From assembly GCA_038321865.1 (NCBI GenBank), contig JBBQFH010000015.1:1-64000 (forward strand): DNA of 64,000 bases. Reading direction: 5' to 3'. The translations under genes were made by a program, and so were the position numbers. Positions 1-64,000 of the stretch are shown here, one piece after another. A model generated the notes under the pieces. That model saw only the letters and a program-made list of their open reading frames with translations, made no database searches and had not been told where the DNA came from. This stretch comes from Gemmatimonadales bacterium. GTDB lineage: Bacteria; Gemmatimonadota; Gemmatimonadetes; Gemmatimonadales; GWC2-71-9. Every line of letters starts with the position of its first letter. Within the stretch, counting starts at the first letter, position 1.

Positions 1-2176
1 CACCGGCCAGATAGAGCAGGCCGGCCCGCTGCGCCAGACGCGGGTCGCCGTCGAGCTCGCGGAGTACGCGCCGGACGCCGGCGCGATCTCCCCGGTCGGC
101 CGAGATGACGCCGTCGTTGAACTGGCGGACCCAGTAATTGCCGCCGGCAAGCTCGATGGCCCGGCGGTGGGCGCGGTCGGCCGCGGGAAAATCATGGGCG
201 TCGCCTTCGATGAGCCCGAGGATATCGAAGGCCTCGTAAAACGTCGAGTCCACCGCGATCGCGCCGAGTGCCGCGGTCCGCGCGCCGGCGCTGTCGCCGC
301 TCGACCAGTAGCTCCACGCGAGGTCGCTGCGCCATTGGGCGGTGGTCGGCTCCAGGTCGATCAGGTGCTTCGCCGACTGGATTACCGCGCTGAACTGGCT
401 CGTTTCCCACCCGATCCAGCTGAACAGCGCTTCCGCCTGGGTCGATAGTGTCCGGTCCCGGCCCAGGCGGAACTGCTCCGCGGCCGCCGTGAAATTCCAG
501 TCCACGTGTACCAGGGCGGCGCCCAGCGCGAAGTAGGGATCGCCGAGCCGGTCGTCGAGCGCCATGGCCCGGTGCGCCGCCCGCTCGATCTCGGCTCGCG
601 CCGAGTCTCGGGGCGCGGTCTGGTAAATGGCGGCGTACGCGTTGGTGAGCGCGAGCGTCGCCCAGGCGGGCGCGAAGGTCGAGTCGATCGCGAGCGAGCG
701 CCGAAGATGATCCACGCTCCCGCGATAGCCCGCCTGGGTGCGCAGATTCGCCTGCTCCTGCCCAAGCAGATATTCGATGTAGGCCTTGGGATCGACGGGC
801 CGGGCCTCGCCGAGCCGGCGCTCCTGGTCGGGCGTCAGGCGGGCGCGGATGCCGCGCGCGATCTCGCCGGCCACGTCATGCTGGAGCGTCAGCACGTTCG
901 CCGCAGGGCGGGAAAAGGTGCGGGCCCAGAGATTCTCGCCGGTGCCGGGATCGGTGAGCTCCGCCGAGATCTGCACCTGGTCGCCCACGCGCAGCACCGC
1001 CCCCGTCACGACGGCATCGACGCCCAGGCGGCGGGCGATCTCGCCGACGGCGAGTGTGCTGCCGCGGTAGGCGGTCACCGCACCATGCCCCAGCACCCGG
1101 ATGCCGGCGTCGGTGAGCACGCCGATCAGCTCGCGGGTCATGCCATCGGCGAAGAAAAGCTGCGTCGAGTCGCCGGACTGGTTTTCCAGCGGGAGGACGG
1201 CGATGCGCTCGATCTTCGGAGCCGACCGCCGGAAGATGCCGCGTCCGCCGAACCAGGCGGCGGCGAGCAGGATTACGACGCCGGCAGCGATGAGGGCGGG
1301 ACGGCGGGCGGTGCGCCGCGGCACGGTCGCGACCGGGGCGGCGCCGGAGCTGAAGCCGGGAGACAGCGCCTGGACGAACTGCGCGGCGGGGTTGAAGCGA
1401 TCCGCCGGGTTCTTGGCCAGCGTGCGAGCCAGCGCGCCGGACACCTCCGCGGACACGGTGGGCCGCAGATTCGTGATCGGCGCCGGCTCGGCGACCATGT
1501 GCTGGCGGATCACGGCCTGCGGCGTGGGGCCGGTGAACGGCGGTTGCCCGCCGAGCATCTCGTACAGCACGCAGCCGAGGCTGTAGAGATCGCTCCGCCC
1601 GTCGATGTCGGCATCGCCGGCGGCCTGCTCGGGACTCATATAGACCGGCGTGCCGACCGACATGCCGGGCTCGGTCAACCGGCCCGCCCGCGCCGCGTTC
1701 AGGGCGCGGGCGATCCCGAAATCGGCAACGGCGGCGTGGCCGCCTTCGATCAGGATGTTTTCCGGCTTGATGTCGCGATGCACCACCCCGCGCGCGTGGG
1801 CGTATCCGAGGGCGTCCGCCACTTCGCGCGCGATCTGCAGGGCGTCGTCGATCGGCAGCTGCCGCTCGCGATCGAGCCGCTCCCGGAGCGATTCTCCTTC
1901 GACGTACGGCATTACGTAATAGAGGAACCCATCGGCTTCGCCCGAGTCGTAGAGCGGCAGAATATGCGGATGCCGCAGATTCGCGGTCGTCTCGATCTCC
2001 TGGAGGAAGCGATCGGCTCCGAGCGCGAGGGCCAGCTCCGGCTTGAGCACCTTGATGGCGACCTTGCGCCGATGCTTGAGGTCGTCGGCGAGATAGACCG
2101 TCGCCATCCCGCCCTTCCCGAGCTCCCGCTCGATGCGGTAGCGGTCGGCGAGCGCGGCGGTCAGGCGTTCGATCAC
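1..2176 (-). CDS. K1: Ser/Thr kinase-TM-TolB-N-like-TPR protein (3' end outside window)
   Basis: Own translation of minus strand: GTG at 2176 overlaps the K2 stop (GTGA). Motifs RYRIERELGKGGMATVYLA, HRDIKPEN, ADFG, then AVLPLENQSGDSTQLFFADGMT and TPR-like helices. No stop seen before position 1. Confidence 0.9.
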   Translation of the reverse strand, partial: MIERLTAALADRYRIERELGKGGMATVYLADDLKHRRKVAIKVLKPELALALGADRFLQEIETTANLRHPHILPLYDSGEADGFLYYVMPYVEGESLRERLDRERQLPIDDALQIAREVADALGYAHARGVVHRDIKPENILIEGGHAAVADFGIARALNAARAGRLTEPGMSVGTPVYMSPEQAAGDADIDGRSDLYSLGCVLYEMLGGQPPFTGPTPQAVIRQHMVAEPAPITNLRPTVSAEVSGALARTLAKNPADRFNPAAQFVQALSPGFSSGAAPVATVPRRTARRPALIAAGVVILLAAAWFGGRGIFRRSAPKIERIAVLPLENQSGDSTQLFFADGMTRELIGVLTDAGIRVLGHGAVTAYRGSTLAVGEIARRLGVDAVVTGAVLRVGDQVQISAELTDPGTGENLWARTFSRPAANVLTLQHDVAGEIARGIRARLTPDQERRLGEARPVDPKAYIEYLLGQEQANLRTQAGYRGSVDHLRRSLAIDSTFAPAWATLALTNAYAAIYQTAPRDSARAEIERAAHRAMALDDRLGDPYFALGAALVHVDWNFTAAAEQFRLGRDRTLSTQAEALFSWIGWETSQFSAVIQSAKHLIDLEPTTAQWRSDLAWSYWSSGDSAGARTAALGAIAVDSTFYEAFDILGLIEGDAHDFPAADRAHRRAIELAGGNYWVRQFNDGVISADRGDRAGVRRVLRELDGDPRLAQRAGLLYLAG

Positions 2177-4842
2177 TTCCCGAGCCCGGTGACGCCGGCC
2201 ACCCAGACGTCGGACTGAAAATCGCTCAGGGTGAAGTACAGCCAGCCGCCGTATTCCGCGGCGCCGAGTGAGGCGGTGCTGTGCGGTCGAGCCGGCTCGT
2301 CGAAGCGGAGGATGGGGTGCGACGCTCCGTCGGACAGGCGGACCGCGAGAAGCTGGCGGTTTCGGCTCATGGCGGCGCCGGCGCCCCGTCCGATCAGGTA
2401 GGCCGTCTGTCCGTCGCCCGACCTCACCATCCCCCCGCTCCACCCCGCGAACAGATCGCGCACGTTGATGCCGGGAGCGCTCAGCGGACGGAACGCTCCG
2501 CCGTCCACCGGCTGCACACCGAAGTGGCCGGTCGAATCGACGCCGACCAGCTGCGTTCCGCTGTCGGCCCACTCCAGGGCGAGCCTGCCGCCGGGCAGGC
2601 GGAGCGTGACAGGACTTCCCCAGCGACCCGCGCCATCCCGCGTCGCGACCTGAAGCGCCCATGGGGCGCTGCTGACCGGCCCGCCCGGAAGCTGCCACAC
2701 GATTCGATGGCCGTCAGGAGACCAGCTGGCATTTCTCTCATCGGGTACCAACCCGGGCGAGAGCCGGACCGGTCTCCCGCCCTCGGCCGGGATGATGAAC
2801 ACCCGGCGAAGTCCCTGCAGCACGGCGTGGTATGCGACCTCCTTCCCGTCGGGTGAAATCGACGGAACAAACGAAGGGTTCGAGTCGTGGGTGATCCGCT
2901 GGACCGGCCCCCCGCCGAGCGGCATCCGGTAGATCTGCTGCACGCCTTCGCGGTCCGAATCGAAGACCAGCCACTTCCCGTCGGCCGAAATCCGGAAGGC
3001 TTCGATGGTCTGGAGATCGTTCGTCACCGGGAGGGCGCCGGCGGTGGAGACCGACCCGCTCGCCGGCACCGGCGTCTTCCAGATGTTGGCGTGGTACGTC
3101 GCCACCGAGTACGCCAGCCGGGTGCCGTCGGCCGAGAGGGAGATCAGGGAGGGATTGAGCCCGGTGGTGACGCGTACCGGCTTCCCGTTTACGTGGCCTT
3201 CGCCGGTGAGATTGAGCTGATAGACGTCGCGCACCCCGGCGAGGGTCGCGACCATCAGCAGCCGCCGCGAATCCGGCGCCCAGGTCGGACTCATGCTGAT
3301 GCCGCCGGGCGCGGTCAGCTGCTGCGCCGCGCCGCCCCGCGCCGCCACGAGCATGATGGTGCTGGGCGCGATGTTGTAGGTCGTGAAATAGTAGGCGTTC
3401 CCCGAGACGAAGGCGATCCATTTTCCGTCGGGCGACCAGGCCGGCGAATGCGGTTGCAGCGCGCGTGCGAGCAACCGTGGCTGCTCGCGCTCCAGTCCGC
3501 CGACGAGCAGTGAATCACCGACGATGTAGGCCACCTGCCTGCCGTCCGGAGACCAGCTGGCGAACGACGCCGCCGGATCGATGACCGTCCCCTGTCCGCC
3601 GAGCGCGGGCTGGCTGGCGAGGCCGCCGGGAGAGCGAACCAGCAGCCGGTCGCCGCCGGGAGACCAGCCGACCGGCGCCTGGCCCCCGGCGATCTGCACC
3701 GCGTCGCCGCCGTCGGTGCGGCGCAGCTCGACGTGCGGTGCGCTGTCGGCGGGACCGAAGGCCATGTAGGCCACCGATTTCCCGTCGGGCGAGATGACGG
3801 GAGACTCCTCCAGGCCAGCGGCGCGGGTGAGCTGGGAGTTGGAAACCAGCACCGCTACCTCCGGCGGACGGCGCATGAGGAGCACGGCCGCCAGGGCAAA
3901 CGCAGCGACGCCGGCACCGGCAATCGCGTATGGCGCCCACCTGCGCGCGCGGCGGCGCGCCACGACCGGCGCGGTCTCGGTCGGCGTCAGCCCGCCGCTC
4001 GGTGTGGCCAGCGGCTCCAGCGCCGCGTGGAGCTCCGCCGCGGTCTGGAAGCGGTCGGCCGGGCGCTTGGCCAGGCAGCGCATCACCACCGACTCGACGG
4101 CTGAAGGAATCGCGGGGCGGCGCTTCGACACCGAGTCGGGCGCCTCGGTCACGTGGGCCGCCAGCACCTGCTGCGGCGTGCCGCCGGTGAACGGCGGCCG
4201 GCCGCTCAGCATCTCATACGCCATCACGCCGACCGAGTAGATGTCGGACCGGTGATCGACGTGCGGGTCGGCCGCGGCCTGCTCCGGCGACATGTAGGTC
4301 GGGGTACCCACCGCCACGCCCAGCGTCGTGATGGTATTGCGGCCGGTCGCTTCGCTGATCGCCTTGGCGACGCCGAAGTCGGTGACCAGCGCGTGTCGCC
4401 CGGACAGCATCACGTTGTCCGGCTTGATGTCGCGATGCACGACGCCGTGCGCGTGCGCTTCGACCAGGGCGTCCACCACCTCGGTCAGCAGGCGCACCGC
4501 CTCATGCACCGGCAGCTCGCCCTCGCGCGCGAGTCGCTCGCGAAGCGACTGGCCCTTGATGTAGGGCATGACGAAGAAGAGGAAGCCGTCGGCCTCACCG
4601 GAGTCGAGCAGCGGGAGAATGTGCGGGTGCTGCAGCTGGGCGGCGATCTTGATCTCACGCAGGAAGCGGCCGGAGCCGAGCGATGCGGAGAGCTCCTCGC
4701 GCAGGACCTTGATGGCGACTTCGCGATCGTGCTTCAGGTCGCGAGCGAGATAGACCGTGGCCATGCCGCCCTGGCCGAGCTCGCGCTCGATGCGGTAGCG
4801 GTCGGCGAGGGCGACTCCGAGGCGATCCGTGGCTGATGTCAT
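2173..4842 (-). CDS. K2: Ser/Thr kinase-TM-TolB/PD40 beta-propeller
   Basis: 889-aa ORF; GQGGMATV, VAIK, HRDIKPDN, DFG; hydrophobic span; repeated WSPDG motifs. Confidence 0.93.
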   Translation of the reverse strand: MTSATDRLGVALADRYRIERELGQGGMATVYLARDLKHDREVAIKVLREELSASLGSGRFLREIKIAAQLQHPHILPLLDSGEADGFLFFVMPYIKGQSLRERLAREGELPVHEAVRLLTEVVDALVEAHAHGVVHRDIKPDNVMLSGRHALVTDFGVAKAISEATGRNTITTLGVAVGTPTYMSPEQAAADPHVDHRSDIYSVGVMAYEMLSGRPPFTGGTPQQVLAAHVTEAPDSVSKRRPAIPSAVESVVMRCLAKRPADRFQTAAELHAALEPLATPSGGLTPTETAPVVARRRARRWAPYAIAGAGVAAFALAAVLLMRRPPEVAVLVSNSQLTRAAGLEESPVISPDGKSVAYMAFGPADSAPHVELRRTDGGDAVQIAGGQAPVGWSPGGDRLLVRSPGGLASQPALGGQGTVIDPAASFASWSPDGRQVAYIVGDSLLVGGLEREQPRLLARALQPHSPAWSPDGKWIAFVSGNAYYFTTYNIAPSTIMLVAARGGAAQQLTAPGGISMSPTWAPDSRRLLMVATLAGVRDVYQLNLTGEGHVNGKPVRVTTGLNPSLISLSADGTRLAYSVATYHANIWKTPVPASGSVSTAGALPVTNDLQTIEAFRISADGKWLVFDSDREGVQQIYRMPLGGGPVQRITHDSNPSFVPSISPDGKEVAYHAVLQGLRRVFIIPAEGGRPVRLSPGLVPDERNASWSPDGHRIVWQLPGGPVSSAPWALQVATRDGAGRWGSPVTLRLPGGRLALEWADSGTQLVGVDSTGHFGVQPVDGGAFRPLSAPGINVRDLFAGWSGGMVRSGDGQTAYLIGRGAGAAMSRNRQLLAVRLSDGASHPILRFDEPARPHSTASLGAAEYGGWLYFTLSDFQSDVWVAGVTGLGK

Positions 4843-7514
4843 CGCTCCATCAGTTCCACGACGGAGATGTCGCTTTGCCGGTCATTGACGGCGAAGAAGA
4901 GGCGCTTGCCGTCGGTGGTGAAGTCGATGCGATACGATGGATGCGAGAGGTCGTCCAATCTCGCGAGCAATCTCGGCTGGCCACCGTCGATGGAAAGCGA
5001 CCAGAACAGTGCGTGACCTTCCGGATCGCGGCTCCTGAAGAAGAGCGTGCGGCTGTCGGGGCCCCATTGCAATTCCACGGCTTGGGCATCGGCCAGGGAA
5101 CGTCGCGCGTAAAGCAGCCGGCCGTCACCTGAACCCGCGGGATAGAGCCACACACTGTCGGCGACGCTGGACCCACCGAAGCCGGCCCGCCTGGGGTTGG
5201 TCCTCAAGCGACCGTCGGGCGACCAACTCGACAACACGCCTTCTGTCGTCGAATCGACATGCCAGCTCCCGGCACTGTCCTGTGCAGCCACGCACTGCGT
5301 GGGGCCACTGCTGCCGCGACATCCCCACATAAGCGTTTTGCCGTCCGGCATCCACTCGGGCCAGATCCCGTAGTTGCCTTTGGCATTGACCTGCTGGATC
5401 GGGCCGCCACCGACCATTGGCTTGACGATGATGGTCCCTTTGGCGGTGCCTTCGGGATATGAATAGAACACCAGGCGCCTGCCATCCGGAGAGATCCGTC
5501 CACCGAACTCATTCGCCACGTCGTTCGTCAGCGGCTCGGCTTCGCGCTCCCCGAACGCCAGGCGCCAGATGTCGGAGTTTCCATTCCGGTCTGCATCGAA
5601 GATCAGGGCCTTGCCATCAGAAGTCACCTGCATGCTCTCGACCAGCTGATGGCCAAAGGTGACCTGCGTCGCCATCGCCGAGGTGGCGGTACCGGTGGAC
5701 AGGATCGGCACTGCCCAGATATTGCCCTGTGCGGTGTACACGGAGTAGGCAAGGCGACGGCCATCGTGCGAAAGTGAGATGGTCGCGGCGTTGAGCGCGG
5801 TTGTCAGCCGGTGCACGTCCCCGACCGCCCGACCGTCGCTGGCTATCTGGATGTAGTAGATGTCCCGTTGACCATCCCGATTCGAGACGAAGTAAAGGCG
5901 ACGGCCGTCGGGAGACCAGACGGGACTGGTGTTGAGTGAAATGCTATCGGTGACGGCAACGGGCGCGCCTCCTGCCGCCGGCGTGATGAAAATCCGGCTC
6001 GGACCAGTGTTTCCCATGTTCGACGCGACGACGCCAAAGTCCCGGGGAGTAGTGCAGGCGATGTGATCACCGCGGGGAGACCAGACGCACTCCTTGTATT
6101 GATGCGGGGCGCTGACGGTGCGTGTTTCGCCACTGGCAATCGTGTACGTCATGAGTGAATCACTGCGTACGAAGAGAACCCGTCGACCATCCGGCGACCA
6201 GCTGGCAGTGGTTACATGGCCTCGTGAGCTCAGGTCAGTGGCTCCGGGCGCACCATTGATCAGCGTAACCGCCGTTCCACCACCGAGTCCCGCCGCAACC
6301 GTGTCCACGCCACCGTCGGCAAGGAAGAGAATGCTGGCGCCGTTCGGCGACCATTGCGGCTCCTGTTGATCGGTGGTCGAATCCTTCGTCAGCGGTACTT
6401 CGCGGCCGCCTGCAACCGGTCGGAGAAAAACACGCACGTGAAGCGATGTTCCCGCGGCATAGGCCATGGTCTTGCCGTCGGGTGAGATTGCCGGCTGGAC
6501 TTCGAGTCCGTCGTCCGTCGTGACGTGCACGATGGCACCGGTTGTCACCGCTCTCTCGCGCTTCGAGCCGAAGATCAGCGCGCCCGCCACCACTCCGAGC
6601 GCTAGCCCCGCGGCAAGGGTAACCCGAACGGTGCGGGTGGGGCGTGCGACCCGACTGGTGACGCGATGTGACCGGGCCGGGCGCGCGTTGCCCCCGAGAG
6701 CATCCGCAAACTCCGCCGCCGTTGCAAACCGGTCCGCCGGCAGCTTGTTAAGTGCGGTCTGAACGGCCTCCGCGACGTGCTGCGGGATGGTCGCGCGGAG
6801 CGTCACGAGATCCTGCGGCTCTGCCGTCATGATCTTGGCAACGATGGCCTGCGCGGTCGGACCACTGAACGGCGGCTCACCGGAGAGCATCTCGTACGCA
6901 ACGCAACCCAGGGCGTACACATCACTCCGCGGCGTGAGCTCGCGTTCGCCCATGGCCTGCTCCGGCGACATGTAATGCGGCGTGCCAAGGGACATGCCGG
7001 TTTCGGTCATGCGGGTCCCGGCCTTGCTGACGGCCAGCGCGATGCCGAAATCCGCGACCATCGGGCGACCATCGTGCAGCAGGATATTCTCGGGCTTGAT
7101 ATCGCGATGGATCACGCCGTGCTGGTGCGCGTAGTGGAGGGCGCTGGCCAGGTCGGTCGCGATCCGCACCGCTTCGTCGATACCGAGCTGAATGTCGCGA
7201 TCGAGCTTCGAGCGGAGCGTCTCGCCGTCGATGAACGGCATGACGTAATAAAGGAAGGAGTCCGCGGTGCCGGAGTCGAAGAGCGGCAGGATGTGCGGAT
7301 GCTGCAGCGCCGCGGTGGTCGTGATCTCCTGGACGAATCGCTCGGCCCCAATAACCGCGGCGAGCTCCGGCTTGAGCACCTTCACGGCGACGCGCCGCTT
7401 GTGGCGGAGGTCTTCGGCGAGATAGACCGTCGCCATGCCGCCCTGCCCGAGCTCCCGCTCGATGCGGTAGCGGTCGGCGAGGGCCGCGGCGAGGCGTTCG
7501 AGGCCCGCGTTCAT
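4839..7514 (-). CDS. K3: Ser/Thr kinase-TM-TolB/PD40 beta-propeller
   Basis: ATG at 7514 (MNAGLERL) overlaps the K4 stop (ATGA); HRDIKPEN, DFG; WSPDG repeats. Confidence 0.93.
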   Translation of the reverse strand: MNAGLERLAAALADRYRIERELGQGGMATVYLAEDLRHKRRVAVKVLKPELAAVIGAERFVQEITTTAALQHPHILPLFDSGTADSFLYYVMPFIDGETLRSKLDRDIQLGIDEAVRIATDLASALHYAHQHGVIHRDIKPENILLHDGRPMVADFGIALAVSKAGTRMTETGMSLGTPHYMSPEQAMGERELTPRSDVYALGCVAYEMLSGEPPFSGPTAQAIVAKIMTAEPQDLVTLRATIPQHVAEAVQTALNKLPADRFATAAEFADALGGNARPARSHRVTSRVARPTRTVRVTLAAGLALGVVAGALIFGSKRERAVTTGAIVHVTTDDGLEVQPAISPDGKTMAYAAGTSLHVRVFLRPVAGGREVPLTKDSTTDQQEPQWSPNGASILFLADGGVDTVAAGLGGGTAVTLINGAPGATDLSSRGHVTTASWSPDGRRVLFVRSDSLMTYTIASGETRTVSAPHQYKECVWSPRGDHIACTTPRDFGVVASNMGNTGPSRIFITPAAGGAPVAVTDSISLNTSPVWSPDGRRLYFVSNRDGQRDIYYIQIASDGRAVGDVHRLTTALNAATISLSHDGRRLAYSVYTAQGNIWAVPILSTGTATSAMATQVTFGHQLVESMQVTSDGKALIFDADRNGNSDIWRLAFGEREAEPLTNDVANEFGGRISPDGRRLVFYSYPEGTAKGTIIVKPMVGGGPIQQVNAKGNYGIWPEWMPDGKTLMWGCRGSSGPTQCVAAQDSAGSWHVDSTTEGVLSSWSPDGRLRTNPRRAGFGGSSVADSVWLYPAGSGDGRLLYARRSLADAQAVELQWGPDSRTLFFRSRDPEGHALFWSLSIDGGQPRLLARLDDLSHPSYRIDFTTDGKRLFFAVNDRQSDISVVELMER

Positions 7515-10041
7515 CGCATCCCCGCGAATGTGAAGAGCAGCGAAGTCCACTTGCGGGTCTCGTAGACATACGAGCGCGGATCGTCGGCGACCGAAAGACG
7601 GGCCGATGCGAACACGGTCGCGGGCGCGTCAATCGTGAGGAGCGGCGAGCGGCGGCCGGTGGCAACCTCGACCTGGTCCACCTGCGGGCGCGAGGGCGTG
7701 CCCGTCTGCACCCAGAGCGACGTCCCGCTCGGGCTCCAGCGGATGACGCTGTCGGCGCCGACGCCGCTCACCGGTGTCGGGGCACCGCCGCCGACTGGGT
7801 AGATCGCGTATTGCCCGCCCCGCCGGACGAGTACTGCGGCGCCATCCGGCCGGGGCAAGCCCGAGCCTAGCCCGTCCGGCATCATCGGCGTGAGTGCCGA
7901 GCCGTCGAGTGGGCTTCGATAACAGCGAGCGTTCTTGCCGGCCGGCGTCCCGCAGACGAACAACGAGCGACCGTCCGGAAAAAATGTGACCGTTGCAACC
8001 GCCTGAAGCCCGGCCCACGTCAGCTGGCGCGGGTTGCCGGCTCCGGCGGGGTACAACCAGAATTGCGGCGGCGTGATGGCGAGCAGACCGATGATCCAGC
8101 GGCCGTCAGGTGAGATCGCCATCGCCGCGCCCTCGCCCAGCCGCACGGCGGGGGACCCGTCGGTCTTCCGGAGCATCACCGCATAGTGCGCGCCGCCCGC
8201 TATGTCGGTAAACGCGACCCACTGACCGTCTGCAGACACCGCCGGCAGGATGGAGCTGTCGAGCCACGAAAGGTCACGGTCGGCGGCCAGGCCCGGCGAG
8301 CGGGCCAGAAGCCCATGGGCCTGATCGTCGCGGGACACGAGCCACCGGCCGTCGCGCCTGACGTCGTGCAGCGTCAGTGATCCGGCACTCGGCAGGACGA
8401 CACGCGCGCGGCCATCGAGGTCGGTTTCGTGCACCTGGAGCGCGACGGTCTCCTCGGACGCGGAGAAAAGCAGGGAACGCCCGTCCGGACGCCATGCGAG
8501 CCCTTCCATGCCGGAAAACTCGGGCGTGACTCTGGCGGCCTTGCCGGCCCGGTCTACGACCATGACCCAGCCCCGGTCGTCGACGGCGAAGTTGTGAACG
8601 AAGAAAGCGACGCGGTCTCCGCTCGGCGAAACCTTGGGATCGGAGAGGTAGCCGCCGGGCACACTGCGATACAGCACCGTGCCGGCCGGGTACTCGAGCT
8701 GCACATGATCACCGGCCGGGCGGATGACCGCGAGCTGCGTCCCGTCGGGCGACCAGTCCGCCTCGTTGACGTTCTCCATCACTTCTCGCGGAGCGCCGCC
8801 GCCGAGCGGCATGCGGGCGAGCGTCCCGGCGAATACCCGGTGGTTGTCATGTCGCGCGTGCGTGAGCAGCGCGAGCTCGCCGGTGCTCGAGACGGCGAGC
8901 AGGTTGGTCGAATCGGGCCCCAGCGCCTCGGGCTCGAGATAGTCGGGCCGAATCACGTAGAGCCGCGGCGTGGATCCGTGGGCGCTCGCGCTGTAGACGA
9001 TCGTCTTCCCGTCCGGCGCCCACCGCGCGTTGATGATCGCTTCCTGCCGGAAGCTGTTCTGCATCACGGAAATGTGCGCGAGATCGGTGGTCGTGGTCCC
9101 GGCCCGACGCAGCAGGTACCCGCTCGTCGCGAGTGCCAGGACGGCCACCCCGATCGCCGCGCGGCTTCGCGGGTCGGCCAGCCAGCGTCGACGCGGCTCC
9201 CGGACTCTTGTTCGGGCCGGCGCAGCCAGCGCCGCCGCAAACTCCGCCGCGCTCGCGAACCGGTCGGCCGGCAGCTTCTCGAGCGCCGTGAGCACCGCAT
9301 CCTCCACCGCGGCAGGCACGCTCTTCCGCTGCTCGGCCAGACTCACCGGCTCGGCGGTCATCACCTTGGCGACGATCGCCTGCGCGGTGCTGCCGGTGAA
9401 CGGTGGATCACCGATCAGCATCTCGTAGGTCATCGCGCCGAGGGCGTAGACATCGGAGCGCGCAGTGATCTCCCGCTGGCCCATCGCCTGCTCGGGGCTC
9501 ATGTAGTGCGGCGTGCCGAGCGACATCCCCGTTTCGGTCATGCGTGAGCCGCCGCCCGCGCTCGACACCGCCAGTGCGATCCCGAAATCCGCCACGAGCG
9601 CCGACCCGTCATGCAGCATGACGTTTTCGGGCTTGATGTCGCGATGGATCACCCCGCGCCGGTGCGCGTAGTCGAGCGCACCGGCCACCTCGGTCGCGAT
9701 CCTCACCGCGTCGGCAATCGGCAGCTGCTTCTCGCGAGTGAGCCGGTCGCGCAGACTCTCCCCCTCGACGAAGGGCATGACGTAGTATGCCGTGCCATTC
9801 ACCTCGCCCGAGTCGATCAATCCAAGGATGTGGGGATGCTGCAGATTCGCGATCGTCTGGATCTCGCGCAGGAAGCGCTCGGCGCCGATGACCGCGGCGA
9901 GCTCCGGGCGGAGCACCTTGATCGCGACCTTGCGCCGGTGCTTCAGATCCTCGGCGAGATAGACCGTCGCCATCCCGCCCGTACCAAGCTCGCGCTCGAT
10001 GCGGTAGCGGTCGGCGAGGGCCGCGGCGAGACGCTCGGCGC

Positions 10042-10045
<4 letters not shown>
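7511..10045 (-). CDS. K4: Ser/Thr kinase-TM-beta-propeller
   Basis: ATG at 10045 (MSAERLAAAL) overlaps an upstream TGA; kinase motifs intact; WAPDG/WSPDG repeats. Confidence 0.92.
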
Positions 10046-13170
<3,125 letters not shown>

Positions 13171-13380
13171 GCTGATTGTCCGGGGGAAGTCTGGTGGAAG
13201 ATAGACCGCTCAGCGGTGTCGGGAAGGGATCGGCCTGAACCGTCCCTCCGGGAACATCTGGCGCCGTTAGCCCCTTCCAGAGGCCTTCCAAAGACGGCGC
13301 ACTCCTTGCAATAGGCCCCCGCGCGCCTGCGTAACCGATACGCAGGTTCCGATCTACGACCGAGGCCTGAGGAGGACATC

Positions 13381-13767
13381 ATGACCCGTGCATCACTGCC
13401 GGCGCTCGCCGGACTGCTCGCCTTGCTGGCCGGTTGCTCCCAGAACCGGTACGACCCCGACCCCTACCCGCAGCAGAACCGCGGCTACCCCCAGGACAAC
13501 CGTGGCTATGGCGGCTACAGCAACGGCACCAGCTTTTCCCCCGCCCGCCGGGCGCTCGAAATGAAGGGCGAGCTCCGGCTCAACGATCGGCAGATCCAGC
13601 AGCTGGCCATGATCGAACGCGACTTCAACCGCGACGGGAACCGCTACGGCGGTGGCTACCGCGACGACCGCCAGGTCCAGCGGGACCGGCAGGGCGAGCG
13701 GCACGAAGTGGACCGCGTCCTCAACCGCCGGCAGCGTGACATCCTCCGCCGGAGCTGGGGCCGCTAG
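13381..13767 (+). CDS. Lipoprotein, Spy/CpxP (LTXXQ)-like
   Basis: GAGGAGG RBS; signal peptide with lipobox LAGC; LRLNDRQ and VLNRRQ resemble LTXXQ motifs. Confidence 0.6.
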   Translation: MTRASLPALAGLLALLAGCSQNRYDPDPYPQQNRGYPQDNRGYGGYSNGTSFSPARRALEMKGELRLNDRQIQQLAMIERDFNRDGNRYGGGYRDDRQVQRDRQGERHEVDRVLNRRQRDILRRSWGR

Positions 13768-13809
13768 GGGGCAGTGCGAGGAGCGCAGCAACCAGGCGGA
13801 CGGGCCGTG

Positions 13810-16551
13810 TCAGTTGCCGCGCTGGCCCGTTCGTGCCCGCAGGTCGTTGAACCAGTTCTCCACGACCGTCACCGGCGCGTCGGCACCGGCCGAGTGCAGC
13901 TGGCGCGCCATCAGGAAGTGCTGGCCGTCGGGCATCAGCGCATATGGCGTGTAGTTCTCGGTCGGGCTGAGGTAGAGCGCAGCGTCGAGCTTGAACAACG
14001 TATGCCGCTCGCCGGTGGCGAACACGGCTCCGGGCAACACCGGCACCGAGATCATCTCGCGCGCCCCGTTGACGAACACGAGCTCGCGTCCGCCGGGCCC
14101 CCATAGCGGCGCCTGCCCCCCGCTGGTCGAGATCTGCCATTTCCCCGCGTCCACCGCGGGGAACGGCCGCACGTAGACCTCCACCTGGCCCGTCTCATTT
14201 GACTCATAGGCGATGAAGCGGCCGTCCGGCGAGAGCGCCGGCGCCGATTCATCGAACTCGGTGCTCACGAGCAGCGGGACCGACGCGGTGTCCACGCCGA
14301 GCCGGATGCCGCGGATGTCACGCCCGCCCACCTGGTTGATGACGCCGCCGGTCCGGAACACCAGCCACATGCCATCCCGGCTCCACGTGGCTTCATACAA
14401 GCCGAGGTCGATGTTGAGCAGGAGCGAATCGTGCCCGGTGCCATCGGCCAGCCGCGAATAGAGCCGCGCGCCGGGGATGCCGTGGATCGGCGCGCCCCGA
14501 ATGGACACGTACATCACCGACCGACCATCGGGCATCCACCGGGGCCGGAAGTCCGCCGCGGTGTCGAACGAGACGCGCGAGAGCGCGCCTCGGGGCAGAT
14601 GCTTGACCCAGATATCATCGCCTGAGCCGGTCGCGAGCCCGATCGCGACGCGCTCGCCGTCCGGCGACACCGACCACCCGGCGTTGTTCCCGAACGCGGC
14701 CATCCGGAACGTCCAGTCCGGATCCACCAGCACCGCGGTGCCGGCCCGATCGACCAGGACCATCTGGTACTGCTCCCCCGCCGACATCGCGCCGGAGCGG
14801 AGGATCAGCGTGCCGGTCCGCGAGATGGAGTAATACGGCAGCACGCCGATGCCGCTCATGACGCTGTCCAGCACCGGAACCGCCGAGCCGTGCAGCGTCG
14901 CCGAGCCGGGATCGAATCGCACGGCGAGCATCGCGCCGTCCCGCCGCAGGTAGACCAGATGCCCGGTGGCGACATAGTCACCGCTGACCACCCCCTGAAC
15001 CAGCGGCTTCGCGCGGTGGGTCTTGAGATCGAGCGCCCAGAGATCCTGCGTCAGCCCGCAGACCCCGCCTCGACAGTTGGTGAACAGGAGCATCCGGGAG
15101 CCCGGCAGCGCTCGCGGCAACACCGCCGGCACCGAATCGCCGCGATGCACGATTTCCGACGGACCGCCGTTCTCGTTGACCCGGCGGAGATTCCGGGTCA
15201 CCAGCTGGGAATAGACCAGCGAGTGATCGTCGAGCCAGGCGACGCCGGCCGTGGCGGCCGCGGAGTCGCCGATCGCGATCGCGGTGCCGCCCCCGAGCGA
15301 GAGCTTCCGAAGCTGGCCGCCGGAGGCGAAGGCGATCCACTCGCCGTCGGGCGAGAAGGTGAACACCCGGACGCCGACGGTGCCCGGTATCGGCACCGCG
15401 CCGACCCGGTCATGCTCCTTGAGCCAGAGCTGGGGCGCATTGGTGCTGGCGGGGCCCGGGCCGACATAGACGATCCGGCGCCCGTCGGGCGAGATCAGCG
15501 CCATCTCGCGCACCGCCTGCGACTCCGGCAACCCGAGCGCGAACCGCTGGAGCAGTGCAGCGGGACGGGGGCGAAGCCCGAGCCAGAGGGCGGTCATGCC
15601 GAGCAGCAGCGCCAGGCCGCCGAGCGGAAGGGCGAGCCACGCACGGAGGCTGCTGAGGCGTTGCGCTGCGCGACCGGTGGCCACAGTCGCTCGCGTCGCC
15701 ACCGCACTGGTATCGCCCAGCGCCGTGGCGAACTCCGCGGCGGTCGCGTAGCGGTCGGCGGGCAGCTTCTCCAGCGCGGTCAGCACGGCCACCTCGACGT
15801 GGGGCGGGATGCTCCGCCGCTGCGGCACCATGGGACGCGGCGTCTCGGTCACCACCCGGGCGACGATCGCCTGCGCGGAGGAGCCGGTGAACGGCGGGTC
15901 CCCCGTCAGCATCTCGTAAGTGATGCAGCCCAGTGCGTAGACGTCGGAGCGCGCCGTGATCTCGCGCTCCCCCATCGCCTGCTCGGGACTCATGTAGTGC
16001 GGCGTGCCGAGACTCATCCCGGTCTCGGTCATCCGGCTGCCGCCCGCCTTGCTGGCGGCGAGCGCGATGCCGAAGTCGGCCACCAGCGCCGACCCGTCGT
16101 GGAGGAGGATGTTCTCCGGCTTGATGTCCCGGTGGATCACCCCGTGGCGATGGGCGTACCCCAGCGCCGACGCCACCTCCGACGCGATGCGCATCGCATC
16201 GGGGACCGGCAGCTGCTTCTCGCGGCTGAGCCGGTCGCGGAGACTCTCACCCTCGATGTAGGGCATGACGTAGAAGAGGAAGCCGTCCGCCTCGCCCGAG
16301 TCGTGCAGCGGCAGGATGTGCGGGTGCTGGAGATTGGCCGTGGTCCGGATCTCGGCCAGGAACCGCTCGGCGCCGATCACGGCCGCGAGCTCGGGCCGGA
16401 GCACCTTGATGGCCACCTGCCGTCGGTGCTTGAGATCCTCGGCGAGGTAGACCGTGGCCATGCCACCGGCCCCGAGCTCGCGCTCGAGGCGATAGCGGTC
16501 GGCGAGGGCGGCCGAGAGCCGGTCAGGAACCGTTATGTCGCGGGAATCCAC
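13810..16551 (-). CDS. K6: Ser/Thr kinase-TM-beta-propeller
   Basis: 913-aa ORF; kinase motifs; ALSPDGRFIAYESNETGQVEVYVRPFP propeller tail. Confidence 0.93.
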   Translation of the reverse strand: MDSRDITVPDRLSAALADRYRLERELGAGGMATVYLAEDLKHRRQVAIKVLRPELAAVIGAERFLAEIRTTANLQHPHILPLHDSGEADGFLFYVMPYIEGESLRDRLSREKQLPVPDAMRIASEVASALGYAHRHGVIHRDIKPENILLHDGSALVADFGIALAASKAGGSRMTETGMSLGTPHYMSPEQAMGEREITARSDVYALGCITYEMLTGDPPFTGSSAQAIVARVVTETPRPMVPQRRSIPPHVEVAVLTALEKLPADRYATAAEFATALGDTSAVATRATVATGRAAQRLSSLRAWLALPLGGLALLLGMTALWLGLRPRPAALLQRFALGLPESQAVREMALISPDGRRIVYVGPGPASTNAPQLWLKEHDRVGAVPIPGTVGVRVFTFSPDGEWIAFASGGQLRKLSLGGGTAIAIGDSAAATAGVAWLDDHSLVYSQLVTRNLRRVNENGGPSEIVHRGDSVPAVLPRALPGSRMLLFTNCRGGVCGLTQDLWALDLKTHRAKPLVQGVVSGDYVATGHLVYLRRDGAMLAVRFDPGSATLHGSAVPVLDSVMSGIGVLPYYSISRTGTLILRSGAMSAGEQYQMVLVDRAGTAVLVDPDWTFRMAAFGNNAGWSVSPDGERVAIGLATGSGDDIWVKHLPRGALSRVSFDTAADFRPRWMPDGRSVMYVSIRGAPIHGIPGARLYSRLADGTGHDSLLLNIDLGLYEATWSRDGMWLVFRTGGVINQVGGRDIRGIRLGVDTASVPLLVSTEFDESAPALSPDGRFIAYESNETGQVEVYVRPFPAVDAGKWQISTSGGQAPLWGPGGRELVFVNGAREMISVPVLPGAVFATGERHTLFKLDAALYLSPTENYTPYALMPDGQHFLMARQLHSAGADAPVTVVENWFNDLRARTGQRGN

Positions 16552-16596
16552 GCAGTGAGTCTAGCGCGCAACGGGCGAGCGCGTCAGGGGCGCCGA

Positions 16597-17061
16597 TCAG
16601 CCGAGGTCGGGCTGCCTGTCCCAGTACGCCAGCACTTGCCGCGCCAGATCCAGTGCGCTGATCTGATCGCCGAACGCCGCCGCCGTCTCGCCGGTGAGGT
16701 CGACCGTCAGCCGCCCCCGGCCGAAGTGCCACCCGAAGTAGGCGCCGAGGTAGTTGGCGAAGTAGCCGCCCCGGCGGGTGGCGTCGCCGCTCCGCCCCCG
16801 GCGCTCGTGCACCCGGAGCACCTTCACTCCGCGCGCGAGCTCCGACGTGAGCGCGACCAGCGGGAGGCTCCTGGTCGCGGCGCGGGCACCGGCATCATCG
16901 GGAAAGCGCCAGTCGACCATCCGGTCGGCGGTCAAGAAGAAGTTGAAGGCGACGTCCGCGTCGCCGGGATCGGTGCCGAGCCTGCTGTAGTCGCGCCGGA
17001 GCTTCTCGCGGAGGTCGGTCGCCGATTTCATCGCGCAAAACCCGTCGTCTGCGTCACGCAT
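16597..17061 (-). CDS. Hypothetical helical protein (possibly degenerate HEPN-like)
   Basis: 154-aa ORF filling the gap between K6 and K7; AFNFFLTADRMVDW motif. Confidence 0.55.
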   Translation of the reverse strand: MRDADDGFCAMKSATDLREKLRRDYSRLGTDPGDADVAFNFFLTADRMVDWRFPDDAGARAATRSLPLVALTSELARGVKVLRVHERRGRSGDATRRGGYFANYLGAYFGWHFGRGRLTVDLTGETAAAFGDQISALDLARQVLAYWDRQPDLG

Positions 17062-19320
17062 CCGCTGCCCCGCTCTCGCCTGTGGTTGCTGAATCAGTGC
17101 TCCGTCGCCATCACGCTTCGCCGGCCGGGCGCCATCAGTCTACCCTCCGACGCGGCGAAGGGTTAGGGGCGTGCTTCCCAGCGGCCCGGGCCCGCGGTAC
17201 CTTCCCTCCGATTCCCCACACCAAGGACCAAAACCTGTCCGACCCGAGAGCGGCGCTCCAGGCGGGACTGGCCGGCCATTATACCATCGAGCGCGAGCTG
17301 GGCCGCGGCGGCATGGCCACGGTCTATCTCGCGCACGACATCCGGCACGACCGGTCCGTCGCCCTCAAGGTGCTGCACCCCGATCTCGCCCACGCCCTCG
17401 GCCCCGAGCGCTTCCAGCGGGAGATCCGGCTCGCCGCCCGGCTGCAGCATCCGCACATCCTCACCGTCCACGATTCCGGCGAGGCCGCCGGCCAGCTCTG
17501 GTTCACCATGCCCTTCGTCGAGGGCGAATCGCTTCGCGACCGGCTCAACCGCGAGAAGCAGCTCCCGCTCGATGACGCGCTCCGGATCGCGCGCGAGTCG
17601 GCGGAGGCGCTCGACTACGCCCATCGCCATGGCGTGATTCACCGGGACATCAAGCCCGAGAATCTCCTGCTGTCGGAGACGCACGCGCTGGTCGCCGACT
17701 TCGGCATTGCCCGCGCGCTCAGCACCGGCAGCGGCGGCGAGAACCTCACCGAGACGGGTACTTCGATCGGCACGGCGGCGTACATGAGCCCGGAGCAGGC
17801 CGCCGGCGAGCGCGACCTCGACGCCCGCTCCGACATCTACAGCCTGGCGACGGTGCTGTACGAAATGCTGGCCGGCCAGACGCCCTTCACCGCCGCGACG
17901 CCGCAGGCGATGATCGCGCGGCGCTTCACCGAGACGCCCAAGCCGCTCGACCAGGTGCGCGACAGCGTCCCGCCGGCGATCGCGCAGGCAGTACAGAAGG
18001 CGCTCGCGCGCACTCCGGCCGACCGCTTCGCCTCCGCCGGCGACTTCGCGCGCGCCCTTGCTACCGTCGCCGCGGTACCGACGCCGACGCAGCCGCTGGC
18101 GGCCGTCACTGCTGCCCCCGCGCCCGCGCGTCGCCGTACCCCCGTCGCGCTCATCACCCTCGTCATCGGTTTCGCGATCGGGCTCGGCGTCCTCTTCGCC
18201 TGGCGCCGCGATCACGGCAACGACCCCCGCGCCGGCGTGCGCCGGCTCGCCGTCCTTCCCTTCGAGAATCAGGGTGCCGCCAGCGACGACTACTTCGCCG
18301 ACGGGCTGACCGAGGAAGTCCGCGGCAAGCTCACCGCCCTCCCGGGCCTGCAGGTGACGGCGTCCACCAGCTCGAGCCAGTACCGGAAGAGCACCAAGCC
18401 GCTCAGGCAGATCGCCACCGAACTGGGTGTCGACTATCTGCTGGTGGGCAAGGTGCGGTGGGAGAAGCGGGCGGACGGCACCAGCCGGGTCCGCGTCAGT
18501 CCGGAGCTGATCGACGTCGCGACCGGCGCCTCGAAGTGGCAGGAGCCGTTCGACGCCGCGATCACCGATGTCTTCCAGGTGCAGTCGGAGATCGCGGCGC
18601 TGGTGGCGGGCAAGCTCGACGTCGCGCTCACCGACAGCGTGAAGACTCGGCTGGACGCGCAGCCGACGAAAAACGTCGCGGCCTACGACGCGTATCTGCG
18701 GGGTAAAGCCATTACCGCCAACGATCCCGCAGCCTTGCGGGCGGCGGCGGCCGCCTATGAGCAGGCGGTCGCGCTCGATCCGTCGTTCGCACTCGCGTGG
18801 GGTGCGCTTGGCATGAGCTACTCGATACTGTACGTCAACGGGGTTCCATCACCCGCTCTGGCGCGATCGGCGCGCCGCGCGGCGGGACGCGCCATTGCGC
18901 TCGAACCAAACAATGCATCCGGCTACCTGAGCCTTTCGAGTTATTTCCGGAATGTCGACCCCCGGCCGGATTCGGCGCAGGCCGCGCTCGCGACCGTCCT
19001 TCGACTGGATCCGTCCAGTCCTCGCGCGCTTGGAGCACGGAGCGCGCAGGAACAGACCGAGGGACGCTGGGAAGCGGCACTGGCCGATGCGCAAGCGGCG
19101 GTCGATCGTGATCCGCGTGCAGCCAACCGCTGGGTCTTCACAACCAGTCTCCTCTCGCGCCTTGGCCGCTATTCGGAAGCGCGGATCGCGGGTGATCGCG
19201 CGATGCAGCTCGCGCCGACCGACCCGCAGGTGGCCCAGGCACGCATAAGGGTGGATCTGATGGCCGGCGACCTGGCCGCCGCGCGCGCCGTGCTGAAGCG
19301 CTCTCCGGTGGATCCCGTGA

Positions 19321-19329
19321 CGCTCGCGA
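19321..19329 (+). repeat. Target-site duplication, left copy (CGCTCGCGA)
   Basis: Identical 9-mer at 24518-24526 directly outside the other element end. Confidence 0.95.
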
Positions 19330-19369
19330 GGTAGTGGCCCTATTTGATGTAACAGCCAAGCGCCCCCAC

Positions 19370-19399
19370 AAAAAGGCGCTGCGGGCTGCCCGCAGCGCC
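19370..19399 (-). terminator. Intrinsic terminator after the TA operon
   Basis: On the minus strand: GGCGCTGCGGG-cag-CCCGCAGCGCC (11-bp stem) followed by TTTTT. Confidence 0.8.
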
Positions 19400-19421
19400 T
19401 CCATCCGTCCGTTGCCCTCCC

Positions 19422-19730
19422 CTATGCCGCGTTCTTCGCGCTCCCTGCGTCCTCGACAGGCCGGGGGATCATGATGACCTTCACGATTTCGACCCTGTCG
19501 TCGTCGAACCGGTACGCAAGAAGAAGGGCGCCAGGCATACCCCGCCAAAGCTGAGACCGAACCACCCATAACCCATCAGTCCCCGCAATCTCGACGCCCG
19601 ACTTCGGATCCCGAGCAAGCCGCCAAATGAGCCCATCAAACAGATCTCGAAGGCGGAGATGACGCTTGGCCTCGGCGTCGATAAAATCAGACACACCACG
19701 AGCCTCAACGACCCCGCGCGCGAATGCCAT
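19422..19730 (-). CDS. Putative toxin partner of the Panacea antitoxin (possible RelE/ParE-like fold)
   Basis: ATG overlaps the antitoxin stop (TAATG); 102 aa (MAFARGVVEA...LLLAYRFDDDRVEIVKV); size and predicted beta-alpha-alpha-beta pattern resemble RelE/ParE. Confidence 0.6.
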   Translation of the reverse strand: MAFARGVVEARGVSDFIDAEAKRHLRLRDLFDGLIWRLARDPKSGVEIAGTDGLWVVRSQLWRGMPGALLLAYRFDDDRVEIVKVIMIPRPVEDAGSAKNAA

Positions 19731-20260
19731 TAGGCGGCAACCGCACCTTCGCGCGCCCATGCAACGTCCTCGGCCGTCACCTCGCCCAGGGTGACGGCGA
19801 GCATCGCATGGTATGGAATCTCCTCGCCGATTTCAGCGATTTCCCAAATGTCGTCGTGGGTCCGGTCGCTGATTTCCCGTGCGGTGTGCTGGTGACATAC
19901 AAAGTCAATAGCCTTGTCGATCACGCTGATCTCCTGCGCCGAGAAAATCGAGAGTTCCGGCTCCGTCAGCGCAATGAACTCACGCTTCATGTACGTGTCG
20001 TACTGCCGGTCGCGAGTGACGATAGCGCCCTCTGACTCAAGCTCGCCAATGATCGTGAGAATCGTACGAGGCACTGGGCCGTACTGCCGCTTCACGTATG
20101 TTTCACCAGTAATCGGCACGCCGGTGCGGATGTACGACCAGAGGTCAGAGACCCACAGCGCCTTGTTGAGCTTCGTAGCTCCAAGGACAGCGGGGTTCTC
20201 GCACTTCCAGCATACATAATGCGTCAGCGCCTTCAACTTCTTGGCATCTCTCGTGACCAA
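19730..20260 (-). CDS. Panacea (SocA-like, DUF4065) domain antitoxin
   Basis: LGATKLNKALWVSD...PITGETYVKRQYGPVP...SDRTHDDIW motifs; GAGGAGG RBS before TTG. Confidence 0.85.
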   Translation of the reverse strand: MVTRDAKKLKALTHYVCWKCENPAVLGATKLNKALWVSDLWSYIRTGVPITGETYVKRQYGPVPRTILTIIGELESEGAIVTRDRQYDTYMKREFIALTEPELSIFSAQEISVIDKAIDFVCHQHTAREISDRTHDDIWEIAEIGEEIPYHAMLAVTLGEVTAEDVAWAREGAVAA

Positions 20261-20305
20261 CGGATCCTCCTCAGGTCCAGGGACATCCCGGATCTACCCA
20301 ACCAT

Positions 20306-20335
20306 AATGTACACGACCCGAATATTTCCCGTCAA
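20306..20335 (-). promoter_or_regulatory. Putative sigma70 promoter of the TA operon
   Basis: TTGACG-N18-TACATT on the minus strand. Confidence 0.5.
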
Positions 20336-20343
20336 TAACGCAA

Positions 20344-21198
20344 TCACCTGACGGTGCAGGTAGGGTCCATCATGTCGAGCACGTTGTCCCACGTCCACAC
20401 CCGGTTGGTCAGCCCCGCCGCCATTGCGGGCGTCGTCTTGGCCCGCGCCGCCTTGGTGAGCGTGCCGTGCGCCCGGATGAAGTTGTGGGCGAAGAAGGTC
20501 AGGTTCACGGCGAACGCATGGTGCTCGGCCTTCTTCGAGAAGGCATTCGTCAGCCGGGTGAAGCGGCGGCAGTTCTGCCTGGTGTTCAGGTTCAGCCGCT
20601 CGACGTAGGACGTTGAGGCGAGGTCCATGTCGGGCTTCCCGATCCGGCGCTCCTTGAGGATGCCTATGCAGACCGGCGGGCTGTAACGCCGCGCCGGTCC
20701 CTGCTCCCCGCTCTGGCCGAACACCTTCACCAGCTGCGCGTAATCGCAGCGGGCGAAGTCGAAGGCCTTCCGCACACCCTCCAGGTACGCACCCCATCCG
20801 TCCGTCGTCAGCTGCACGCGATTCGTCAGGCGCAGCGCCATATCCGCGACGAACGCATGGGTGTTCGCCGCGCTGCGAGCGCCCACCAGCCAGTTAATCA
20901 CCAGCTTGGAGTCGGCGTCGATGGCGCAAAAGGTCCATATATCGCCGTGCCCGTCCTGCGTAGCGTTCCGGGCCTTCGCGCCGACATAGCTCCACTGCTC
21001 ATCGGCCTCAACGCGGGTCGTGTTCAGGTTCCGCACCCGCAGGTCGCTGTACGCCTCGACGAACTCGCCGACCTCAGCCAACAACCGCAGGACCGTCCCA
21101 CGCGACGCGCTGGTCAGGCGGCTGGTCGCACGGGCCGACATGCCTTCGGTGAGGCACTTGAGGATCATGGCGCGGGTGTTGTTTGGCGTCTTGTTCAT
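20344..21198 (-). CDS. IS1-family DDE transposase (single ORF, N-terminal HTH)
   Basis: EGMSARATSRL HTH; ADEQWSYVGAK; TTDGW; STSYVERLNLNTRQNCRRFTRLTNAFSKK. Confidence 0.92.
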   Translation of the reverse strand: MNKTPNNTRAMILKCLTEGMSARATSRLTSASRGTVLRLLAEVGEFVEAYSDLRVRNLNTTRVEADEQWSYVGAKARNATQDGHGDIWTFCAIDADSKLVINWLVGARSAANTHAFVADMALRLTNRVQLTTDGWGAYLEGVRKAFDFARCDYAQLVKVFGQSGEQGPARRYSPPVCIGILKERRIGKPDMDLASTSYVERLNLNTRQNCRRFTRLTNAFSKKAEHHAFAVNLTFFAHNFIRAHGTLTKAARAKTTPAMAAGLTNRVWTWDNVLDMMDPTCTVR

Positions 21199-21204
21199 AC
21201 CCTA

Positions 21205-21270
21205 AATGTATGCTTGAGCGGTCAAGAAGTCAAGGGAATAAGCAAGCATTACGGCTTGCGAATGCTTGCT
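21205..21270. promoter_or_regulatory. Leaderless transposase promoter with palindromic operator-like sites
   Basis: Minus strand TTGACT-N17-TACATT-N6-ATG; CTTGA-N4-TCAAG in the spacer; perfect inverted repeat AGCAAGCATT-N10-AATGCTTGCT at 21241-21270. Confidence 0.6.
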
Positions 21271-21325
21271 GGTCAAGCTATGCTTGCTACGTCCGAACAG
21301 CAAGCATCTTCCGGGAGGCGGAGCG

Positions 21326-22387
21326 GTGGACGACGAAACCATAGATCCAAGAGTGAAGGGGGGCATCGCGCGGCGTGATGCCCTGTCGCCGGAACGCAGG
21401 CAAGAGATCGGTCGAAAGGGTGCTGAGGCGCGGTGGAATAGCGGGATGCCGCGAGCGACCCACGAGGGCGTAATCGAGATCGGCGCGGCTGAAATCGTCT
21501 GCGCGGTACTGGAAGACGGCCAGCGAGTCCTGACCCAAAGCTCGTTCATGAAGGCTCTTGGCAGGTCCCGCCAGGCCAAAGGACGCCAGTATTTCGCTAG
21601 TGACGCCGATATGCCAGCTTTTCTTACTGCGCACAATCTTAAGCCATTCATTTCCAATGACTTAGCTGTGTCGTCGTCTCAGATCGAATTTCGCCCGCTG
21701 AAGGGTGGTCGGGCGTTCGGCTACTCTGCCGACCTCTTGCCGTTGGTCTGCGAAGTCTTTCTCGACGCCCTGGAGGCGAAGAAGGTCCTCAAGAGCCAGA
21801 TGCACATCGCGGAGCGTGCCAAAATTCTCCATCGCGGCCTGTCGCGCGTCGGCATCGCGGGGCTCGTGGACGAAGCAACCGGCTATCAGGAGGTGCGGGA
21901 TCGGATGGCGCTGCGGGCCATCCTCGACACCTACGTCAGCAAGGAGTTGGCGGCGTGGGAGAAGCGGTTCCCGGATGATTTCTACAGGGAGATGTATCGC
22001 CTTCGCGGATGGGAGTGGAAGTCTGGAACCACAAAACGCACTCACGCCGTAGCGCAGTACACGAAAGACCTCGTGTATATGCGCATCGCGCCGGAGCTGC
22101 TAGCGGCGCTGGAGAAGTTGAATCCGACCGATGAGAAGGGGCATCGCAAGGCCCACCATCACCGCTGGCTTTCCGTCGATGTAGGCCAGCCCGCACTAGC
22201 ACAACACTTCATCGCCCTCTTGGCGCTCATGAAAGCAGCGGACACGTGGGACCAATTCAAGGCGATGGTGAAACGGTCGCTCCCGTACGTCTCGAAGGTC
22301 GATGACCTGCCAATGTTCAGGACTATGAGCGATCCCAACGTGCCAGCGCAGCTTTCTTCGCAATCGCAGAGCGCTCCTTCGACGTGA
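21326..22387 (+). CDS. P63C domain protein
   Basis: GGAGG RBS and GTG start; CAVLEDGQRVLTQ, GIAGLVDEATGYQEVR, WEKRFPDDFY and KAHHHRWLS motifs. Confidence 0.85.
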   Translation: MDDETIDPRVKGGIARRDALSPERRQEIGRKGAEARWNSGMPRATHEGVIEIGAAEIVCAVLEDGQRVLTQSSFMKALGRSRQAKGRQYFASDADMPAFLTAHNLKPFISNDLAVSSSQIEFRPLKGGRAFGYSADLLPLVCEVFLDALEAKKVLKSQMHIAERAKILHRGLSRVGIAGLVDEATGYQEVRDRMALRAILDTYVSKELAAWEKRFPDDFYREMYRLRGWEWKSGTTKRTHAVAQYTKDLVYMRIAPELLAALEKLNPTDEKGHRKAHHHRWLSVDVGQPALAQHFIALLALMKAADTWDQFKAMVKRSLPYVSKVDDLPMFRTMSDPNVPAQLSSQSQSAPST

Positions 22388-22571
22388 GCTTTGCAGCGCG
22401 AGCCCTCCCGCCTTTGAGCCCTCCCAGGCGCCCAAGGGCCACGGCAGCCGGGTTTTTCGCCGGCTCCGGATAGGTCGGATCATCTGGTGGGGTGCCGGTC
22501 AGCCGATCGACAACCCACTTGGCGGCGAGGATCGGGTCGGAGGGCGGTAGCGTGCTTGAGCGCTTGGGCAT
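22323..22571 (-). CDS. Small basic protein (KNPAAVALGRLGGLKGG...ARW type)
   Basis: 82-aa ORF MPKRSS...GGRARAAKLTSKERSAIAKKAALARW; shares its motif with the P63C N-terminus. Confidence 0.75.
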   Translation of the reverse strand: MPKRSSTLPPSDPILAAKWVVDRLTGTPPDDPTYPEPAKNPAAVALGRLGGLKGGRARAAKLTSKERSAIAKKAALARWDRS

Positions 22572-22577
22572 GTCCTG

Positions 22578-22585
22578 AGTATACT
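22578..22585. promoter_or_regulatory. Symmetric -10 element (AGTATACT), putative bidirectional leaderless promoter
   Basis: TATACT reads on both strands, 5 nt before the MTase ATG and 6 nt before the small-protein ATG. Confidence 0.5.
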
Positions 22586-22590
22586 ACGTC

Positions 22591-23757
22591 ATGCCCCGAC
22601 AAGCCAACCCGCTCGCTGATACTCCCCAGCAATTCCCGTTGTGGGAGACTGACGCGAGCGCGGAGGACCCCGATTACCTAGCACGCCAGCTTATCACCTA
22701 CATCGGCAATAAGCGGGCGTTGCTCCGTCACATCGGCACGGCGGTTGACCAGGTGAAACGGCGAACCGGCAAGCGACGCCTTCGGGTGTTCGATGCGTTC
22801 AGCGGGTCGGGAGTCGTCTCGCGGTTCCTCAAGGCTCATGCTTCCTACGTCGCTACCAATGATCTTGAGGACTACGCAGCGGTAGTGGGCAGATGCTACC
22901 TGCGGAACCGCAGTGAGGTAGACGCTCCGCTCCTGGCGCGCCTCGTTCAGGAGATGAACGCCAACGTCGCCACGTCGGCCTTTGCGCCGGGCTTCATCGA
23001 AGAGCTCTACTCTCCCAAAGATGAAGCGAACATCAGGCCCGAGGACCGTGTGTTCTATACGAAGGAGAATGCGCGGCGGCTCGACAACTATCGGCGCATG
23101 ATCGCGGGAGTGCCGAAAGACTTGCACGACATGTTGCTCGCGCCGCTGATCAGCAAGGCTTCCATCCATGCGAACACGGCCGGCGTGTTCAAGGGATTTT
23201 ACAAGAGCCGCGAAACCGGCGCCGGCCACTTCGGCGGGAGCGGATCCGACGCACTCCTGCGAATCCGTGGCGAAATCCAACTTGAGCTGCCGATACTCAG
23301 TCGGTTCGAGTGCGAGTACGAGGTGTTCCAGGAGGACGCGAATACAGCCTTTCGTAAGGTGCGTGACCTCGACCTGACCTACGTCGATCCGCCGTACAAC
23401 CAACACCCGTATGGATCGAATTACTTCATGCTAAACCTGCTGGTGGGGTACCAGCGTCCTGCCGCAATCAGCGCGGTATCTGGCATCCCGACCGACTGGA
23501 AGCGGTCGGGTTACAACGTTCGATCCAAGTCACTTCCCCTACTTCGGCAAATCTTGGAAGGGATCGACTCTCGGTTCCTGCTCATTTCCTTCAACAACGA
23601 AGGATTTATCTCCCCGGAAGCCATGCGAGCGATGCTTGCCGCACTCGGCTCGGTCGAAGTGTTTGAAACGACCTACAACGCGTTCCGTGGAAGCCGCAAC
23701 TTCACAAAGCGGCCCCTACACGTTACCGAACAGCTGTTTCTTGTTGAGCGGAAATAG
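22591..23757 (+). CDS. N6-adenine DNA methyltransferase, D12 class
   Basis: ITYIGNK; DAFSGSGVVS (SAM binding); YVDPPYN (catalytic). Confidence 0.9.
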   Translation: MPRQANPLADTPQQFPLWETDASAEDPDYLARQLITYIGNKRALLRHIGTAVDQVKRRTGKRRLRVFDAFSGSGVVSRFLKAHASYVATNDLEDYAAVVGRCYLRNRSEVDAPLLARLVQEMNANVATSAFAPGFIEELYSPKDEANIRPEDRVFYTKENARRLDNYRRMIAGVPKDLHDMLLAPLISKASIHANTAGVFKGFYKSRETGAGHFGGSGSDALLRIRGEIQLELPILSRFECEYEVFQEDANTAFRKVRDLDLTYVDPPYNQHPYGSNYFMLNLLVGYQRPAAISAVSGIPTDWKRSGYNVRSKSLPLLRQILEGIDSRFLLISFNNEGFISPEAMRAMLAALGSVEVFETTYNAFRGSRNFTKRPLHVTEQLFLVERK

Positions 23758-23761
23758 CGTC

Positions 23762-24484
23762 ATGGCAAGAAAAGATCAACTTCGCGGGCAGCGCACAGGG
23801 ACAATTATCAACGTTACGTCGTTGGCCCAAGAGTCCGACGTGATGCGTGCACTCGGCCTCGTCGTTACGCACCTACAGGCCAAGTTCGGGGCTAAAGTCG
23901 TACTGGTTCTCGAAAAACAATGGCTACTCAAGAACATTGTATCCGAGCTGCGCCAAAGCTATCCCGACATGGATTTCCATTATCATTTTGAAAACACCTC
24001 CATCCGACCGGACGGCGGATTCCTCTACATCAAGGGCCTTCCTGGCGACAAGTTGACCTATCCAATCCTGATTACTGAAGTGAAGAACCAAGGGACGAAC
24101 GACCTGCGCGCTCAAGAGGGGCTGGCGAAGCAAGCCAGAGGGAACGCGATTGAGCGACTAGGCAAGAACCTAGTCGGGTTACGGACCGCCCTCATGCGTG
24201 AAACAATCTTCCCGTTCGTGTGCTTCGGTTACGGATGCGACTTTGAAGACACCTCGTCCATACTTGATCGCGTTTCCACGATGGCAATGTTCGGCAAGCT
24301 GAATACGACTCACCTCCACAACGAAGAAGGCGGCAAGTTCAACCGTGGAAGCTTCTATTTCCGGTCTGAGAAGTGGACGGTGGACGAAATGGCCGTCGTT
24401 ATGCGAGATATCGCGGAACGTTCCGTCCTGTACTACTTCTCCAAGTATCGGGAGGACCATTTCTTACAACCCGCTGACGCCTAG
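23762..24484 (+). CDS. EcoRI-family type II restriction endonuclease
   Basis: IRPDGG...EVKNQG (PD..ExK) and GNAIER, matching EcoRI catalytic and recognition segments; directly downstream of the MTase. Confidence 0.85.
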   Translation: MARKDQLRGQRTGTIINVTSLAQESDVMRALGLVVTHLQAKFGAKVVLVLEKQWLLKNIVSELRQSYPDMDFHYHFENTSIRPDGGFLYIKGLPGDKLTYPILITEVKNQGTNDLRAQEGLAKQARGNAIERLGKNLVGLRTALMRETIFPFVCFGYGCDFEDTSSILDRVSTMAMFGKLNTTHLHNEEGGKFNRGSFYFRSEKWTVDEMAVVMRDIAERSVLYYFSKYREDHFLQPADA

Positions 24485-24517
24485 CCCCCGTGTAACAAGT
24501 CAAATGGGGCCACTACC

Positions 24518-24526
24518 CGCTCGCGA
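24518..24526 (+). repeat. Target-site duplication, right copy (CGCTCGCGA)
   Basis: Identical to 19321-19329. Confidence 0.95.
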
Positions 24527-25111
24527 CATACATGAGCATCTACAACGACCTGTACTGGGTGCTGCCGGACCAGGACCTCGACGTCGTCCTGCGCCTCGGG
24601 CCGTCGTCGTTCGACGACGATCGCGCCTCCTGGGCCATCGTAATGGCCCAGATCCATGCATTGCGAGGCGATGCCGCGCGTACGCGGATCTACGCCGACT
24701 CGGCCCGCCTGGGGTTCGCCGACCAGTTAAAGACGAGCCCCCAGGACGCGCAGCTCCACGTGCTGTATGGTTTCAGCCTCGCCTATCTGGGCCGCAAGGC
24801 GGAAGCGATCGCCGAGGGCGAACGCGGTGTCGCGCTCAAGCCGACGACCATGGACGCGGTCACCGGCGCCTATCTGGCCCATCAGCTCGTCCGTATCTAC
24901 CTGCTCGTCGGCGAGCAGGAGAAGGCGCTCGACGGGATCGAGGCGCTGATGAAGCTGCGCTACTTCCTGTCACCGGGGTACCTGCGGATCGACCCGGGTT
25001 TCGCGCCGCTCCGGAACAACCCGCGCTTCCAGAAGCTGACTTCGGCGAGCTAGCCGGCGCCGGCTGCGGCCCGGTACTGACGTGCCGAACGACGATCGCT
25101 TCATCGCCGGG

Positions 25112-25795
25112 TCAGAGCTTCACATCCACGACCACCGGCCGGTGGTCCGACACCCCCGCCCACTCCGCGAACCCGCCCACCGTCACCGCCTGCACCCTCC
25201 ACCCCGCCGGCACGAAGCAGTAGTCGAGGTGAAACGGATGCGCCTCGTTCCACTGCCAGTAGTAGGTGGGCTCTGGCTCCTCCCCCTGCTTCACCCCCCG
25301 CGCCAGATGATACGCGCTCACCAGCCCGAACTCCTCCGCCAGCCGGGCCACCACGCGCGAGTGGTCCACCGGCCGGCTGGCCCGGTCCCAGATGGCGTTG
25401 CTGTTGAGGTCGCCGGCGAGGACGACCGGGCGGCCCGCCATCCAGTTCCGCGCCCGCCTGAGGTCGGCCGCGAGGCCGGCGATGTAGCCATGCGATTGGT
25501 GGGTCCAGACGGCGAGGAGCCCGAAGGCGGCCCGGCCGCCGATCTCCGCCGCCCGGCAGGCGACCAGCCCCCTGGGGCCGGCGCTCGGCCGGACGGTGTA
25601 GCCGTTCCGGGTGACGATGGCGACGCCGTATCGGCCGTTGATCGGCAACCATACGGCGTCGTCGGTCGGCGACACCTCGGCCGGCCGCGCCGCCTCCTGC
25701 AGGATGAGCACGTCGGCGCCGAGTAATGCCGCCGCCGCCACCTTCTTCTCGAACGGCCCGCGGCAGCAGTTCCAGGTGGCGATGCGGATGCGGAG
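25112..25795 (-). CDS. Endonuclease/exonuclease/phosphatase (EEP) family protein; start uncertain
   Basis: LRIRIATWN, LQE, LAGDLN, HLDYCF and SDHRPV motifs. The N-terminal motif lies upstream of the tracked GTG at 25741. Confidence 0.85.
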   Translation of the reverse strand, partial: LRIRIATWNCCRGPFEKKVAAAALLGADVLILQEAARPAEVSPTDDAVWLPINGRYGVAIVTRNGYTVRPSAGPRGLVACRAAEIGGRAAFGLLAVWTHQSHGYIAGLAADLRRARNWMAGRPVVLAGDLNSNAIWDRASRPVDHSRVVARLAEEFGLVSAYHLARGVKQGEEPEPTYYWQWNEAHPFHLDYCFVPAGWRVQAVTVGGFAEWAGVSDHRPVVVDVKL

Positions 25796-25836
25796 CTCTC
25801 GAGAGGGTGGGACCGAAAGCTACGAGCCCGGAAGGG

Positions 25837-26529
25837 TCATCGCGAGGAGCCTCGGCACGCGACCGTCTTCGGGTGCCCCGCCCCGAGCTCACGCTCGAAG
25901 ATCGCCAGCGCGTCGGCATGAAGCGCCGCCGCCTCGGCGGCGTCACCCAGGCGCCGGCGGACGACAGCGAGATTATGCAGACTCACCGCCAGATCCGGAT
26001 GCCCCGCCCCCAGCGTCGCGGTCTTGATCGCGACCGCTCGGCGCAGCAGTTCCTCCGCTTCATCGATTCGCCCGCGCCGTTCGTACTGCGCGCCGAGATC
26101 GTTGAGCGCCACCGCGATCTCGACGGCGTTCTCCACCGGCGCGCACTCGAGCACCTCGAGCGCCTCGGCGTAGAGCCCCTCCGCCTCGTCGTACCGCTCC
26201 AACCCGTCGAGAATTGCCGCCAGCGCCACCTGATCCGCCGCGATCTCGCGGGGATCGGCACCGGACGCGAGACGGATCGCCAGGCCGCGGCGCGCCGGCG
26301 CTTCGCCCGCCGCGAAGTCACCAGCGGCGTGCGCGATCCCGCCGAGGTTGTGGTAGAGGGTGGCAATGGCCGATGGGGGCGGGTCCACGACGCGCTCGAG
26401 GAGGGCGAGGGCACGCTGATAGTGCGCCCTGCCCTCCTCGAACTGGCCCGCATCCTTGCACCGAAGCCCCCGGGCGTTGAGCGCGGCCGCGAGCGCCAGA
26501 TCGCCCGGCAGATCGGCCTCGCCCGGCAC
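25837..26529 (-). CDS. Tetratricopeptide repeat protein (kinesin-light-chain-like long TPRs)
   Basis: Repeats such as ATLYHNLGGI, AVALNDLGAQY and HPDLAVSLHNLA. Confidence 0.85.
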   Translation of the reverse strand: MPGEADLPGDLALAAALNARGLRCKDAGQFEEGRAHYQRALALLERVVDPPPSAIATLYHNLGGIAHAAGDFAAGEAPARRGLAIRLASGADPREIAADQVALAAILDGLERYDEAEGLYAEALEVLECAPVENAVEIAVALNDLGAQYERRGRIDEAEELLRRAVAIKTATLGAGHPDLAVSLHNLAVVRRRLGDAAEAAALHADALAIFERELGAGHPKTVACRGSSR

Positions 26530-26546
26530 GGCGGTGCGCGCCGGTG

Positions 26547-26729
26547 CTACCAGCCGGTCAGCATCGTCTCGTTGCGGTTGGACGAGAGCCGGGGCGTGAT
26601 CCGTTGCTCCAGCTCCTCGACGGTGAGCTCGATCGCTTCGCCGTCGAGGCCGGTGGCGGTCTTTACCTGACTCTTCTGTTCGCTGCTGAGCGGCAGCCGC
26701 ACGAGCGCGCCTGATTCGGGAGTGTGCAT
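26547..26729 (-). CDS. 60-aa peptide, candidate precursor or signalling peptide
   Basis: GAGGT RBS; ...EAIELTVEELEQRITPRLSSNRNETMLTGW; ends 17 nt before the TPR gene. Confidence 0.7.
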   Translation of the reverse strand: MHTPESGALVRLPLSSEQKSQVKTATGLDGEAIELTVEELEQRITPRLSSNRNETMLTGW

Positions 26730-26813
26730 CGGTACCTCAGGTCAATGGTTAAGCGATCGCCGGCGCCCGCAATCCATAATGCGTGGCCCGGGTCGACAAC
26801 GCCAGTTTCGGCC

Positions 26814-26921
26814 CGTCATTCCGAGCGCAGCGAGGAATCTGCCCCGCCCACCCCGACCATGGCGTCGCCAGCGATTCTCCGCCATGTCCGACCCAGATTC
26901 CTCGCTGCGCCCGGAATGACG
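26814..26921. repeat. REPIN-like inverted pair 1 (CGTCATTCCGAGCGCAGCGAGGAATCTG ... inverse)
   Basis: Arms at 26814-26841 and 26894-26921, one mismatch. Confidence 0.9.
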
Positions 26922-26931
26922 GAGGACCGCC

Positions 26932-27165
26932 CTAACTCGAGCGCTTGCGCGTGCTCTTCTTCGCGGCCTTCCGGGGCACCTTTGCCCCCTTCTTCCGCGC
27001 CTCGGACAGCCCGATGGCAATCGCCTGCGCGCGGCTCTTCACCTTGCTCCCCTTGCCGCCTTTCCCGCTCCTGAGGGTGCCGCTCTTCTCGCGGTGCACC
27101 GCGCTCTTGACGCTCTTGGCGGCCGCCTTCCCGTACTTGCGAGTCGCTCCCTTTTTGGCCGGCAC
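26932..27165 (-). CDS. DUF6496-like small basic protein
   Basis: HREKSGTLRSG...KVKSRAQAIAIGLSEAR motif. Confidence 0.8.
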   Translation of the reverse strand: MPAKKGATRKYGKAAAKSVKSAVHREKSGTLRSGKGGKGSKVKSRAQAIAIGLSEARKKGAKVPRKAAKKSTRKRSS

Positions 27166-27293
27166 GTGACCTCCCTGGTGAGATGTACGGAGCTGCGAGG
27201 ACGGGAGCTACGGTGGGCAACCAACCGGTGGTGGGCGGTGCGGAGTGTCACGCCGCGCAATGAGGTGAAGAGCGGCGCGCGCTGCCCCCGCCC

Positions 27294-27335
27294 CGTCATT
27301 CCGAGCGCAGCGAGGAATCCAGGTCGGGCATGACG
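27294..27335. repeat. Single REP-like arm with truncated partner
   Basis: CGTCATTCCGAGCGCAGCGAGGAATC followed by ...GGGCATGACG; just downstream of the GIY-YIG gene. Confidence 0.85.
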
Positions 27336-27355
27336 GACGCCGGCTCGTGGCGCGA

Positions 27356-27664
27356 TCAGGCCTTCGCATTCTCCTCCCCGGACACGCCCACCCAGTCCCG
27401 AGCAAGATCCAGCCACCCCGCATTCACAGTTTCGATCAGCGTCACCTTCTTCGCGCGCGTCCACCGCTTGATCTCCTTCTCCCGCGCGATCGCCGACCTG
27501 ACGCTCGGCGTCTCCTCGAAATACACCAGCCGATTGATCCGATACCGCGCCACATGCGACCCGCACGCGTGCCGGTGCTCCAGCAGCCGGCGGGCGAGAT
27601 CGCGGGTCACGCCGACATAGAGTGAGCGGGATCGGCTGGCGAGGATGTAGACGTAGTAGCGCAC
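27356..27664 (-). CDS. Stand-alone GIY-YIG nuclease
   Basis: YYVYIL...LYVGVT..L..R..EH...LVYFE...AIAREKEIKRW.RAKK..LIE..N..W.DL; probable GTG start at 27664. Confidence 0.9.
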   Translation of the reverse strand: MRYYVYILASRSRSLYVGVTRDLARRLLEHRHACGSHVARYRINRLVYFEETPSVRSAIAREKEIKRWTRAKKVTLIETVNAGWLDLARDWVGVSGEENAKA

Positions 27665-27790
27665 CCGGTAGTGTGCCGACCGGCCCACAACTGAAACGCA
27701 AATGTCACCGAGGTAGCGTAGCGCAATCCTTGCCCTTCTTCGCGGCGCGACGGGCCACACCTCAACCGCGCCCCCACCTCACCAGCGCCC

Positions 27791-27940
27791 TCGCCTTCGC
27801 CCCGCCTTCGCCTTCGCCGCCCTTCGCCGCCCTTCGCCGCCCTTCGCCTTCGCGCGCCCGCTGCGTCAACCGCGCCTCCCCCCCCCATCAGCCGGGCCCC
27901 GCCCCGTCAGCCGCGCCCGCCCCGTCAGCCGCGCCCGCCC
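27791..27940. repeat. Short tandem repeats: CCTTCGCCGC x3 and an 18-nt GCCCGCCCCGTCAGCCGC unit
   Basis: Perfect 10-mers at 27811-27840; CCCGTCA units repeated up to the REP arm at 27941. Confidence 0.8.
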
Positions 27941-28048
27941 CGTCATTCCGAGCGCAGCGAGGAATCTGCTCCGCCCAGCTCGACCATCGCGTGACGAGCC
28001 GGGGTCCGCCGTGTCCGAGCCAGATTCCTCGCTTCGCTCGGAATGACG
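27941..28048. repeat. REPIN-like inverted pair 2
   Basis: Arms at 27941-27968 and 28021-28048. Confidence 0.9.
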
Positions 28049-28150
28049 GACGGGGGGTGGGGAATGACGGACGGGGGTTGGGCATGACGGACGGGGGGTC
28101 GGAATGTCGGCCGAGAGGTCGGAATGATGGCGGGGGAGCGGATGACTGAG
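28040..28150 (+). repeat. About six decaying ~20-nt tandem copies of the REP end (GGAATGACGGACGGGGGGT)
   Basis: Units start near 28040, 28061, 28081, 28101, 28121 and 28140. Confidence 0.8.
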
Positions 28151-28203
28151 GGGCGACTCTCGGAACGCCGGGGCGCACATGCCCGAATCTCTGCAGTGCC
28201 TCG

Positions 28204-30861
28204 TCAGCGCGCCGCCTCCCAGTGTTCCACCCACACCACTCGCGGGATCGTCTCCGCCCCATTCTCCCGCCGCGGGCTCAGGAAGATGAACCGTCCGTCC
28301 GGCGTCACGTCGAACGACTGGTGAAACCCGTCCAGCCGGAATCCGCTCGCGTCGAACAGGACGTCCACGCCGGAGACGCCAAACTCCGCTCCGCCGTTCA
28401 GATGCGCCGCGTTCATCCGCTTGGCGCCGTCGAGAAAGAACAGCGTCTTCCCGTCGCGCGACCAGCGCGGCTCGGAGCCGCCGTTGACCGACACCTGCCA
28501 GCGCGCCGTCGAGGTGTTGGGGAACGGCCGCACGTACAGCTCGAGGTTCCCTGACTCATTGGAGGCATACGCCAGCCAGCGTCCGTCCGGCGAAATCGCC
28601 GGCGTGAGCTCGGTGAACGGGCTCGCCACCAGGGGTACCGGCGTCGTGTCTCCCGTCAGCCGGACGCCGATCAGGTCGCCGGCACCGGTCGTGGCGTTGT
28701 CGGTGCGAAGAACGAGCCAGTTGCCGTCGGGCGACCAGACGATCTCCTGCGGCTGCACGGCGATCCGCGCCAGCAGCCGATCCGGGCTGCTCCCGTCGGC
28801 GGCCCGCGCCATGACGATGCTGGTGGTCCCGGTGTCCCTGATGAAAGCGACGGTCCGCCCGTCAGGCGACCAGGAGGGTCGCCGGTCGCGGCCGCCGAAG
28901 CTCAGCCGCGTGACCGGCCCACGATCGAGCTGCTTGATCCAGATGTTGAGGTCACCGACCCTGGCGCCCATCCCCAGCGCCACCCGTCCACCGTCCGGCG
29001 AGAGCGCGAGCGAGCTCGACGCGCCGTACCAGGCGGTATCGATCGGCGTCGCGGCGCCCGCGCTCGTGACCCGCACCGCCATGTTGAGCGAGCTGTTGGC
29101 GCCGCCCCGCACGTAGACCAGCGTGCCCGTGGACGAGGCGGCCAGGAGCGCGTAGCCGTTTCCGACCTGCACGCCGTTCATCACCGGCGTCCCCTGACCC
29201 CTGACCTCCAGCCGCTCGAGATCGAAGCCGGTGACCAGCGCGGTGCCGTCCCGCCGCACGTAGAGCAGCTGCCCGCTTCCCACGTACATCGCCGTCGCAA
29301 CGTCCGGCAGCAGGAGCTTCTGCTTCCCGGTACGAAGATCGAGCGCGTACATCGCCATCGTGATGCAGCCGGAGGTGCAGCCCTGGAAGAGCACGCCGCG
29401 CGATTTCGGCAATGAGACCGGCATTCCCAGGCCCCGCCCGCCGAGCCCCGAATCGCCGAACGCCACCGTCACCGCGCCCCCGGCCGAGCTCACCCGGCGG
29501 AGCTGATCGATCTGCGGAGAGGCATAGATCAGCGTGCCGTCATCGAGCCAGGCGGCACCGCCGTAGCCGCCGGCGGCCGAATCGGCGATAGTGGTCGCCG
29601 CGCCGCCGCCGACGCTGATCTTCTTGAGCTGGCCGTCGGCGACAAAGGCGATCCAGGCACCGTCGGGCGAGAACGTGGGGTTCTGCGCCCGCTCGGTGCC
29701 GGGCAGCGGGACCGGCTCAAGCTGGTCGCGACGCTTGAGCCAGAGGCCGCGGCTCGGAGTCGCGTCGCGGTAGACCAGCATTGAGCCATCAGGTGACAGC
29801 GCGATCGACGGCACGGTGGTGAGCGGTGCGGTGCTGTCGCCGAGGAGCACGATGTTGCGGGACACGACGGCGCCGGCCGTCGAGGGACGCCGCCAGGCCC
29901 AGGCGGCAAAGGCGAGTGACGCGATCGCCACGACGGCGAGTCCGGCCATCAGCCCCGAGCGAATGCCGGGTGCGGCGGCCATGCTGCCGTGCGCCACGCT
30001 CGCCCGCGATCCCGTCGTCCCCCGCCCGCGGAGCCCCTCGGCGAACTCCGCGGCGCTGGCGAACCGGTCGGCCGGCAGCTTCTCCAGCGCCGTGAGCACG
30101 GCGGCTTCGATGGCGGGCGAAATGCTCTTTCGCTGCGGAATCAGCCGGCGTGGTTCCTCGGTCATCACCCGCGCCACGATCGCCTGCGCCGTGGAGCCGG
30201 TGAACGGCGGGTCCCCCGTCAGCATCTCGTAGGTGATGCAGCCCAGCGCGTAGACGTCGGAGCGCGCCGTGATCTCGCGCTCCCCCATCGCCTGCTCGGG
30301 GCTCATGTAGTGCGGCGTACCGAGACTCATCCCGGTCTCGGTCATCCGGCTGCCGCCCGCCTTGCTGGCGGCGAGGGCGATGCCGAAGTCGGCCACCAGC
30401 GCCGACCCGTCGTGCAGGAGGATGTTCTCCGGCTTGATGTCGCGGTGGATCACGCCGTGGCGATGGGCATAGTCCAGCGCGCTCGCGGTTTCGGTCGCGA
30501 TCCGCATCGCGTCGGGCACCGGCAGCTGCTTCTCGCGGCTGAGCCGGTCGCGCAGACTCTCGCCCTCGACGTAGGGCATGACGTAGAAGAGGTAGGAATC
30601 GGCGGCGCCCGAGTCGTGCAGCGGCAGGATGTGCGGATGCTGGAGATTGGCCGTGGTCCGGATCTCGGCCAGGAACCGCTCGGCGCCGATCACGGCCGCG
30701 AGCTCCGGCCGGAGCACCTTGACCGCGACCTTCCGGTCGTGCTTCAGGTCATGCGCGAGATAGACGGTGGCCATCCCGCCCGCCCCGAGCTCGCGCTCGA
30801 GGCGATAACGATCGGCCAGCGCGGCGCTCAGGCGGGCAGGCGCGCGGTCGGCGGCATCCAC
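28204..30861 (-). CDS. K8: Ser/Thr kinase-TM-beta-propeller
   Basis: 885-aa ORF; kinase domain nearly identical to K6; SPDG repeats. Confidence 0.93.
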   Translation of the reverse strand: MDAADRAPARLSAALADRYRLERELGAGGMATVYLAHDLKHDRKVAVKVLRPELAAVIGAERFLAEIRTTANLQHPHILPLHDSGAADSYLFYVMPYVEGESLRDRLSREKQLPVPDAMRIATETASALDYAHRHGVIHRDIKPENILLHDGSALVADFGIALAASKAGGSRMTETGMSLGTPHYMSPEQAMGEREITARSDVYALGCITYEMLTGDPPFTGSTAQAIVARVMTEEPRRLIPQRKSISPAIEAAVLTALEKLPADRFASAAEFAEGLRGRGTTGSRASVAHGSMAAAPGIRSGLMAGLAVVAIASLAFAAWAWRRPSTAGAVVSRNIVLLGDSTAPLTTVPSIALSPDGSMLVYRDATPSRGLWLKRRDQLEPVPLPGTERAQNPTFSPDGAWIAFVADGQLKKISVGGGAATTIADSAAGGYGGAAWLDDGTLIYASPQIDQLRRVSSAGGAVTVAFGDSGLGGRGLGMPVSLPKSRGVLFQGCTSGCITMAMYALDLRTGKQKLLLPDVATAMYVGSGQLLYVRRDGTALVTGFDLERLEVRGQGTPVMNGVQVGNGYALLAASSTGTLVYVRGGANSSLNMAVRVTSAGAATPIDTAWYGASSSLALSPDGGRVALGMGARVGDLNIWIKQLDRGPVTRLSFGGRDRRPSWSPDGRTVAFIRDTGTTSIVMARAADGSSPDRLLARIAVQPQEIVWSPDGNWLVLRTDNATTGAGDLIGVRLTGDTTPVPLVASPFTELTPAISPDGRWLAYASNESGNLELYVRPFPNTSTARWQVSVNGGSEPRWSRDGKTLFFLDGAKRMNAAHLNGGAEFGVSGVDVLFDASGFRLDGFHQSFDVTPDGRFIFLSPRRENGAETIPRVVWVEHWEAAR

Positions 30862-30875
30862 GCCGTCGGACTCTT

Positions 30876-32276
30876 TCAGCTGGCCGGCTCCACCAGGAAC
30901 TGCTCGATCCGCCCGTCCGGTACCGTGAACGTCGACAGGTTGACCCGCTTGCCACTGGCGAATTCCACCGCGAATCCCCGATAGGTCATGCCGCCGCGAT
31001 CGAACTTCGCCGTTTCCTTCAGCGAGGCGACGGCACCGAAGGGCGCGAGACTGATGCGGTAGTCCGCGATGGCCTGTGCATCGAAGTAGAAGTTGGCGTT
31101 GGCGGTGAAGCGCGAGCGGTCGATCCGGCCGTGCTGCAGGCCGGCGAGGACGTCACGCGCCCACGCTTCGCCCGCGCTGTCGCTGGTCGAGACCGCACCG
31201 GGCAGCACCATCGCCCCGATCGCGCGCGCGATCATGCCCGCGGCCGGGCTCGCCTCCTGATTGGTGAACACGACCACGGCGATCTTGTCATCGGGAAAGA
31301 CGTAGTCGGCGGCGACGAATCCACCCACCTCACCGCCGTGCGAGACCAGGCGGTGCCCATTCACCGCACCGACGCTGAAGCCCAGCCCGTAATTGCTCGT
31401 CTTTCCGTTCTTGAGCTTGGTGGGCGCTTCCATGTCGGCGTACGACGCGGACGAGAGCAGCGTCTGGTTCATCACCGAGATGTCCCAGGTGAGCAGGTCA
31501 CCGACCGGCATCGCTATCTCGCCATCGGCGAAATACCAGCCCGGCGCCTCCATGAGGGCCGGGCGCAACGGACCGAGCGCGTGGCGGAAGTAGCCGGTCG
31601 GCTCCAGCAGGTTGTGCTGGGTGTCGAGGTCGATGGTGTTGCGGAGACCGAGCGGCTGGAGCACGCGACTCTGGAGAAATTGCCAGAAGGGCTGGCCGGA
31701 CACCTTCTCGACGATTAGGCCCGCGATGTTGTAGTTCGTGTTGCTGTACTGGTACTGCGTGCCGGGATCGAAGTCGAGTGGTTTGGTCGCCCAGTCGTGC
31801 ACGATCTTCTGTGCCGTGGTCGCCTGGGTCCAGTCGGGAATCGTGTAGTCCTGCGGCGCGTAATCCTCGTAGCCCGACGTATGGGACATCAGGTTACGCA
31901 GCGTCACTTCACTGGCCCGGGTTAGCTCGGGCAGCCAGGTAGACACCGGCTGGTCGATGGAGAGCTTTCCCTCCTGTTGCAGCAGCAGGACCGCGGCCAC
32001 GGTGAACTGCTTGCTGATCGACCCGATGGCATAGTGCATCTCGGGCCGCGCCGCCATCGCCGGCGAGAGCCGGGCGTGACCGAACGCCCGCACGTAGACG
32101 ATGTGCCCATCGCGCACGATCCCCACCGAGGCGCTCGGCACCTGGGTGGTGCGAATCACGTCGTTCACGGCGGCCGCGACCCGGGCCGAGAGCTCGGGCG
32201 ACAGCGAATCGACGGCCTGGGCGCCGGCGGCGGCAGGAAGCAGCGACGCCAGCATGGCGGCCGCGAAACGCGTCAC
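30876..32276 (-). CDS. Secreted serine hydrolase, beta-lactamase/AmpC-like family
   Basis: Signal peptide; GSISKQF (SxxK), YSN and HGG motifs. Confidence 0.88.
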   Translation of the reverse strand: MTRFAAAMLASLLPAAAGAQAVDSLSPELSARVAAAVNDVIRTTQVPSASVGIVRDGHIVYVRAFGHARLSPAMAARPEMHYAIGSISKQFTVAAVLLLQQEGKLSIDQPVSTWLPELTRASEVTLRNLMSHTSGYEDYAPQDYTIPDWTQATTAQKIVHDWATKPLDFDPGTQYQYSNTNYNIAGLIVEKVSGQPFWQFLQSRVLQPLGLRNTIDLDTQHNLLEPTGYFRHALGPLRPALMEAPGWYFADGEIAMPVGDLLTWDISVMNQTLLSSASYADMEAPTKLKNGKTSNYGLGFSVGAVNGHRLVSHGGEVGGFVAADYVFPDDKIAVVVFTNQEASPAAGMIARAIGAMVLPGAVSTSDSAGEAWARDVLAGLQHGRIDRSRFTANANFYFDAQAIADYRISLAPFGAVASLKETAKFDRGGMTYRGFAVEFASGKRVNLSTFTVPDGRIEQFLVEPAS

Positions 32277-32427
32277 GGCGAGACGGCGAGACGGCGGAAG
32301 ACCATCGGGAGCTCCGGAATGGGAAGCGAGACGGTAGTGGTCCGCCAGGTGGCGGACCCACGCCTACAGTCTACGCCGTGCCGGGCGGCTTCGCGAGGCG
32401 GGGGTCACCCCGCGACTCCGCTCTCGG

Positions 32428-32970
32428 CTATGCCTCCGTTGACCACGCCCGCTCGACGTCGTCCGCCGCCTGCTTCAGGATCTCAACCACGCGCCGGACC
32501 GCGGGGTCGTTGGGCCCCCGCCGCCAGGCGTGACGAAAGGTATCCTTGGCCAGCCGGGCAAACTCCCCCTGCAGCTCGCCGATGGCGCCGCCGGTGAAGT
32601 CGCGCACTGTTTCCCGCACCCGGTCGACGATCTCCTCCAGCACATCCTTGTGCTCCTCCAGGTATTTCTCCCCCGCCGCCGTCACCTCGTAGATCTTCTT
32701 GCCCTCGGCGTCCACCGCGCGGATGTGCCCCTGGTCCTCCAGCAGCTGCAGGGTCGGATAGACCGTGCCGGCCGACGGCGTGTAGCAGCCGCCCATCCCT
32801 TCCTCGAGCGCCTTGATCACCTCGTACCCATGGCGGGGCTTTTCCTTGAGGATCCGGAGAATTACGAACTTGATCTCGCCGGACTCGAACATTTGCCGGC
32901 GGCCCCGCCCGCGACCCGGGCCGAAGGGAAAGCCGGGACCGAACTCGAAACCCTTGCGCTGACTGAACAT
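32428..32970 (-). CDS. PadR-family transcriptional regulator
   Basis: PRHGYEVIK...PSAGTVYPTLQLLED...KKIYEVT motif. Confidence 0.92.
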   Translation of the reverse strand: MFSQRKGFEFGPGFPFGPGRGRGRRQMFESGEIKFVILRILKEKPRHGYEVIKALEEGMGGCYTPSAGTVYPTLQLLEDQGHIRAVDAEGKKIYEVTAAGEKYLEEHKDVLEEIVDRVRETVRDFTGGAIGELQGEFARLAKDTFRHAWRRGPNDPAVRRVVEILKQAADDVERAWSTEA

Positions 32971-33021
32971 GGACTTGCTCCCATCGTTTCGGATGGCTAC
33001 GCAGTATCGCCAGATAGTACG

Positions 33022-33035
33022 GACGATATATCGTC
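33022..33035. promoter_or_regulatory. Perfect palindrome GACGATATATCGTC, probable PadR operator
   Basis: 14-bp AT-rich palindrome about 50 nt upstream of the padR-family ATG. Confidence 0.6.
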
Positions 33036-33123
33036 TGATATACGGCCATGGTCAAGTACTGCGCCGACGCTTCCAGCGCCTCGCCGCCCCACACCCACCC
33101 GCCACCCACCCACCCACCCACGC

Positions 33124-33230
33124 CGTCATTCCGAGCGCAGCGAGGAATCTGCTCCACCCAGCTCGACCATCGCCCCACGGGCCGGTGTCCGCCGTGTCCG
33201 ACCCGGATTCCTCGCTGCGCTCGGAATGAC
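33124..33230. repeat. REPIN-like inverted pair 3
   Basis: CGTCATTCCGAGCGCAGCGAGGAATC ... GATTCCTCGCTGCGCTCGGAATGAC; spacer similar to pair 2; preceded by an (ACCC)n tract. Confidence 0.9.
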
Positions 33231-33356
33231 AGGGGAATTCTGAGTCGAGCGGCCGGCGCTGGCTCACTGAGCCGGTGCGTCACATATTTGGCGGCAGCAC
33301 CGCCGCCACGTGCCACCGCTTGCGCCACACCATCGCCGAGCCGAGGAGAGTTCCGC

Positions 33357-36007
33357 CTGCAACCCCAGCCCGACCTGTTCCAGCGCCTCCAGGCAGAGCT
33401 GCGCGATCACTATCGGCTTGACGGCCCGCTCGGTGAAGGCGGGATGGCCGTCGTGTTCGCCGCGACCGACCTCAAGCACGGCCGCCGCGTCGTGATCAAG
33501 GTGCTCCGCCCCGAGCTCACCGCCGTGGTCGGCGCGGAGCGGTTCCTCCAGGAAATCCAGGTCACCGCGCGGCTCCAGCACCCCCACATCCTCCCGCTCT
33601 ACGATTCCGGCTCCGCCGGCGGCCTGCTCTTCTACGTGATGCCGCTGATCCCGGGCGAGACACTGCGCCAGCGGCTCACCCGTGAAGGCGAGCTTCCGGT
33701 GGAGGAGGCGGTGTCGCTCACGCGCGCCGTCGCGGGTGCGCTGGACTATGCGCACCGCCAGGACGTGATGCATCGCGACATCAAGCCGGAGAACATCCTC
33801 CTGCACGACGGCCAGCCGCTGCTGGCCGACTTCGGCATCGGCCTCGCCCTCAGCGCCGCCGGCGCCGACCGGCTCACCGGCACCGGATTTTCCCTCGGCA
33901 CCCCCGGCTACATGAGTCCCGAGCAGATGGCCGGCGAGCGGTGCTCGGCCCCCGGAGCGACATCTACGCTCTGGGCTGCGTGGCCTACGAGGTGCTGGCG
34001 GGCGGACCGCCGTTCGGCGGGCGGACCCTGCAGGCGGTGATGACGTCGGTCATGACCTCCGATCCGCCGCCGCTCGAGGAGCGGCGGCCGGCCGTGCCCG
34101 AGCGCATCGCCGCCGCCGTCCACCGGGCACTCGAGCGCATCCCCGGCGACCGGTTTTCCACCGCGGCGCAGTTCGCCGCCGCGCTCGCGCCCGTCACTGA
34201 GATCCACACCCCGCGGCGGCAGCCCTCGGTCCGGCCACGACGGACGCTCCCGCTCGCGCTCGGCGCCGCGGCGCTCGCCGTCGCCGCCGGCCTCGCGGGA
34301 GTCCTCGTCGGACGCGGCGCGGCCCACGTCGCGCCGGCGGCGGTGCGGCACTGGGATATCGTCCTGCCCGACAGTGCGCCGATCGCGCTCGCCGGCTCGG
34401 AGGCGCAGCCGACCTTCGCGCTCTCGCCGGCCGGTGACCGTGTGGCGTACGTCGCCCCGCGCGGCGGGTCGACCCTGCTGATGCTTCGGAATCTCGCCGG
34501 CGATTCCGTCGTCGCCCTCGCCGGGACCGAGGGAGCCTACCATCCCTTCTTTTCGCCCGACGGTGAGTGGATCGGGTTCTTCTCCGGCAAGGTGCTTCGG
34601 AAGGTGTCGGTCTCCGGCGGCGCTCCCGTCGATCTGGTGCAGGTGACGCGGGTAAGTGGTGTCCGGTGGCTCGCGCCGGACCGGATCATGCTGTTCGACA
34701 ACGCCGGCTTCGACCTGCACTCGGTGTCGGCCTCGGGCGCGCAGGTGGACTCGACCGTGCACCTCGCGACCCAGTTCGGCGAGCCGGATCCGCTGCCCGG
34801 TGGCGAGTGGGTCGCCGGGCAGCTCGGCTCGGGCCAACTCGCGTTGCTCGCGCCGGCCACGGGCCAGGAGCTGGCGATCACCCGGCGGGGTGTGCTCCCG
34901 CTCGACTCGGTGCGGCAGGCCGATCTGCTCTTCGGGACCAGTCCGCGGTGGCTGCCCGCGGGCTATCTGGTCTACGCCGCGGGTGATGGCGTGCTCATGG
35001 CGATGCCGTTCGATGGCGTCCATCGAAAGGTGACCGGCGAGCCGGTGCCGGTGGTCAGCGGCGTCCGGATGGAGTCGGGCTTCGGGTCGGCGGAGTTCGC
35101 CGTGGGAGATGACGGAACGCTGGTCTACCTGCCGGGTCGGAACCAGCTCTACGCCACCTTCGCCTTCGTCTCGCCCGGCGGCAGGCTGGATACCCTGCCG
35201 CTGCCGAGGGGACCGTACACCCAGCCGAGGCTGTCACCGGATGGCGGGCAGCTGGCGGTGCAGCTGCGGAACCCGATCGGCGGCTGGCAGGTGCTCCTGA
35301 TGAACCTGGTCACCGGCCAGCGGCAGGAGCTCCGGGTGGAGGGCAACTACCGGACCTTCCCGGCCTCGTGGCTGCCGTCGGGAAAGGAGCTGATGATCGG
35401 AATCTTTAATCCGGTGCAGTTTCTCAACTACGGGGCGCGGATCAAGTCGCTGGAGACCGGTCTGACCACCGACATTCATCTCGCCGGCGCCTCATACATG
35501 ACGATCGCGCACGACGGGAAGTCGTTCGTCTTCTCCGACTGGCGGACCACGCAGCTGTATCTGCGCAGTCTGCGCGGCGACACCGCGCGCACGATGATTC
35601 CGGGCCACGGCGTCGCCGCCAGCTTCTCCCCTGATGGGAAGTGGGTGTCCTGGGGCGGCGTCGACGGGGTCGCGGTGTCACCGGTGCCGCCCTCCGGCGC
35701 CGTATACCAGGTGGCGGAGCGCGGCGAGATGCCGCAGTGGACGCCGAAGGGAGACGGGATGATCTACCGGGACGGGTCGCGCTACTACCGGGTGCCGGTG
35801 ACGACCGCGGGAGGGTTCCGGACGGGGAAACCGGAGCTGCTGATCGAGGGGTCGTTCCTCAGCACCTTCGCCTGGAACCACGACATCGCCCCCGACGGGC
35901 GGCTGCTCGTGATGCTGACGAGCCCCGAGCGGCAGGCTCCGCGGCTGGGGGTGATCACGGCATTCCCGGCGATGATGCGGCGCGCGGCGACGACGGACCA
36001 GCACTGA
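33357..36007 (+). pseudogene. K9: Ser/Thr kinase-TM-beta-propeller with a -1 frameshift near 33940
   Basis: ...YMSPEQMAGE-R continues as VLGPRSDIYALG in another frame (GAG CG GTG CTC). Probable CTG start after GAGGAG. Confidence 0.8.
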
Positions 36008-36136
36008 AGGCTTCCCCGCCGATCTGCTTGCGCCCCGGCCGGACCGACCGCTAATTCCGGACTCGCCCATTCCCGACATTTGCGTCGTTCCCTGGCGGCT
36101 CCCGATGTCACCTGCACGACGGTCCGGTCCGGCCCC

Positions 36137-38470
36137 GTGGTGATCGCGCCCATCGAGCGCCTGCGTGCCGCGCTGGCCGGGCGTTACCGGGTCGACCGCG
36201 AGATCGGCGCCGGCGGGATGGCCTCGGTCTTTCTGGCCGAGGACCTGCGGCACCATCGCCGGGTCGCCATCAAGCTGCTGCGCCCCGAGCTCGCCGCCGC
36301 GCTCGGCGCCGAGCGGTTCCTCAAGGAGATCCGGCTCACCGCGAACCTCCACCATCCCCATATCCTGCCGCTCTTCGACTCGGGCGAGAGCGACGGGCTC
36401 CTGTTCTACGTCATGCCGTTCGTCGAGGGCGAGACGCTGCGCGACCGGCTGGAGCGCGAGCAGCGGCTGCCGGTGGCGGACGCCGTGCGCATCGCCGGCG
36501 AGGTCGCGGCCGCGCTCGACTACGCCCACCGGCAGGGCGTCGTGCACCGCGACATCAAGCCGGAGAACATCCTCCTGCACGACGGCGCCGCGCTCGTCGC
36601 CGACTTCGGCATCGCGCTGAGCCCGAGCGGCGCGGACGACCGGCTCACCGGCACCGGCATCTCGCTCGGCACGCCCCACTACATGAGCCCCGAGCAGGCG
36701 CTGGGCCAGAGCGACGTGGACGCCCGGAGCGACGTCTACGCCCTCGGCGTCGCGCTGTATGAGATGCTCACCGGCGCCCCGCCCTTCACCGGCCCCAGCG
36801 CGCAGGCGATCGTCGCCAAGGTGATCACCGAGACACCGGTACCGCCGGCGAAGCTCCGGCCCGAGGTGCCGGCCGCCGTGAGCGATGCAGTGCTGACCGC
36901 GCTGCAGAAGTCACCGGAGACCCGATTCGCCACCGCGGCCGCGTTCAGCGCCGCGCTCGAGCGGCCGGCGGCCGCGCACCGGCCGGTGCGGAGACGGTGG
37001 CCCGCGGCGGCGGTGGCGGCCCTGGTGCTGGTGGCAGTGCTCGGCGCCGTCGGCTACCTGCGGAGGGCGCCGGTCGGCGCGGCTGACCTCGCCGCCGCAC
37101 CCGCGGCACGCCGGATCGCGGTGATTCCGTTCCGGAACGCCAGCGGTGACACGGTGAACACCAGCTTCAGCGAAGGACTGTCGCTCGAGATCAACGACGC
37201 GCTGAGCCGGCTGCCGGGTCTCACGATCGTGGCCGCCTCATCCTCCCGCTATCGCGCGGTCGGGGTGGACGTGACCGACGCGGGGCGAGAGCTCGGCGTG
37301 GATGCGGTACTGACCGGACGGGTCGACACGGCGGACAGTGTGGTGCGGGTGCAGGTGCAGCTGCAGGACGTGCGCACGCGGACGCTCCGCTGGTCGGCCA
37401 AGTACGACCGGCCGCGGAAGGACCTCTACAAGCTGGAGGACACGCTGTCGCTCGCGATCGCGGGAGACCTGCGGCTCGCCACCGCGCCGGGCGCCGGACG
37501 CGCCGCGCGGCCCGGCCGCACCGAAAGCCCCGAAGCGCACGCGCTCCTGCTGCAGGCACGCGGCAGCGCCGAGCGGCGATCGGGGCCGGGACTTGACGCG
37601 GCGATCACCCTTTTCACCGCCGCGATCAACCTGGACTCCAGCTACGCCCAGGCCTGGACCGGCCGGGCCAACGCGGAGAATCTCATCGCGGCCTACGGCC
37701 ACGCCGACCCGGTGACGATGTACGGGCGCGCCAAGGCGGATGCCCTGCACGCCGTCGCGCTCGACAGCACGATGGCGGATGCGCACACCACGCTCGGTTT
37801 CGTCGCCGTCTTCTTCGATCGTGACTGGGCCCGGGCCGGCGCCGAGTTCCGGCGCTCGCTCGCGCTCGATTCCACCGCGGCGGCGGCCCGGCTCTACCGC
37901 GGCTGGTATTTCGTCGCGGTGGACCAGATGGACTCCGCGGTGGCCTCGCTCCGTACCGCCATCCGGCTCGATCCGATCAATCCGATCTACGACACCAGGC
38001 TGGGCACCCTCCTGCGGCTCGCAGGAGATCTTCCGGGCGCGGCGGCCGCTCTGCGGAACGCGCTCCGGAAGGATTCGTCCTTCGCCTACGCACACCGGCA
38101 GCTGGCCGAGGTGCTGGCCGAAGGGCATGATTGTGAGGGCGCCCGGACGGAGCTGCGCCGCGAACCGGTCCTGCAGGATGAGTCGGCCTCGCTCGCCCGC
38201 GCCTCGGCGCTGTGCGGGGCTCCGGAGGCGGCACGCCGGTTCGTGGTGGACCGGGAAGCGCGCCGGCGCGCGGGAGAGCCGGTGGACGCGTTCTGGACGG
38301 CGGGCACCTACGCAGCGTTGAAGGACGACGCCAAGGTCTTCGAGTGGCTCGACCGTGGAGTGCGCGAGCACTCGAGCGTGCTGTTCATGCTGCGGCGGCA
38401 CCCGGCGTTTCGCGAGTACCGGAACGATCCCCGATTCATCGCGGTGCTCCGCCGGGTGTACGGCACCTGA
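36137..38470 (+). CDS. K10: Ser/Thr kinase-TM-TolB-N-like-TPR protein
   Basis: Kinase motifs; IAVIPFRNASGD; TPRs; C-terminal YRNDPRF. Confidence 0.92.
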   Translation: MVIAPIERLRAALAGRYRVDREIGAGGMASVFLAEDLRHHRRVAIKLLRPELAAALGAERFLKEIRLTANLHHPHILPLFDSGESDGLLFYVMPFVEGETLRDRLEREQRLPVADAVRIAGEVAAALDYAHRQGVVHRDIKPENILLHDGAALVADFGIALSPSGADDRLTGTGISLGTPHYMSPEQALGQSDVDARSDVYALGVALYEMLTGAPPFTGPSAQAIVAKVITETPVPPAKLRPEVPAAVSDAVLTALQKSPETRFATAAAFSAALERPAAAHRPVRRRWPAAAVAALVLVAVLGAVGYLRRAPVGAADLAAAPAARRIAVIPFRNASGDTVNTSFSEGLSLEINDALSRLPGLTIVAASSSRYRAVGVDVTDAGRELGVDAVLTGRVDTADSVVRVQVQLQDVRTRTLRWSAKYDRPRKDLYKLEDTLSLAIAGDLRLATAPGAGRAARPGRTESPEAHALLLQARGSAERRSGPGLDAAITLFTAAINLDSSYAQAWTGRANAENLIAAYGHADPVTMYGRAKADALHAVALDSTMADAHTTLGFVAVFFDRDWARAGAEFRRSLALDSTAAAARLYRGWYFVAVDQMDSAVASLRTAIRLDPINPIYDTRLGTLLRLAGDLPGAAAALRNALRKDSSFAYAHRQLAEVLAEGHDCEGARTELRREPVLQDESASLARASALCGAPEAARRFVVDREARRRAGEPVDAFWTAGTYAALKDDAKVFEWLDRGVREHSSVLFMLRRHPAFREYRNDPRFIAVLRRVYGT

Positions 38471-38476
38471 CCGCGG

Positions 38477-39874
38477 CTACCGCCCCACCAGCTCCCGGAC
38501 CATCATCATCCAGTGCGTGACCTCCTCGTCCAGTGCCTTGACCGGCAGCCGCTCATCCCGGCCGTGCGCCCGCATGTCGACGGGCGTCACGCCCCAGCCG
38601 CCGCCGGTACCGTAGATCGGAATCCCCGCGGAGCGGAAGTAATGGCCGTCGGTGGCGCCGGTGGACATCTCGGGAAACACCGGCACGTCGGGATGCAGCG
38701 CGTGGACGGCCTTCGTGAACGCCGCCACCACGTCGGGGCGGAGCGGTGAGGCCGGTGCGCCGGCGTCCGAGCCGCCGTTCAGCGTCACCACGACACCGGT
38801 ATCGGCGGCGATGCGCTGCAGCTCGTCGCGGATGGCGCTCGGCGCGGCGCCCGGCAGGATCCGGCAGTTGATCGTCGCCGTGGCGAGCTGCGGGAGCGCG
38901 TTGTCGGCGTGCCCGCCGAAGAGCCGCGTGGCGACGCAGCGGGTGCGGGTGATGCCGATTTCGCCTTCGTCGGCCTCGATCGCATCGGCGGCGGCGCCGT
39001 CGGCAGGATTCGCCAGCCAGGCCCGCATCGCGTCACCCAGCTTGCCGCGCTCCGACTTCTGCCGCTCGGTAAAATAAGATCGCGTGGTCTCGTTGAGCGC
39101 GGGCTCGAAGCGGTACGCGGCGAGCCGGTCGAGCGCGCCCGCGAGCTGATAGATCGCGTTGTCCGACCGGGGCTTCGATGAGTGGCCGCCCCGGTTCCGG
39201 ACGGTGAAGGTGTAGGTCGCGTACGTCTTCTCGGCCGACTGGATGGTGAAGCCCAGCCAGCGCCCCTCTCGGGTGACGGCGCCACCGCCCGCATCGGCGT
39301 TCAGCCCGTACTCGACGTTCAGGTACTGTTTCCAATCGGTGGCGCCGAGCTGCGCGCCGCGGCTGTCCGTCTCCTCGTCCCCGGTGAAGAAGACGATGAT
39401 GTCCCGCCTCGGCTTGAACCCTTCGGCCCGGAGCCGGAAGAGCGCCTGGGTGACGGAGACGATGCCGTCCTTCATGTCGGTGGTGCCGCGGCCGTAGTAG
39501 TAGCCGTCCCGTTCGGTGAGCACGAACGGATCGGTGGTCGAGTCCTCCCGCTTCGCCTCTACCACGTCCATGTGTCCCATGAGCATGATCGGCTTCGCCA
39601 TCGAGCGGGCCATTGCGGGCCAGCGGATGATCAGCGCCGCGGTGCTGTCGTACGGCATGGTCCGGATGTCCTCCGGCGCCCAGCCCGCCGCGCGGTACTG
39701 GTCGGCGAGGTACTTCGCCATCTCGGGCACGCGGTTCCGGCCGATGACGGTCGGGATGCTGATCACGTGCTCGAACATGGCGCGCGTCTGGGCGTGCCAG
39801 TCGACGGCCTGGGACTGGGCGGCGGCGGGGGCCAGCGCGACCAGCCCGGCGGCGGCGAGCGAGCGACGAGTCAT
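38477..39874 (-). CDS. Secreted M20/M25/M40 metallopeptidase
   Basis: GHMDVV, GRGTTDMKDG, GDEE and AHGRDER motifs. Confidence 0.9.
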   Translation of the reverse strand: MTRRSLAAAGLVALAPAAAQSQAVDWHAQTRAMFEHVISIPTVIGRNRVPEMAKYLADQYRAAGWAPEDIRTMPYDSTAALIIRWPAMARSMAKPIMLMGHMDVVEAKREDSTTDPFVLTERDGYYYGRGTTDMKDGIVSVTQALFRLRAEGFKPRRDIIVFFTGDEETDSRGAQLGATDWKQYLNVEYGLNADAGGGAVTREGRWLGFTIQSAEKTYATYTFTVRNRGGHSSKPRSDNAIYQLAGALDRLAAYRFEPALNETTRSYFTERQKSERGKLGDAMRAWLANPADGAAADAIEADEGEIGITRTRCVATRLFGGHADNALPQLATATINCRILPGAAPSAIRDELQRIAADTGVVVTLNGGSDAGAPASPLRPDVVAAFTKAVHALHPDVPVFPEMSTGATDGHYFRSAGIPIYGTGGGWGVTPVDMRAHGRDERLPVKALDEEVTHWMMMVRELVGR

Positions 39875-39935
39875 GAAGTTCCCTTGAAAATGTCGGCGTG
39901 AGCCGTGAAGGCCGGTTTCACCTTCGGGCACCGGA

Positions 39936-40418
39936 TCAGCGAGCCGGCATGTCGCTGTTGTAGATGTCGCGGATGATCATCCACTTGCCCCGGGCGTTCC
40001 GCTGCCACACGACGACGTACTTGCCGGTGTCGTGTCCGACGGCTCCGCCGGGGGCCTTGGGCTGGATGTCGCCCGAGTAGGTGCCGGTTTCGACCGCGAT
40101 ATCGCCGCGGGTGATCACATCGGACGTGGTCACGCGGATGTTGCGGAAGCCGGAATCCCACGCGCCCTGCCAGGCGTCGGAAATCGCCTGGGTGCCGGTG
40201 ACCGCCTTCCCGTTCGGCGGCATGAACATGGCGGTGGCGGCGTATGCCACGGCGAAGGCGCGCGGGGTTCCGCCGTTGAACGCGGTAGTGGTCGCGAGGT
40301 TGGAGGACTCGATGGCGCGGCGAACGTTCACCGGGGCGGGGGCGCGCTGAGCGAGGAGCGCACTCGTGGAGAGCGACAACAGCGTGACGCCGGACAGCAG
40401 CATTTGGATGCGACGCAT
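39936..40418 (-). CDS. Secreted NTF2-like (DUF4440/SnoaL) protein
   Basis: Signal peptide; MPPNGKAVTG; GKYVVVWQR..GKWMIIRDIYNSD. Confidence 0.85.
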   Translation of the reverse strand: MRRIQMLLSGVTLLSLSTSALLAQRAPAPVNVRRAIESSNLATTTAFNGGTPRAFAVAYAATAMFMPPNGKAVTGTQAISDAWQGAWDSGFRNIRVTTSDVITRGDIAVETGTYSGDIQPKAPGGAVGHDTGKYVVVWQRNARGKWMIIRDIYNSDMPAR

Positions 40419-40489
40419 GACGGGCCTGGGAATGGGTTGATAGCATCCGAGCGGTTGGACTCGGGAACGCAACAGGGAACTTAAAACCG

Positions 40490-42859
40490 TCACTTGCCCG
40501 CCGCCGGCAGGATCCACCGGGTATCCAGCGCCTTGAAGCGGGGATCTTCGCGGACGGGATCGTAGATCGGGTCGCTCGGCGAGATCGGGTCGTGCTCGTC
40601 GTAGGACCGCTCGAACCAGTTGAAAAATTTATCCCGGTCGCCCAGGCCGAGATAGATCAGGGCGATGTACCCAGCCCGGACGAATCGCTCCCCTCGCGAC
40701 TGCTCGAGCAGTTTGCTCAGCGCCCGCTGCGCCTCGGGCCGCCGATTGCACATGCCGTAGAGGTAGCCGCGAGTCGACGCATCCTCCGGCGTGCTGGTCG
40801 TCACAGCCGAGATCTGTGCCAGTGCCGCTGCGCATCGTTTCTGGAGCACGTACACGTAGGCGAGCGAGTTGTGCGTAGGCGCGGCCGCCGGGCTCAACTC
40901 GAGCGTTCGCTCCATCTGCGTAGCGGCCGCGTCGTAGTTGTGCACGAACGAGTACATCGTGCCCAGCCGTAAGCTGATGATGACCGAGCGGGGTGACAAC
41001 CGAAGCGCCGTCTTCGCTTCAGTGATCGCCTGGGGAAACTCGTGACGAAACGCGTGGCTCCAGGCCAGAAAGAGATGGGTCTCGGCATAGGTCGAGTCGA
41101 GCGTAACGGCGCTGTCGAGCTGGGCCCGTCCGGCGACATCGTTCTTCTCGCCTTGCTGCAGAATGATAGCGAGCGAGGTATGCGCCTCGGCGCTCGTGGG
41201 ATCGAGCTCGAGCGCCCGGAGCACCGCGGCTCGGGCGAGCGGGAGGCCGTCGTTCGGGTCCAGGCAGCAGGTGAAGGACTGGAATACAAAAGTGTCTCCG
41301 CGGCCGGCCCATGCCTTGGCGTAGGAGGAATCTTGCCGGATCGCCTCGTCGAAGGCCTGCAGCGCCTCGTCGAGATGCAGCCGGCTCGCCAGGATCAGGC
41401 GGCCGCGGAAGTACGCCTCCTGCGCGCCGACGTCGGTGGTGCCGTGATTCACGACCAGCCGCCGCGTCTGCTCCGCCACCCGGCCCTGCAACGAGGTGAC
41501 GATGGCAAGCACGATCGAGTCCTGCAGTGCGAACGACAGCGACCCCCTGGCTTCGTAGTGCCCGGACCATTCCTTGCGCCCGCCGGCGGCATCGAGGAGT
41601 TGGGCGTCGATCCGGATGCTGTCGCCGGTGGCGGTGCGGCGGAGCGTGCCGGTCACCAGGCGCCGGACGTCGAGTGCCCGGCCGATCGAGTCGAGCGAGA
41701 CGCCGGTGCCCCGGAAGGAAAACGACGACGCCGGTGCGGCGATCCGAAGGCCCGGCACCTTCCGGAGCTCGGCCGCGAGCTCCGCGGCCAGCCCGCGACT
41801 GAGGACGCTGTCCGCGGCGACGGAACTCAAGTTGTCGAACGACAGCACGGCAAGGCCGCCGGCGCCGGTTGCGGAAGCGGCGGGTAACCGGCGGTGCGCG
41901 ATGCCATAGGCCGCCATGGCCCCGGCGCCGAGAATGACAGCGGCGATGAGCGCCAGCACACCGGCACGCGGACGGCTCCTGACGGGGACGGCGACGGCCG
42001 CCGATTCCGTGGTGGCCGGCTCGGTCATGGCGGTGGCCAGCGCGTCGGCGAAGGCGCGTGCCGTCGAAATCCGGTCCGCCGGCGCCTTTTCCAGTGATTT
42101 CCGGATGACCTGTTCGACGGCTCGGGTCACGCCGGGGCGGACGGTACAGATCGACGGCATCGGCTCGACGGCGCGCCGGGCGGCGATCGCCTGCATCGTG
42201 GGGCCGCGGAAGGGCGGCTCGCCCACGAGCAGCTCGTACATCACGCATCCGGCCGCGAACACATCGGATCGGCCGTCGATCACCGCTTCACATGCCGCCT
42301 GTTCCGGACTCATGTAGGCGGGCGTACCGACGGAGAAGCCGGTCTGCGTCAGCTTCTCATCGTCCGCCCCCGCGAGGACGCAGGCGATGCCGAAGTCAGC
42401 CACGAGGACTTGGCCGGCGGAAAGCAGGATATTCTCCGGCTTGATGTCGCGGTGCACCACGCCGTGCGAATGGGCGTATTCGAGCGCCGCGCAGACGTCG
42501 GTAACGATGCCTACCGCCGCATGCACCGGAAACTGTCCTTCGCGGTCCATGCGCGCGCGGAGCGACTCGCCGTCTACATAGGGCATGATGTAATAGAGGA
42601 GATCGCCGGCGGTGCCGGAGTCGTGGATGGCAAGAATGCGCGGGTGCGAGAGCCGCGCGGTGAGCTCGATCTCGCGGAGAAAGCGTTCGGGTCCGAGCGC
42701 GGAAGCGAGCTCCGGCCGCAGGACCTTGATGGCGACCGGCCGCCGGTGCTTGAGGTCCTGCGCCAGGTAGACGTAAGCCATCCCGCCCCGGCCCAGCTCG
42801 CGCCCGACGGTGTACCGGCCGGCGAGGGCTTGCTCCAGCAGTGCGGCGAGCTCAGTCAC
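40490..42859 (-). CDS. K11: Ser/Thr kinase-TM-TolB-N-like-TPR protein
   Basis: GTG ACT GAG CTC start; kinase motifs; LAVLSFDNLS; FTCCLDP; C-terminal VREDPRF. Confidence 0.92.
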   Translation of the reverse strand: MTELAALLEQALAGRYTVGRELGRGGMAYVYLAQDLKHRRPVAIKVLRPELASALGPERFLREIELTARLSHPRILAIHDSGTAGDLLYYIMPYVDGESLRARMDREGQFPVHAAVGIVTDVCAALEYAHSHGVVHRDIKPENILLSAGQVLVADFGIACVLAGADDEKLTQTGFSVGTPAYMSPEQAACEAVIDGRSDVFAAGCVMYELLVGEPPFRGPTMQAIAARRAVEPMPSICTVRPGVTRAVEQVIRKSLEKAPADRISTARAFADALATAMTEPATTESAAVAVPVRSRPRAGVLALIAAVILGAGAMAAYGIAHRRLPAASATGAGGLAVLSFDNLSSVAADSVLSRGLAAELAAELRKVPGLRIAAPASSFSFRGTGVSLDSIGRALDVRRLVTGTLRRTATGDSIRIDAQLLDAAGGRKEWSGHYEARGSLSFALQDSIVLAIVTSLQGRVAEQTRRLVVNHGTTDVGAQEAYFRGRLILASRLHLDEALQAFDEAIRQDSSYAKAWAGRGDTFVFQSFTCCLDPNDGLPLARAAVLRALELDPTSAEAHTSLAIILQQGEKNDVAGRAQLDSAVTLDSTYAETHLFLAWSHAFRHEFPQAITEAKTALRLSPRSVIISLRLGTMYSFVHNYDAAATQMERTLELSPAAAPTHNSLAYVYVLQKRCAAALAQISAVTTSTPEDASTRGYLYGMCNRRPEAQRALSKLLEQSRGERFVRAGYIALIYLGLGDRDKFFNWFERSYDEHDPISPSDPIYDPVREDPRFKALDTRWILPAAGK

Positions 42860-42873
42860 GATTACCTGCTGGA

Positions 42874-43389
42874 CTAGGGCATCGACACGAGTTCCCTGAG
42901 GCGAGCGTCGAGAATGGCGGGCGGCAGCGGCCCGTCCTGCACGAACCGGACGACGCCCGACCGGTCGACCAGCACCGTCATCGGCAGCGAGATGAGGCCG
43001 TAGACGCTGGCCAGCCGCCCCTTGCGGTCGAGCGGAACGGGAAAGGGAACGTGATACTTCTCGATGAATTTCCGGACGTCGCGCAGCGACTCCTGCGACG
43101 TCAGGTTGACGGCGATGATGCGCAAACTGTCGCCGGCGTACCGCGACTGCGCCGCGATGAGCTCGGGCATCTCGACACTGCAGGGCGGGCACCAGCTCGC
43201 CCAGAAGTTGAGGACGACGGGGTGACCGCGTTGCGCGACGAGCGTAGCGGTGTCGCCCGCCAGGGTGGGGAGCGCGAATGCAGGCGCAGGTGCGCCGACC
43301 GCCAGCGGTCTGGCCGATTGCGCGGCCAGGGGCGCCGTGAGAATCCACAGCAGTCCCGGAACACGCAGGAGCCGACCGGCCGCGTTCAC
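42874..43389 (-). CDS. TlpA-family thiol-disulfide oxidoreductase (WCPPC)
   Basis: Signal peptide; APAFALPTL; VVLNFWASWCPPC; LPMT. Confidence 0.9.
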   Translation of the reverse strand: MNAAGRLLRVPGLLWILTAPLAAQSARPLAVGAPAPAFALPTLAGDTATLVAQRGHPVVLNFWASWCPPCSVEMPELIAAQSRYAGDSLRIIAVNLTSQESLRDVRKFIEKYHVPFPVPLDRKGRLASVYGLISLPMTVLVDRSGVVRFVQDGPLPPAILDARLRELVSMP

Positions 43390-43438
43390 CTGTGGTAACG
43401 TCCTCCAATGCGCCGGATTGTCAATAGAGGCGCCATTT

Positions 43439-45816
43439 TCACATCACGTTGCGCACCCCCGGTGGCAGAATCCACCGGGCCTCCAGCGCCTTGAAGCGGG
43501 GATCTTCGCGCACGGGATCGTAGATCGGGTCCATCGGCGCGAGCGGGTCGTGCTCGTCGCAGGCCCGCTCGAACCAGCTGAAAAATTTGTCCCGGTCGCC
43601 CAGGCCCAGGTAGATCAAGGCCATATGCCCCGCGAGGACGAATCGTTCCCCCCGCGATTGGTCGAGCAGTTCGCTCAGCGCCCGCTGCGCCTCGGGCCGC
43701 CGATTGCACATGGCGTACACATAGCCGCGAGTCGACGCATCGCTCGGCGTGCTGGTTTTCACGGCCGAGATCTGCGCCAGCGCCGCTCCGCATCGCTTCT
43801 GGAGCACGTACACATAGGCGAGCATGTCGTGCGCAAACGCGGCCGCCGGGCTCAACTCGAGCGTTCGCTCCAGCTGCGCGGCGGCTCTATCGTAGTTGCG
43901 GGCAAACACGTACATCGAGCCCAGCCGCGCGCTGATGACGACCGACCGGGGAGACAGGCGGAGCGCCTGCTGCGCCTCGGCGATCGCCTGCGGAAATTGA
44001 TGGCGATGCGCGTGACTCCAGGCCAGGAACAGATGGGTGTCAGCGTAGCTCGAATCGAGCGCGAGCGCGGTGTCGAGCTGGGCCCGCGCCGCCACATCGT
44101 TCCGTTCCCCTGCTGCAGGATGATGGCAAGCGAGGTATGCGCCTCGGCGCTCGTGGGATCGAGCTCGAGCGCCCGGAGCACCGCGGCCTTGGCCAGGGGC
44201 AGGCCGTCGTTCGGCTCCAGACAGCAGAAGAAGGACATGAACGCGTAGACGTCCCCCCGACCGGCCCACGCCTTGGCATACGTCGAGTCACGCCGGATGG
44301 CTTCGTCGAACGACTTCAACGCTTCGTCGAGGTGCTCCCGGCTCGCCAGGATCAGGCGGCCGCGGAAGTACGCCTCCTGCGCGGCGACGTCCGTCGTGCC
44401 GTGATTCACGACCAGCCGCCGCGTCTGCTCCGCGACCCGGCCCTGCAACGAGGTGACGATGGCAAGCACGATCGAGTCCTGCAGCGCGAACGACAGCGCG
44501 CCCTTCGCTTCGTAGCGGCCGGTCCATTCCTGATTGCCGTTGGCGGCGTTGAGCAACTGGGCGTCGATCCGCAGGCTGTCGCCGGTGCTCGTCCGCCGGA
44601 GCGTACCGGTCACCAGGCGCCTGACGTCGAGCGCTCGCCCGATCGAGTCGAGCGAGATGGCGGTGCCTCGGAACGAGAACGCCGCCGCCGGGGCGGTCAC
44701 GCGGAGGCCCGGCACCTTCCGGAGCTCGGTCGCGAGCTCCGCGGCGAGTCCCCGGCTCAGCACGCTGTCGCCGGCGACGGCGCTGAGGTTGTCGAAGGCC
44801 AGCACGGCCAGCCCGCCATTCGACGCCGCGGATGCGGCAGCCCGACCGGATGAGGGCCGATGTGTCACGCTGTACGTCGTCACCGCGACGCCGCCGAGGA
44901 GAAGCGCGGCAAGTGCTGCCCCGATGCCGGCGCGCGAGCGGCGGCGCACCGCGGCCGGGTGCTCGCTCGTCGGCGGCTCCGCCGCGGCCTTCGTCAAGGC
45001 CTCAGCGAAGGCGCGCGCGGTCGGGAATCGATCGGCCGGCGCCTTCTCCAGCGCCTTCCGGACCGCCCGCTCGAGGGCCACCGGGACGCCACGGCGCACC
45101 ATGCAGATCGACGGCATCGGCTCGAGCGCCCGCCGGGCGGCGATCGCCTGGCTGCTGGGGCCGCGGAAGGGCGCCTCGCCGACCAGCATCTCGAACAGCA
45201 CGCATCCGAGCGCGAAGACGTCCGACCGGCCGTCGATGGCAGACTCCCCAGCCCCCTGCTCCGGGCTCATGTACGCCGGCGTGCCGATCGCGAGGCCGGT
45301 CTGCGTCAGCTTTTCGTCGTCGGCCGCCGAGAGCGTGCGGGCAATGCCGAAATCGGCGACGAGCACCTCGCCGTCCGCCAGCAGGATGTTCTCCGGCTTG
45401 ATATCGCGGTGCACCACGCCATGGCTGTGTGCGTACTCGAGCGCGGCGCAGATCGCGGCCGTCAGCGCGACCGCGTCGTCTACCGGCAGCTGTCGCTCGC
45501 GGTCCATGCGGGCGCGGAGCGACTCCCCGGCCACATAGGGCATGACGTAATAGAGGAGCTCTCCGGTGGTGCCGGAGTCGTGGATGGCGAGAATGCGGGG
45601 ATGGCTGAGGCGGGCGGTGAGCTCGATCTCGCGGAGAAACCGCTCGGCGCCGAGGGCGGCGGAGAGCTCCGGCCGGAGCACCTTGATGGCGACCGGACGG
45701 CGGTGCTTCAGATCCTGGGCGAGATAGACATAGGCCATCCCGCCCCGGCCGAGCTCACGCTCGAGCGTGTAGCGGCCGTCGAGGGAATGACCGAGTGCTG
45801 CAGCAATGTCGGTCAC
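43439..45816 (-). pseudogene. K12: paralogue of K11 with a -1 frameshift in a G run at 44107-44110
   Basis: K11 reads IILQQGEKNDV. Here the sequence is CAG CAG GGG AAC GG..., and adding one G restores QQGERNDV and joins ORFs 43852-45816 and 43439-44269. Confidence 0.82.
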
Positions 45817-45862
45817 GAACGCTCACTGTCGACCGGCATCGGCCCTCGGCGGAATGGTAGCG

Positions 45863-46966
45863 TTACAGCGGCAACGTATAACCCACGAAGACCAAGTAAT
45901 TGGCGAAATCGCCGCCGATCGGATGGCCCGGTGCCGGGTTCGGCGCCGCGGCAGCGGCGGCGACATCGGCCTTCGACCTGGCAGCAAGGCGAACGGGCAC
46001 GCTGATGGTGAACACGCCGCGGCCGAGACCGGTGGAGAGCCCTGGGTCGAGATACCAGGTGTGGCCGACGCGCCGGACGCCGTCGTCGGCACCGCCGATC
46101 AGATCCTTCATCGGGATCCCGTCGAGTCGCGCGCCCAGGCTGAGCGAGAGCCGGCGTGCCTGCGACAGGGCGTAGGCTGCGCCGAAGCGCGCGGAATACA
46201 CGTCGGGCACGGACCAGAGAATGCCCTGGGGTAATCCGTCCACGTTGGGGAACGCCTCGACGTTCGTCTTCTTTCTGGGATTCAGCAGATAGGATCCCGC
46301 CACGTAGCCGGAGAGCCCGCCCGTAATCTGGTGGAAGCCCTGGGCGTTCAGCAGGATTCCCCAGCCACCATCGCCAAGCTGAATCGCCTGCGTGTTGGGA
46401 AACCGGACTGCCGAGCCGTCCTTGGCGTAGTAATTCCCCAGCACGTGATTGCTCCCGGTCGGCGCCTTCACGCCCAATCCGACCTCGATGTTGCCTGACG
46501 TGTTCACCGGATTCATCAACCACAGCGAGCCGACCAGGTTGATGTCGCCAATCCCGATCTGTGAGTTCGAGTGGCGGAGTTGATCCGGGTAAGCAAGCTC
46601 CGCACGGCCGCTGATGAACGGAACCGTGAGGGCCATGCTGAACCGCGAGGTCAGCCCGTAAAACAGCGACAGATTCAGCGACGTAATGTTGAGGTCGATC
46701 GGCTGGCCTCCAGGCGCCTTGGTGAGGTCCTGGCTGGAGCCCACGAAGAACTGATTCGCCGCCACTCGCCGGCCGGCTATGGCGAGTTGCCACTGATGCT
46801 GCCGGATGATTTCGGAGGTCTGTCCGCCGAGATTGGGCGTGAGGAAGCGGATCGGCTCGCACCCCTGGCCGTGAAGCGCGCCCGGGAGCGCGGCGCTGAG
46901 CCACAACGCGAACAACGGCCCGGCGGCGAATGCTGAGGACCGCCCGCAACGAGGGTGATTCTTCAT
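45863..46966 (-). CDS. Putative outer-membrane beta-barrel ('transporter', MetA-pathway-like)
   Basis: Signal peptide; GIGDINL...GLGVKAPTG...QLGDG motifs; amphipathic strands; C-terminal FVGYTLPL. Confidence 0.65.
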   Translation of the reverse strand: MKNHPRCGRSSAFAAGPLFALWLSAALPGALHGQGCEPIRFLTPNLGGQTSEIIRQHQWQLAIAGRRVAANQFFVGSSQDLTKAPGGQPIDLNITSLNLSLFYGLTSRFSMALTVPFISGRAELAYPDQLRHSNSQIGIGDINLVGSLWLMNPVNTSGNIEVGLGVKAPTGSNHVLGNYYAKDGSAVRFPNTQAIQLGDGGWGILLNAQGFHQITGGLSGYVAGSYLLNPRKKTNVEAFPNVDGLPQGILWSVPDVYSARFGAAYALSQARRLSLSLGARLDGIPMKDLIGGADDGVRRVGHTWYLDPGLSTGLGRGVFTISVPVRLAARSKADVAAAAAAPNPAPGHPIGGDFANYLVFVGYTLPL

Positions 46967-47026
46967 GTGCAGCTCCTTCGCTCGTACGCTGCTGGTCGGG
47001 CCGTGCGTGCCACCGACACCCGCGCT

Positions 47027-47545
47027 CTACGGCATCGCGACCAGCTCGCGTAGCCGACTGTCGAGCAGTTTTGCAGGCATGGGACCGTTCTGAACAAATC
47101 GTACGATGCCCTGCCGGTCTACCAGCACCGTCGCAGGCAGCCAGATCACGCCGTAGGCCCGGCTTACGCGGCTCTTCCGATCCAGCGGGATCGGAAATGG
47201 AATCTGCAGGCTCGCGACGAACTTCCGCACGTGGCGCAGCGATTCCTGGTCGGTCAGATTGATCGCGAGGATGCGCAGGCTGTCGGCGGCGTAGCGTGAC
47301 TGCTCCGCGGCCAGCTCAGGCATTTCAGTTCTGCAATCCAGGCACCAGCTCGCCCAGAAACTGATGACGACGGGATGGCCGCGTTGCGCCGCGAGAGTGG
47401 CGGTGTCGCCAGCCAGGGTGAGGAGCGCGAACTCGGGGGCGGCACCGCCGGCGGCCACCCCGCCGTGCTTCTGCGCGGTGAGGGGCGCCGCGAGAAGCCA
47501 GAGGAGCCCGAAACTGCCTAGGGCCAGCCGCCCGCCCGCGTTCAC
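47027..47545 (-). CDS. TlpA-family thiol-disulfide oxidoreductase (WCLDC), paralogue of 42874-43389
   Basis: FWASWCLDC; long identical stretches with the other copy. Confidence 0.9.
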   Translation of the reverse strand: MNAGGRLALGSFGLLWLLAAPLTAQKHGGVAAGGAAPEFALLTLAGDTATLAAQRGHPVVISFWASWCLDCRTEMPELAAEQSRYAADSLRILAINLTDQESLRHVRKFVASLQIPFPIPLDRKSRVSRAYGVIWLPATVLVDRQGIVRFVQNGPMPAKLLDSRLRELVAMP

Positions 47546-47616
47546 AGCTCCAACATCGTGCAGCGGGGGGGAATGTCAATAGGGAGATGGGCGGCAGCGG
47601 CCGCGGCCTGATTCCT

Positions 47617-48387
47617 CTAGTCTTCGGGCGGCGCCGGCCTGGGTCGCCCGCGGCGCAGCCGCCGCGGGCGGGGTGGATCGGGATCGGTGACCAGCCGGAG
47701 TCCGGGCGGGCGCACGTCGGGCTCGTCCAGATCCGCGGTGGATCCCGGGCTCTCCCACTCGAGCAGCTCGCGCTCCAGCTCGACGATGAGATCCTCCTGC
47801 GAGTCGAGCTCGGCCCAGGCGTAGCGCCATCCTTCGACCAGCAGCCGTTCGCGATGCTCGGCGTCCGCCCAGTACTCCCGTGAGGCCAGGTAGGCGGAGT
47901 TCCAGTCGGTGACGCCGCTCCGCGCGGCGTAGGTGTAGAGCATCCGCGCGGTCGCGTGGGGCGGCAGGTGCACCCAGGCGGGCACCGACGGGCCGGGACC
48001 GCCGCTCAGCGCGGCCGCGACCACGGCCACCACCGGCAGCGGAGGTACCGCTTTCTCCAGCCACTTGAGCGCCAGCTCGGCTTCGGAGATCCCGGGGTGC
48101 AGCTTCCGCTCGATCCAGCTGTCGGCGAGCGTGTGGGACAACTCGCTGCCGTGGGTGGACGCAAAGGCGCCGGCGCGCATGGCGGCGACGCGGGCGGCCC
48201 GCGCCGTGAGGTCCGGCTCGGTCGCCAGCAGGGCGAGATCGGCGTCGAGCTGCTCGCGCTCGCCGAGCAGCCACTCGAACTCGCCGAGCCGGAGCACCAT
48301 CGGCGCGAACGGCGCGAGGAGCGGCAGGATCAGCGTGTCGCGCGGCTGCGCGGCGAGCTCTTCGGCGTGGGATTCGGCCCGGGACAT
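47617..48387 (-). CDS. Hypothetical protein
   Basis: ORF filling the intergenic gap with host-like codon usage; no recognised motif. Confidence 0.55.
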   Translation of the reverse strand: MSRAESHAEELAAQPRDTLILPLLAPFAPMVLRLGEFEWLLGEREQLDADLALLATEPDLTARAARVAAMRAGAFASTHGSELSHTLADSWIERKLHPGISEAELALKWLEKAVPPLPVVAVVAAALSGGPGPSVPAWVHLPPHATARMLYTYAARSGVTDWNSAYLASREYWADAEHRERLLVEGWRYAWAELDSQEDLIVELERELLEWESPGSTADLDEPDVRPPGLRLVTDPDPPRPRRLRRGRPRPAPPED

Positions 48388-48503
48388 GGACGCACGATAC
48401 CGACGATCGGGACCCGGCGCCATCGGGACACCCTATCGGACTCGGGAAACCGGACGTAGCATCGGTGGCCGTCCTGTTCCAACCCACACCCTGAGAGGCC
48501 CCC

Positions 48504-48995
48504 ATGCACGTCAGCTCATGTTTCCGCAGAGCGGTTCCGCTCGTGCTCGCCGTCGTCCTCGCCACCCCGGCCGTCCTGCACGCCCAGGGCATCGAGCAGC
48601 CACGCATCCCGCTGCGGACCGCGCTGAACGAGATCTCCGCGCTTCGCGCCAGCTACCAGGAAGCATTCAACAGGAATGACGTCAAGGCCCTCATGGGCAT
48701 GTTCGAGCCGGACGCCGTGATGATCGGGGGAGACGGTGTGGTGCTCAACACCCATTCCGAAATCTCCAAGTCGCTCGAGCGGATGGCGGGGAATGGCGCC
48801 AAGGAAACGATTTCATCGGATCTCGTCCGGGTCTGGGGCCACACGGCGTATGACATGGGCACCGTGAGCGAGACCGGGTCGGACGGCAAGACGCAGGTGA
48901 GCCACTACCTCGTGGTCCTGCGGCGCGGGCTGAAGGAGTGGAACATCAGCAGCCTCGCCGTGGTCCCGGTGATGAGCGGCTCGATGAGCCACTAG
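48504..48995 (+). CDS. Secreted NTF2-like (DUF4440) protein
   Basis: Signal peptide; YQEAFNRND..F..DAV; TAYDMG; YLVVLRR...W. Confidence 0.8.
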   Translation: MHVSSCFRRAVPLVLAVVLATPAVLHAQGIEQPRIPLRTALNEISALRASYQEAFNRNDVKALMGMFEPDAVMIGGDGVVLNTHSEISKSLERMAGNGAKETISSDLVRVWGHTAYDMGTVSETGSDGKTQVSHYLVVLRRGLKEWNISSLAVVPVMSGSMSH

Positions 48996-49849
48996 GCAGG
49001 CAGCGGCGCGCGCGCGGCGATCAGCGTGATGTTGTCGCTGCCGCCGCGCTCGAGCGCCGTGTCCAGCAGCGATCGGCACAACTGCTCCGACGACGTCATC
49101 GCCGCGATCTGATCCCTGATTTCGGCGTTGGTCACGTGCTTGGTCAGCCCGTCGGTGGCGAGCAGGAGGACGCAGCCTCGAGGGATTTCGATCCGGGTGA
49201 CCACTGGCACCGCTTCACTGCTCCCGATCGCGCTCGACAGGATGTGCGTGAACGGCGACTTGGCGGCGCGGTCGGCCGGCAGGATCCCCTGGTCCACCAG
49301 CCCCTGCGCGATGGTCTGGTCCCGCGTCACCTGGGTCAGCTCGCCCTGCAGGTAGCGATAGCAGCGGCTGTCGCCGACCTGCGTGACGTACATCCACGGA
49401 AACACGGCGACCGCCAGCGTGAGGGTGGTCGCCATCTTCGCCTCGGGATCCAGCAGCGCCTTCTCCCGCACCACGGCGTGCGCCTCGAGCGCCGCCGCGG
49501 TCAGCGCTTCGTAGAACTCCTTGTCCGACGCCAGGCCGGCGGCGTGATACGACCGGAACGACGACGCGACGTACTGCGTGATCGTCGCGAGCGCCAGCCG
49601 GCTCGCTTCCCCACCCCCCGACCCGCTGCCCACACCGTCGGCCACCAGCATGTAGGTCGCGATGCGTTCGCCCCGGAGCGGGAGCGCCTCCGCATCGGGA
49701 AGACTGGTGCCGTGGATCACCACCTGCGGATGCACGGTGCAGAGCATGAAGTGGTCCTGATTTTCCTTGCGCACGCGACCGACGTGGGTCAGGCCGAAGA
49801 GATCGAGCTCGGAATCATGCGGGCGTACCCACTGCAGATCTGGAGACAT
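48992..49849 (-). CDS. PP2C-type Ser/Thr protein phosphatase
   Basis: THVGRVRKENQD, VADGVG, VGDSRCY, LATDGL and GGSDNIT motifs. Confidence 0.93.
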   Translation of the reverse strand: MSPDLQWVRPHDSELDLFGLTHVGRVRKENQDHFMLCTVHPQVVIHGTSLPDAEALPLRGERIATYMLVADGVGSGSGGGEASRLALATITQYVASSFRSYHAAGLASDKEFYEALTAAALEAHAVVREKALLDPEAKMATTLTLAVAVFPWMYVTQVGDSRCYRYLQGELTQVTRDQTIAQGLVDQGILPADRAAKSPFTHILSSAIGSSEAVPVVTRIEIPRGCVLLLATDGLTKHVTNAEIRDQIAAMTSSEQLCRSLLDTALERGGSDNITLIAARAPLPA

Positions 49850-49894
49850 GGCGTCGCTCCCTTCAGTCCGGGCTTCAGGGAAATCGGGACCTGC

Positions 49895-52543
49895 TCATGG
49901 CCGCGCGGCCGCCGGGGTGCCGGCCCGGTGGAACAGTGCCGACCAGTGCTGCACGTAGGTCACGGCCAGCGCCGAGGCTGACTGGCGAACGATGTAGCGC
50001 TCGCCGTCGCCCACCACCGCGAAGCCGGTGCCCCCGTCGTCGAAGGTCGAGCGGCGCCAGGTCGGGATGGAGAAACGGGTCCGGGGCGTGGCCGAGCTGG
50101 TCGCCCCGGCGCCGACCGCGACATCCTGCACCCGCCCATCCGGCGTCACGAACAGAACCCGGCGGCCGCCGTCCACCCAGGCGGGCCAGCGCCCGCCTTC
50201 CAGCGACACCCGCAGCGGCAGCCCCGATGGCAGCGCCTGCAGGTACACCTCGGCGCGGCCGGTTTCGTCGGAGCTGTACGCAACCGCGCGGCCATCGGGC
50301 GAGATGTGCCCCTCCCAGACCCGGCCCGGCCGCACGATGTCGCGAGGTGGCGCGCTACCGTCGAGCGCCAGCAGCTCGAGCACCGTGTCGCGCCGCACCA
50401 GCAGGGAGTGCCCGTCGGCCGACCAGTCGAGCGGATACCGGCACATGCTGCTGCTCGTAGTCGAATCCTCCCGGACAATGCGCTCGGCGTCCGTGCGGAG
50501 ATCGCGCTCCATGATCCGGCAGGCGTTGAGCCCGACCAGCGCGAAGACCAGACGGGTGCCGTCCTCGCTGAACACTGGCCAGGTGGTGCCCAGTCCCACG
50601 CCGGCCGTCGAGAACGCCGAGTCACGGACGGGCAGCCTGGTCGCGCGGTTCGCATCGAGATCGTAGAGCCAGAGGCCGACGACGTTCCCGGCGACGGCGA
50701 CGACGGGACTCCCGGCTGGGCGCCGGCGCATGCCGACGGTCCAGGTCCCTTCGACCCGCACCGTATCCCTGAGCAGTCCGCTTCCATCGTAGACCAGGTA
50801 GGGCCGGTCCCGGCCGCCCATCAGGAACGCCATCGCGTCGCTCGACGACACCGCGAAGGTGGGAATCCCGGCCTGATTGCGCACCTCCGAGGCCAGCCGG
50901 ACCACTGGCCCCTCGAACTTCAGGGTGTGCAGGTCGAGTTGCTGCGCATCGAGCGCACGCGCATCCGTCCTGCCGGGAGCGACCAGGTATCCCGACGGCA
51001 CGATGGCAAAATCGGACGCCGGCATCGGAATGGAGTCGATCGTCTTCCCGTCGAGACCGGCGGCGATCAGCCCAAGCTGGCGGCCGCGTGAATAGATGAA
51101 GCGGCGGCCGTCCGGCAGGAATGCGGCCCTTGGTGCGGGCCAGTTGCCGCGCGCGACCACGCGCCGGCAGTCGCCGCCATCGGCGGGAACTATCGACACG
51201 CCCTCGCGGTGGCCGAACACGATGATACCCCTCGAACCCCATGAGCCGCTGGTCGCGCCGGTCACGGGACAGAGGCGCCGGATGTCACCGTTCTCGTCCG
51301 CGATGGAAAGAAACCCGCCGGCAAAGAAGCCAAGCGACCGGCCGTCCGGCGACCAGAATGGTGCGTCGGCTCCGGTGGTCTGCGGAACGGCTTCGGCGTC
51401 GAGGCGGTCGAGCCGCCTGATCCACAGCGTCCGCGAGCCGTTCGCGGCGGCGAAGACGAAGGCGAGCCGGCGGCCGTCCGGCGAGAGCGCCACGCTGCGC
51501 TGTTCGCCGAAGTTGCCGCCGGCCGGCGGGAGAATCGACGTCAGCGTGAGCGCAGCGTCCGCCGCTGCCGGCCGGCGCAGCGCCGCGGCCGCCCATCCCG
51601 CCGCCACGCCGGCGGCGCCCAGCGCGTCCCAGGCCGCGGCGCGCGTCCAGGAGCGTGCCGGCGCCGCGGGAGGTGGCAGGCGCCGTGACGCCGTGCCCCC
51701 GGAGGCCGGGGAAGGCGCGCGCAGCGCCGTGGCGAACTCCGCCGCGGTGGCGAACCGGTCGGCGGGCAGCTTCTCCAGGGCGCGGAGCACGGCGGCTTCG
51801 ACGGCCTCCGGCACCGCCTTACGCTGGGCCGCGAGGCCGCGCGGCTCCTCGGTGATCAGCCGCGCCACGATGGCCTGGACGCTCGGTCCGGTGAACGGCG
51901 GTTCTCCCACCAGCATCTCGTAGGTCACCGCGCCGAGCGCGTAGATGTCGCTCCTGGCGTCGATGGCCCGCTCACCCATCGCCTGTTCGGGCGACATGTA
52001 TTGCGGCGTGCCGAGGGACAGACCGGTCTGCGTCATCCGCTGGCCGGCAGCGGTCTGGACGGCGAGCGCGATCCCGAAGTCGGCCACCAGCGCGTGGCCG
52101 CCCTGGAGCAGGATGTTCTCCGGCTTGATGTCCCGGTGGATGATGCCGAGGCCGTGGGCGTAGCCCAGCGCGTCGGCCACCTCGCGGGCGACGAGGATCG
52201 CGTCGTCGATCGGCAGCTGCCGCTCGCGCTCGAGCCGCGCGCGCAGCGTCTCCCCGGTGACGAGCGGCATCACGTAGAAGAGGAGGCCGTCGGCGTCGCC
52301 CGAATCGAGCAGCGGCAGGATGTGCGGGTGCTGCAGGCGTGCGGTGGTGCGGATCTCGGACAAAAAGCGGTCGCCGCCGAGCGCGGCGCCGAGGTCGGGA
52401 TGCAGCACCTTGATCGCGACGTCGCGCTCGTGGCGGCGGTCGTGGGCGAGATAGACGGTGGCCATGCCGCCTTGGCCGAGCTCGCGATCGATGCGGTAGC
52501 GGTCGCTGAGGGCGGAGGTGAGCCGAATCAGGACGTCCGTCAC
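49895..52543 (-). CDS. K13: Ser/Thr kinase-TM-beta-propeller
   Basis: GTG start overlaps the K14 stop (GTGA); kinase motifs; SPDG repeats. Confidence 0.92.
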   Translation of the reverse strand: MTDVLIRLTSALSDRYRIDRELGQGGMATVYLAHDRRHERDVAIKVLHPDLGAALGGDRFLSEIRTTARLQHPHILPLLDSGDADGLLFYVMPLVTGETLRARLERERQLPIDDAILVAREVADALGYAHGLGIIHRDIKPENILLQGGHALVADFGIALAVQTAAGQRMTQTGLSLGTPQYMSPEQAMGERAIDARSDIYALGAVTYEMLVGEPPFTGPSVQAIVARLITEEPRGLAAQRKAVPEAVEAAVLRALEKLPADRFATAAEFATALRAPSPASGGTASRRLPPPAAPARSWTRAAAWDALGAAGVAAGWAAAALRRPAAADAALTLTSILPPAGGNFGEQRSVALSPDGRRLAFVFAAANGSRTLWIRRLDRLDAEAVPQTTGADAPFWSPDGRSLGFFAGGFLSIADENGDIRRLCPVTGATSGSWGSRGIIVFGHREGVSIVPADGGDCRRVVARGNWPAPRAAFLPDGRRFIYSRGRQLGLIAAGLDGKTIDSIPMPASDFAIVPSGYLVAPGRTDARALDAQQLDLHTLKFEGPVVRLASEVRNQAGIPTFAVSSSDAMAFLMGGRDRPYLVYDGSGLLRDTVRVEGTWTVGMRRRPAGSPVVAVAGNVVGLWLYDLDANRATRLPVRDSAFSTAGVGLGTTWPVFSEDGTRLVFALVGLNACRIMERDLRTDAERIVREDSTTSSSMCRYPLDWSADGHSLLVRRDTVLELLALDGSAPPRDIVRPGRVWEGHISPDGRAVAYSSDETGRAEVYLQALPSGLPLRVSLEGGRWPAWVDGGRRVLFVTPDGRVQDVAVGAGATSSATPRTRFSIPTWRRSTFDDGGTGFAVVGDGERYIVRQSASALAVTYVQHWSALFHRAGTPAAARP

Positions 52544-55179
52544 CTGGCGCCTCGCAACTTCTCCTCGACGTAGCGGGGGAAGTTGGTGATGACGTTCAGG
52601 TGCGTGGCGCGAATCGGCGGCACTCCCAGCAGCAGGAGGAAGCGGCCGTCGGGCCCGACGTCCCAGCTCGCCAGCGCCTGGTTGAACTGGCCCTCGAAGA
52701 TCAGGTGCGGCGGCGCCGGACTCTCGCCCGGCGCCGGCACGGGAACCGAGAACCACCGGGTGGCCGCGCGATAGATCAGGTTCTTCCCGTCTCGGCTCCA
52801 GCGCGCCTCATTGGTCCCGGCTGGTGAGTACTTGCGCCGGGCGCTGGCGTCCTTGCCATCCACCGATGCGATGTACCCGCCATTCACGTCGTCCCACGAT
52901 ACCATGCGGCCATCCGGAGAAAAACGGCACCAGTTGAGCCGGGCGTCCAGCCGGACCGAATCCGCGGCGGACGGCGCCCGCCAGATGAAGCCGTTCGGGC
53001 TGCACCTGGTCGTCCCGTCCGGCGACTCGTCCTGGATGCCAACCCCGGTGGTGTCAAGCGTCAGTGCCGCCGACGACGCATGAACGAGCGCGTTATCGGT
53101 GAAGCGCCGCACCGTAATGTCACGGTCGTGACGGATCCAGTTGAGGGGCTGGGCGGTGCCCGTGAAGGTCGCCGCGTCGGCGACGTGGCGGACCAGGTCG
53201 GCGACGATGAGCCTCGATCCCTTTTCAGGATCCGGAACCGAGTAGGCCAGCCGATGACCGTCACTCGAGAGCGCATAGCTCTCCACGATCGCCGGCGGGA
53301 GCGGCAGCGTGTCGCGCACCTTGCCGGTGGCGTCGACCCAGGCAAAGCGGCTCAGCGCTCCGTCGCCGCCGGCGGCCCATACCAGCGTGCCGCTGGCGCT
53401 GAGGGCGAGGTGCCCGGTCGCGGTAAAGGCTTCGACGCGGACGTTGGCCAGAATAGGCTTGGGGTTCGCCAGCAGCCTGGCGCTGGCGAAATCGAACGGC
53501 GCCGCATACATGGTGCTGTCGCGCAGGAAAACGAGATAGTGGCCGGCCACCACCATCGGTTGCGCCCCCCGCACGAAGGCGTCCGGCGCGATCGTGTCGG
53601 TCGCACCCGGGGCCGTGATGCTGCGGGTGGTTCCCGTTCTGGCGTCAACCAGCTCGATCGCGGAGGTTCGCTGATTGGCGCCGACCAGGGCGTTGGGCCT
53701 GCCGGGAATCGCCGCCAGCTGGCTCACCAGACAGGTGGCCGCGGGGAGCCTGGCGAGCTCGCCGCCGGTCGCGGCGACGGCGGCCGGGCACCCGATGTAC
53801 CTCCCGGCGTAGAGGCGATCGTCATCGCTCCACGTCAGGTAGGTCAGCTGACCACTCGCGACCCGCGTCACGATGCCGTCGGCGAACGTCAGCCGGCGCA
53901 CCTGGGTGTCGACGACGAAGGCCGCCGAAAGCCCATCCGGGGAAAGCGTCGGGAGGACGGCCCCGCTGGTGTTGGGAAGCGGAGTGACCGTGCCATTGTC
54001 GGTGCGCACCAGGAGCAAGCGGGTTCCCGCCTGGTTCCGGGTGCCGTACACCACCGTCTTGCCATCGGCCGAAATATCGAGCGACCGGAGCGCCTCATCG
54101 TAGATCCAGCGACCGGCGATGAGAGGGGCAGAGTCCGGCAACGCGATCGACCAGAATCTCGGCTCGGCGCTGGCGGCGGCGGATGCCGCAGCCGATCGAG
54201 CATTCAGGACCGCGGCGGATGCGACGCCGAGCAGCACCAGGCCGACCGCCGCCGCCGCATAGAACCGGCGCTGCCACACCCGCCCGCCCGCGCTCGCCTC
54301 CGCCGCCGCCGCTCCCGACGTGTGGACCGAGAATGCGGGATTCCCCAGTGCCTCGCCAAAGGCCCTGGCACTCTCGAAGCGGTCGGCCGGCAGCTTCTCC
54401 AGTGATTTCGCCACCGCGGCCGCCACGTTCGGCGGCACCGATTTCCGAAGCGTCGTCACCGGGGCCACCGGCTCGACGATGATCTTCATGATGATCTGCT
54501 GCGCCGAGGCACCCGTGTGCGGCGGGGTGCCGCTGAGCATCTCGTAGAGCACGCTGCCGAGCGAGTACACGTCGCTCCGGGCGGTGATCTCCTTTTCGGC
54601 GGTCGCCTGCTCCGGGGACATGTAGTGCGGCGTCCCGAGCGACATGCCGGTTTCCGTCATGCGGCCACCGGCGGCGGCCGAGAGCGCCAGCGCGATCCCG
54701 AAATCCGCCACCATCGGGCGGCCATCGTGGAGCAGGATGTTCTCGGGTTTGATGTCGCGGTGGATCACCCCGTGCTGGTGCGCGTAGTGGAGCGCGCTGG
54801 CCACGTCGGTCGCGATGCGTACCGCTGCGTCGATGCCGAGCTGGGTGTCGCGGTCGAGCCTGCCGCGCAGGGTCTCGCCGTCGATGAACGGCATCACGTA
54901 ATAGAGGAACCCGTCGGCGGTCCCGGAATCGAACAGCGGGAGAATGTGCGGGTGCTGCAGGGCTGCGGTGGTGGTGATTTCCTGGATGAACCGCTCGGCC
55001 CCGAGGACGGCGGCGAGCTCGGGCTTCAGCACCTTGAGGGCGACCCGGCGTCGGTGCCGGAGATCCTCGGCGAGGTAGACCGTGGCCATGCCGCCCTGGC
55101 CGAGCTCATGCTCGATGCGGTAGCGGTCGGCGAGGGCGGCGGTGAGGCGTTCGCGAAAGGGATTGTGGGGGGAATCCAT
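52540..55179 (-). CDS. K14: Ser/Thr kinase-TM-beta-propeller
   Basis: 879-aa ORF; kinase domain closest to K3. Confidence 0.92.
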   Translation of the reverse strand: MDSPHNPFRERLTAALADRYRIEHELGQGGMATVYLAEDLRHRRRVALKVLKPELAAVLGAERFIQEITTTAALQHPHILPLFDSGTADGFLYYVMPFIDGETLRGRLDRDTQLGIDAAVRIATDVASALHYAHQHGVIHRDIKPENILLHDGRPMVADFGIALALSAAAGGRMTETGMSLGTPHYMSPEQATAEKEITARSDVYSLGSVLYEMLSGTPPHTGASAQQIIMKIIVEPVAPVTTLRKSVPPNVAAAVAKSLEKLPADRFESARAFGEALGNPAFSVHTSGAAAAEASAGGRVWQRRFYAAAAVGLVLLGVASAAVLNARSAAASAAASAEPRFWSIALPDSAPLIAGRWIYDEALRSLDISADGKTVVYGTRNQAGTRLLLVRTDNGTVTPLPNTSGAVLPTLSPDGLSAAFVVDTQVRRLTFADGIVTRVASGQLTYLTWSDDDRLYAGRYIGCPAAVAATGGELARLPAATCLVSQLAAIPGRPNALVGANQRTSAIELVDARTGTTRSITAPGATDTIAPDAFVRGAQPMVVAGHYLVFLRDSTMYAAPFDFASARLLANPKPILANVRVEAFTATGHLALSASGTLVWAAGGDGALSRFAWVDATGKVRDTLPLPPAIVESYALSSDGHRLAYSVPDPEKGSRLIVADLVRHVADAATFTGTAQPLNWIRHDRDITVRRFTDNALVHASSAALTLDTTGVGIQDESPDGTTRCSPNGFIWRAPSAADSVRLDARLNWCRFSPDGRMVSWDDVNGGYIASVDGKDASARRKYSPAGTNEARWSRDGKNLIYRAATRWFSVPVPAPGESPAPPHLIFEGQFNQALASWDVGPDGRFLLLLGVPPIRATHLNVITNFPRYVEEKLRGAR

Positions 55180-55313
55180 CCCTGAAGTCTAGCCCTCGGA
55201 GGCCACGCTTGGTTAGGGGTAGGGAACCTCCGGTGGCGGACTGCCAGACTGCCCCCGAGCCAGCGACAGCGGGGCGGCAATGGCGCCCACCAGGAGCCAA
55301 CCGGTCAGCGCTC

Positions 55314-56219
55314 TCACCGGCGTGTCACCACCAGTCCCATCGGCACTGAGCGAAGTCCACGCCAGCGGCGGACGGTGCCGCGCTCACGGATCAGCAGCTG
55401 ACTCGAGATCCCGCCGTCGAGCATCACGGCATTCCGGGCGCCGAGCGCGCCCATGATTGCCGTCATTTCGGGAACGGTGAGCCCGAATGGGAGGAAATCG
55501 AAGACGCCTCCAGCTCCATCGAACCGGGTCAGCACCAGCAGCACACTCCCGTCCGCTGTTTGGCCGAGCGCCGCGCGCGCATCGCGATGCACCAGATCAA
55601 CTCCCCTGCCCTCCTCCCGAAGCGGCTCGGGCACCACCCCATCCTGCAGGAGTCGCGGAAACGACTGAAAACCTGCGGCCAGACCCGCGACACTCCGGCC
55701 AGCAAGCAGCGAGGCAGTCGGAATCCAGTGGAGGCAGCCGCTGGAATCGAAGCCGATTCCGACCGACAGCGGACCTGGCCTGGCAGGCTGATATTCCGTG
55801 CCATTGAGCAGCACCCACCCCCAGGGACGCACGTGGGGAAACTGACCGGCATTGGTCGCCAGGATCGCATCCCTGGGGGCACGCGTTACCGACCAGGCCG
55901 CCCGGGTTCCCTCGCGGTTGAAGGCGGTATCGAGCCTGAATCGAACCGCGCCCGGACCCATGCGCGCTACGATCACTCTGATCCGGGTCGCCTCGCCCGA
56001 TCCGGCAATCCGGATCTCGGTCCAGTCGATTCCTGCGGTCACCGGCGTCCAATGCAGACTCCGGACAAGCGCGGGATGAGCAGTGGTCCATTCCGCCGGT
56101 GCCTCGCCAGAGTGCCACCAGGTATCCCAGCGACTCCCGGTCCACACGGAGAGCGACGACACGGGCAGGATGAGGACCGAAACGATCAGGACCGAAACCG
56201 GAACCTGCACGATTTTCAC
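55314..56219 (-). CDS. Phosphodiester glycosidase (NAGPA-like) family protein
   Basis: ATNAGQF, HRDARAALG and AVMLDGGISS motifs; GTG start overlaps the upstream stop. Confidence 0.82.
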   Translation of the reverse strand: MKIVQVPVSVLIVSVLILPVSSLSVWTGSRWDTWWHSGEAPAEWTTAHPALVRSLHWTPVTAGIDWTEIRIAGSGEATRIRVIVARMGPGAVRFRLDTAFNREGTRAAWSVTRAPRDAILATNAGQFPHVRPWGWVLLNGTEYQPARPGPLSVGIGFDSSGCLHWIPTASLLAGRSVAGLAAGFQSFPRLLQDGVVPEPLREEGRGVDLVHRDARAALGQTADGSVLLVLTRFDGAGGVFDFLPFGLTVPEMTAIMGALGARNAVMLDGGISSQLLIRERGTVRRWRGLRSVPMGLVVTRR

Positions 56220-57058
56220 TGACAGACGTTTTCCAGGTCCTTGCCGGCCTGGGTGAGGGCGGTCACCTCCGCCGTGGTGAGGCTCACCTCTTGCCGCTTT
56301 GCCCTCTGGCGGGACAGGAAGAGCCCGATTCGCTCGCAGGCGACTGCCATCTGGCGGGGATTCATCCCGCTCGTGTTCTGTTCCGCGTCGCTGATTGCCT
56401 GGTTCGCGGCAACGATCTGCTGCTGCAAAGTCTCGATCTGGGCTTTGAGGTCGAGCCACTCCTGCACGATGGCCGGCGTGGGCGCCGACCCGCATTTTTG
56501 CCGCGCCGCGACCGAATCGGCTGCGCTCGGTGCACGGGATCGCTCGAACTGGTCGGTCAACCGGCGAGCCTGGGCAGTGTCGCCCTTCGAATTCGCGACG
56601 GCGACGGCCACGCCAAGCTGCATCATCTTCTGCTGATCAGCCTGACTGTTCGTCGCTCGCTTCTGGTCTGCCAGGTCGCTCATGGTGGAATCCCGGCAGC
56701 GCTCGATGTCCTGGCGCTTCTCCTCTAGGGCGTTGATCTCCTCCACATGCTTCGCGTAAATCTGACCCTGGCGCGCGTCGAGGGGCGCTAAACGCCTTTC
56801 GAGCGCGGCCGGTCCGTTGGGGCCATCGGCAATCTGCCGGGCGGCGCGTTTCCCCGCGATCACTTTGGCGATCCGGGCAGGCGTGAGCTCCAGAACCACG
56901 TTGTCGAACGCCACCGCCTCGCCGGTCACAGCGGGGTTCGGAGACTGTTTGCCGATCGCCCGCTTGACGAGGCTGCCGAACTGAGCTTCGGCGGGACCGC
57001 AAAGACTCAGGGCAATCAGCGCGACGAACAAGGCGGGGAGGCATCTCGTTTTCGTCAT
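56216..57058 (-). CDS. Secreted helical hypothetical protein
   Basis: Signal peptide (AEA-QFG); coiled-coil character. Confidence 0.7.
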   Translation of the reverse strand: MTKTRCLPALFVALIALSLCGPAEAQFGSLVKRAIGKQSPNPAVTGEAVAFDNVVLELTPARIAKVIAGKRAARQIADGPNGPAALERRLAPLDARQGQIYAKHVEEINALEEKRQDIERCRDSTMSDLADQKRATNSQADQQKMMQLGVAVAVANSKGDTAQARRLTDQFERSRAPSAADSVAARQKCGSAPTPAIVQEWLDLKAQIETLQQQIVAANQAISDAEQNTSGMNPRQMAVACERIGLFLSRQRAKRQEVSLTTAEVTALTQAGKDLENVCQ

Positions 57059-57081
57059 GAGAATTCAACCGAGTTCGGGGA

Positions 57082-60063
57082 TCATTGCACGACGAAGGTG
57101 TTCGTAGTGCCCTGGTAGCGCACGGGTGTCGCCGTCGCGCTGCCCTTCCAGCCACCGACGAAGCGGATGCGATAGGTTCCCGGAGTGGCGTTGGTGGGAA
57201 CCGTCCACAGGATCCCTATCGATGAACAGCCACCACAAGTCGCCCCGGTCGCCGCCCCACCGGGCGTCCGGCCCCAAAACAGCTTCGTTTCGGGCATCGC
57301 ATCCCACGCGACCAGCGCCCAGGTCCCACCGCCGAGGTCGCGTTCGATCCGGAAGTAGGTGTTGTTCCGCCGCAAATCGTTCTTGGGGTGTCCGGAGCGA
57401 TAGATGACATGCACCACGCTTCCGCGCATCACCGTCGGTGGGGGCTGGGTCAGCACGTAACCGGGCAGCTCACCCGGCAGCAGCTCATCCGCGACGACGC
57501 CAGTCTGCAACTCGAGCTGTGGAATCAGGCTCAGGTCGGGCGGCGGGGGGCCACCGGTAACGGGCTGTCCGGTGGCCATGGCGCTGCCGAGCTGTCGAAA
57601 GACCTGTTGGTAGGCGTCGAAAGTCAGCCGCCCGTACAGGGTGGAGGCTCCTTCGTATTGCTGGGAGTCGTATTCTTCGGGCGTGGTGACATACCCGCTG
57701 TACTCGTTGGCCAGGCCAGTGATGACGACGCGCTGGACGCCGAGCGGAGCCAGCACGACCATGAGGCTGTCGTGCAGCCGGCGTCCGGCCTGCATGGTCA
57801 TCTCGCCTGGCACGCCGGCGATCGCCAGCGGTCCGACGCGCAGCAACTGGAACGGCAGGATTGTCGGAGTCCAATTGGTCAGCGAGCCGGTGGGAATCAA
57901 CACCGGCTTGGGGAGCTGACAGTCATCGCTGGACGCCACCATCGCACCGGTAACGACGGGCCCAAGCGGCGGCAGCAGCGCCGACACGGTAGCCACGACG
58001 GCCAGGCGGAAGGCATTCAACCCGGCCTGGTCTATGGTCCTCCCCAGCTCCAGGCCTTCCGTCGCGGGGCCGGCGCGGCCATCCTCGGCACCCGCGTTGA
58101 AGGAGGCGCCGTATGCTGCCGGGCAGAGAAACCTCAGTCCGGCGCCGTTCGTGAACTTCGTGGCCGTGACGGGATAGCCGGGCATGACGACGAACATGTG
58201 CCGGTAATCCACCTCACCCAGGACCGGGGTCTGGCCGGCGACGTTGAACAACGAGTACGCCGCATCGAATTCCCGCTGCCCGATGAGGTAGGTCGACTCG
58301 AACTCGTCTCGCCCCGGGCCCGTGAACACCGTGCCGGCGGAGGTGTTCAGGTTGGGAGACATGTCTCCTTCCGCCCCATTGGGAAACGCGGCGACGAAGG
58401 CGCCGTAGTTCTGCAGGGGTGGACTGCTGCCGAATTTCCGCTCGAAGAGCAGCGCGGCGTATCCCTTGTGATCCGAACTGACCAGGTGGTTGGTCTTCGG
58501 CATCGAGGTGTTATGGACCGCGTGCCACGCGATCGCACCGACCGGGTTGCCACTGCGCAGGATCTTGAGAACGGTCATCTCCCGGTTGATGCTCGCCGTG
58601 TCGGCGGGCGCGGGTTGTCCCCGTACCTCGGGGTTGCGCCGGTAGGCCACGGTGGATCGGTTCACCATCGTGCTCTCAGCGACTTCGCCGGATATCATCG
58701 AAACTGTGCCAGGCGCCAGGCTGCTGTCCGCCCTCGCAATGGCCTCGGTAATCCCGTCGACGATGGTCGCGTAGTTCTGCGCGATATGTCCGTACGTGGT
58801 GAGGTTGTACATCACGTGATGCGAGTAGCCGCCGGGCCCCGAGTGCGTGTGGGTCGCCGAGAGCATCACGTTCTGGTCGGTGTACCGGCCGCCGTAGAGG
58901 GCGTTGAGTTTCTTGAGTACACCCTGCTTGACCGAGCTGAAGAGCATCGCCAACTCGTTGCTGACCCAGGCCACTCGTTTGCCGGTGGTCGGGTTGGCGA
59001 AGACGAAGGCCCGCGCGAAAAGCCGCGTGTGCAAACCCGCAGTCTGCTGTGAGCTTTCTCCGTAGCCCATCATGCCCACCTCGGCAATCGGCCCGGTGAT
59101 ATCGCTGATCCCCGTTCCGACCAGAACGGGAGTCGTGGGGTCAACCGGTGCGGATGAGGACGGCATCAGCGTCGGCGTGGTGCGAGACCCAGGTCCGGCC
59201 GGTGCGGGGCCCATGGGCGTGGGCGGCGGAGTGGGCGCCGGCATTGGCGTGATGGTACCGGTCGCCTGGGCGGGGACGGCCGTCACCGGTGTCGGAGCGG
59301 GAGCCGGTGCCGGTGTCGGGGCGGGAGCCGTTACCGGTGGCGCAGGCGCAGGGGCTGGAGCTGGAGCTGGTGGAGCTGGAGTCGGTACGCCGGCGGCGAC
59401 CAGGCCGGGCAGTGGCGCACCCGTGGCGATCCGGAGCCCCGCCAGGTACACCGCGTTGAGGCCCTCGTCCTGCCCGCCCAGCCAGACGCGCAGCACCCGC
59501 CCCCGCGCGAACTGCTTGTCCAGCGTGTACAGCCGCCGCCCGTTGGTGTAGAGCTTCACCGTCGCGCCCGCGACCGCCAGCACCACGTGGGTCAGGGTGC
59601 CCGGCGTCGCGGCCGCGAGATCCGCCGGCATGTCCGATTGGTACATCTCCCCCCCGCCCCCCACCGCCATGATGTGGGCCGGGTGCCAGGTGAGCTCGAC
59701 CGACGCGACGCCACGGTTCCTCGCCGGCGTGCCCTCGAGCATCAGGTCCTCGGGATTGCAGCAGCTCTTGGGGATCAGGTCCACCTCGACCGTGAACACG
59801 TCCGGGAGCACCTGCGGCAGGGTGATCAGCAACTCCGACGGCGAGGAGGCCCGCAGCATGTGCTGGCCGTCGCGGTCCACCACGGTCATGGTGCCGTTTA
59901 GCGCCTTGACCGCGCTCGGGAATTCATCCAGCGCCGTGCCTGCCAGATCCAGCACGAAGAGGGAGGGCACGCCCGGTGGCGGACTGCCACGCTGCGCGAG
60001 CAGTGGCGTAGCAGGTGTCAGGGCCAGCGCCATCACCAGACCGATGCGATACAACGTCCGCAT
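57082..60063 (-). CDS. Neutral/alkaline ceramidase with an N-terminal CCNP domain and Pro/Ala/Thr linker
   Basis: DITGP..EVGMMGY, GLHTRLFARAF, SATHTHSGPGG, EGDMSPN and YEGASTLYG motifs. Confidence 0.9.
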   Translation of the reverse strand: MRTLYRIGLVMALALTPATPLLAQRGSPPPGVPSLFVLDLAGTALDEFPSAVKALNGTMTVVDRDGQHMLRASSPSELLITLPQVLPDVFTVEVDLIPKSCCNPEDLMLEGTPARNRGVASVELTWHPAHIMAVGGGGEMYQSDMPADLAAATPGTLTHVVLAVAGATVKLYTNGRRLYTLDKQFARGRVLRVWLGGQDEGLNAVYLAGLRIATGAPLPGLVAAGVPTPAPPAPAPAPAPAPPVTAPAPTPAPAPAPTPVTAVPAQATGTITPMPAPTPPPTPMGPAPAGPGSRTTPTLMPSSSAPVDPTTPVLVGTGISDITGPIAEVGMMGYGESSQQTAGLHTRLFARAFVFANPTTGKRVAWVSNELAMLFSSVKQGVLKKLNALYGGRYTDQNVMLSATHTHSGPGGYSHHVMYNLTTYGHIAQNYATIVDGITEAIARADSSLAPGTVSMISGEVAESTMVNRSTVAYRRNPEVRGQPAPADTASINREMTVLKILRSGNPVGAIAWHAVHNTSMPKTNHLVSSDHKGYAALLFERKFGSSPPLQNYGAFVAAFPNGAEGDMSPNLNTSAGTVFTGPGRDEFESTYLIGQREFDAAYSLFNVAGQTPVLGEVDYRHMFVVMPGYPVTATKFTNGAGLRFLCPAAYGASFNAGAEDGRAGPATEGLELGRTIDQAGLNAFRLAVVATVSALLPPLGPVVTGAMVASSDDCQLPKPVLIPTGSLTNWTPTILPFQLLRVGPLAIAGVPGEMTMQAGRRLHDSLMVVLAPLGVQRVVITGLANEYSGYVTTPEEYDSQQYEGASTLYGRLTFDAYQQVFRQLGSAMATGQPVTGGPPPPDLSLIPQLELQTGVVADELLPGELPGYVLTQPPPTVMRGSVVHVIYRSGHPKNDLRRNNTYFRIERDLGGGTWALVAWDAMPETKLFWGRTPGGAATGATCGGCSSIGILWTVPTNATPGTYRIRFVGGWKGSATATPVRYQGTTNTFVVQ

Positions 60064-60093
60064 AGCTCCTCCTCAGGGCGATTCGACTGGCCG

Positions 60094-61380
60094 CTACGGC
60101 CTCGGGCTGTTGGTCGCGATCCGGAGCTTGGCCAGGTACACCGCCTGGTCTCCATCGTCCTGCCCGCCAAGCGACAAGCGAAGCGTCCTGCCCCGGGCGA
60201 AGCGCCGGTCGGTGAGCGTGTACAGGCGTCTTCCATTGGTATAGAGCTTGACCGTGCCACCCTCGAAGCTCGCGGTGACTTCGGTCAGCGCCGCGGGCAG
60301 GATCACCTTGAAGTCCTCCGGCATCGGCGCCTGGTACATCTCACCAGCGCCACCCACGACACTCAGGCCCTCCGGATACCATTCGAAGCGAGCCGAGGCG
60401 GCGCCCTGGTTGACCTCGCCGATGGCGAGGTCTGCCGGGTTGCAGCAAGCCTTGGGAACCAGCTCGAGCTCGAGGGTGAAATGCGGGGGCAGCGGCTCCA
60501 GCAGGGAGACCAGCAACTCGGTCGGCCTGGACGCCTTGAACATCCGCATGCCGTCCTTTTGCACCCGCGTCCAGGAGCCCTGCACCACCCTGATTCCGGG
60601 GCTAGGCCTGGGAGGCTGGCCCGGCGGCGGCGCTGGCGGCGGCGGCGCGTTGAGATCGAACAATGTCCGGCTTCCCGGCACGAACCCGCTCGCGGCCCTG
60701 GCATAGAGTGCCGGAGGCGAATTGGTCGCGATGCGCAATCCGGCCAGATGGACCGCGTAGTCGGCTCCCTCCTGGCCGCCGAGGAACACGCGCAGCACTC
60801 TCCCGCGCGCGAACTTCCGGTCACTCAGCGTGTAGAGTCGCCTGCCGTTGGTGTAGAGCTTGAGCGTGCCGGCATCGTAGCTTGCGCTCACCTGGCTGAG
60901 GGTCCCCGGGAGTGTCGACTTCAGGTCGTCCGGCACGTCGCCCTGATACATCTCGCCGCCTCCCACCACCGCGAAGCTCGAGGAATGCCAGGTGACTTCT
61001 GCCGAAGCCACCCCCCGATTCTTCGTGAGGGCACCCTCGAACGTCAGGTCCTCGGGATTGCAGCACTTCTTGCCGGCGATCTCGAACTCGATCGTGAAAT
61101 CGGAGGGCAGCACCTCCGGCAGCTGCAGCAGGAATTCGGTCGGCGCATTGGTGAACAGGGTGGGCTTCCCGTCCTTGCTGCCGATGGCAAGGTTCCCCGA
61201 CAGCAGCTTCATCCCCTGCGGCAGCTCGCCCGGCCTGAGGCTCGCGAGGTTCATCTGGTAGATCGTGCGCGAGCCCGGGACGAACCCGCTCAGGACCGTG
61301 CTGCTCTGTGCCGCTCCGGAGCCGGCGAGCGCCGCGGAGAGGACGAGAAGGGCAAATGCAGCGGGGCGGCATGACGGCAT
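60094..61380 (-). CDS. Secreted protein with two tandem CCNP beta-sandwich-like domains
   Basis: Signal peptide; two copies of FVPGSRT...CCNP.DL...GEMYQ...KLYTNGRRLYTL...LRIATNSP. Confidence 0.8.
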   Translation of the reverse strand: MPSCRPAAFALLVLSAALAGSGAAQSSTVLSGFVPGSRTIYQMNLASLRPGELPQGMKLLSGNLAIGSKDGKPTLFTNAPTEFLLQLPEVLPSDFTIEFEIAGKKCCNPEDLTFEGALTKNRGVASAEVTWHSSSFAVVGGGEMYQGDVPDDLKSTLPGTLSQVSASYDAGTLKLYTNGRRLYTLSDRKFARGRVLRVFLGGQEGADYAVHLAGLRIATNSPPALYARAASGFVPGSRTLFDLNAPPPPAPPPGQPPRPSPGIRVVQGSWTRVQKDGMRMFKASRPTELLVSLLEPLPPHFTLELELVPKACCNPADLAIGEVNQGAASARFEWYPEGLSVVGGAGEMYQAPMPEDFKVILPAALTEVTASFEGGTVKLYTNGRRLYTLTDRRFARGRTLRLSLGGQDDGDQAVYLAKLRIATNSPRP

Positions 61381-61391
61381 GGTGGGGCTCC

Positions 61392-61853
61392 TCACGGAGA
61401 TGGAATAACCCGTTCGGCGAAATTGTTGCCCGGCCTGGGATCGGGCGTGTCGCTCATCGCCACCGCCGCAAACCCTCGCGCCACGCCCTTGGGCGGGAGA
61501 GTCGTGACGACGGTCAGTGCATGGGTGGTGGGCGACTGCAGGTTGCCGAGACGGCACTCGACGCGCGCCCGCAGCTCGCGGATGCCGTCGGGGCTCGGCC
61601 CGGCCTCGCAACCCGGAGCCATGCTGACGATCCCGACCCCTACCGGCAGGAGCACCTCCACCCTGGCGGCCAGCGCCTCGCCGGATTCCGCGGCGACCAC
61701 CACCCGCGCGCGCAGGTTCCCGCCCATTTCCGTTACCGTGAGACTGCGGACCTGCAAGTCGGCCTGCCAGAGGGCGTATTGCGGGGCGGCCTGATGGCCA
61801 TCCAGCAGGGGAACCGCCAGCAGACCAGCCAGTACGACGCGAAGTGGTACCAA
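61392..61853 (-). CDS. Secreted DUF11-like Ig-fold protein
   Basis: ADLQV...LPVG...C...VECRLGNL...TPDPRPGNN pattern. Confidence 0.65.
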   Translation of the reverse strand: MVPLRVVLAGLLAVPLLDGHQAAPQYALWQADLQVRSLTVTEMGGNLRARVVVAAESGEALAARVEVLLPVGVGIVSMAPGCEAGPSPDGIRELRARVECRLGNLQSPTTHALTVVTTLPPKGVARGFAAVAMSDTPDPRPGNNFAERVIPSP

Positions 61854-61971
61854 GGGGCAGACTCGCTCGACGAATCGAGGTTTTGTCCGTAGAATTGCGG
61901 GGCAAGCTACGGCAACCGGGTCACCCCCGAATCAAGCCTTCTCAACCGGCCATCAACCGCTGCGGAACCAA

Positions 61972-64000
61972 TTGCGACTTAGGACGTTCGGCGGGCTTTG
62001 GCTCGAGGGGCTGTCGGGGTCGGCTACCTTGAGACCGCGGGAGCTTGGGCTCCTGGCGCTGGTCGCGGCCGCCGCCCGGAAGGGGATTTCGCGCGACCGG
62101 CTGATCGGCATCCTCTGGCCTGAAACGGGAGAGGAATCGGCCAGGCACACGCTCTCGCAGATGCTCTACCGGCTGAGGCGGGAAACCGGTCACGACGCCA
62201 TCCTCGGGACGACTTCGCTGCGGCTCGATCCCGCCGTGTCGAGCGACGTCGCCGACCTGCGCGAGGCATTGGCCGGCGGAGACCTGGAGCGAGTGGCACA
62301 GCTCTACTCCGGTCCCTTCCTGGAGGGCTTCTACCTGCCCGGCGCTTCGGAATTCGAGCGCTGGGTCGAGGAGGAACGCGCCGACCTGTCCCGTGCCGCG
62401 CTCGGCGCCCTGGAACGGTTGGCTCGAGCGGCTGATGAATCCAGCGGCCGTGCCGAAGCCGCTCCCTACTGGCAACGTCTGGCCGAGCTCGACTCGCTCA
62501 GCGCACGTTATGCGAGCGGGCACATGCGCGCGCTCGCGGCGGCGGGCGATCGCTCCGGCGCATTAGCGCGGGCCAAGCTGCATCGCGAGGCGGTCCGTCG
62601 CGAGCTGGACGCGGAGCCGGACGCCGCGGTGCAGACGCTTGAACAGTCCCTTCGCATCGTGCCACCGGTGCCAGCCGAACCTGCGCCCGGCACGGTGCCC
62701 GCGCGGCCTGGACCACCGGAAACCACGCACGCGCCTCAGCTCGGCCCAACTTCCGTCCCGGCTGCGGCGGCCACGCAGCCGAAACGTTTTGGGGCTCTCA
62801 TGGTCGCAGGTCTGGCCGGGGCAGTTCTGCTAGCCCTCCTGATCCGGAGCCGCGCCGCGCCGTCCGACAAGCCCGCCGCCCTGCCGTTCCTCGCCGTCGG
62901 CGAGATCACCACCCCGGAGATGGCCGACACCAACCGGTCGGGCCGGGTGCTGCGCGACATGCTCTCCACCAGCCTGGGTGGAGTCGAGGGCCTGCAGGTT
63001 GTAGCCAATTCGCGACTGGTCGAGCTCATGCCGCGCGGCATGCTTACCGCCGGCGCCGTCAACGATGCGGCACGGCGCGCCGGAGCCACCGAGGTGATCG
63101 AAGGGGAGCTCAGCACCGGGGGCGGAGGCCTGGTGCTCTCGCTCCGGCGAGTGGCCTTGTCCGGCGGGATCGTACGCAAGGGCTACATCGTCCGCGCCGC
63201 CGATCGCTTTGCCCTGATGGATAGCGCCGGCGCCGCCATCGCCCGGGACCTGGGCCGGCTACCGCCATCCGTGGCCATCACCGAGATCCGCACCTCTTCT
63301 CCCGCCGCCTATGCGCTCTACGAGGAGGGGCTCCGCGCCAACTACACCTACGACGCGCCGGCCGCCTATCGGCTGATGAAGGCCGCGTTGGAGCGTGACT
63401 CCGGCTTCGCGATGGCCGCTTACTATGTCTGGCAGCTCAGCCGGAACTTTGCCGACGAGTCCACCCAGGCCGCGAGCATGGCGCGCGCCAAGCAACTCGC
63501 CACGCGCGGCATCGAGCGCGAGCGCCTGCTGATTCAGGGCTCCATCGCCGAAGTGGACGCCCCGCTCCAGCAGGCGCTGGCGATCGCGGAGACCCTCACG
63601 GTCAAATATCCCAGCGACCCTGAAGGCCAGATCCTCCTCGGCGGCATCGAAGAGCGCGCCGGGAACTGGTCGGCGGCGGGGAAGGCATACCAGCGCGCCG
63701 TCACGCTCGACTCCAGCGCCGGAAACCTGCGGGGACCCTACTGCCGGATCTGCACCGCACTCTACGGGAAGGCGCGAGCGTACACCTGGTGGGATTCCGC
63801 GGCAGCGGCAGAGCGTACCGCGCGCCGGCTGGTCGCCTTGCGCCCCGACGAGCCCATCCGGTGGAATGACCTGGTCGAGCCCCTGCTTCGTGAAGGACAT
63901 CGCGCTGAAGCGTTGGCCGCTTACCAGCGGTCTCACCCCAACGGCCCAGCCGGCTCGAGCGACCCGGTGTTTTATCGCGACGAGATTCGCTGGGGCCGCT
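61972..64000 (+). CDS. BTAD/SARP-type regulator-TM-TolB-N-like-TPR protein (3' end outside window)
   Basis: Own translation: LRLRTFGGL...ISRDRLIGILWPE...ARHTLSQMLYRLR...LYSGPFLEGF...FERWVEEER; a hydrophobic span; then TSSPAAYALYEEG and TPRs. Start is TTG 61972 or CTG 61960. Confidence 0.88.
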   Translation, partial: MRLRTFGGLWLEGLSGSATLRPRELGLLALVAAAARKGISRDRLIGILWPETGEESARHTLSQMLYRLRRETGHDAILGTTSLRLDPAVSSDVADLREALAGGDLERVAQLYSGPFLEGFYLPGASEFERWVEEERADLSRAALGALERLARAADESSGRAEAAPYWQRLAELDSLSARYASGHMRALAAAGDRSGALARAKLHREAVRRELDAEPDAAVQTLEQSLRIVPPVPAEPAPGTVPARPGPPETTHAPQLGPTSVPAAAATQPKRFGALMVAGLAGAVLLALLIRSRAAPSDKPAALPFLAVGEITTPEMADTNRSGRVLRDMLSTSLGGVEGLQVVANSRLVELMPRGMLTAGAVNDAARRAGATEVIEGELSTGGGGLVLSLRRVALSGGIVRKGYIVRAADRFALMDSAGAAIARDLGRLPPSVAITEIRTSSPAAYALYEEGLRANYTYDAPAAYRLMKAALERDSGFAMAAYYVWQLSRNFADESTQAASMARAKQLATRGIERERLLIQGSIAEVDAPLQQALAIAETLTVKYPSDPEGQILLGGIEERAGNWSAAGKAYQRAVTLDSSAGNLRGPYCRICTALYGKARAYTWWDSAAAAERTARRLVALRPDEPIRWNDLVEPLLREGHRAEALAAYQRSHPNGPAGSSDPVFYRDEIRWGR

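Follow-up and report, generated by a model that had tools for sequence, protein, structure and literature searches.

Kinase and sensor domains with differing histories in tandem transmembrane kinase arrays of Gemmatimonadales

Tandem kinase arrays in a Gemmatimonadales bacterium and its relatives contain kinases, kinase halves, sensors and gene orders that differ in history, and general homologous recombination through the conserved kinase domain is the likely agent. A sequence-only reading of this DNA had proposed that recombination in or just after the kinase builds new kinase-sensor combinations without a dedicated recombinase. The observation behind this proposal is confirmed, and the interpretation is supported in part: kinase and sensor histories are incongruent, and breakpoints lie in or just beyond the kinase, although most pairings are old and inherited. 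Beyond what had been proposed, changes of gene order and conversion of the kinase only occur as well.

The analysed window is a stretch of 64,000 nucleotides from contig C15 (JBBQFH010000015.1) of the source genome (G000, GCA_038321865.1), a 3.4 Mb metagenome bin of 139 contigs that is 90% complete. The relatives compared with it carry the Gemmatimonadales label from their sources.

Results

Fourteen transmembrane kinase genes in the window

The window holds 14 kinase-TM-sensor genes (K1-K14) with a C-terminal PD40 propeller or TPR sensor and one PP2C phosphatase gene. Within the whole bin we count 88 kinase-hit ORFs, 73 of them with a complete domain and 56 in the main family, many standing in arrays. 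All 14 window kinases match Pfam Pkinase, and 12 of the 13 complete ones display all six catalytic patterns (Gly loop, Lys, HRD, DFG, P+1/APE-like, and subdomain IX Asp), while K10 departs from one pattern at an adjacent residue and retains the Lys. A hydrophobic stretch follows 14-28 residues past the kinase in all 14 genes (weak in K4 and K13). By these motifs and the membrane helix, the window genes are Hanks-type transmembrane Ser/Thr kinases, for which control by a ligand is predicted and whose sensor domains are presumably periplasmic/outer. Neighbouring kinase genes are chained through 4-base stop/start overlaps.

1-2176 (-): K1, kinase-TM-TPR-class sensor, truncated at the window edge; GTG start overlapping the stop of K2
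2173-4842 (-): K2, kinase-TM-PD40 propeller; pairing retained in the related genome G005 (kinase 94%, sensor 68%)
4839-7514 (-): K3, chimeric kinase (K14-type to DFG, other type beyond), TM helix, all-beta PD40 sensor
7030-7060 (-): putative K3 crossover zone, DFG block, ahead of the activation loop
7511-10045 (-): K4, kinase-TM-propeller; pairing retained in G005 and G003
10279-13170 (-): K5, kinase-TM-TPR sensor; start approximate
13810-16551 (-): K6, kinase-TM-propeller
15867-16407 (-): K6/K8 tract, K6 side, kinase codons 29-209, synonymous identity 0.88
17082-19334 (+): K7, first part, kinase-TM-TPR sensor, broken by an insertion element
24511-25050 (+): K7, sensor remainder beyond the insertion element
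28204-30861 (-): K8, kinase-TM-propeller
30180-30720 (-): K6/K8 tract, K8 side, in common with K6
33048-36007 (+): K9, kinase-TM-propeller, frameshift ~33940; bounds are those of the ORF, the kinase starts ~33410
36080-38470 (+): K10, TPR sensor, kinase grouped amid propeller-bearing kinases
40490-42860 (-): K11, kinase-TM-TPR; start approximate
43460-45816 (-): K12, kinase-TM-TPR, frameshift ~44110; ordinary paralogue of K11 and of one contig C50 gene
48992-49849 (-): PP2C-type Ser/Thr phosphatase, directly after K13
49895-52543 (-): K13, kinase 90-92% identical to kinases with 23-25% identical sensors
52540-55179 (-): K14, kinase-TM-propeller; a 64% identical sensor mate on C50 is joined to another kinase type

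The frameshifts in K9 (kinase, ~33940) and K12 (TPR region, ~44110) are real or sequencing errors, and two-frame kinase genes are seen on other contigs too. The K5 ORF ends ~230 bases short of the K4 start (10045-10280); the gap appears coding up to a stop that overlaps the K4 ATG, and K5 may be frameshifted near its end. K7 is split by a 5,188-base IS1-family element (19330-24517), which has terminal inverted repeats agreeing at 17 of 18 positions, is bounded by a 9-base target duplication and is present as a single copy in the bin. Its cargo comprises an IS1-type transposase, a SocA/Panacea antitoxin-like gene, a P63C gene, a D12-class adenine methyltransferase and an EcoRI-like endonuclease. 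Hairpin repeats beginning GTCATTCCGAGC (26815-28050, 33125-33230), which we take to be akin to CGTC-type repeats, flank a small GIY-YIG gene (27359-27778), and similar arms are present on C25 and C36. On the far side of the window, a neutral/alkaline ceramidase with an unannotated N-terminal domain is encoded at 57082-61905 (-), and the gene upstream of it contains two repeats of apparently the same domain (motif CCNP.DL) without a Pfam match. Further, a BTAD transcriptional activator at 61972-63999 (+) has the layout of the kinase genes, comprising a membrane helix plus an outer region that is TPR-like, and possibly represents the sensor type of the kinase arrays on another output domain.

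Kinase and sensor phylogenies are incongruent

For comparison, the arrays of the related genomes G005, G003 and G004 were fetched in part, giving 49, 21 and 14 complete kinases respectively, against 70 matches in G005; a further 15 genomes contributed single loci to the tree set, and quick trees were used. Separate kinase and sensor phylogenies, one of the checks that the sequence-only reading had suggested, are incongruent far beyond a split-half control. In a set of 23 genes sharing a propeller class, the sensor tree is rejected on the kinase alignment, at a cost of 383 log-likelihood units, and so is the kinase tree on the sensor alignment, at a cost of 173 (RF 24/40). With half alignments, the same-domain control costs 16-37 log-likelihood units, compared with 131-223 for the cross-domain trees; since the same-domain controls also fall at p-AU <0.05, only the size of this gap counts as evidence.

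TPR and propeller sensors replace one another at least 9 times across the quick tree of 156 kinases, of which 147 are labelled, whereas shuffled labels give a mean of 49 switches and a minimum of 38. The sensor class is thus mostly inherited with the kinase, yet has been swapped repeatedly. One propeller gene of G005, for instance, has a kinase 90-93% identical to a clade of TPR kinases. Among pairs with kinases 90-95% alike (144 genes), the sensors are at least 60% identical in 19 and below 40% in 9, with none between, and in another genus (44 genes) all 12 pairs with kinases at least 90% identical have sensors below 40%. Moreover, the share of genes whose best-matching kinase window is that of their sensor mate climbs from 0.47 to 0.75 along the kinase (83 genes), a gradient whose first window is also the most conserved, so that its resolution is lowered.

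All motifs quoted for K1-K14 in the sequence-only reading were found in the sequence, and their evidential weight is uneven. K2 and K5, said to share a kinase type despite different sensors, do share motifs and a deep clade, but their identity is only 59%, and K5 is no more than the 11th-closest relative of K2 in the genome; a better case is a TPR-bearing kinase on C50 that is 83% identical to K2. The likeness of the K2 and K3 propellers stands as membership in the same broad class at 32% identity, with K15 just beyond the window slightly closer (35%). K9, to whose sensor start that of K14 had been likened, is the nearest in-window sensor, but at 30% identity, compared with the 64% of the real mate on C50. 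The kinase of this C50 gene is of a different type and matches the two halves of K14 at 68% and 49% identity. Finally, the K3 kinase, described as closest to K14, is 79% identical to it over the whole domain, but the relation holds for half of it, with 92% identity over the first 145 columns and 61% after, a breakpoint within the kinase that the sequence-only reading had missed. The K2/K5 and K14/K9 examples are weak, and K3/K14 is the strongest, for half of the kinase only.

Breakpoints and tracts within the kinase

Breakpoint detection, likewise suggested beforehand, places breaks inside the kinase by both a permutation scan and triplet tests. The scan (200 permutations, no correction) flags 11 of the 156 kinases at the floor of p 0.005, with 0.8 expected. 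In K3, triplet tests yield p<1e-4 for protein and DNA, and the same holds for two chimeras on other contigs. The N-half of K3 is sister to K14 (SH-aLRT 97), while a C-half sisterhood to K14 is rejected (p-AU 0.0003, two models). Two weaker tests leave a placement free of recombination unrejected, one for K3 as sister of the whole K14 clade in the C-half (p-AU 0.38), the other for an N-half in which the K14 clade excludes K3 (p-AU 0.10-0.11). The N-lobe motif of K3 is present in none of the 19 relatives that share its sensor type, and a scan of genomes for the K3 sensor returned one locus.

The structure model of K3 (pLDDT 86) consists of a PknB-like kinase, a loose linker, a helix at 298-316 and an all-beta region; the Pfam PD40 matches and 40 predicted strands point to a sensor built of two propellers. 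At 4-fold sites the K3 sensor has a GC content of 0.75, the lowest of 62 sensors (next 0.83, median 0.89), against 0.94 in the N-part and 0.83 in the C-lobe. The GC3 profile, suggested as a third check, thereby agrees in the atypically low GC of the K3 sensor but not in position: the best change point is codon 235, off the breakpoint, and larger steps occur in 8 of 56 genes. K3 is likely a foreign C-lobe and sensor imported onto a resident-type N-part, a reading for which the GC is suggestive only, since its change point comes later than the breakpoint.

Two candidate sources of the K3 N-half were rejected. K14 as a direct donor conflicts with a synonymous identity of 62-77%, which is near background. 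Inheritance from the gene formerly at the position of K3 conflicts with the G005 gene after the K4 orthologue, which belongs to the K14 clade and is 81% identical, compared with 92% for K14. A search for an effect of the upstream position on the kinase N-lobe found no general one.

K6 and K8 have a 540-bp tract in common with 88% synonymous identity, while their sensors are 39% identical. The tract scores 27.7, compared with a null maximum of 16.4 in 20,000 draws. A like tract exists in G102, a genome of 4 contigs, where codons 78-186 have a synonymous identity of 0.93 (score 26.4) and the sensors are 34% identical.

Whole genes change neighbours while pairings persist

Between G000 and G005 we identified 18 sensor orthologues, 16 of them with a complete kinase, and 13 of these 16 keep their kinase at 86% identity or more. 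Neighbour pairs, in contrast, are still adjacent in none of the 4 testable cases in G005 and none of the 3 in G004. Orthologous kinases of G000 and G005 vary in synonymous identity from ~0.65 to 0.89, a spread which suggests that whole genes were shared between the two species at different times.

The opening codons of a gene are often akin to those found behind the same upstream gene in other places. An M[NS]AG leader follows the K4 orthologues in three genomes, each time on a different downstream gene. Linkage of the leader to the upstream gene exceeds the background (p 3.5e-4, 33 pairs; p 6e-6, 21 pairs, with a second metric). Against the gene's own orthologue it is not significant (p 0.23, or p 0.068 with the second metric, which was chosen afterwards), and the pairs are not independent. 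Linkage extending into the kinase is absent, with 1 of 7 windows at p 0.037. The pattern fits crossovers in a shared 5' block, without proving them. K4 relatives were not encountered by scanning metagenome contigs.

A further genome, G033, carries one array in three versions with identical gene order. The versions are mosaic in blocks of 64-100% identity, with a single switch falling within a kinase, and may represent strains binned together or mosaics created during assembly. Read by eye, the versions carry differing passengers between the same two kinase genes (L103:8600-9560, L108:17450-18000, L105:5750-5870), which are a PIN-type toxin-antitoxin-like small gene pair, a PP2C phosphatase-like piece, or almost nothing. 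Additionally, some last array genes (at the ends of L004 and L005, and the C35 gene near 20297) have an apparent decayed kinase start behind them.

Exchange is slow

Paralogous kinases have a median 4-fold identity of 0.53, and their longest exact shared run is 80 bases. Owing to this synonymous near-saturation, few events are recent, most are old and rare, and donors cannot be named. Together with the 13 of 16 kept pairings, it points to recombination over evolutionary time, not to a demonstrated population switch, and leads us to reject fast programmed switching as the main picture.

Discussion

Proposed exchange through a shared kinase handle

We propose that the conserved 780-base kinase region serves as a shared handle for homologous recombination, in three modes. 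First, one crossover at the shared 5' block would move a whole gene while its first codons stay with the upstream gene, so that the 4-base stop/start overlap would survive. Second, a crossover in or just after the kinase would create a new kinase-sensor pairing or a chimeric kinase, and the recombinants would be in frame because both partners are aligned kinases. Third, two crossovers within the kinase would convert the kinase and leave the sensor. Some incoming pieces would likely be foreign DNA, as for the C-lobe and sensor of K3 with their atypical codon GC. General homologous recombination would be the simplest agent of these steps and RecA, which is present in G000, their likely catalyst. 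Events are rare, with most pairings outlasting species divergence and purifying selection keeping the kinase handle similar.

New pairings might instead arise mainly by non-homologous joining in the linker or TM helix, through microhomology or transposition, with homologous recombination only converting kinases. Such joints would match the several swap pairs that stay alike throughout the kinase and lose their likeness in the linker or TM helix, a relic behind one of the C50 genes with the look of a deletion joint, and the IS element inside K7. We nevertheless consider this explanation unlikely: the three chimeras have their breakpoints inside the kinase, the IS in K7 broke the gene and created no fusion, and the linker after K2-clade kinases is common to TPR and propeller members and hence usable as homology itself.

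It is less likely still that no exchange took place, and that kinases under strong purifying selection next to fast and unevenly evolving sensors only look shuffled. Selection on the kinase is indeed strong, as identity at 4-fold sites drops to 0.63-0.70 between kinases whose proteins are 92-97% alike; the sensors of the three strain-like G033 array versions differ more than their kinases, and the two K3 placements left standing above would be accommodated. However, TPR and propeller sensors have no alignable similarity, yet alternate within kinase clades, and the K6/K8 and G102 tracts are visible at synonymous sites. Moreover, conservation is sometimes higher in the sensor than in the kinase. 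Searching proteins with K3 returned 22 close relatives, of which 19 with a complete kinase were kept and 3 dropped. In the resulting group of 20 proteins, sensor and kinase identity are uncorrelated (Spearman 0.11), so that fast sensor evolution alone fails. The sensors are more alike than the kinases in 37 of 190 pairs, in one pair at 85% compared with 62%. An explanation without exchange is thus largely refuted already.

A dedicated system, be it a site-specific recombinase or the GIY-YIG nuclease together with the hairpins, has a slim chance of driving the rearrangements. G000 encodes 4 tyrosine recombinases and 1 serine recombinase above the cut-off, one tyrosine recombinase lying ~2 kb from a kinase gene on C21, and the window holds the GIY-YIG gene together with 6 of the 13 hairpin-arm matches of the genome. 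This enrichment is circular, since the hairpin pattern was derived from the window. We rejected the hairpins as candidates, as no arm lies at the K3 junction or at the ends of the K6/K8 tract. In this 90% complete genome no recombinase was found on C15, which bears out the proposal of an exchange without a dedicated one as far as this contig is concerned, and reverse transcriptase PF00078, which a diversity-generating retroelement would require, was not found in the incomplete G000. Of 32 short-range inverted repeats, not one among the 25 longest is met again at gene borders, and breakpoints are scattered along the kinase rather than fixed.

That the mosaics are assembly chimeras between paralogues is scarcely credible: it would suit a 139-contig bin, the frameshifts in K9 and K12 and a gap at 7320-7401 in K3 among the short contigs of run X1, but a 156-base contig of this run, which may be the source sample, bridges the K3 junction with zero differences, positions 6500-7272 share no identical stretch of at least 31 bases with other parts of the genome (80 being the maximum anywhere in the window), K3 and K14 differ at many synonymous sites, and the same pattern recurs in other genomes, one of them with 4 contigs. 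The K3 junction is uncovered in run X2, and read placement at 88% was dominated by kinases of other organisms.

Homologous recombination through the kinase might be part of something larger, although we hold this extension to be rather doubtful. The arrays would then form an integrase-free receptor capture system across Gemmatimonadales populations, with the kinase start and core as universal landing pads. Foreign sensor modules and whole genes would come in, be lost and change order while staying in frame and translationally coupled, and DFG-block swaps would exchange the N-lobe and so rewire the mutual activation of receptors.

Kinases closely related to that of K6 (E 1e-90 or better) occur in 40 of the 60 other genomes that were sampled across the phylum; by family, they are found in 29/30, 10/10 and 1/1 genomes of three families and in 0/19 of six others. 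If the recombination reading is true, the arrays offer an uncomplicated means of renewing a large set of receptors.

Comparison with known systems

Integron cassette arrays and shufflons are head-to-tail arrays of variable order in which passenger genes are gained and lost. Order and passengers vary likewise in the kinase arrays; here, however, there is no integrase on the contig and no recurring site was found, and breakpoints vary and fall inside coding sequence.

Mycobacterium tuberculosis has a propeller-bearing kinase, PknD. The best sequence and fold matches of the array kinases are PknB and PknA of the same species (PDB 3f69, 1mru, 6i2p; 36-41% identity), which are alike in their kinase-linker-TM-outer domain layout. 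Five kinases tested against NF033483 (PknB/Stk1 PASTA) scored 251-317 bits, below the cut-off of 450, and no PASTA match was found among the window kinases. Unlike PknB/Stk1 PASTA kinases, the arrays have PD40 or TPR sensors and dozens of close paralogues. In the model for PknB, according to the accessible text of PMC13434768, N-lobe dimers activate the kinase while C-lobe contacts permit trans-phosphorylation. On this model, a swap at the DFG block would be predicted to change the partners of a kinase apart from its output, and natural chimeras such as K3 are ready-made tests of partner and substrate choice in bacterial receptor kinases.

Published work on these arrays or their recombination was not found in a search that lay outside most subscription journals and supplements. 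The accessible main text of the 2023 ecogenomic survey of the phylum (PMC10581226) has no passage on these kinases, its two matches to 'kinase' being unrelated.

Two described systems come close. Expanded histidine kinase families gain new sensor combinations by domain shuffling, by a mechanism called unclear in the accessible parts of Alm, Huang and Arkin (2006, PMC1630713), which point out that transposons would break the frame. Both cases are expanded signalling families with new sensor combinations, but the paralogues in that account are scattered over the genome, whereas ours are Hanks-type Ser/Thr kinases with C-terminal sensors, tandem arrays and mappable crossovers or tracts. To the question left there, how new sensors arrive in frame, the arrays offer a testable answer in which the catalytic domain is the homology. 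In Rhs orphan-toxin displacement in Salmonella, as far as the accessible text of Koskiniemi et al. (2014, PMC3967940) describes it, recombination via a conserved part installs a new variable C-terminus. A conserved core with an exchanged C-terminal module is also present in the arrays. Rhs loci, in contrast, use silent orphan fragments with immunity genes, and their displacement was seen in evolving populations; in the arrays the partners are whole genes and the variable part is a predicted sensor. The window contains no silent orphan modules with immunity genes, its array members being whole genes with their own kinase. Domain shuffling is known for histidine kinases and tip exchange for Rhs; the shuffling in the arrays described here is real, well supported and slow.

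Follow-up and report, generated by a model that had tools for sequence, protein, structure and literature searches.

The 64,000-nt window studied here (the start of contig JBBQFH010000015.1 of a Gemmatimonadales bacterium) contains a complete IS1-like element of 5,188 bp (19330-24517), inserted in a Ser/Thr kinase gene, K7 (Table 1). We consider it most probably a unit transposon, one of a family related to IS1 that has fixed ends, two core genes and three passenger slots. As stated in the preliminary description of this DNA, its terminal inverted repeats match at 17 of 18 positions and are flanked by perfect 9-bp target-site duplications, the repeats and the CGCTCGCGA copies being located at both ends. 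The seven ORFs previously counted inside it were also found, all of them intact. The GC content of the element is 59%, versus 69% for the host genome.

Table 1. Features of the element and of the interrupted gene (positions in the window)
Feature	Position	Strand	Support
K7 5' part, interrupted Ser/Thr kinase-TPR gene	17082..19329	+	Pkinase and TPR matches
Target-site duplication, left copy, CGCTCGCGA	19321..19329	+	
Terminal inverted repeat, GGTAGTGGCCCTATTTGA, 3' of transposase	19330..19347	+	family end profile 19.9 bits
Hairpin and T run, likely Panacea-toxin transcript terminator (inferred)	19370..19399	-	RNA fold -27.6 kcal/mol
Putative toxin, 102 aa, RelE/ParE fold	19422..19730	-	AF2 pLDDT 92.6
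Panacea/SocA (DUF4065) antitoxin, 176 aa	19730..20260	-	PF13274 E 2.7e-16
IS1-like DDE transposase, single ORF, 284 aa (D66, D133, E200)	20344..21198	-	PF03400 above cut-off
Transposase promoter, TTGACT-17-TACATT, 6 nt from ATG	21205..21233	-	consensus match
P63C-domain protein; start probably the GTG at 21326, behind GGAGG	21326..22387	+	PF10546 E 2.6e-32; phrog_2384
Core gene for the small basic protein, 82 aa	22323..22571	-	family-wide occurrence
Overlapping divergent MTase/small-gene promoters sharing palindromic -10 box AGTATACT	22556..22607	.	consensus matches only
D12-class N6-adenine methyltransferase (MTase), 388 aa	22591..23757	+	MTase_II E 1.2e-105
EcoRI-like type II restriction endonuclease (REase), 240 aa	23762..24484	+	EcoRI E 3.2e-9
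Terminal inverted repeat, inverse of GGTAGTGGCCCTATTTGA, 5' of transposase	24500..24517	-	end profile 22.2 bits
Target-site duplication, right copy, CGCTCGCGA	24518..24526	+	9 bp, perfect
K7 3' part, stop-free	24527..25053	+	reading frame

Both halves of K7 are free of stop codons. Removal of the element together with 9 bp gave a kinase ORF of 924 aa, which bore out the earlier proposal that excision restores the gene in frame, while control excisions with 7, 8 or 10 bp gave ORFs of 752, 981 or 751 aa. The alignment of the rebuilt kinase with four full-length paralogues (52-60% identity) crossed the junction and was gapless at the join. In a chance test on the 3.4-Mb genome, an 18-bp inverted repeat (up to 3 mismatches, pairs 0.7-20 kb apart) with a 9-bp direct repeat occurred at eight places; seven of these had 3 mismatches, and the only one with 1 mismatch was the element. 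Both junctions are spanned by contigs of public run X1, which may be the source sample. No Rfam match was found in 14000-30000. The transposase would have cleaved the two ends and placed the entire 5.2 kb in the kinase gene, leaving a 9-bp staggered duplication. That the host has some 76 paralogues (76 kinase-domain matches in its genome) would explain why it could do without the kinase.

The variable cargo between common ends that the preliminary description had led us to look for was found among homologous transposases: 111 distinct relatives of 1.3-5.2 kb could be delimited, the element being the longest. Among the 94 related loci with enough flanking DNA, both ends were present in 83 and a perfect duplication of at least 8 bp in 67. 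The duplication measures 8 bp in 81 of the 111 relatives and 9 bp in 6, of which 5 are from Gemmatimonadota. This architecture has a constant part, made up of a DDE transposase, a small basic protein and the pair of 18-bp ends, and three slots for cargo: one outside the small gene, one between the core genes and one 3' of the transposase. Of the 88 elements scored, the present element alone has cargo in all three. Homologues fall into 8,000 or more protein clusters; they occurred in 29 of the 401 genomes that sampled the host phylum, and also in viral contigs and plasmids. At 19 of 85 target sites of the family, the insertion precedes a TTGAC promoter box by a fixed 7 bp, a pattern that the K7 target site does not fit.

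The preliminary description had counted six passenger genes, a number that does not stand: the gene for the small basic protein belongs to the core, being present in 106 of the 111 elements with no match in 1.37 Mb of flanks, and the P63C gene is a recurrent occupant of the middle slot (12/111). The N-terminus of the P63C protein carries the basic motif of the small protein. The small gene always lies 5' of the transposase gene, in the same orientation. Its product had no match among known DNA-binding families in Pfam, NCBIfam and PDB sequences; its AF2 model has three helices (pTM 0.39), for which Foldseek returned nothing at E 0.001 or better and the best Z of the VIA comparison (5.8) was at chance level. 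This protein is probably an autorepressor. An operator-like site lies at 21210, between the transposase promoter boxes, and a half-site at 22552, in the first codons of the small gene. With up to 1 mismatch, the half-site occurs in 37 of 108 transposase promoters (it is absent from the other 71) and at 22 of 101 small-gene starts, versus 29 of 19,613 flank windows. Sharing of at least 12 bp was only about twice as frequent in pairs from the same element (30/99) as in pairs from different elements (27/196). The small protein would bind a CGCTCAAGCAT-type operator, present both in the transposase promoter and within the opening codons of its own gene, and repress the two genes. In classical IS1, InsA has the role of repressor; the small protein would do this job in trans. 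The -35 box of the MTase promoter, a consensus match, lies inside an operator-like site. An outward promoter built from the operator was rejected as a family rule because only 6 of 101 elements have one (shuffle mean 1.5, maximum 5).

The MTase and REase genes adjoin, and their catalytic motifs are intact (FSGSG and DPPY in the MTase, PDGG...EVK and GNAIER in the REase), as expected from the sequence of a type II restriction-modification (RM) pair. The pair would methylate host DNA and cut DNA that enters unmethylated, the probable target being a site centred on AATT. This target is a guess by analogy, based on the existence of AATT-cutting restriction enzymes and on the likeness to EcoRI. The PD...EXK core and the GNAIER segment of the REase align with those of EcoRI in the EcoRI family of type II RM systems (PMC4081073), but the REase is only about 27% identical to EcoRI and its partner is a D12-class MTase. 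Site avoidance did not serve to define the recognition site, AATT and GAATTC not being avoided in the host genome (observed/expected 1.2 and 1.08).

The other pair consists of a Panacea gene, which has a separate promoter-like site (20335-20306), and a putative toxin gene whose ATG overlaps the Panacea stop codon (TAATG). The hairpin that probably terminates their transcript was not listed by a consensus scan. The toxin had no Pfam match; its top Foldseek match was ParE2 (E 3.7e-4), followed by HigB2. Two of the 89 members of its family are weakly ParE-like and the others lack a Pfam match. The model of the Panacea-toxin complex scored 0.82, versus 0.02 for the best control (of 157 solved complexes 116 attained the mark applied, of 215 mismatched pairs 2); its runs agreed in at least 94% of contacts, with a partner pLDDT of at least 84. 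The modelling thus supports binding of the toxin by Panacea, with a predicted interface at C-terminal residues 149-173 of Panacea, beyond the Pfam domain. Panacea would in this way neutralise the RelE-fold toxin. Toxins of this family also lie 3' of Panacea in locus L259 and, as distant homologues, in L140 and L201; in L177, however, about 1 kb separates Panacea from a toxin homologue, and the two do not adjoin. A search with the Panacea protein of the element returned no viral loci. A Panacea gene coupled to a predicted toxin-fold gene, with the pairing kept elsewhere, is the arrangement of PanAT systems, in which a DUF4065 antitoxin is coupled to a toxin gene and direct complexes have been shown; the partners listed in the available text include mRNA interferase-related proteins and RNases, and its Dataset S1 may list the element's pair (PMC8832971).

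Across the family, cargo is highly variable and enriched in defence genes. PADLOC matches (E 1e-10 or better) were obtained with 23 of 150 cargo representatives, as against 5 of 150 flank ORFs of matched length (Fisher p = 5e-4, the rows not being independent). Most cargo proteins scanned had no Pfam match. A named defence gene is present in 23 of 111 elements if the candidate models for HTH-peptidase and PDC are left out, in 44 when these are included and in 58 when TA-type Pfam matches are added. Defence cargo is thus a tendency, because a named defence gene is found in only 23 of 111 elements. The RM and TA pairs could both favour retention of the element, and it is conceivable, if less than likely, that this is all they do, the pairs being addiction modules or neutral hitch-hikers with negligible phage protection. 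This would agree with the 53 of 111 elements that have no defence- or TA-labelled cargo, with the rarity of AATT sites in DNA of 69% GC, and with the lack of avoidance of AATT and GAATTC in the host, which a recent arrival would match too. In addition, PMC8832971 presents Panacea pairs as TA systems, and 'phage defense' occurs 0 times in its available main text. On the other hand, systems tested against phage (RosmerTA-like, type I RM, GmrSD, PD-Lambda-5, IetA and SoFic) are matched by family cargo more often than by flank genes, and the catalytic and recognition motifs of the REase are not only intact but kept in 112-120 of 120 homologues. We infer that the element may be recent, may addict its host and may confer phage resistance.

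Further information on the history of the cargo was obtained from a 19,170-bp Gemmatimonadales contig, which encodes MEO5798506.1 and MEO5798508.1 and whose proteins are 96% (MTase) and 98% (REase) identical to those of the element. Its IS1 transposase, two accession numbers from its MTase, is 74% identical to that of the element. The RM proteins thus apparently stand beside a more diverged transposase, which suggests cassette swapping. Where two elements have transposases of 80% identity or more (10 pairs), a cargo family was common to both in only 2 cases. Cargo modules would be replaced faster than the transposase diverges, probably via recombination between elements. The DNA of the sister element was not found in 401 + 401 genomes, in viral contigs (exact end pattern) or in 301 genomes of the order.

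It is improbable that the element is an old, immobile relic with ends intact in looks only. Such a relic would explain why no second copy was found in the host genome and no empty K7 allele among five genomes of the same genus, which gave only kinase paralogues of at most 77% identity over long matches; moreover, the second family member of the host (L001, 3,941 bp) has decayed ends. Against this stand the perfect duplication, the 17/18 ends, the seven intact ORFs, the stop-free kinase halves, and the RM proteins 96-98% identical to those of another genome while the transposases differ by 26%. Only one public run contained the stretch, perhaps the source sample, and no RNA run was listed. No joint skipping the element was seen among 15 of the 33 joints listed from contigs of run X1. 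Read depth was lower inside the element than beside it, a figure that sums paralogues and was given no weight.

The preliminary description held that this is a non-composite unit with a single IS1-like transposase and RM and TA cargo, a view that inner repeats delimiting a smaller IS would have contradicted. We found one transposase and no inner ends, rather than two IS copies around the cargo: no inner position exceeded -3 bits with the family end profile, versus 20 and 22 bits for the outer ends. A small IS or composite inside a defence island of other origin is therefore very improbable, even though RM homologues (49-81% identity; both or part of the pair) lie without transposase or paired ends in 3/3 Gemmatimonadales and 3/3 viral loci and the toxin-antitoxin pair adjoins an IS1595-type transposase (family assigned by eye) in L259, since it is the outer ends that the duplication borders, 16 bp separate the right one from the REase stop, and the transposase-free RM loci are a possible source of cargo and no proof that cargo lies outside the element.

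Returning to the unit transposon, we tentatively suggest, as something that may well turn out otherwise, that the family is an undescribed two-gene chassis exchanging defence modules, with a repressor acting in trans, three slots for cassettes that pass between diverged elements, an operator-coupled RM pair and partial TTGAC targeting. If so, the small basic protein would be a trans-encoded repressor, and the promoter of the captured RM pair would draw its -35 box from the palindromic operator, so that RM would be co-regulated with transposition. Pipelines annotate bare 'IS1 family transposases' and miss units of 2-5 kb with defined ends; as these ends delimit cargo precisely, they are well suited to screening for new defence and TA genes. 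With seven intact genes and three filled slots, the element lends itself to bench work, and an EcoRI-like enzyme and an unnamed family of RelE-fold toxins come with it. It appears as a heavily loaded case of widespread, little-described small transposons that swap predicted defence genes.

The IS1 family in the broad sense has GGnnnTG ends and 8-9-bp duplications, and the element, with GGTAGTG ends and 9 bp (8 bp in 81/111 relatives), conforms to this. Its transposase scored 51.6 bits with PF03400 (cut-off 24.1) and 73.5 bits with NF033558, the best of four transposase models, though below the cut-off of 100; the IS1595 model NF033547 gave 20.4 bits (cut-off 75). Close homologues are labelled 'IS1 family transposase' in their source records, and D66, D133 and E200 are invariant in 27 homologues. 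Classical IS1 is less than 1 kb long, with two frames joined by a frameshift and an N-terminal zinc finger. The element shares with it (InsA/InsB) the PF03400 domain, the GGT...TG ends and the 8-9-bp duplication, but measures 5,188 bp and has a single 284-aa ORF without frameshift or N-terminal zinc finger (one Cys within the first 60 residues), 22-27% identical to the classical transposases. Two classical loci could be delimited (766 and 774 bp, both with 8-bp duplications). In an unrooted tree, a 100/100 branch split classical IS1 from 44 cargo-family transposases. The small basic gene is absent from all 18 classical loci, which are all that one single-protein scan of species genomes returned and which were used as an outgroup.

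The ISMhu11 subgroup of IS1 reportedly (Siguier et al. 2009, 2015) has a single ORF, an HTH without zinc finger and GG...TG ends; it is said to be larger, some members having passengers such as a methyltransferase. The element resembles this description. To our knowledge, a small core gene, an operator and a defence bias are nowhere described for this subgroup, and no description of the element family was found in the open-access literature. Transporter IS (tIS), that is, IS with passenger genes, are nevertheless a described class (10.1101/2021.05.26.445724; PMC9330008), and several IS families include them (PMC7986276). The element is a member of this class, and the novelty claimed in the preliminary description was overstated: like a tIS it has one transposase, two inverted repeats, a short duplication and passenger genes inside its ends, and it differs from those described there by its conserved second core gene and its slot-like cargo.

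The element inserted in the Ser/Thr kinase-TPR gene K7 is real. Its 18-bp inverted ends match at 17 positions and the 9-mer CGCTCGCGA lies on both sides of it, while a comparable pair of ends with a 9-bp repeat was found nowhere else in the 3.4-Mb genome, where seven weaker cases had 3 mismatches each. Its GC content was 59%, versus 69% for the genome. Removing the element and one 9-mer in silico led to a kinase-TPR protein of 924 aa, which aligned with four paralogues without a gap at the join; alternative removal lengths led to ORFs of 751, 752, 927 or 981 aa. The preliminary description had proposed a bounded unit with a perfect 9-bp duplication, whose excision restores K7 in frame, and both points were confirmed by these checks. 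No empty K7 allele was found among 5 same-genus genomes or among the 15 contig joints listed for one public run spanning the insertion; intact ends and ORFs are what suggests that the insertion is recent. Names of homologues suggest that the host belongs to Gemmatimonadales. Because its genome gave 76 kinase-domain paralogue hits, the loss of K7 was probably cheap. Other kinase genes of the window are listed in the table.

Coordinates of the element, of other features of the window and of related loci
Feature	Position	Observation
IS1-like element in K7	window 19330-24517	5,188 bp
Five TGCTTG/CAAGCA boxes	window 21210-21310	clustered within 130 bp, between transposase and P63C starts
Half-site CGCTCAAGCAT	window 21210 and 22552	
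25-bp repeat, seven copies	window 26816-28046 and 33126-33229	six form three inverted pairs about 100 bp apart; surround the GIY-YIG gene
GIY-YIG nuclease gene	window 27356-27760	
Ser/Thr kinase genes, at least thirteen	window 1385-55140	within 64 kb
Kinase gene, one of these	window 33408-34162	appears split
Second family member in host genome	L001 7959-11899 = G000:C3:91958-95898	3,941 bp; 8-bp duplication; decayed ends
Lone end-like site in host genome	G000:C30:1454	12.5 bits; no partner or transposase seen
Transposase homologue in Brevundimonas jumbo phage (H19)	ON529850.1 174791-175537	unannotated; 35% identity
Panacea and homologous RelE-fold toxin pair	L259 31-1788	adjoins IS1595-like transposase (assigned by eye)

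With the help of Pfam, PADLOC and PDB, we identified a Panacea antitoxin, an IS1-type transposase, a P63C protein, a D12 adenine methyltransferase (MTase) and an EcoRI-like endonuclease (REase); the DDE triad of the transposase and the motifs of MTase and REase are intact. One single-transposase unit moved RM, TA and P63C together, duplicating 9 bp. The 102-aa protein encoded after Panacea has a RelE/ParE fold in its predicted structure (pLDDT 92.6). Its modelled complex with Panacea scored 0.82, versus 0.02 for the best control, with a contact agreement between runs of at least 94% and a partner pLDDT of at least 84; in the benchmark, 116 of 157 solved complexes reached the mark for this score, as did 2 of 215 mismatched pairs. 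The models support, but do not show, that the two proteins bind each other. The toxin family was also found downstream of Panacea in L259, one of the surveyed loci, distant homologues likewise in L140 and L201, and a homologue about 1 kb from Panacea in L177. In L259, where it adjoins the IS1595-like transposase, this kind of TA pair may also travel with a second IS family.

For the MTase and REase, protein matches with 96 and 98% identity were found on a Gemmatimonadales contig of 19,170 bp; the IS1 transposase of that contig (74% identical) is two accession numbers from its MTase, and given these numbers and the contig size, RM and transposase are presumably adjacent there. More distant RM homologues were found without any element. 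The RM pair, which would restrict incoming DNA and, with the TA pair, favour retention of the element, occupies the outer slot. A palindromic -10 box is common to the MTase side and the small basic gene, and the -35 box on the MTase side comes from the putative operator site; such operator-derived outward wiring was found in only 6/101 elements.

Transposase homologues formed at least 8,000 protein clusters, with a match in 29 of 401 phylum genomes (2 of the 29, flagged as unpublished, used only in that tally). We gathered 190 loci from Gemmatimonadota genomes, from metagenomes (the best 80 of 584 hits), from viral sequences (the best 80 of 197 hits) and from 4 plasmids, and learned an end profile from them iteratively. 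Both ends were found in 120 loci, representing 111 distinct elements of 1,323-5,188 bp (median 3,175), that of the window being the longest. Duplications, which the learning procedure rewarded, measured 8 bp in 81 of the elements and 9 bp in 6; a further 2 elements had an imperfect duplication and 22 had none. In addition, 94 loci had long flanks, with both ends in 83 and a perfect duplication in 67. The profile is specific: on the host genome it matched 5 places, 4 of them the ends of the window's element and of a second member. The latter has a transposase of 47% identity and different cargo, consisting of an N6/N4 methyltransferase and an uncharacterised gene of 242 aa; the element lies immediately ahead of a gene that, judged by eye, resembles a signal-recognition-particle GTPase. 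Duplication was absent in 18/59 distinct viral-contig elements (L136-L215) versus 4/52 elsewhere, a difference that adjacent deletions or recombination within phage genomes may explain. TTGAC stood exactly 7 bp beyond the duplication at 19/85 target sites (cellular or metagenome 13/45, viral 6/40), often followed by a -10-like box, placing the insertion just upstream of promoters; it was absent at this distance from the window element's own target.

The small basic gene is core. It was present in 106/111 elements, from which its profile was built, and in each case it preceded the transposase gene in the same orientation. Searched against 1.37 Mb of flanking DNA and 18 classical IS1 loci, the profile found no match. 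Ten longer proteins also contain the basic motif of the small protein as a fusion; nine of these, the window's among them, carry P63C. The half-site CGCTCAAGCAT (at most 1 mismatch) occurred at 37/108 transposase promoters and 22/101 small-gene starts, versus 29/19,613 flank windows. In both core genes, which look leaderless, the commonest distance between -10 box and ATG is 6 nt. Structure comparison of the predicted fold gave no lead. We infer that the small protein represses through this operator, which would damp transposition. The TGCTTG/CAAGCA boxes are possible extra operators for P63C.

The small protein had thus been wrongly taken for a passenger, while the variable cargo anticipated in elements with homologous transposases and the same ends was indeed observed among the 111 compared. 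In 150 of 165 cluster representatives, scanned from heuristic ORF calls, PADLOC hits (E 1e-10 or better) were found for 23/150 cargo versus 5/150 length-matched flank ORFs (p = 5e-4, rows not independent). Cargo matches included RosmerTA-like pairs, type I RM, GmrSD, PD-Lambda-5, IetA and SoFic. A PADLOC-hit family was carried by 44/111 elements, by 23/111 without HTH-peptidase and candidate models, and by 58/111 once TA-type labels (partly assigned by judgement) were included; defence cargo is therefore a bias, not a rule. Where two elements had transposases of at least 80% identity, a cargo family was shared in only 2/10 pairs. Cargo turnover is thus fast, and cassettes would be swapped by recombination between elements.

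Elsewhere in the window, the 25-bp repeats and GIY-YIG gene resemble REP-like repeats with a linked nuclease. We found no description of this transposon family in the open-access papers searched. The window's element was rejected as a classical IS1: its transposase is a single ORF without zinc finger. An unrooted tree separated 44 family transposases from 18 classical IS1 fragments by a 100/100 branch. On the NCBIfam IS1 model the transposase scored 73.5, below the curated cut-off of 100. IS1595 was rejected with a far lower score (20.4), and a composite transposon because there is a single transposase. Passenger-carrying IS form an established class; ISMhu11-group members of the IS1 family with passengers are reportedly described in Siguier et al. 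2009 and 2015. The TnCentral preprint (10.1101/2021.05.26.445724) restricts passenger-carrying IS to IS1595 and IS66, and PMC7986276 places them in several families. The window's element works like a transporter IS (tIS) and fits the definition; it is a tIS of known class, unusually complete and heavily loaded.
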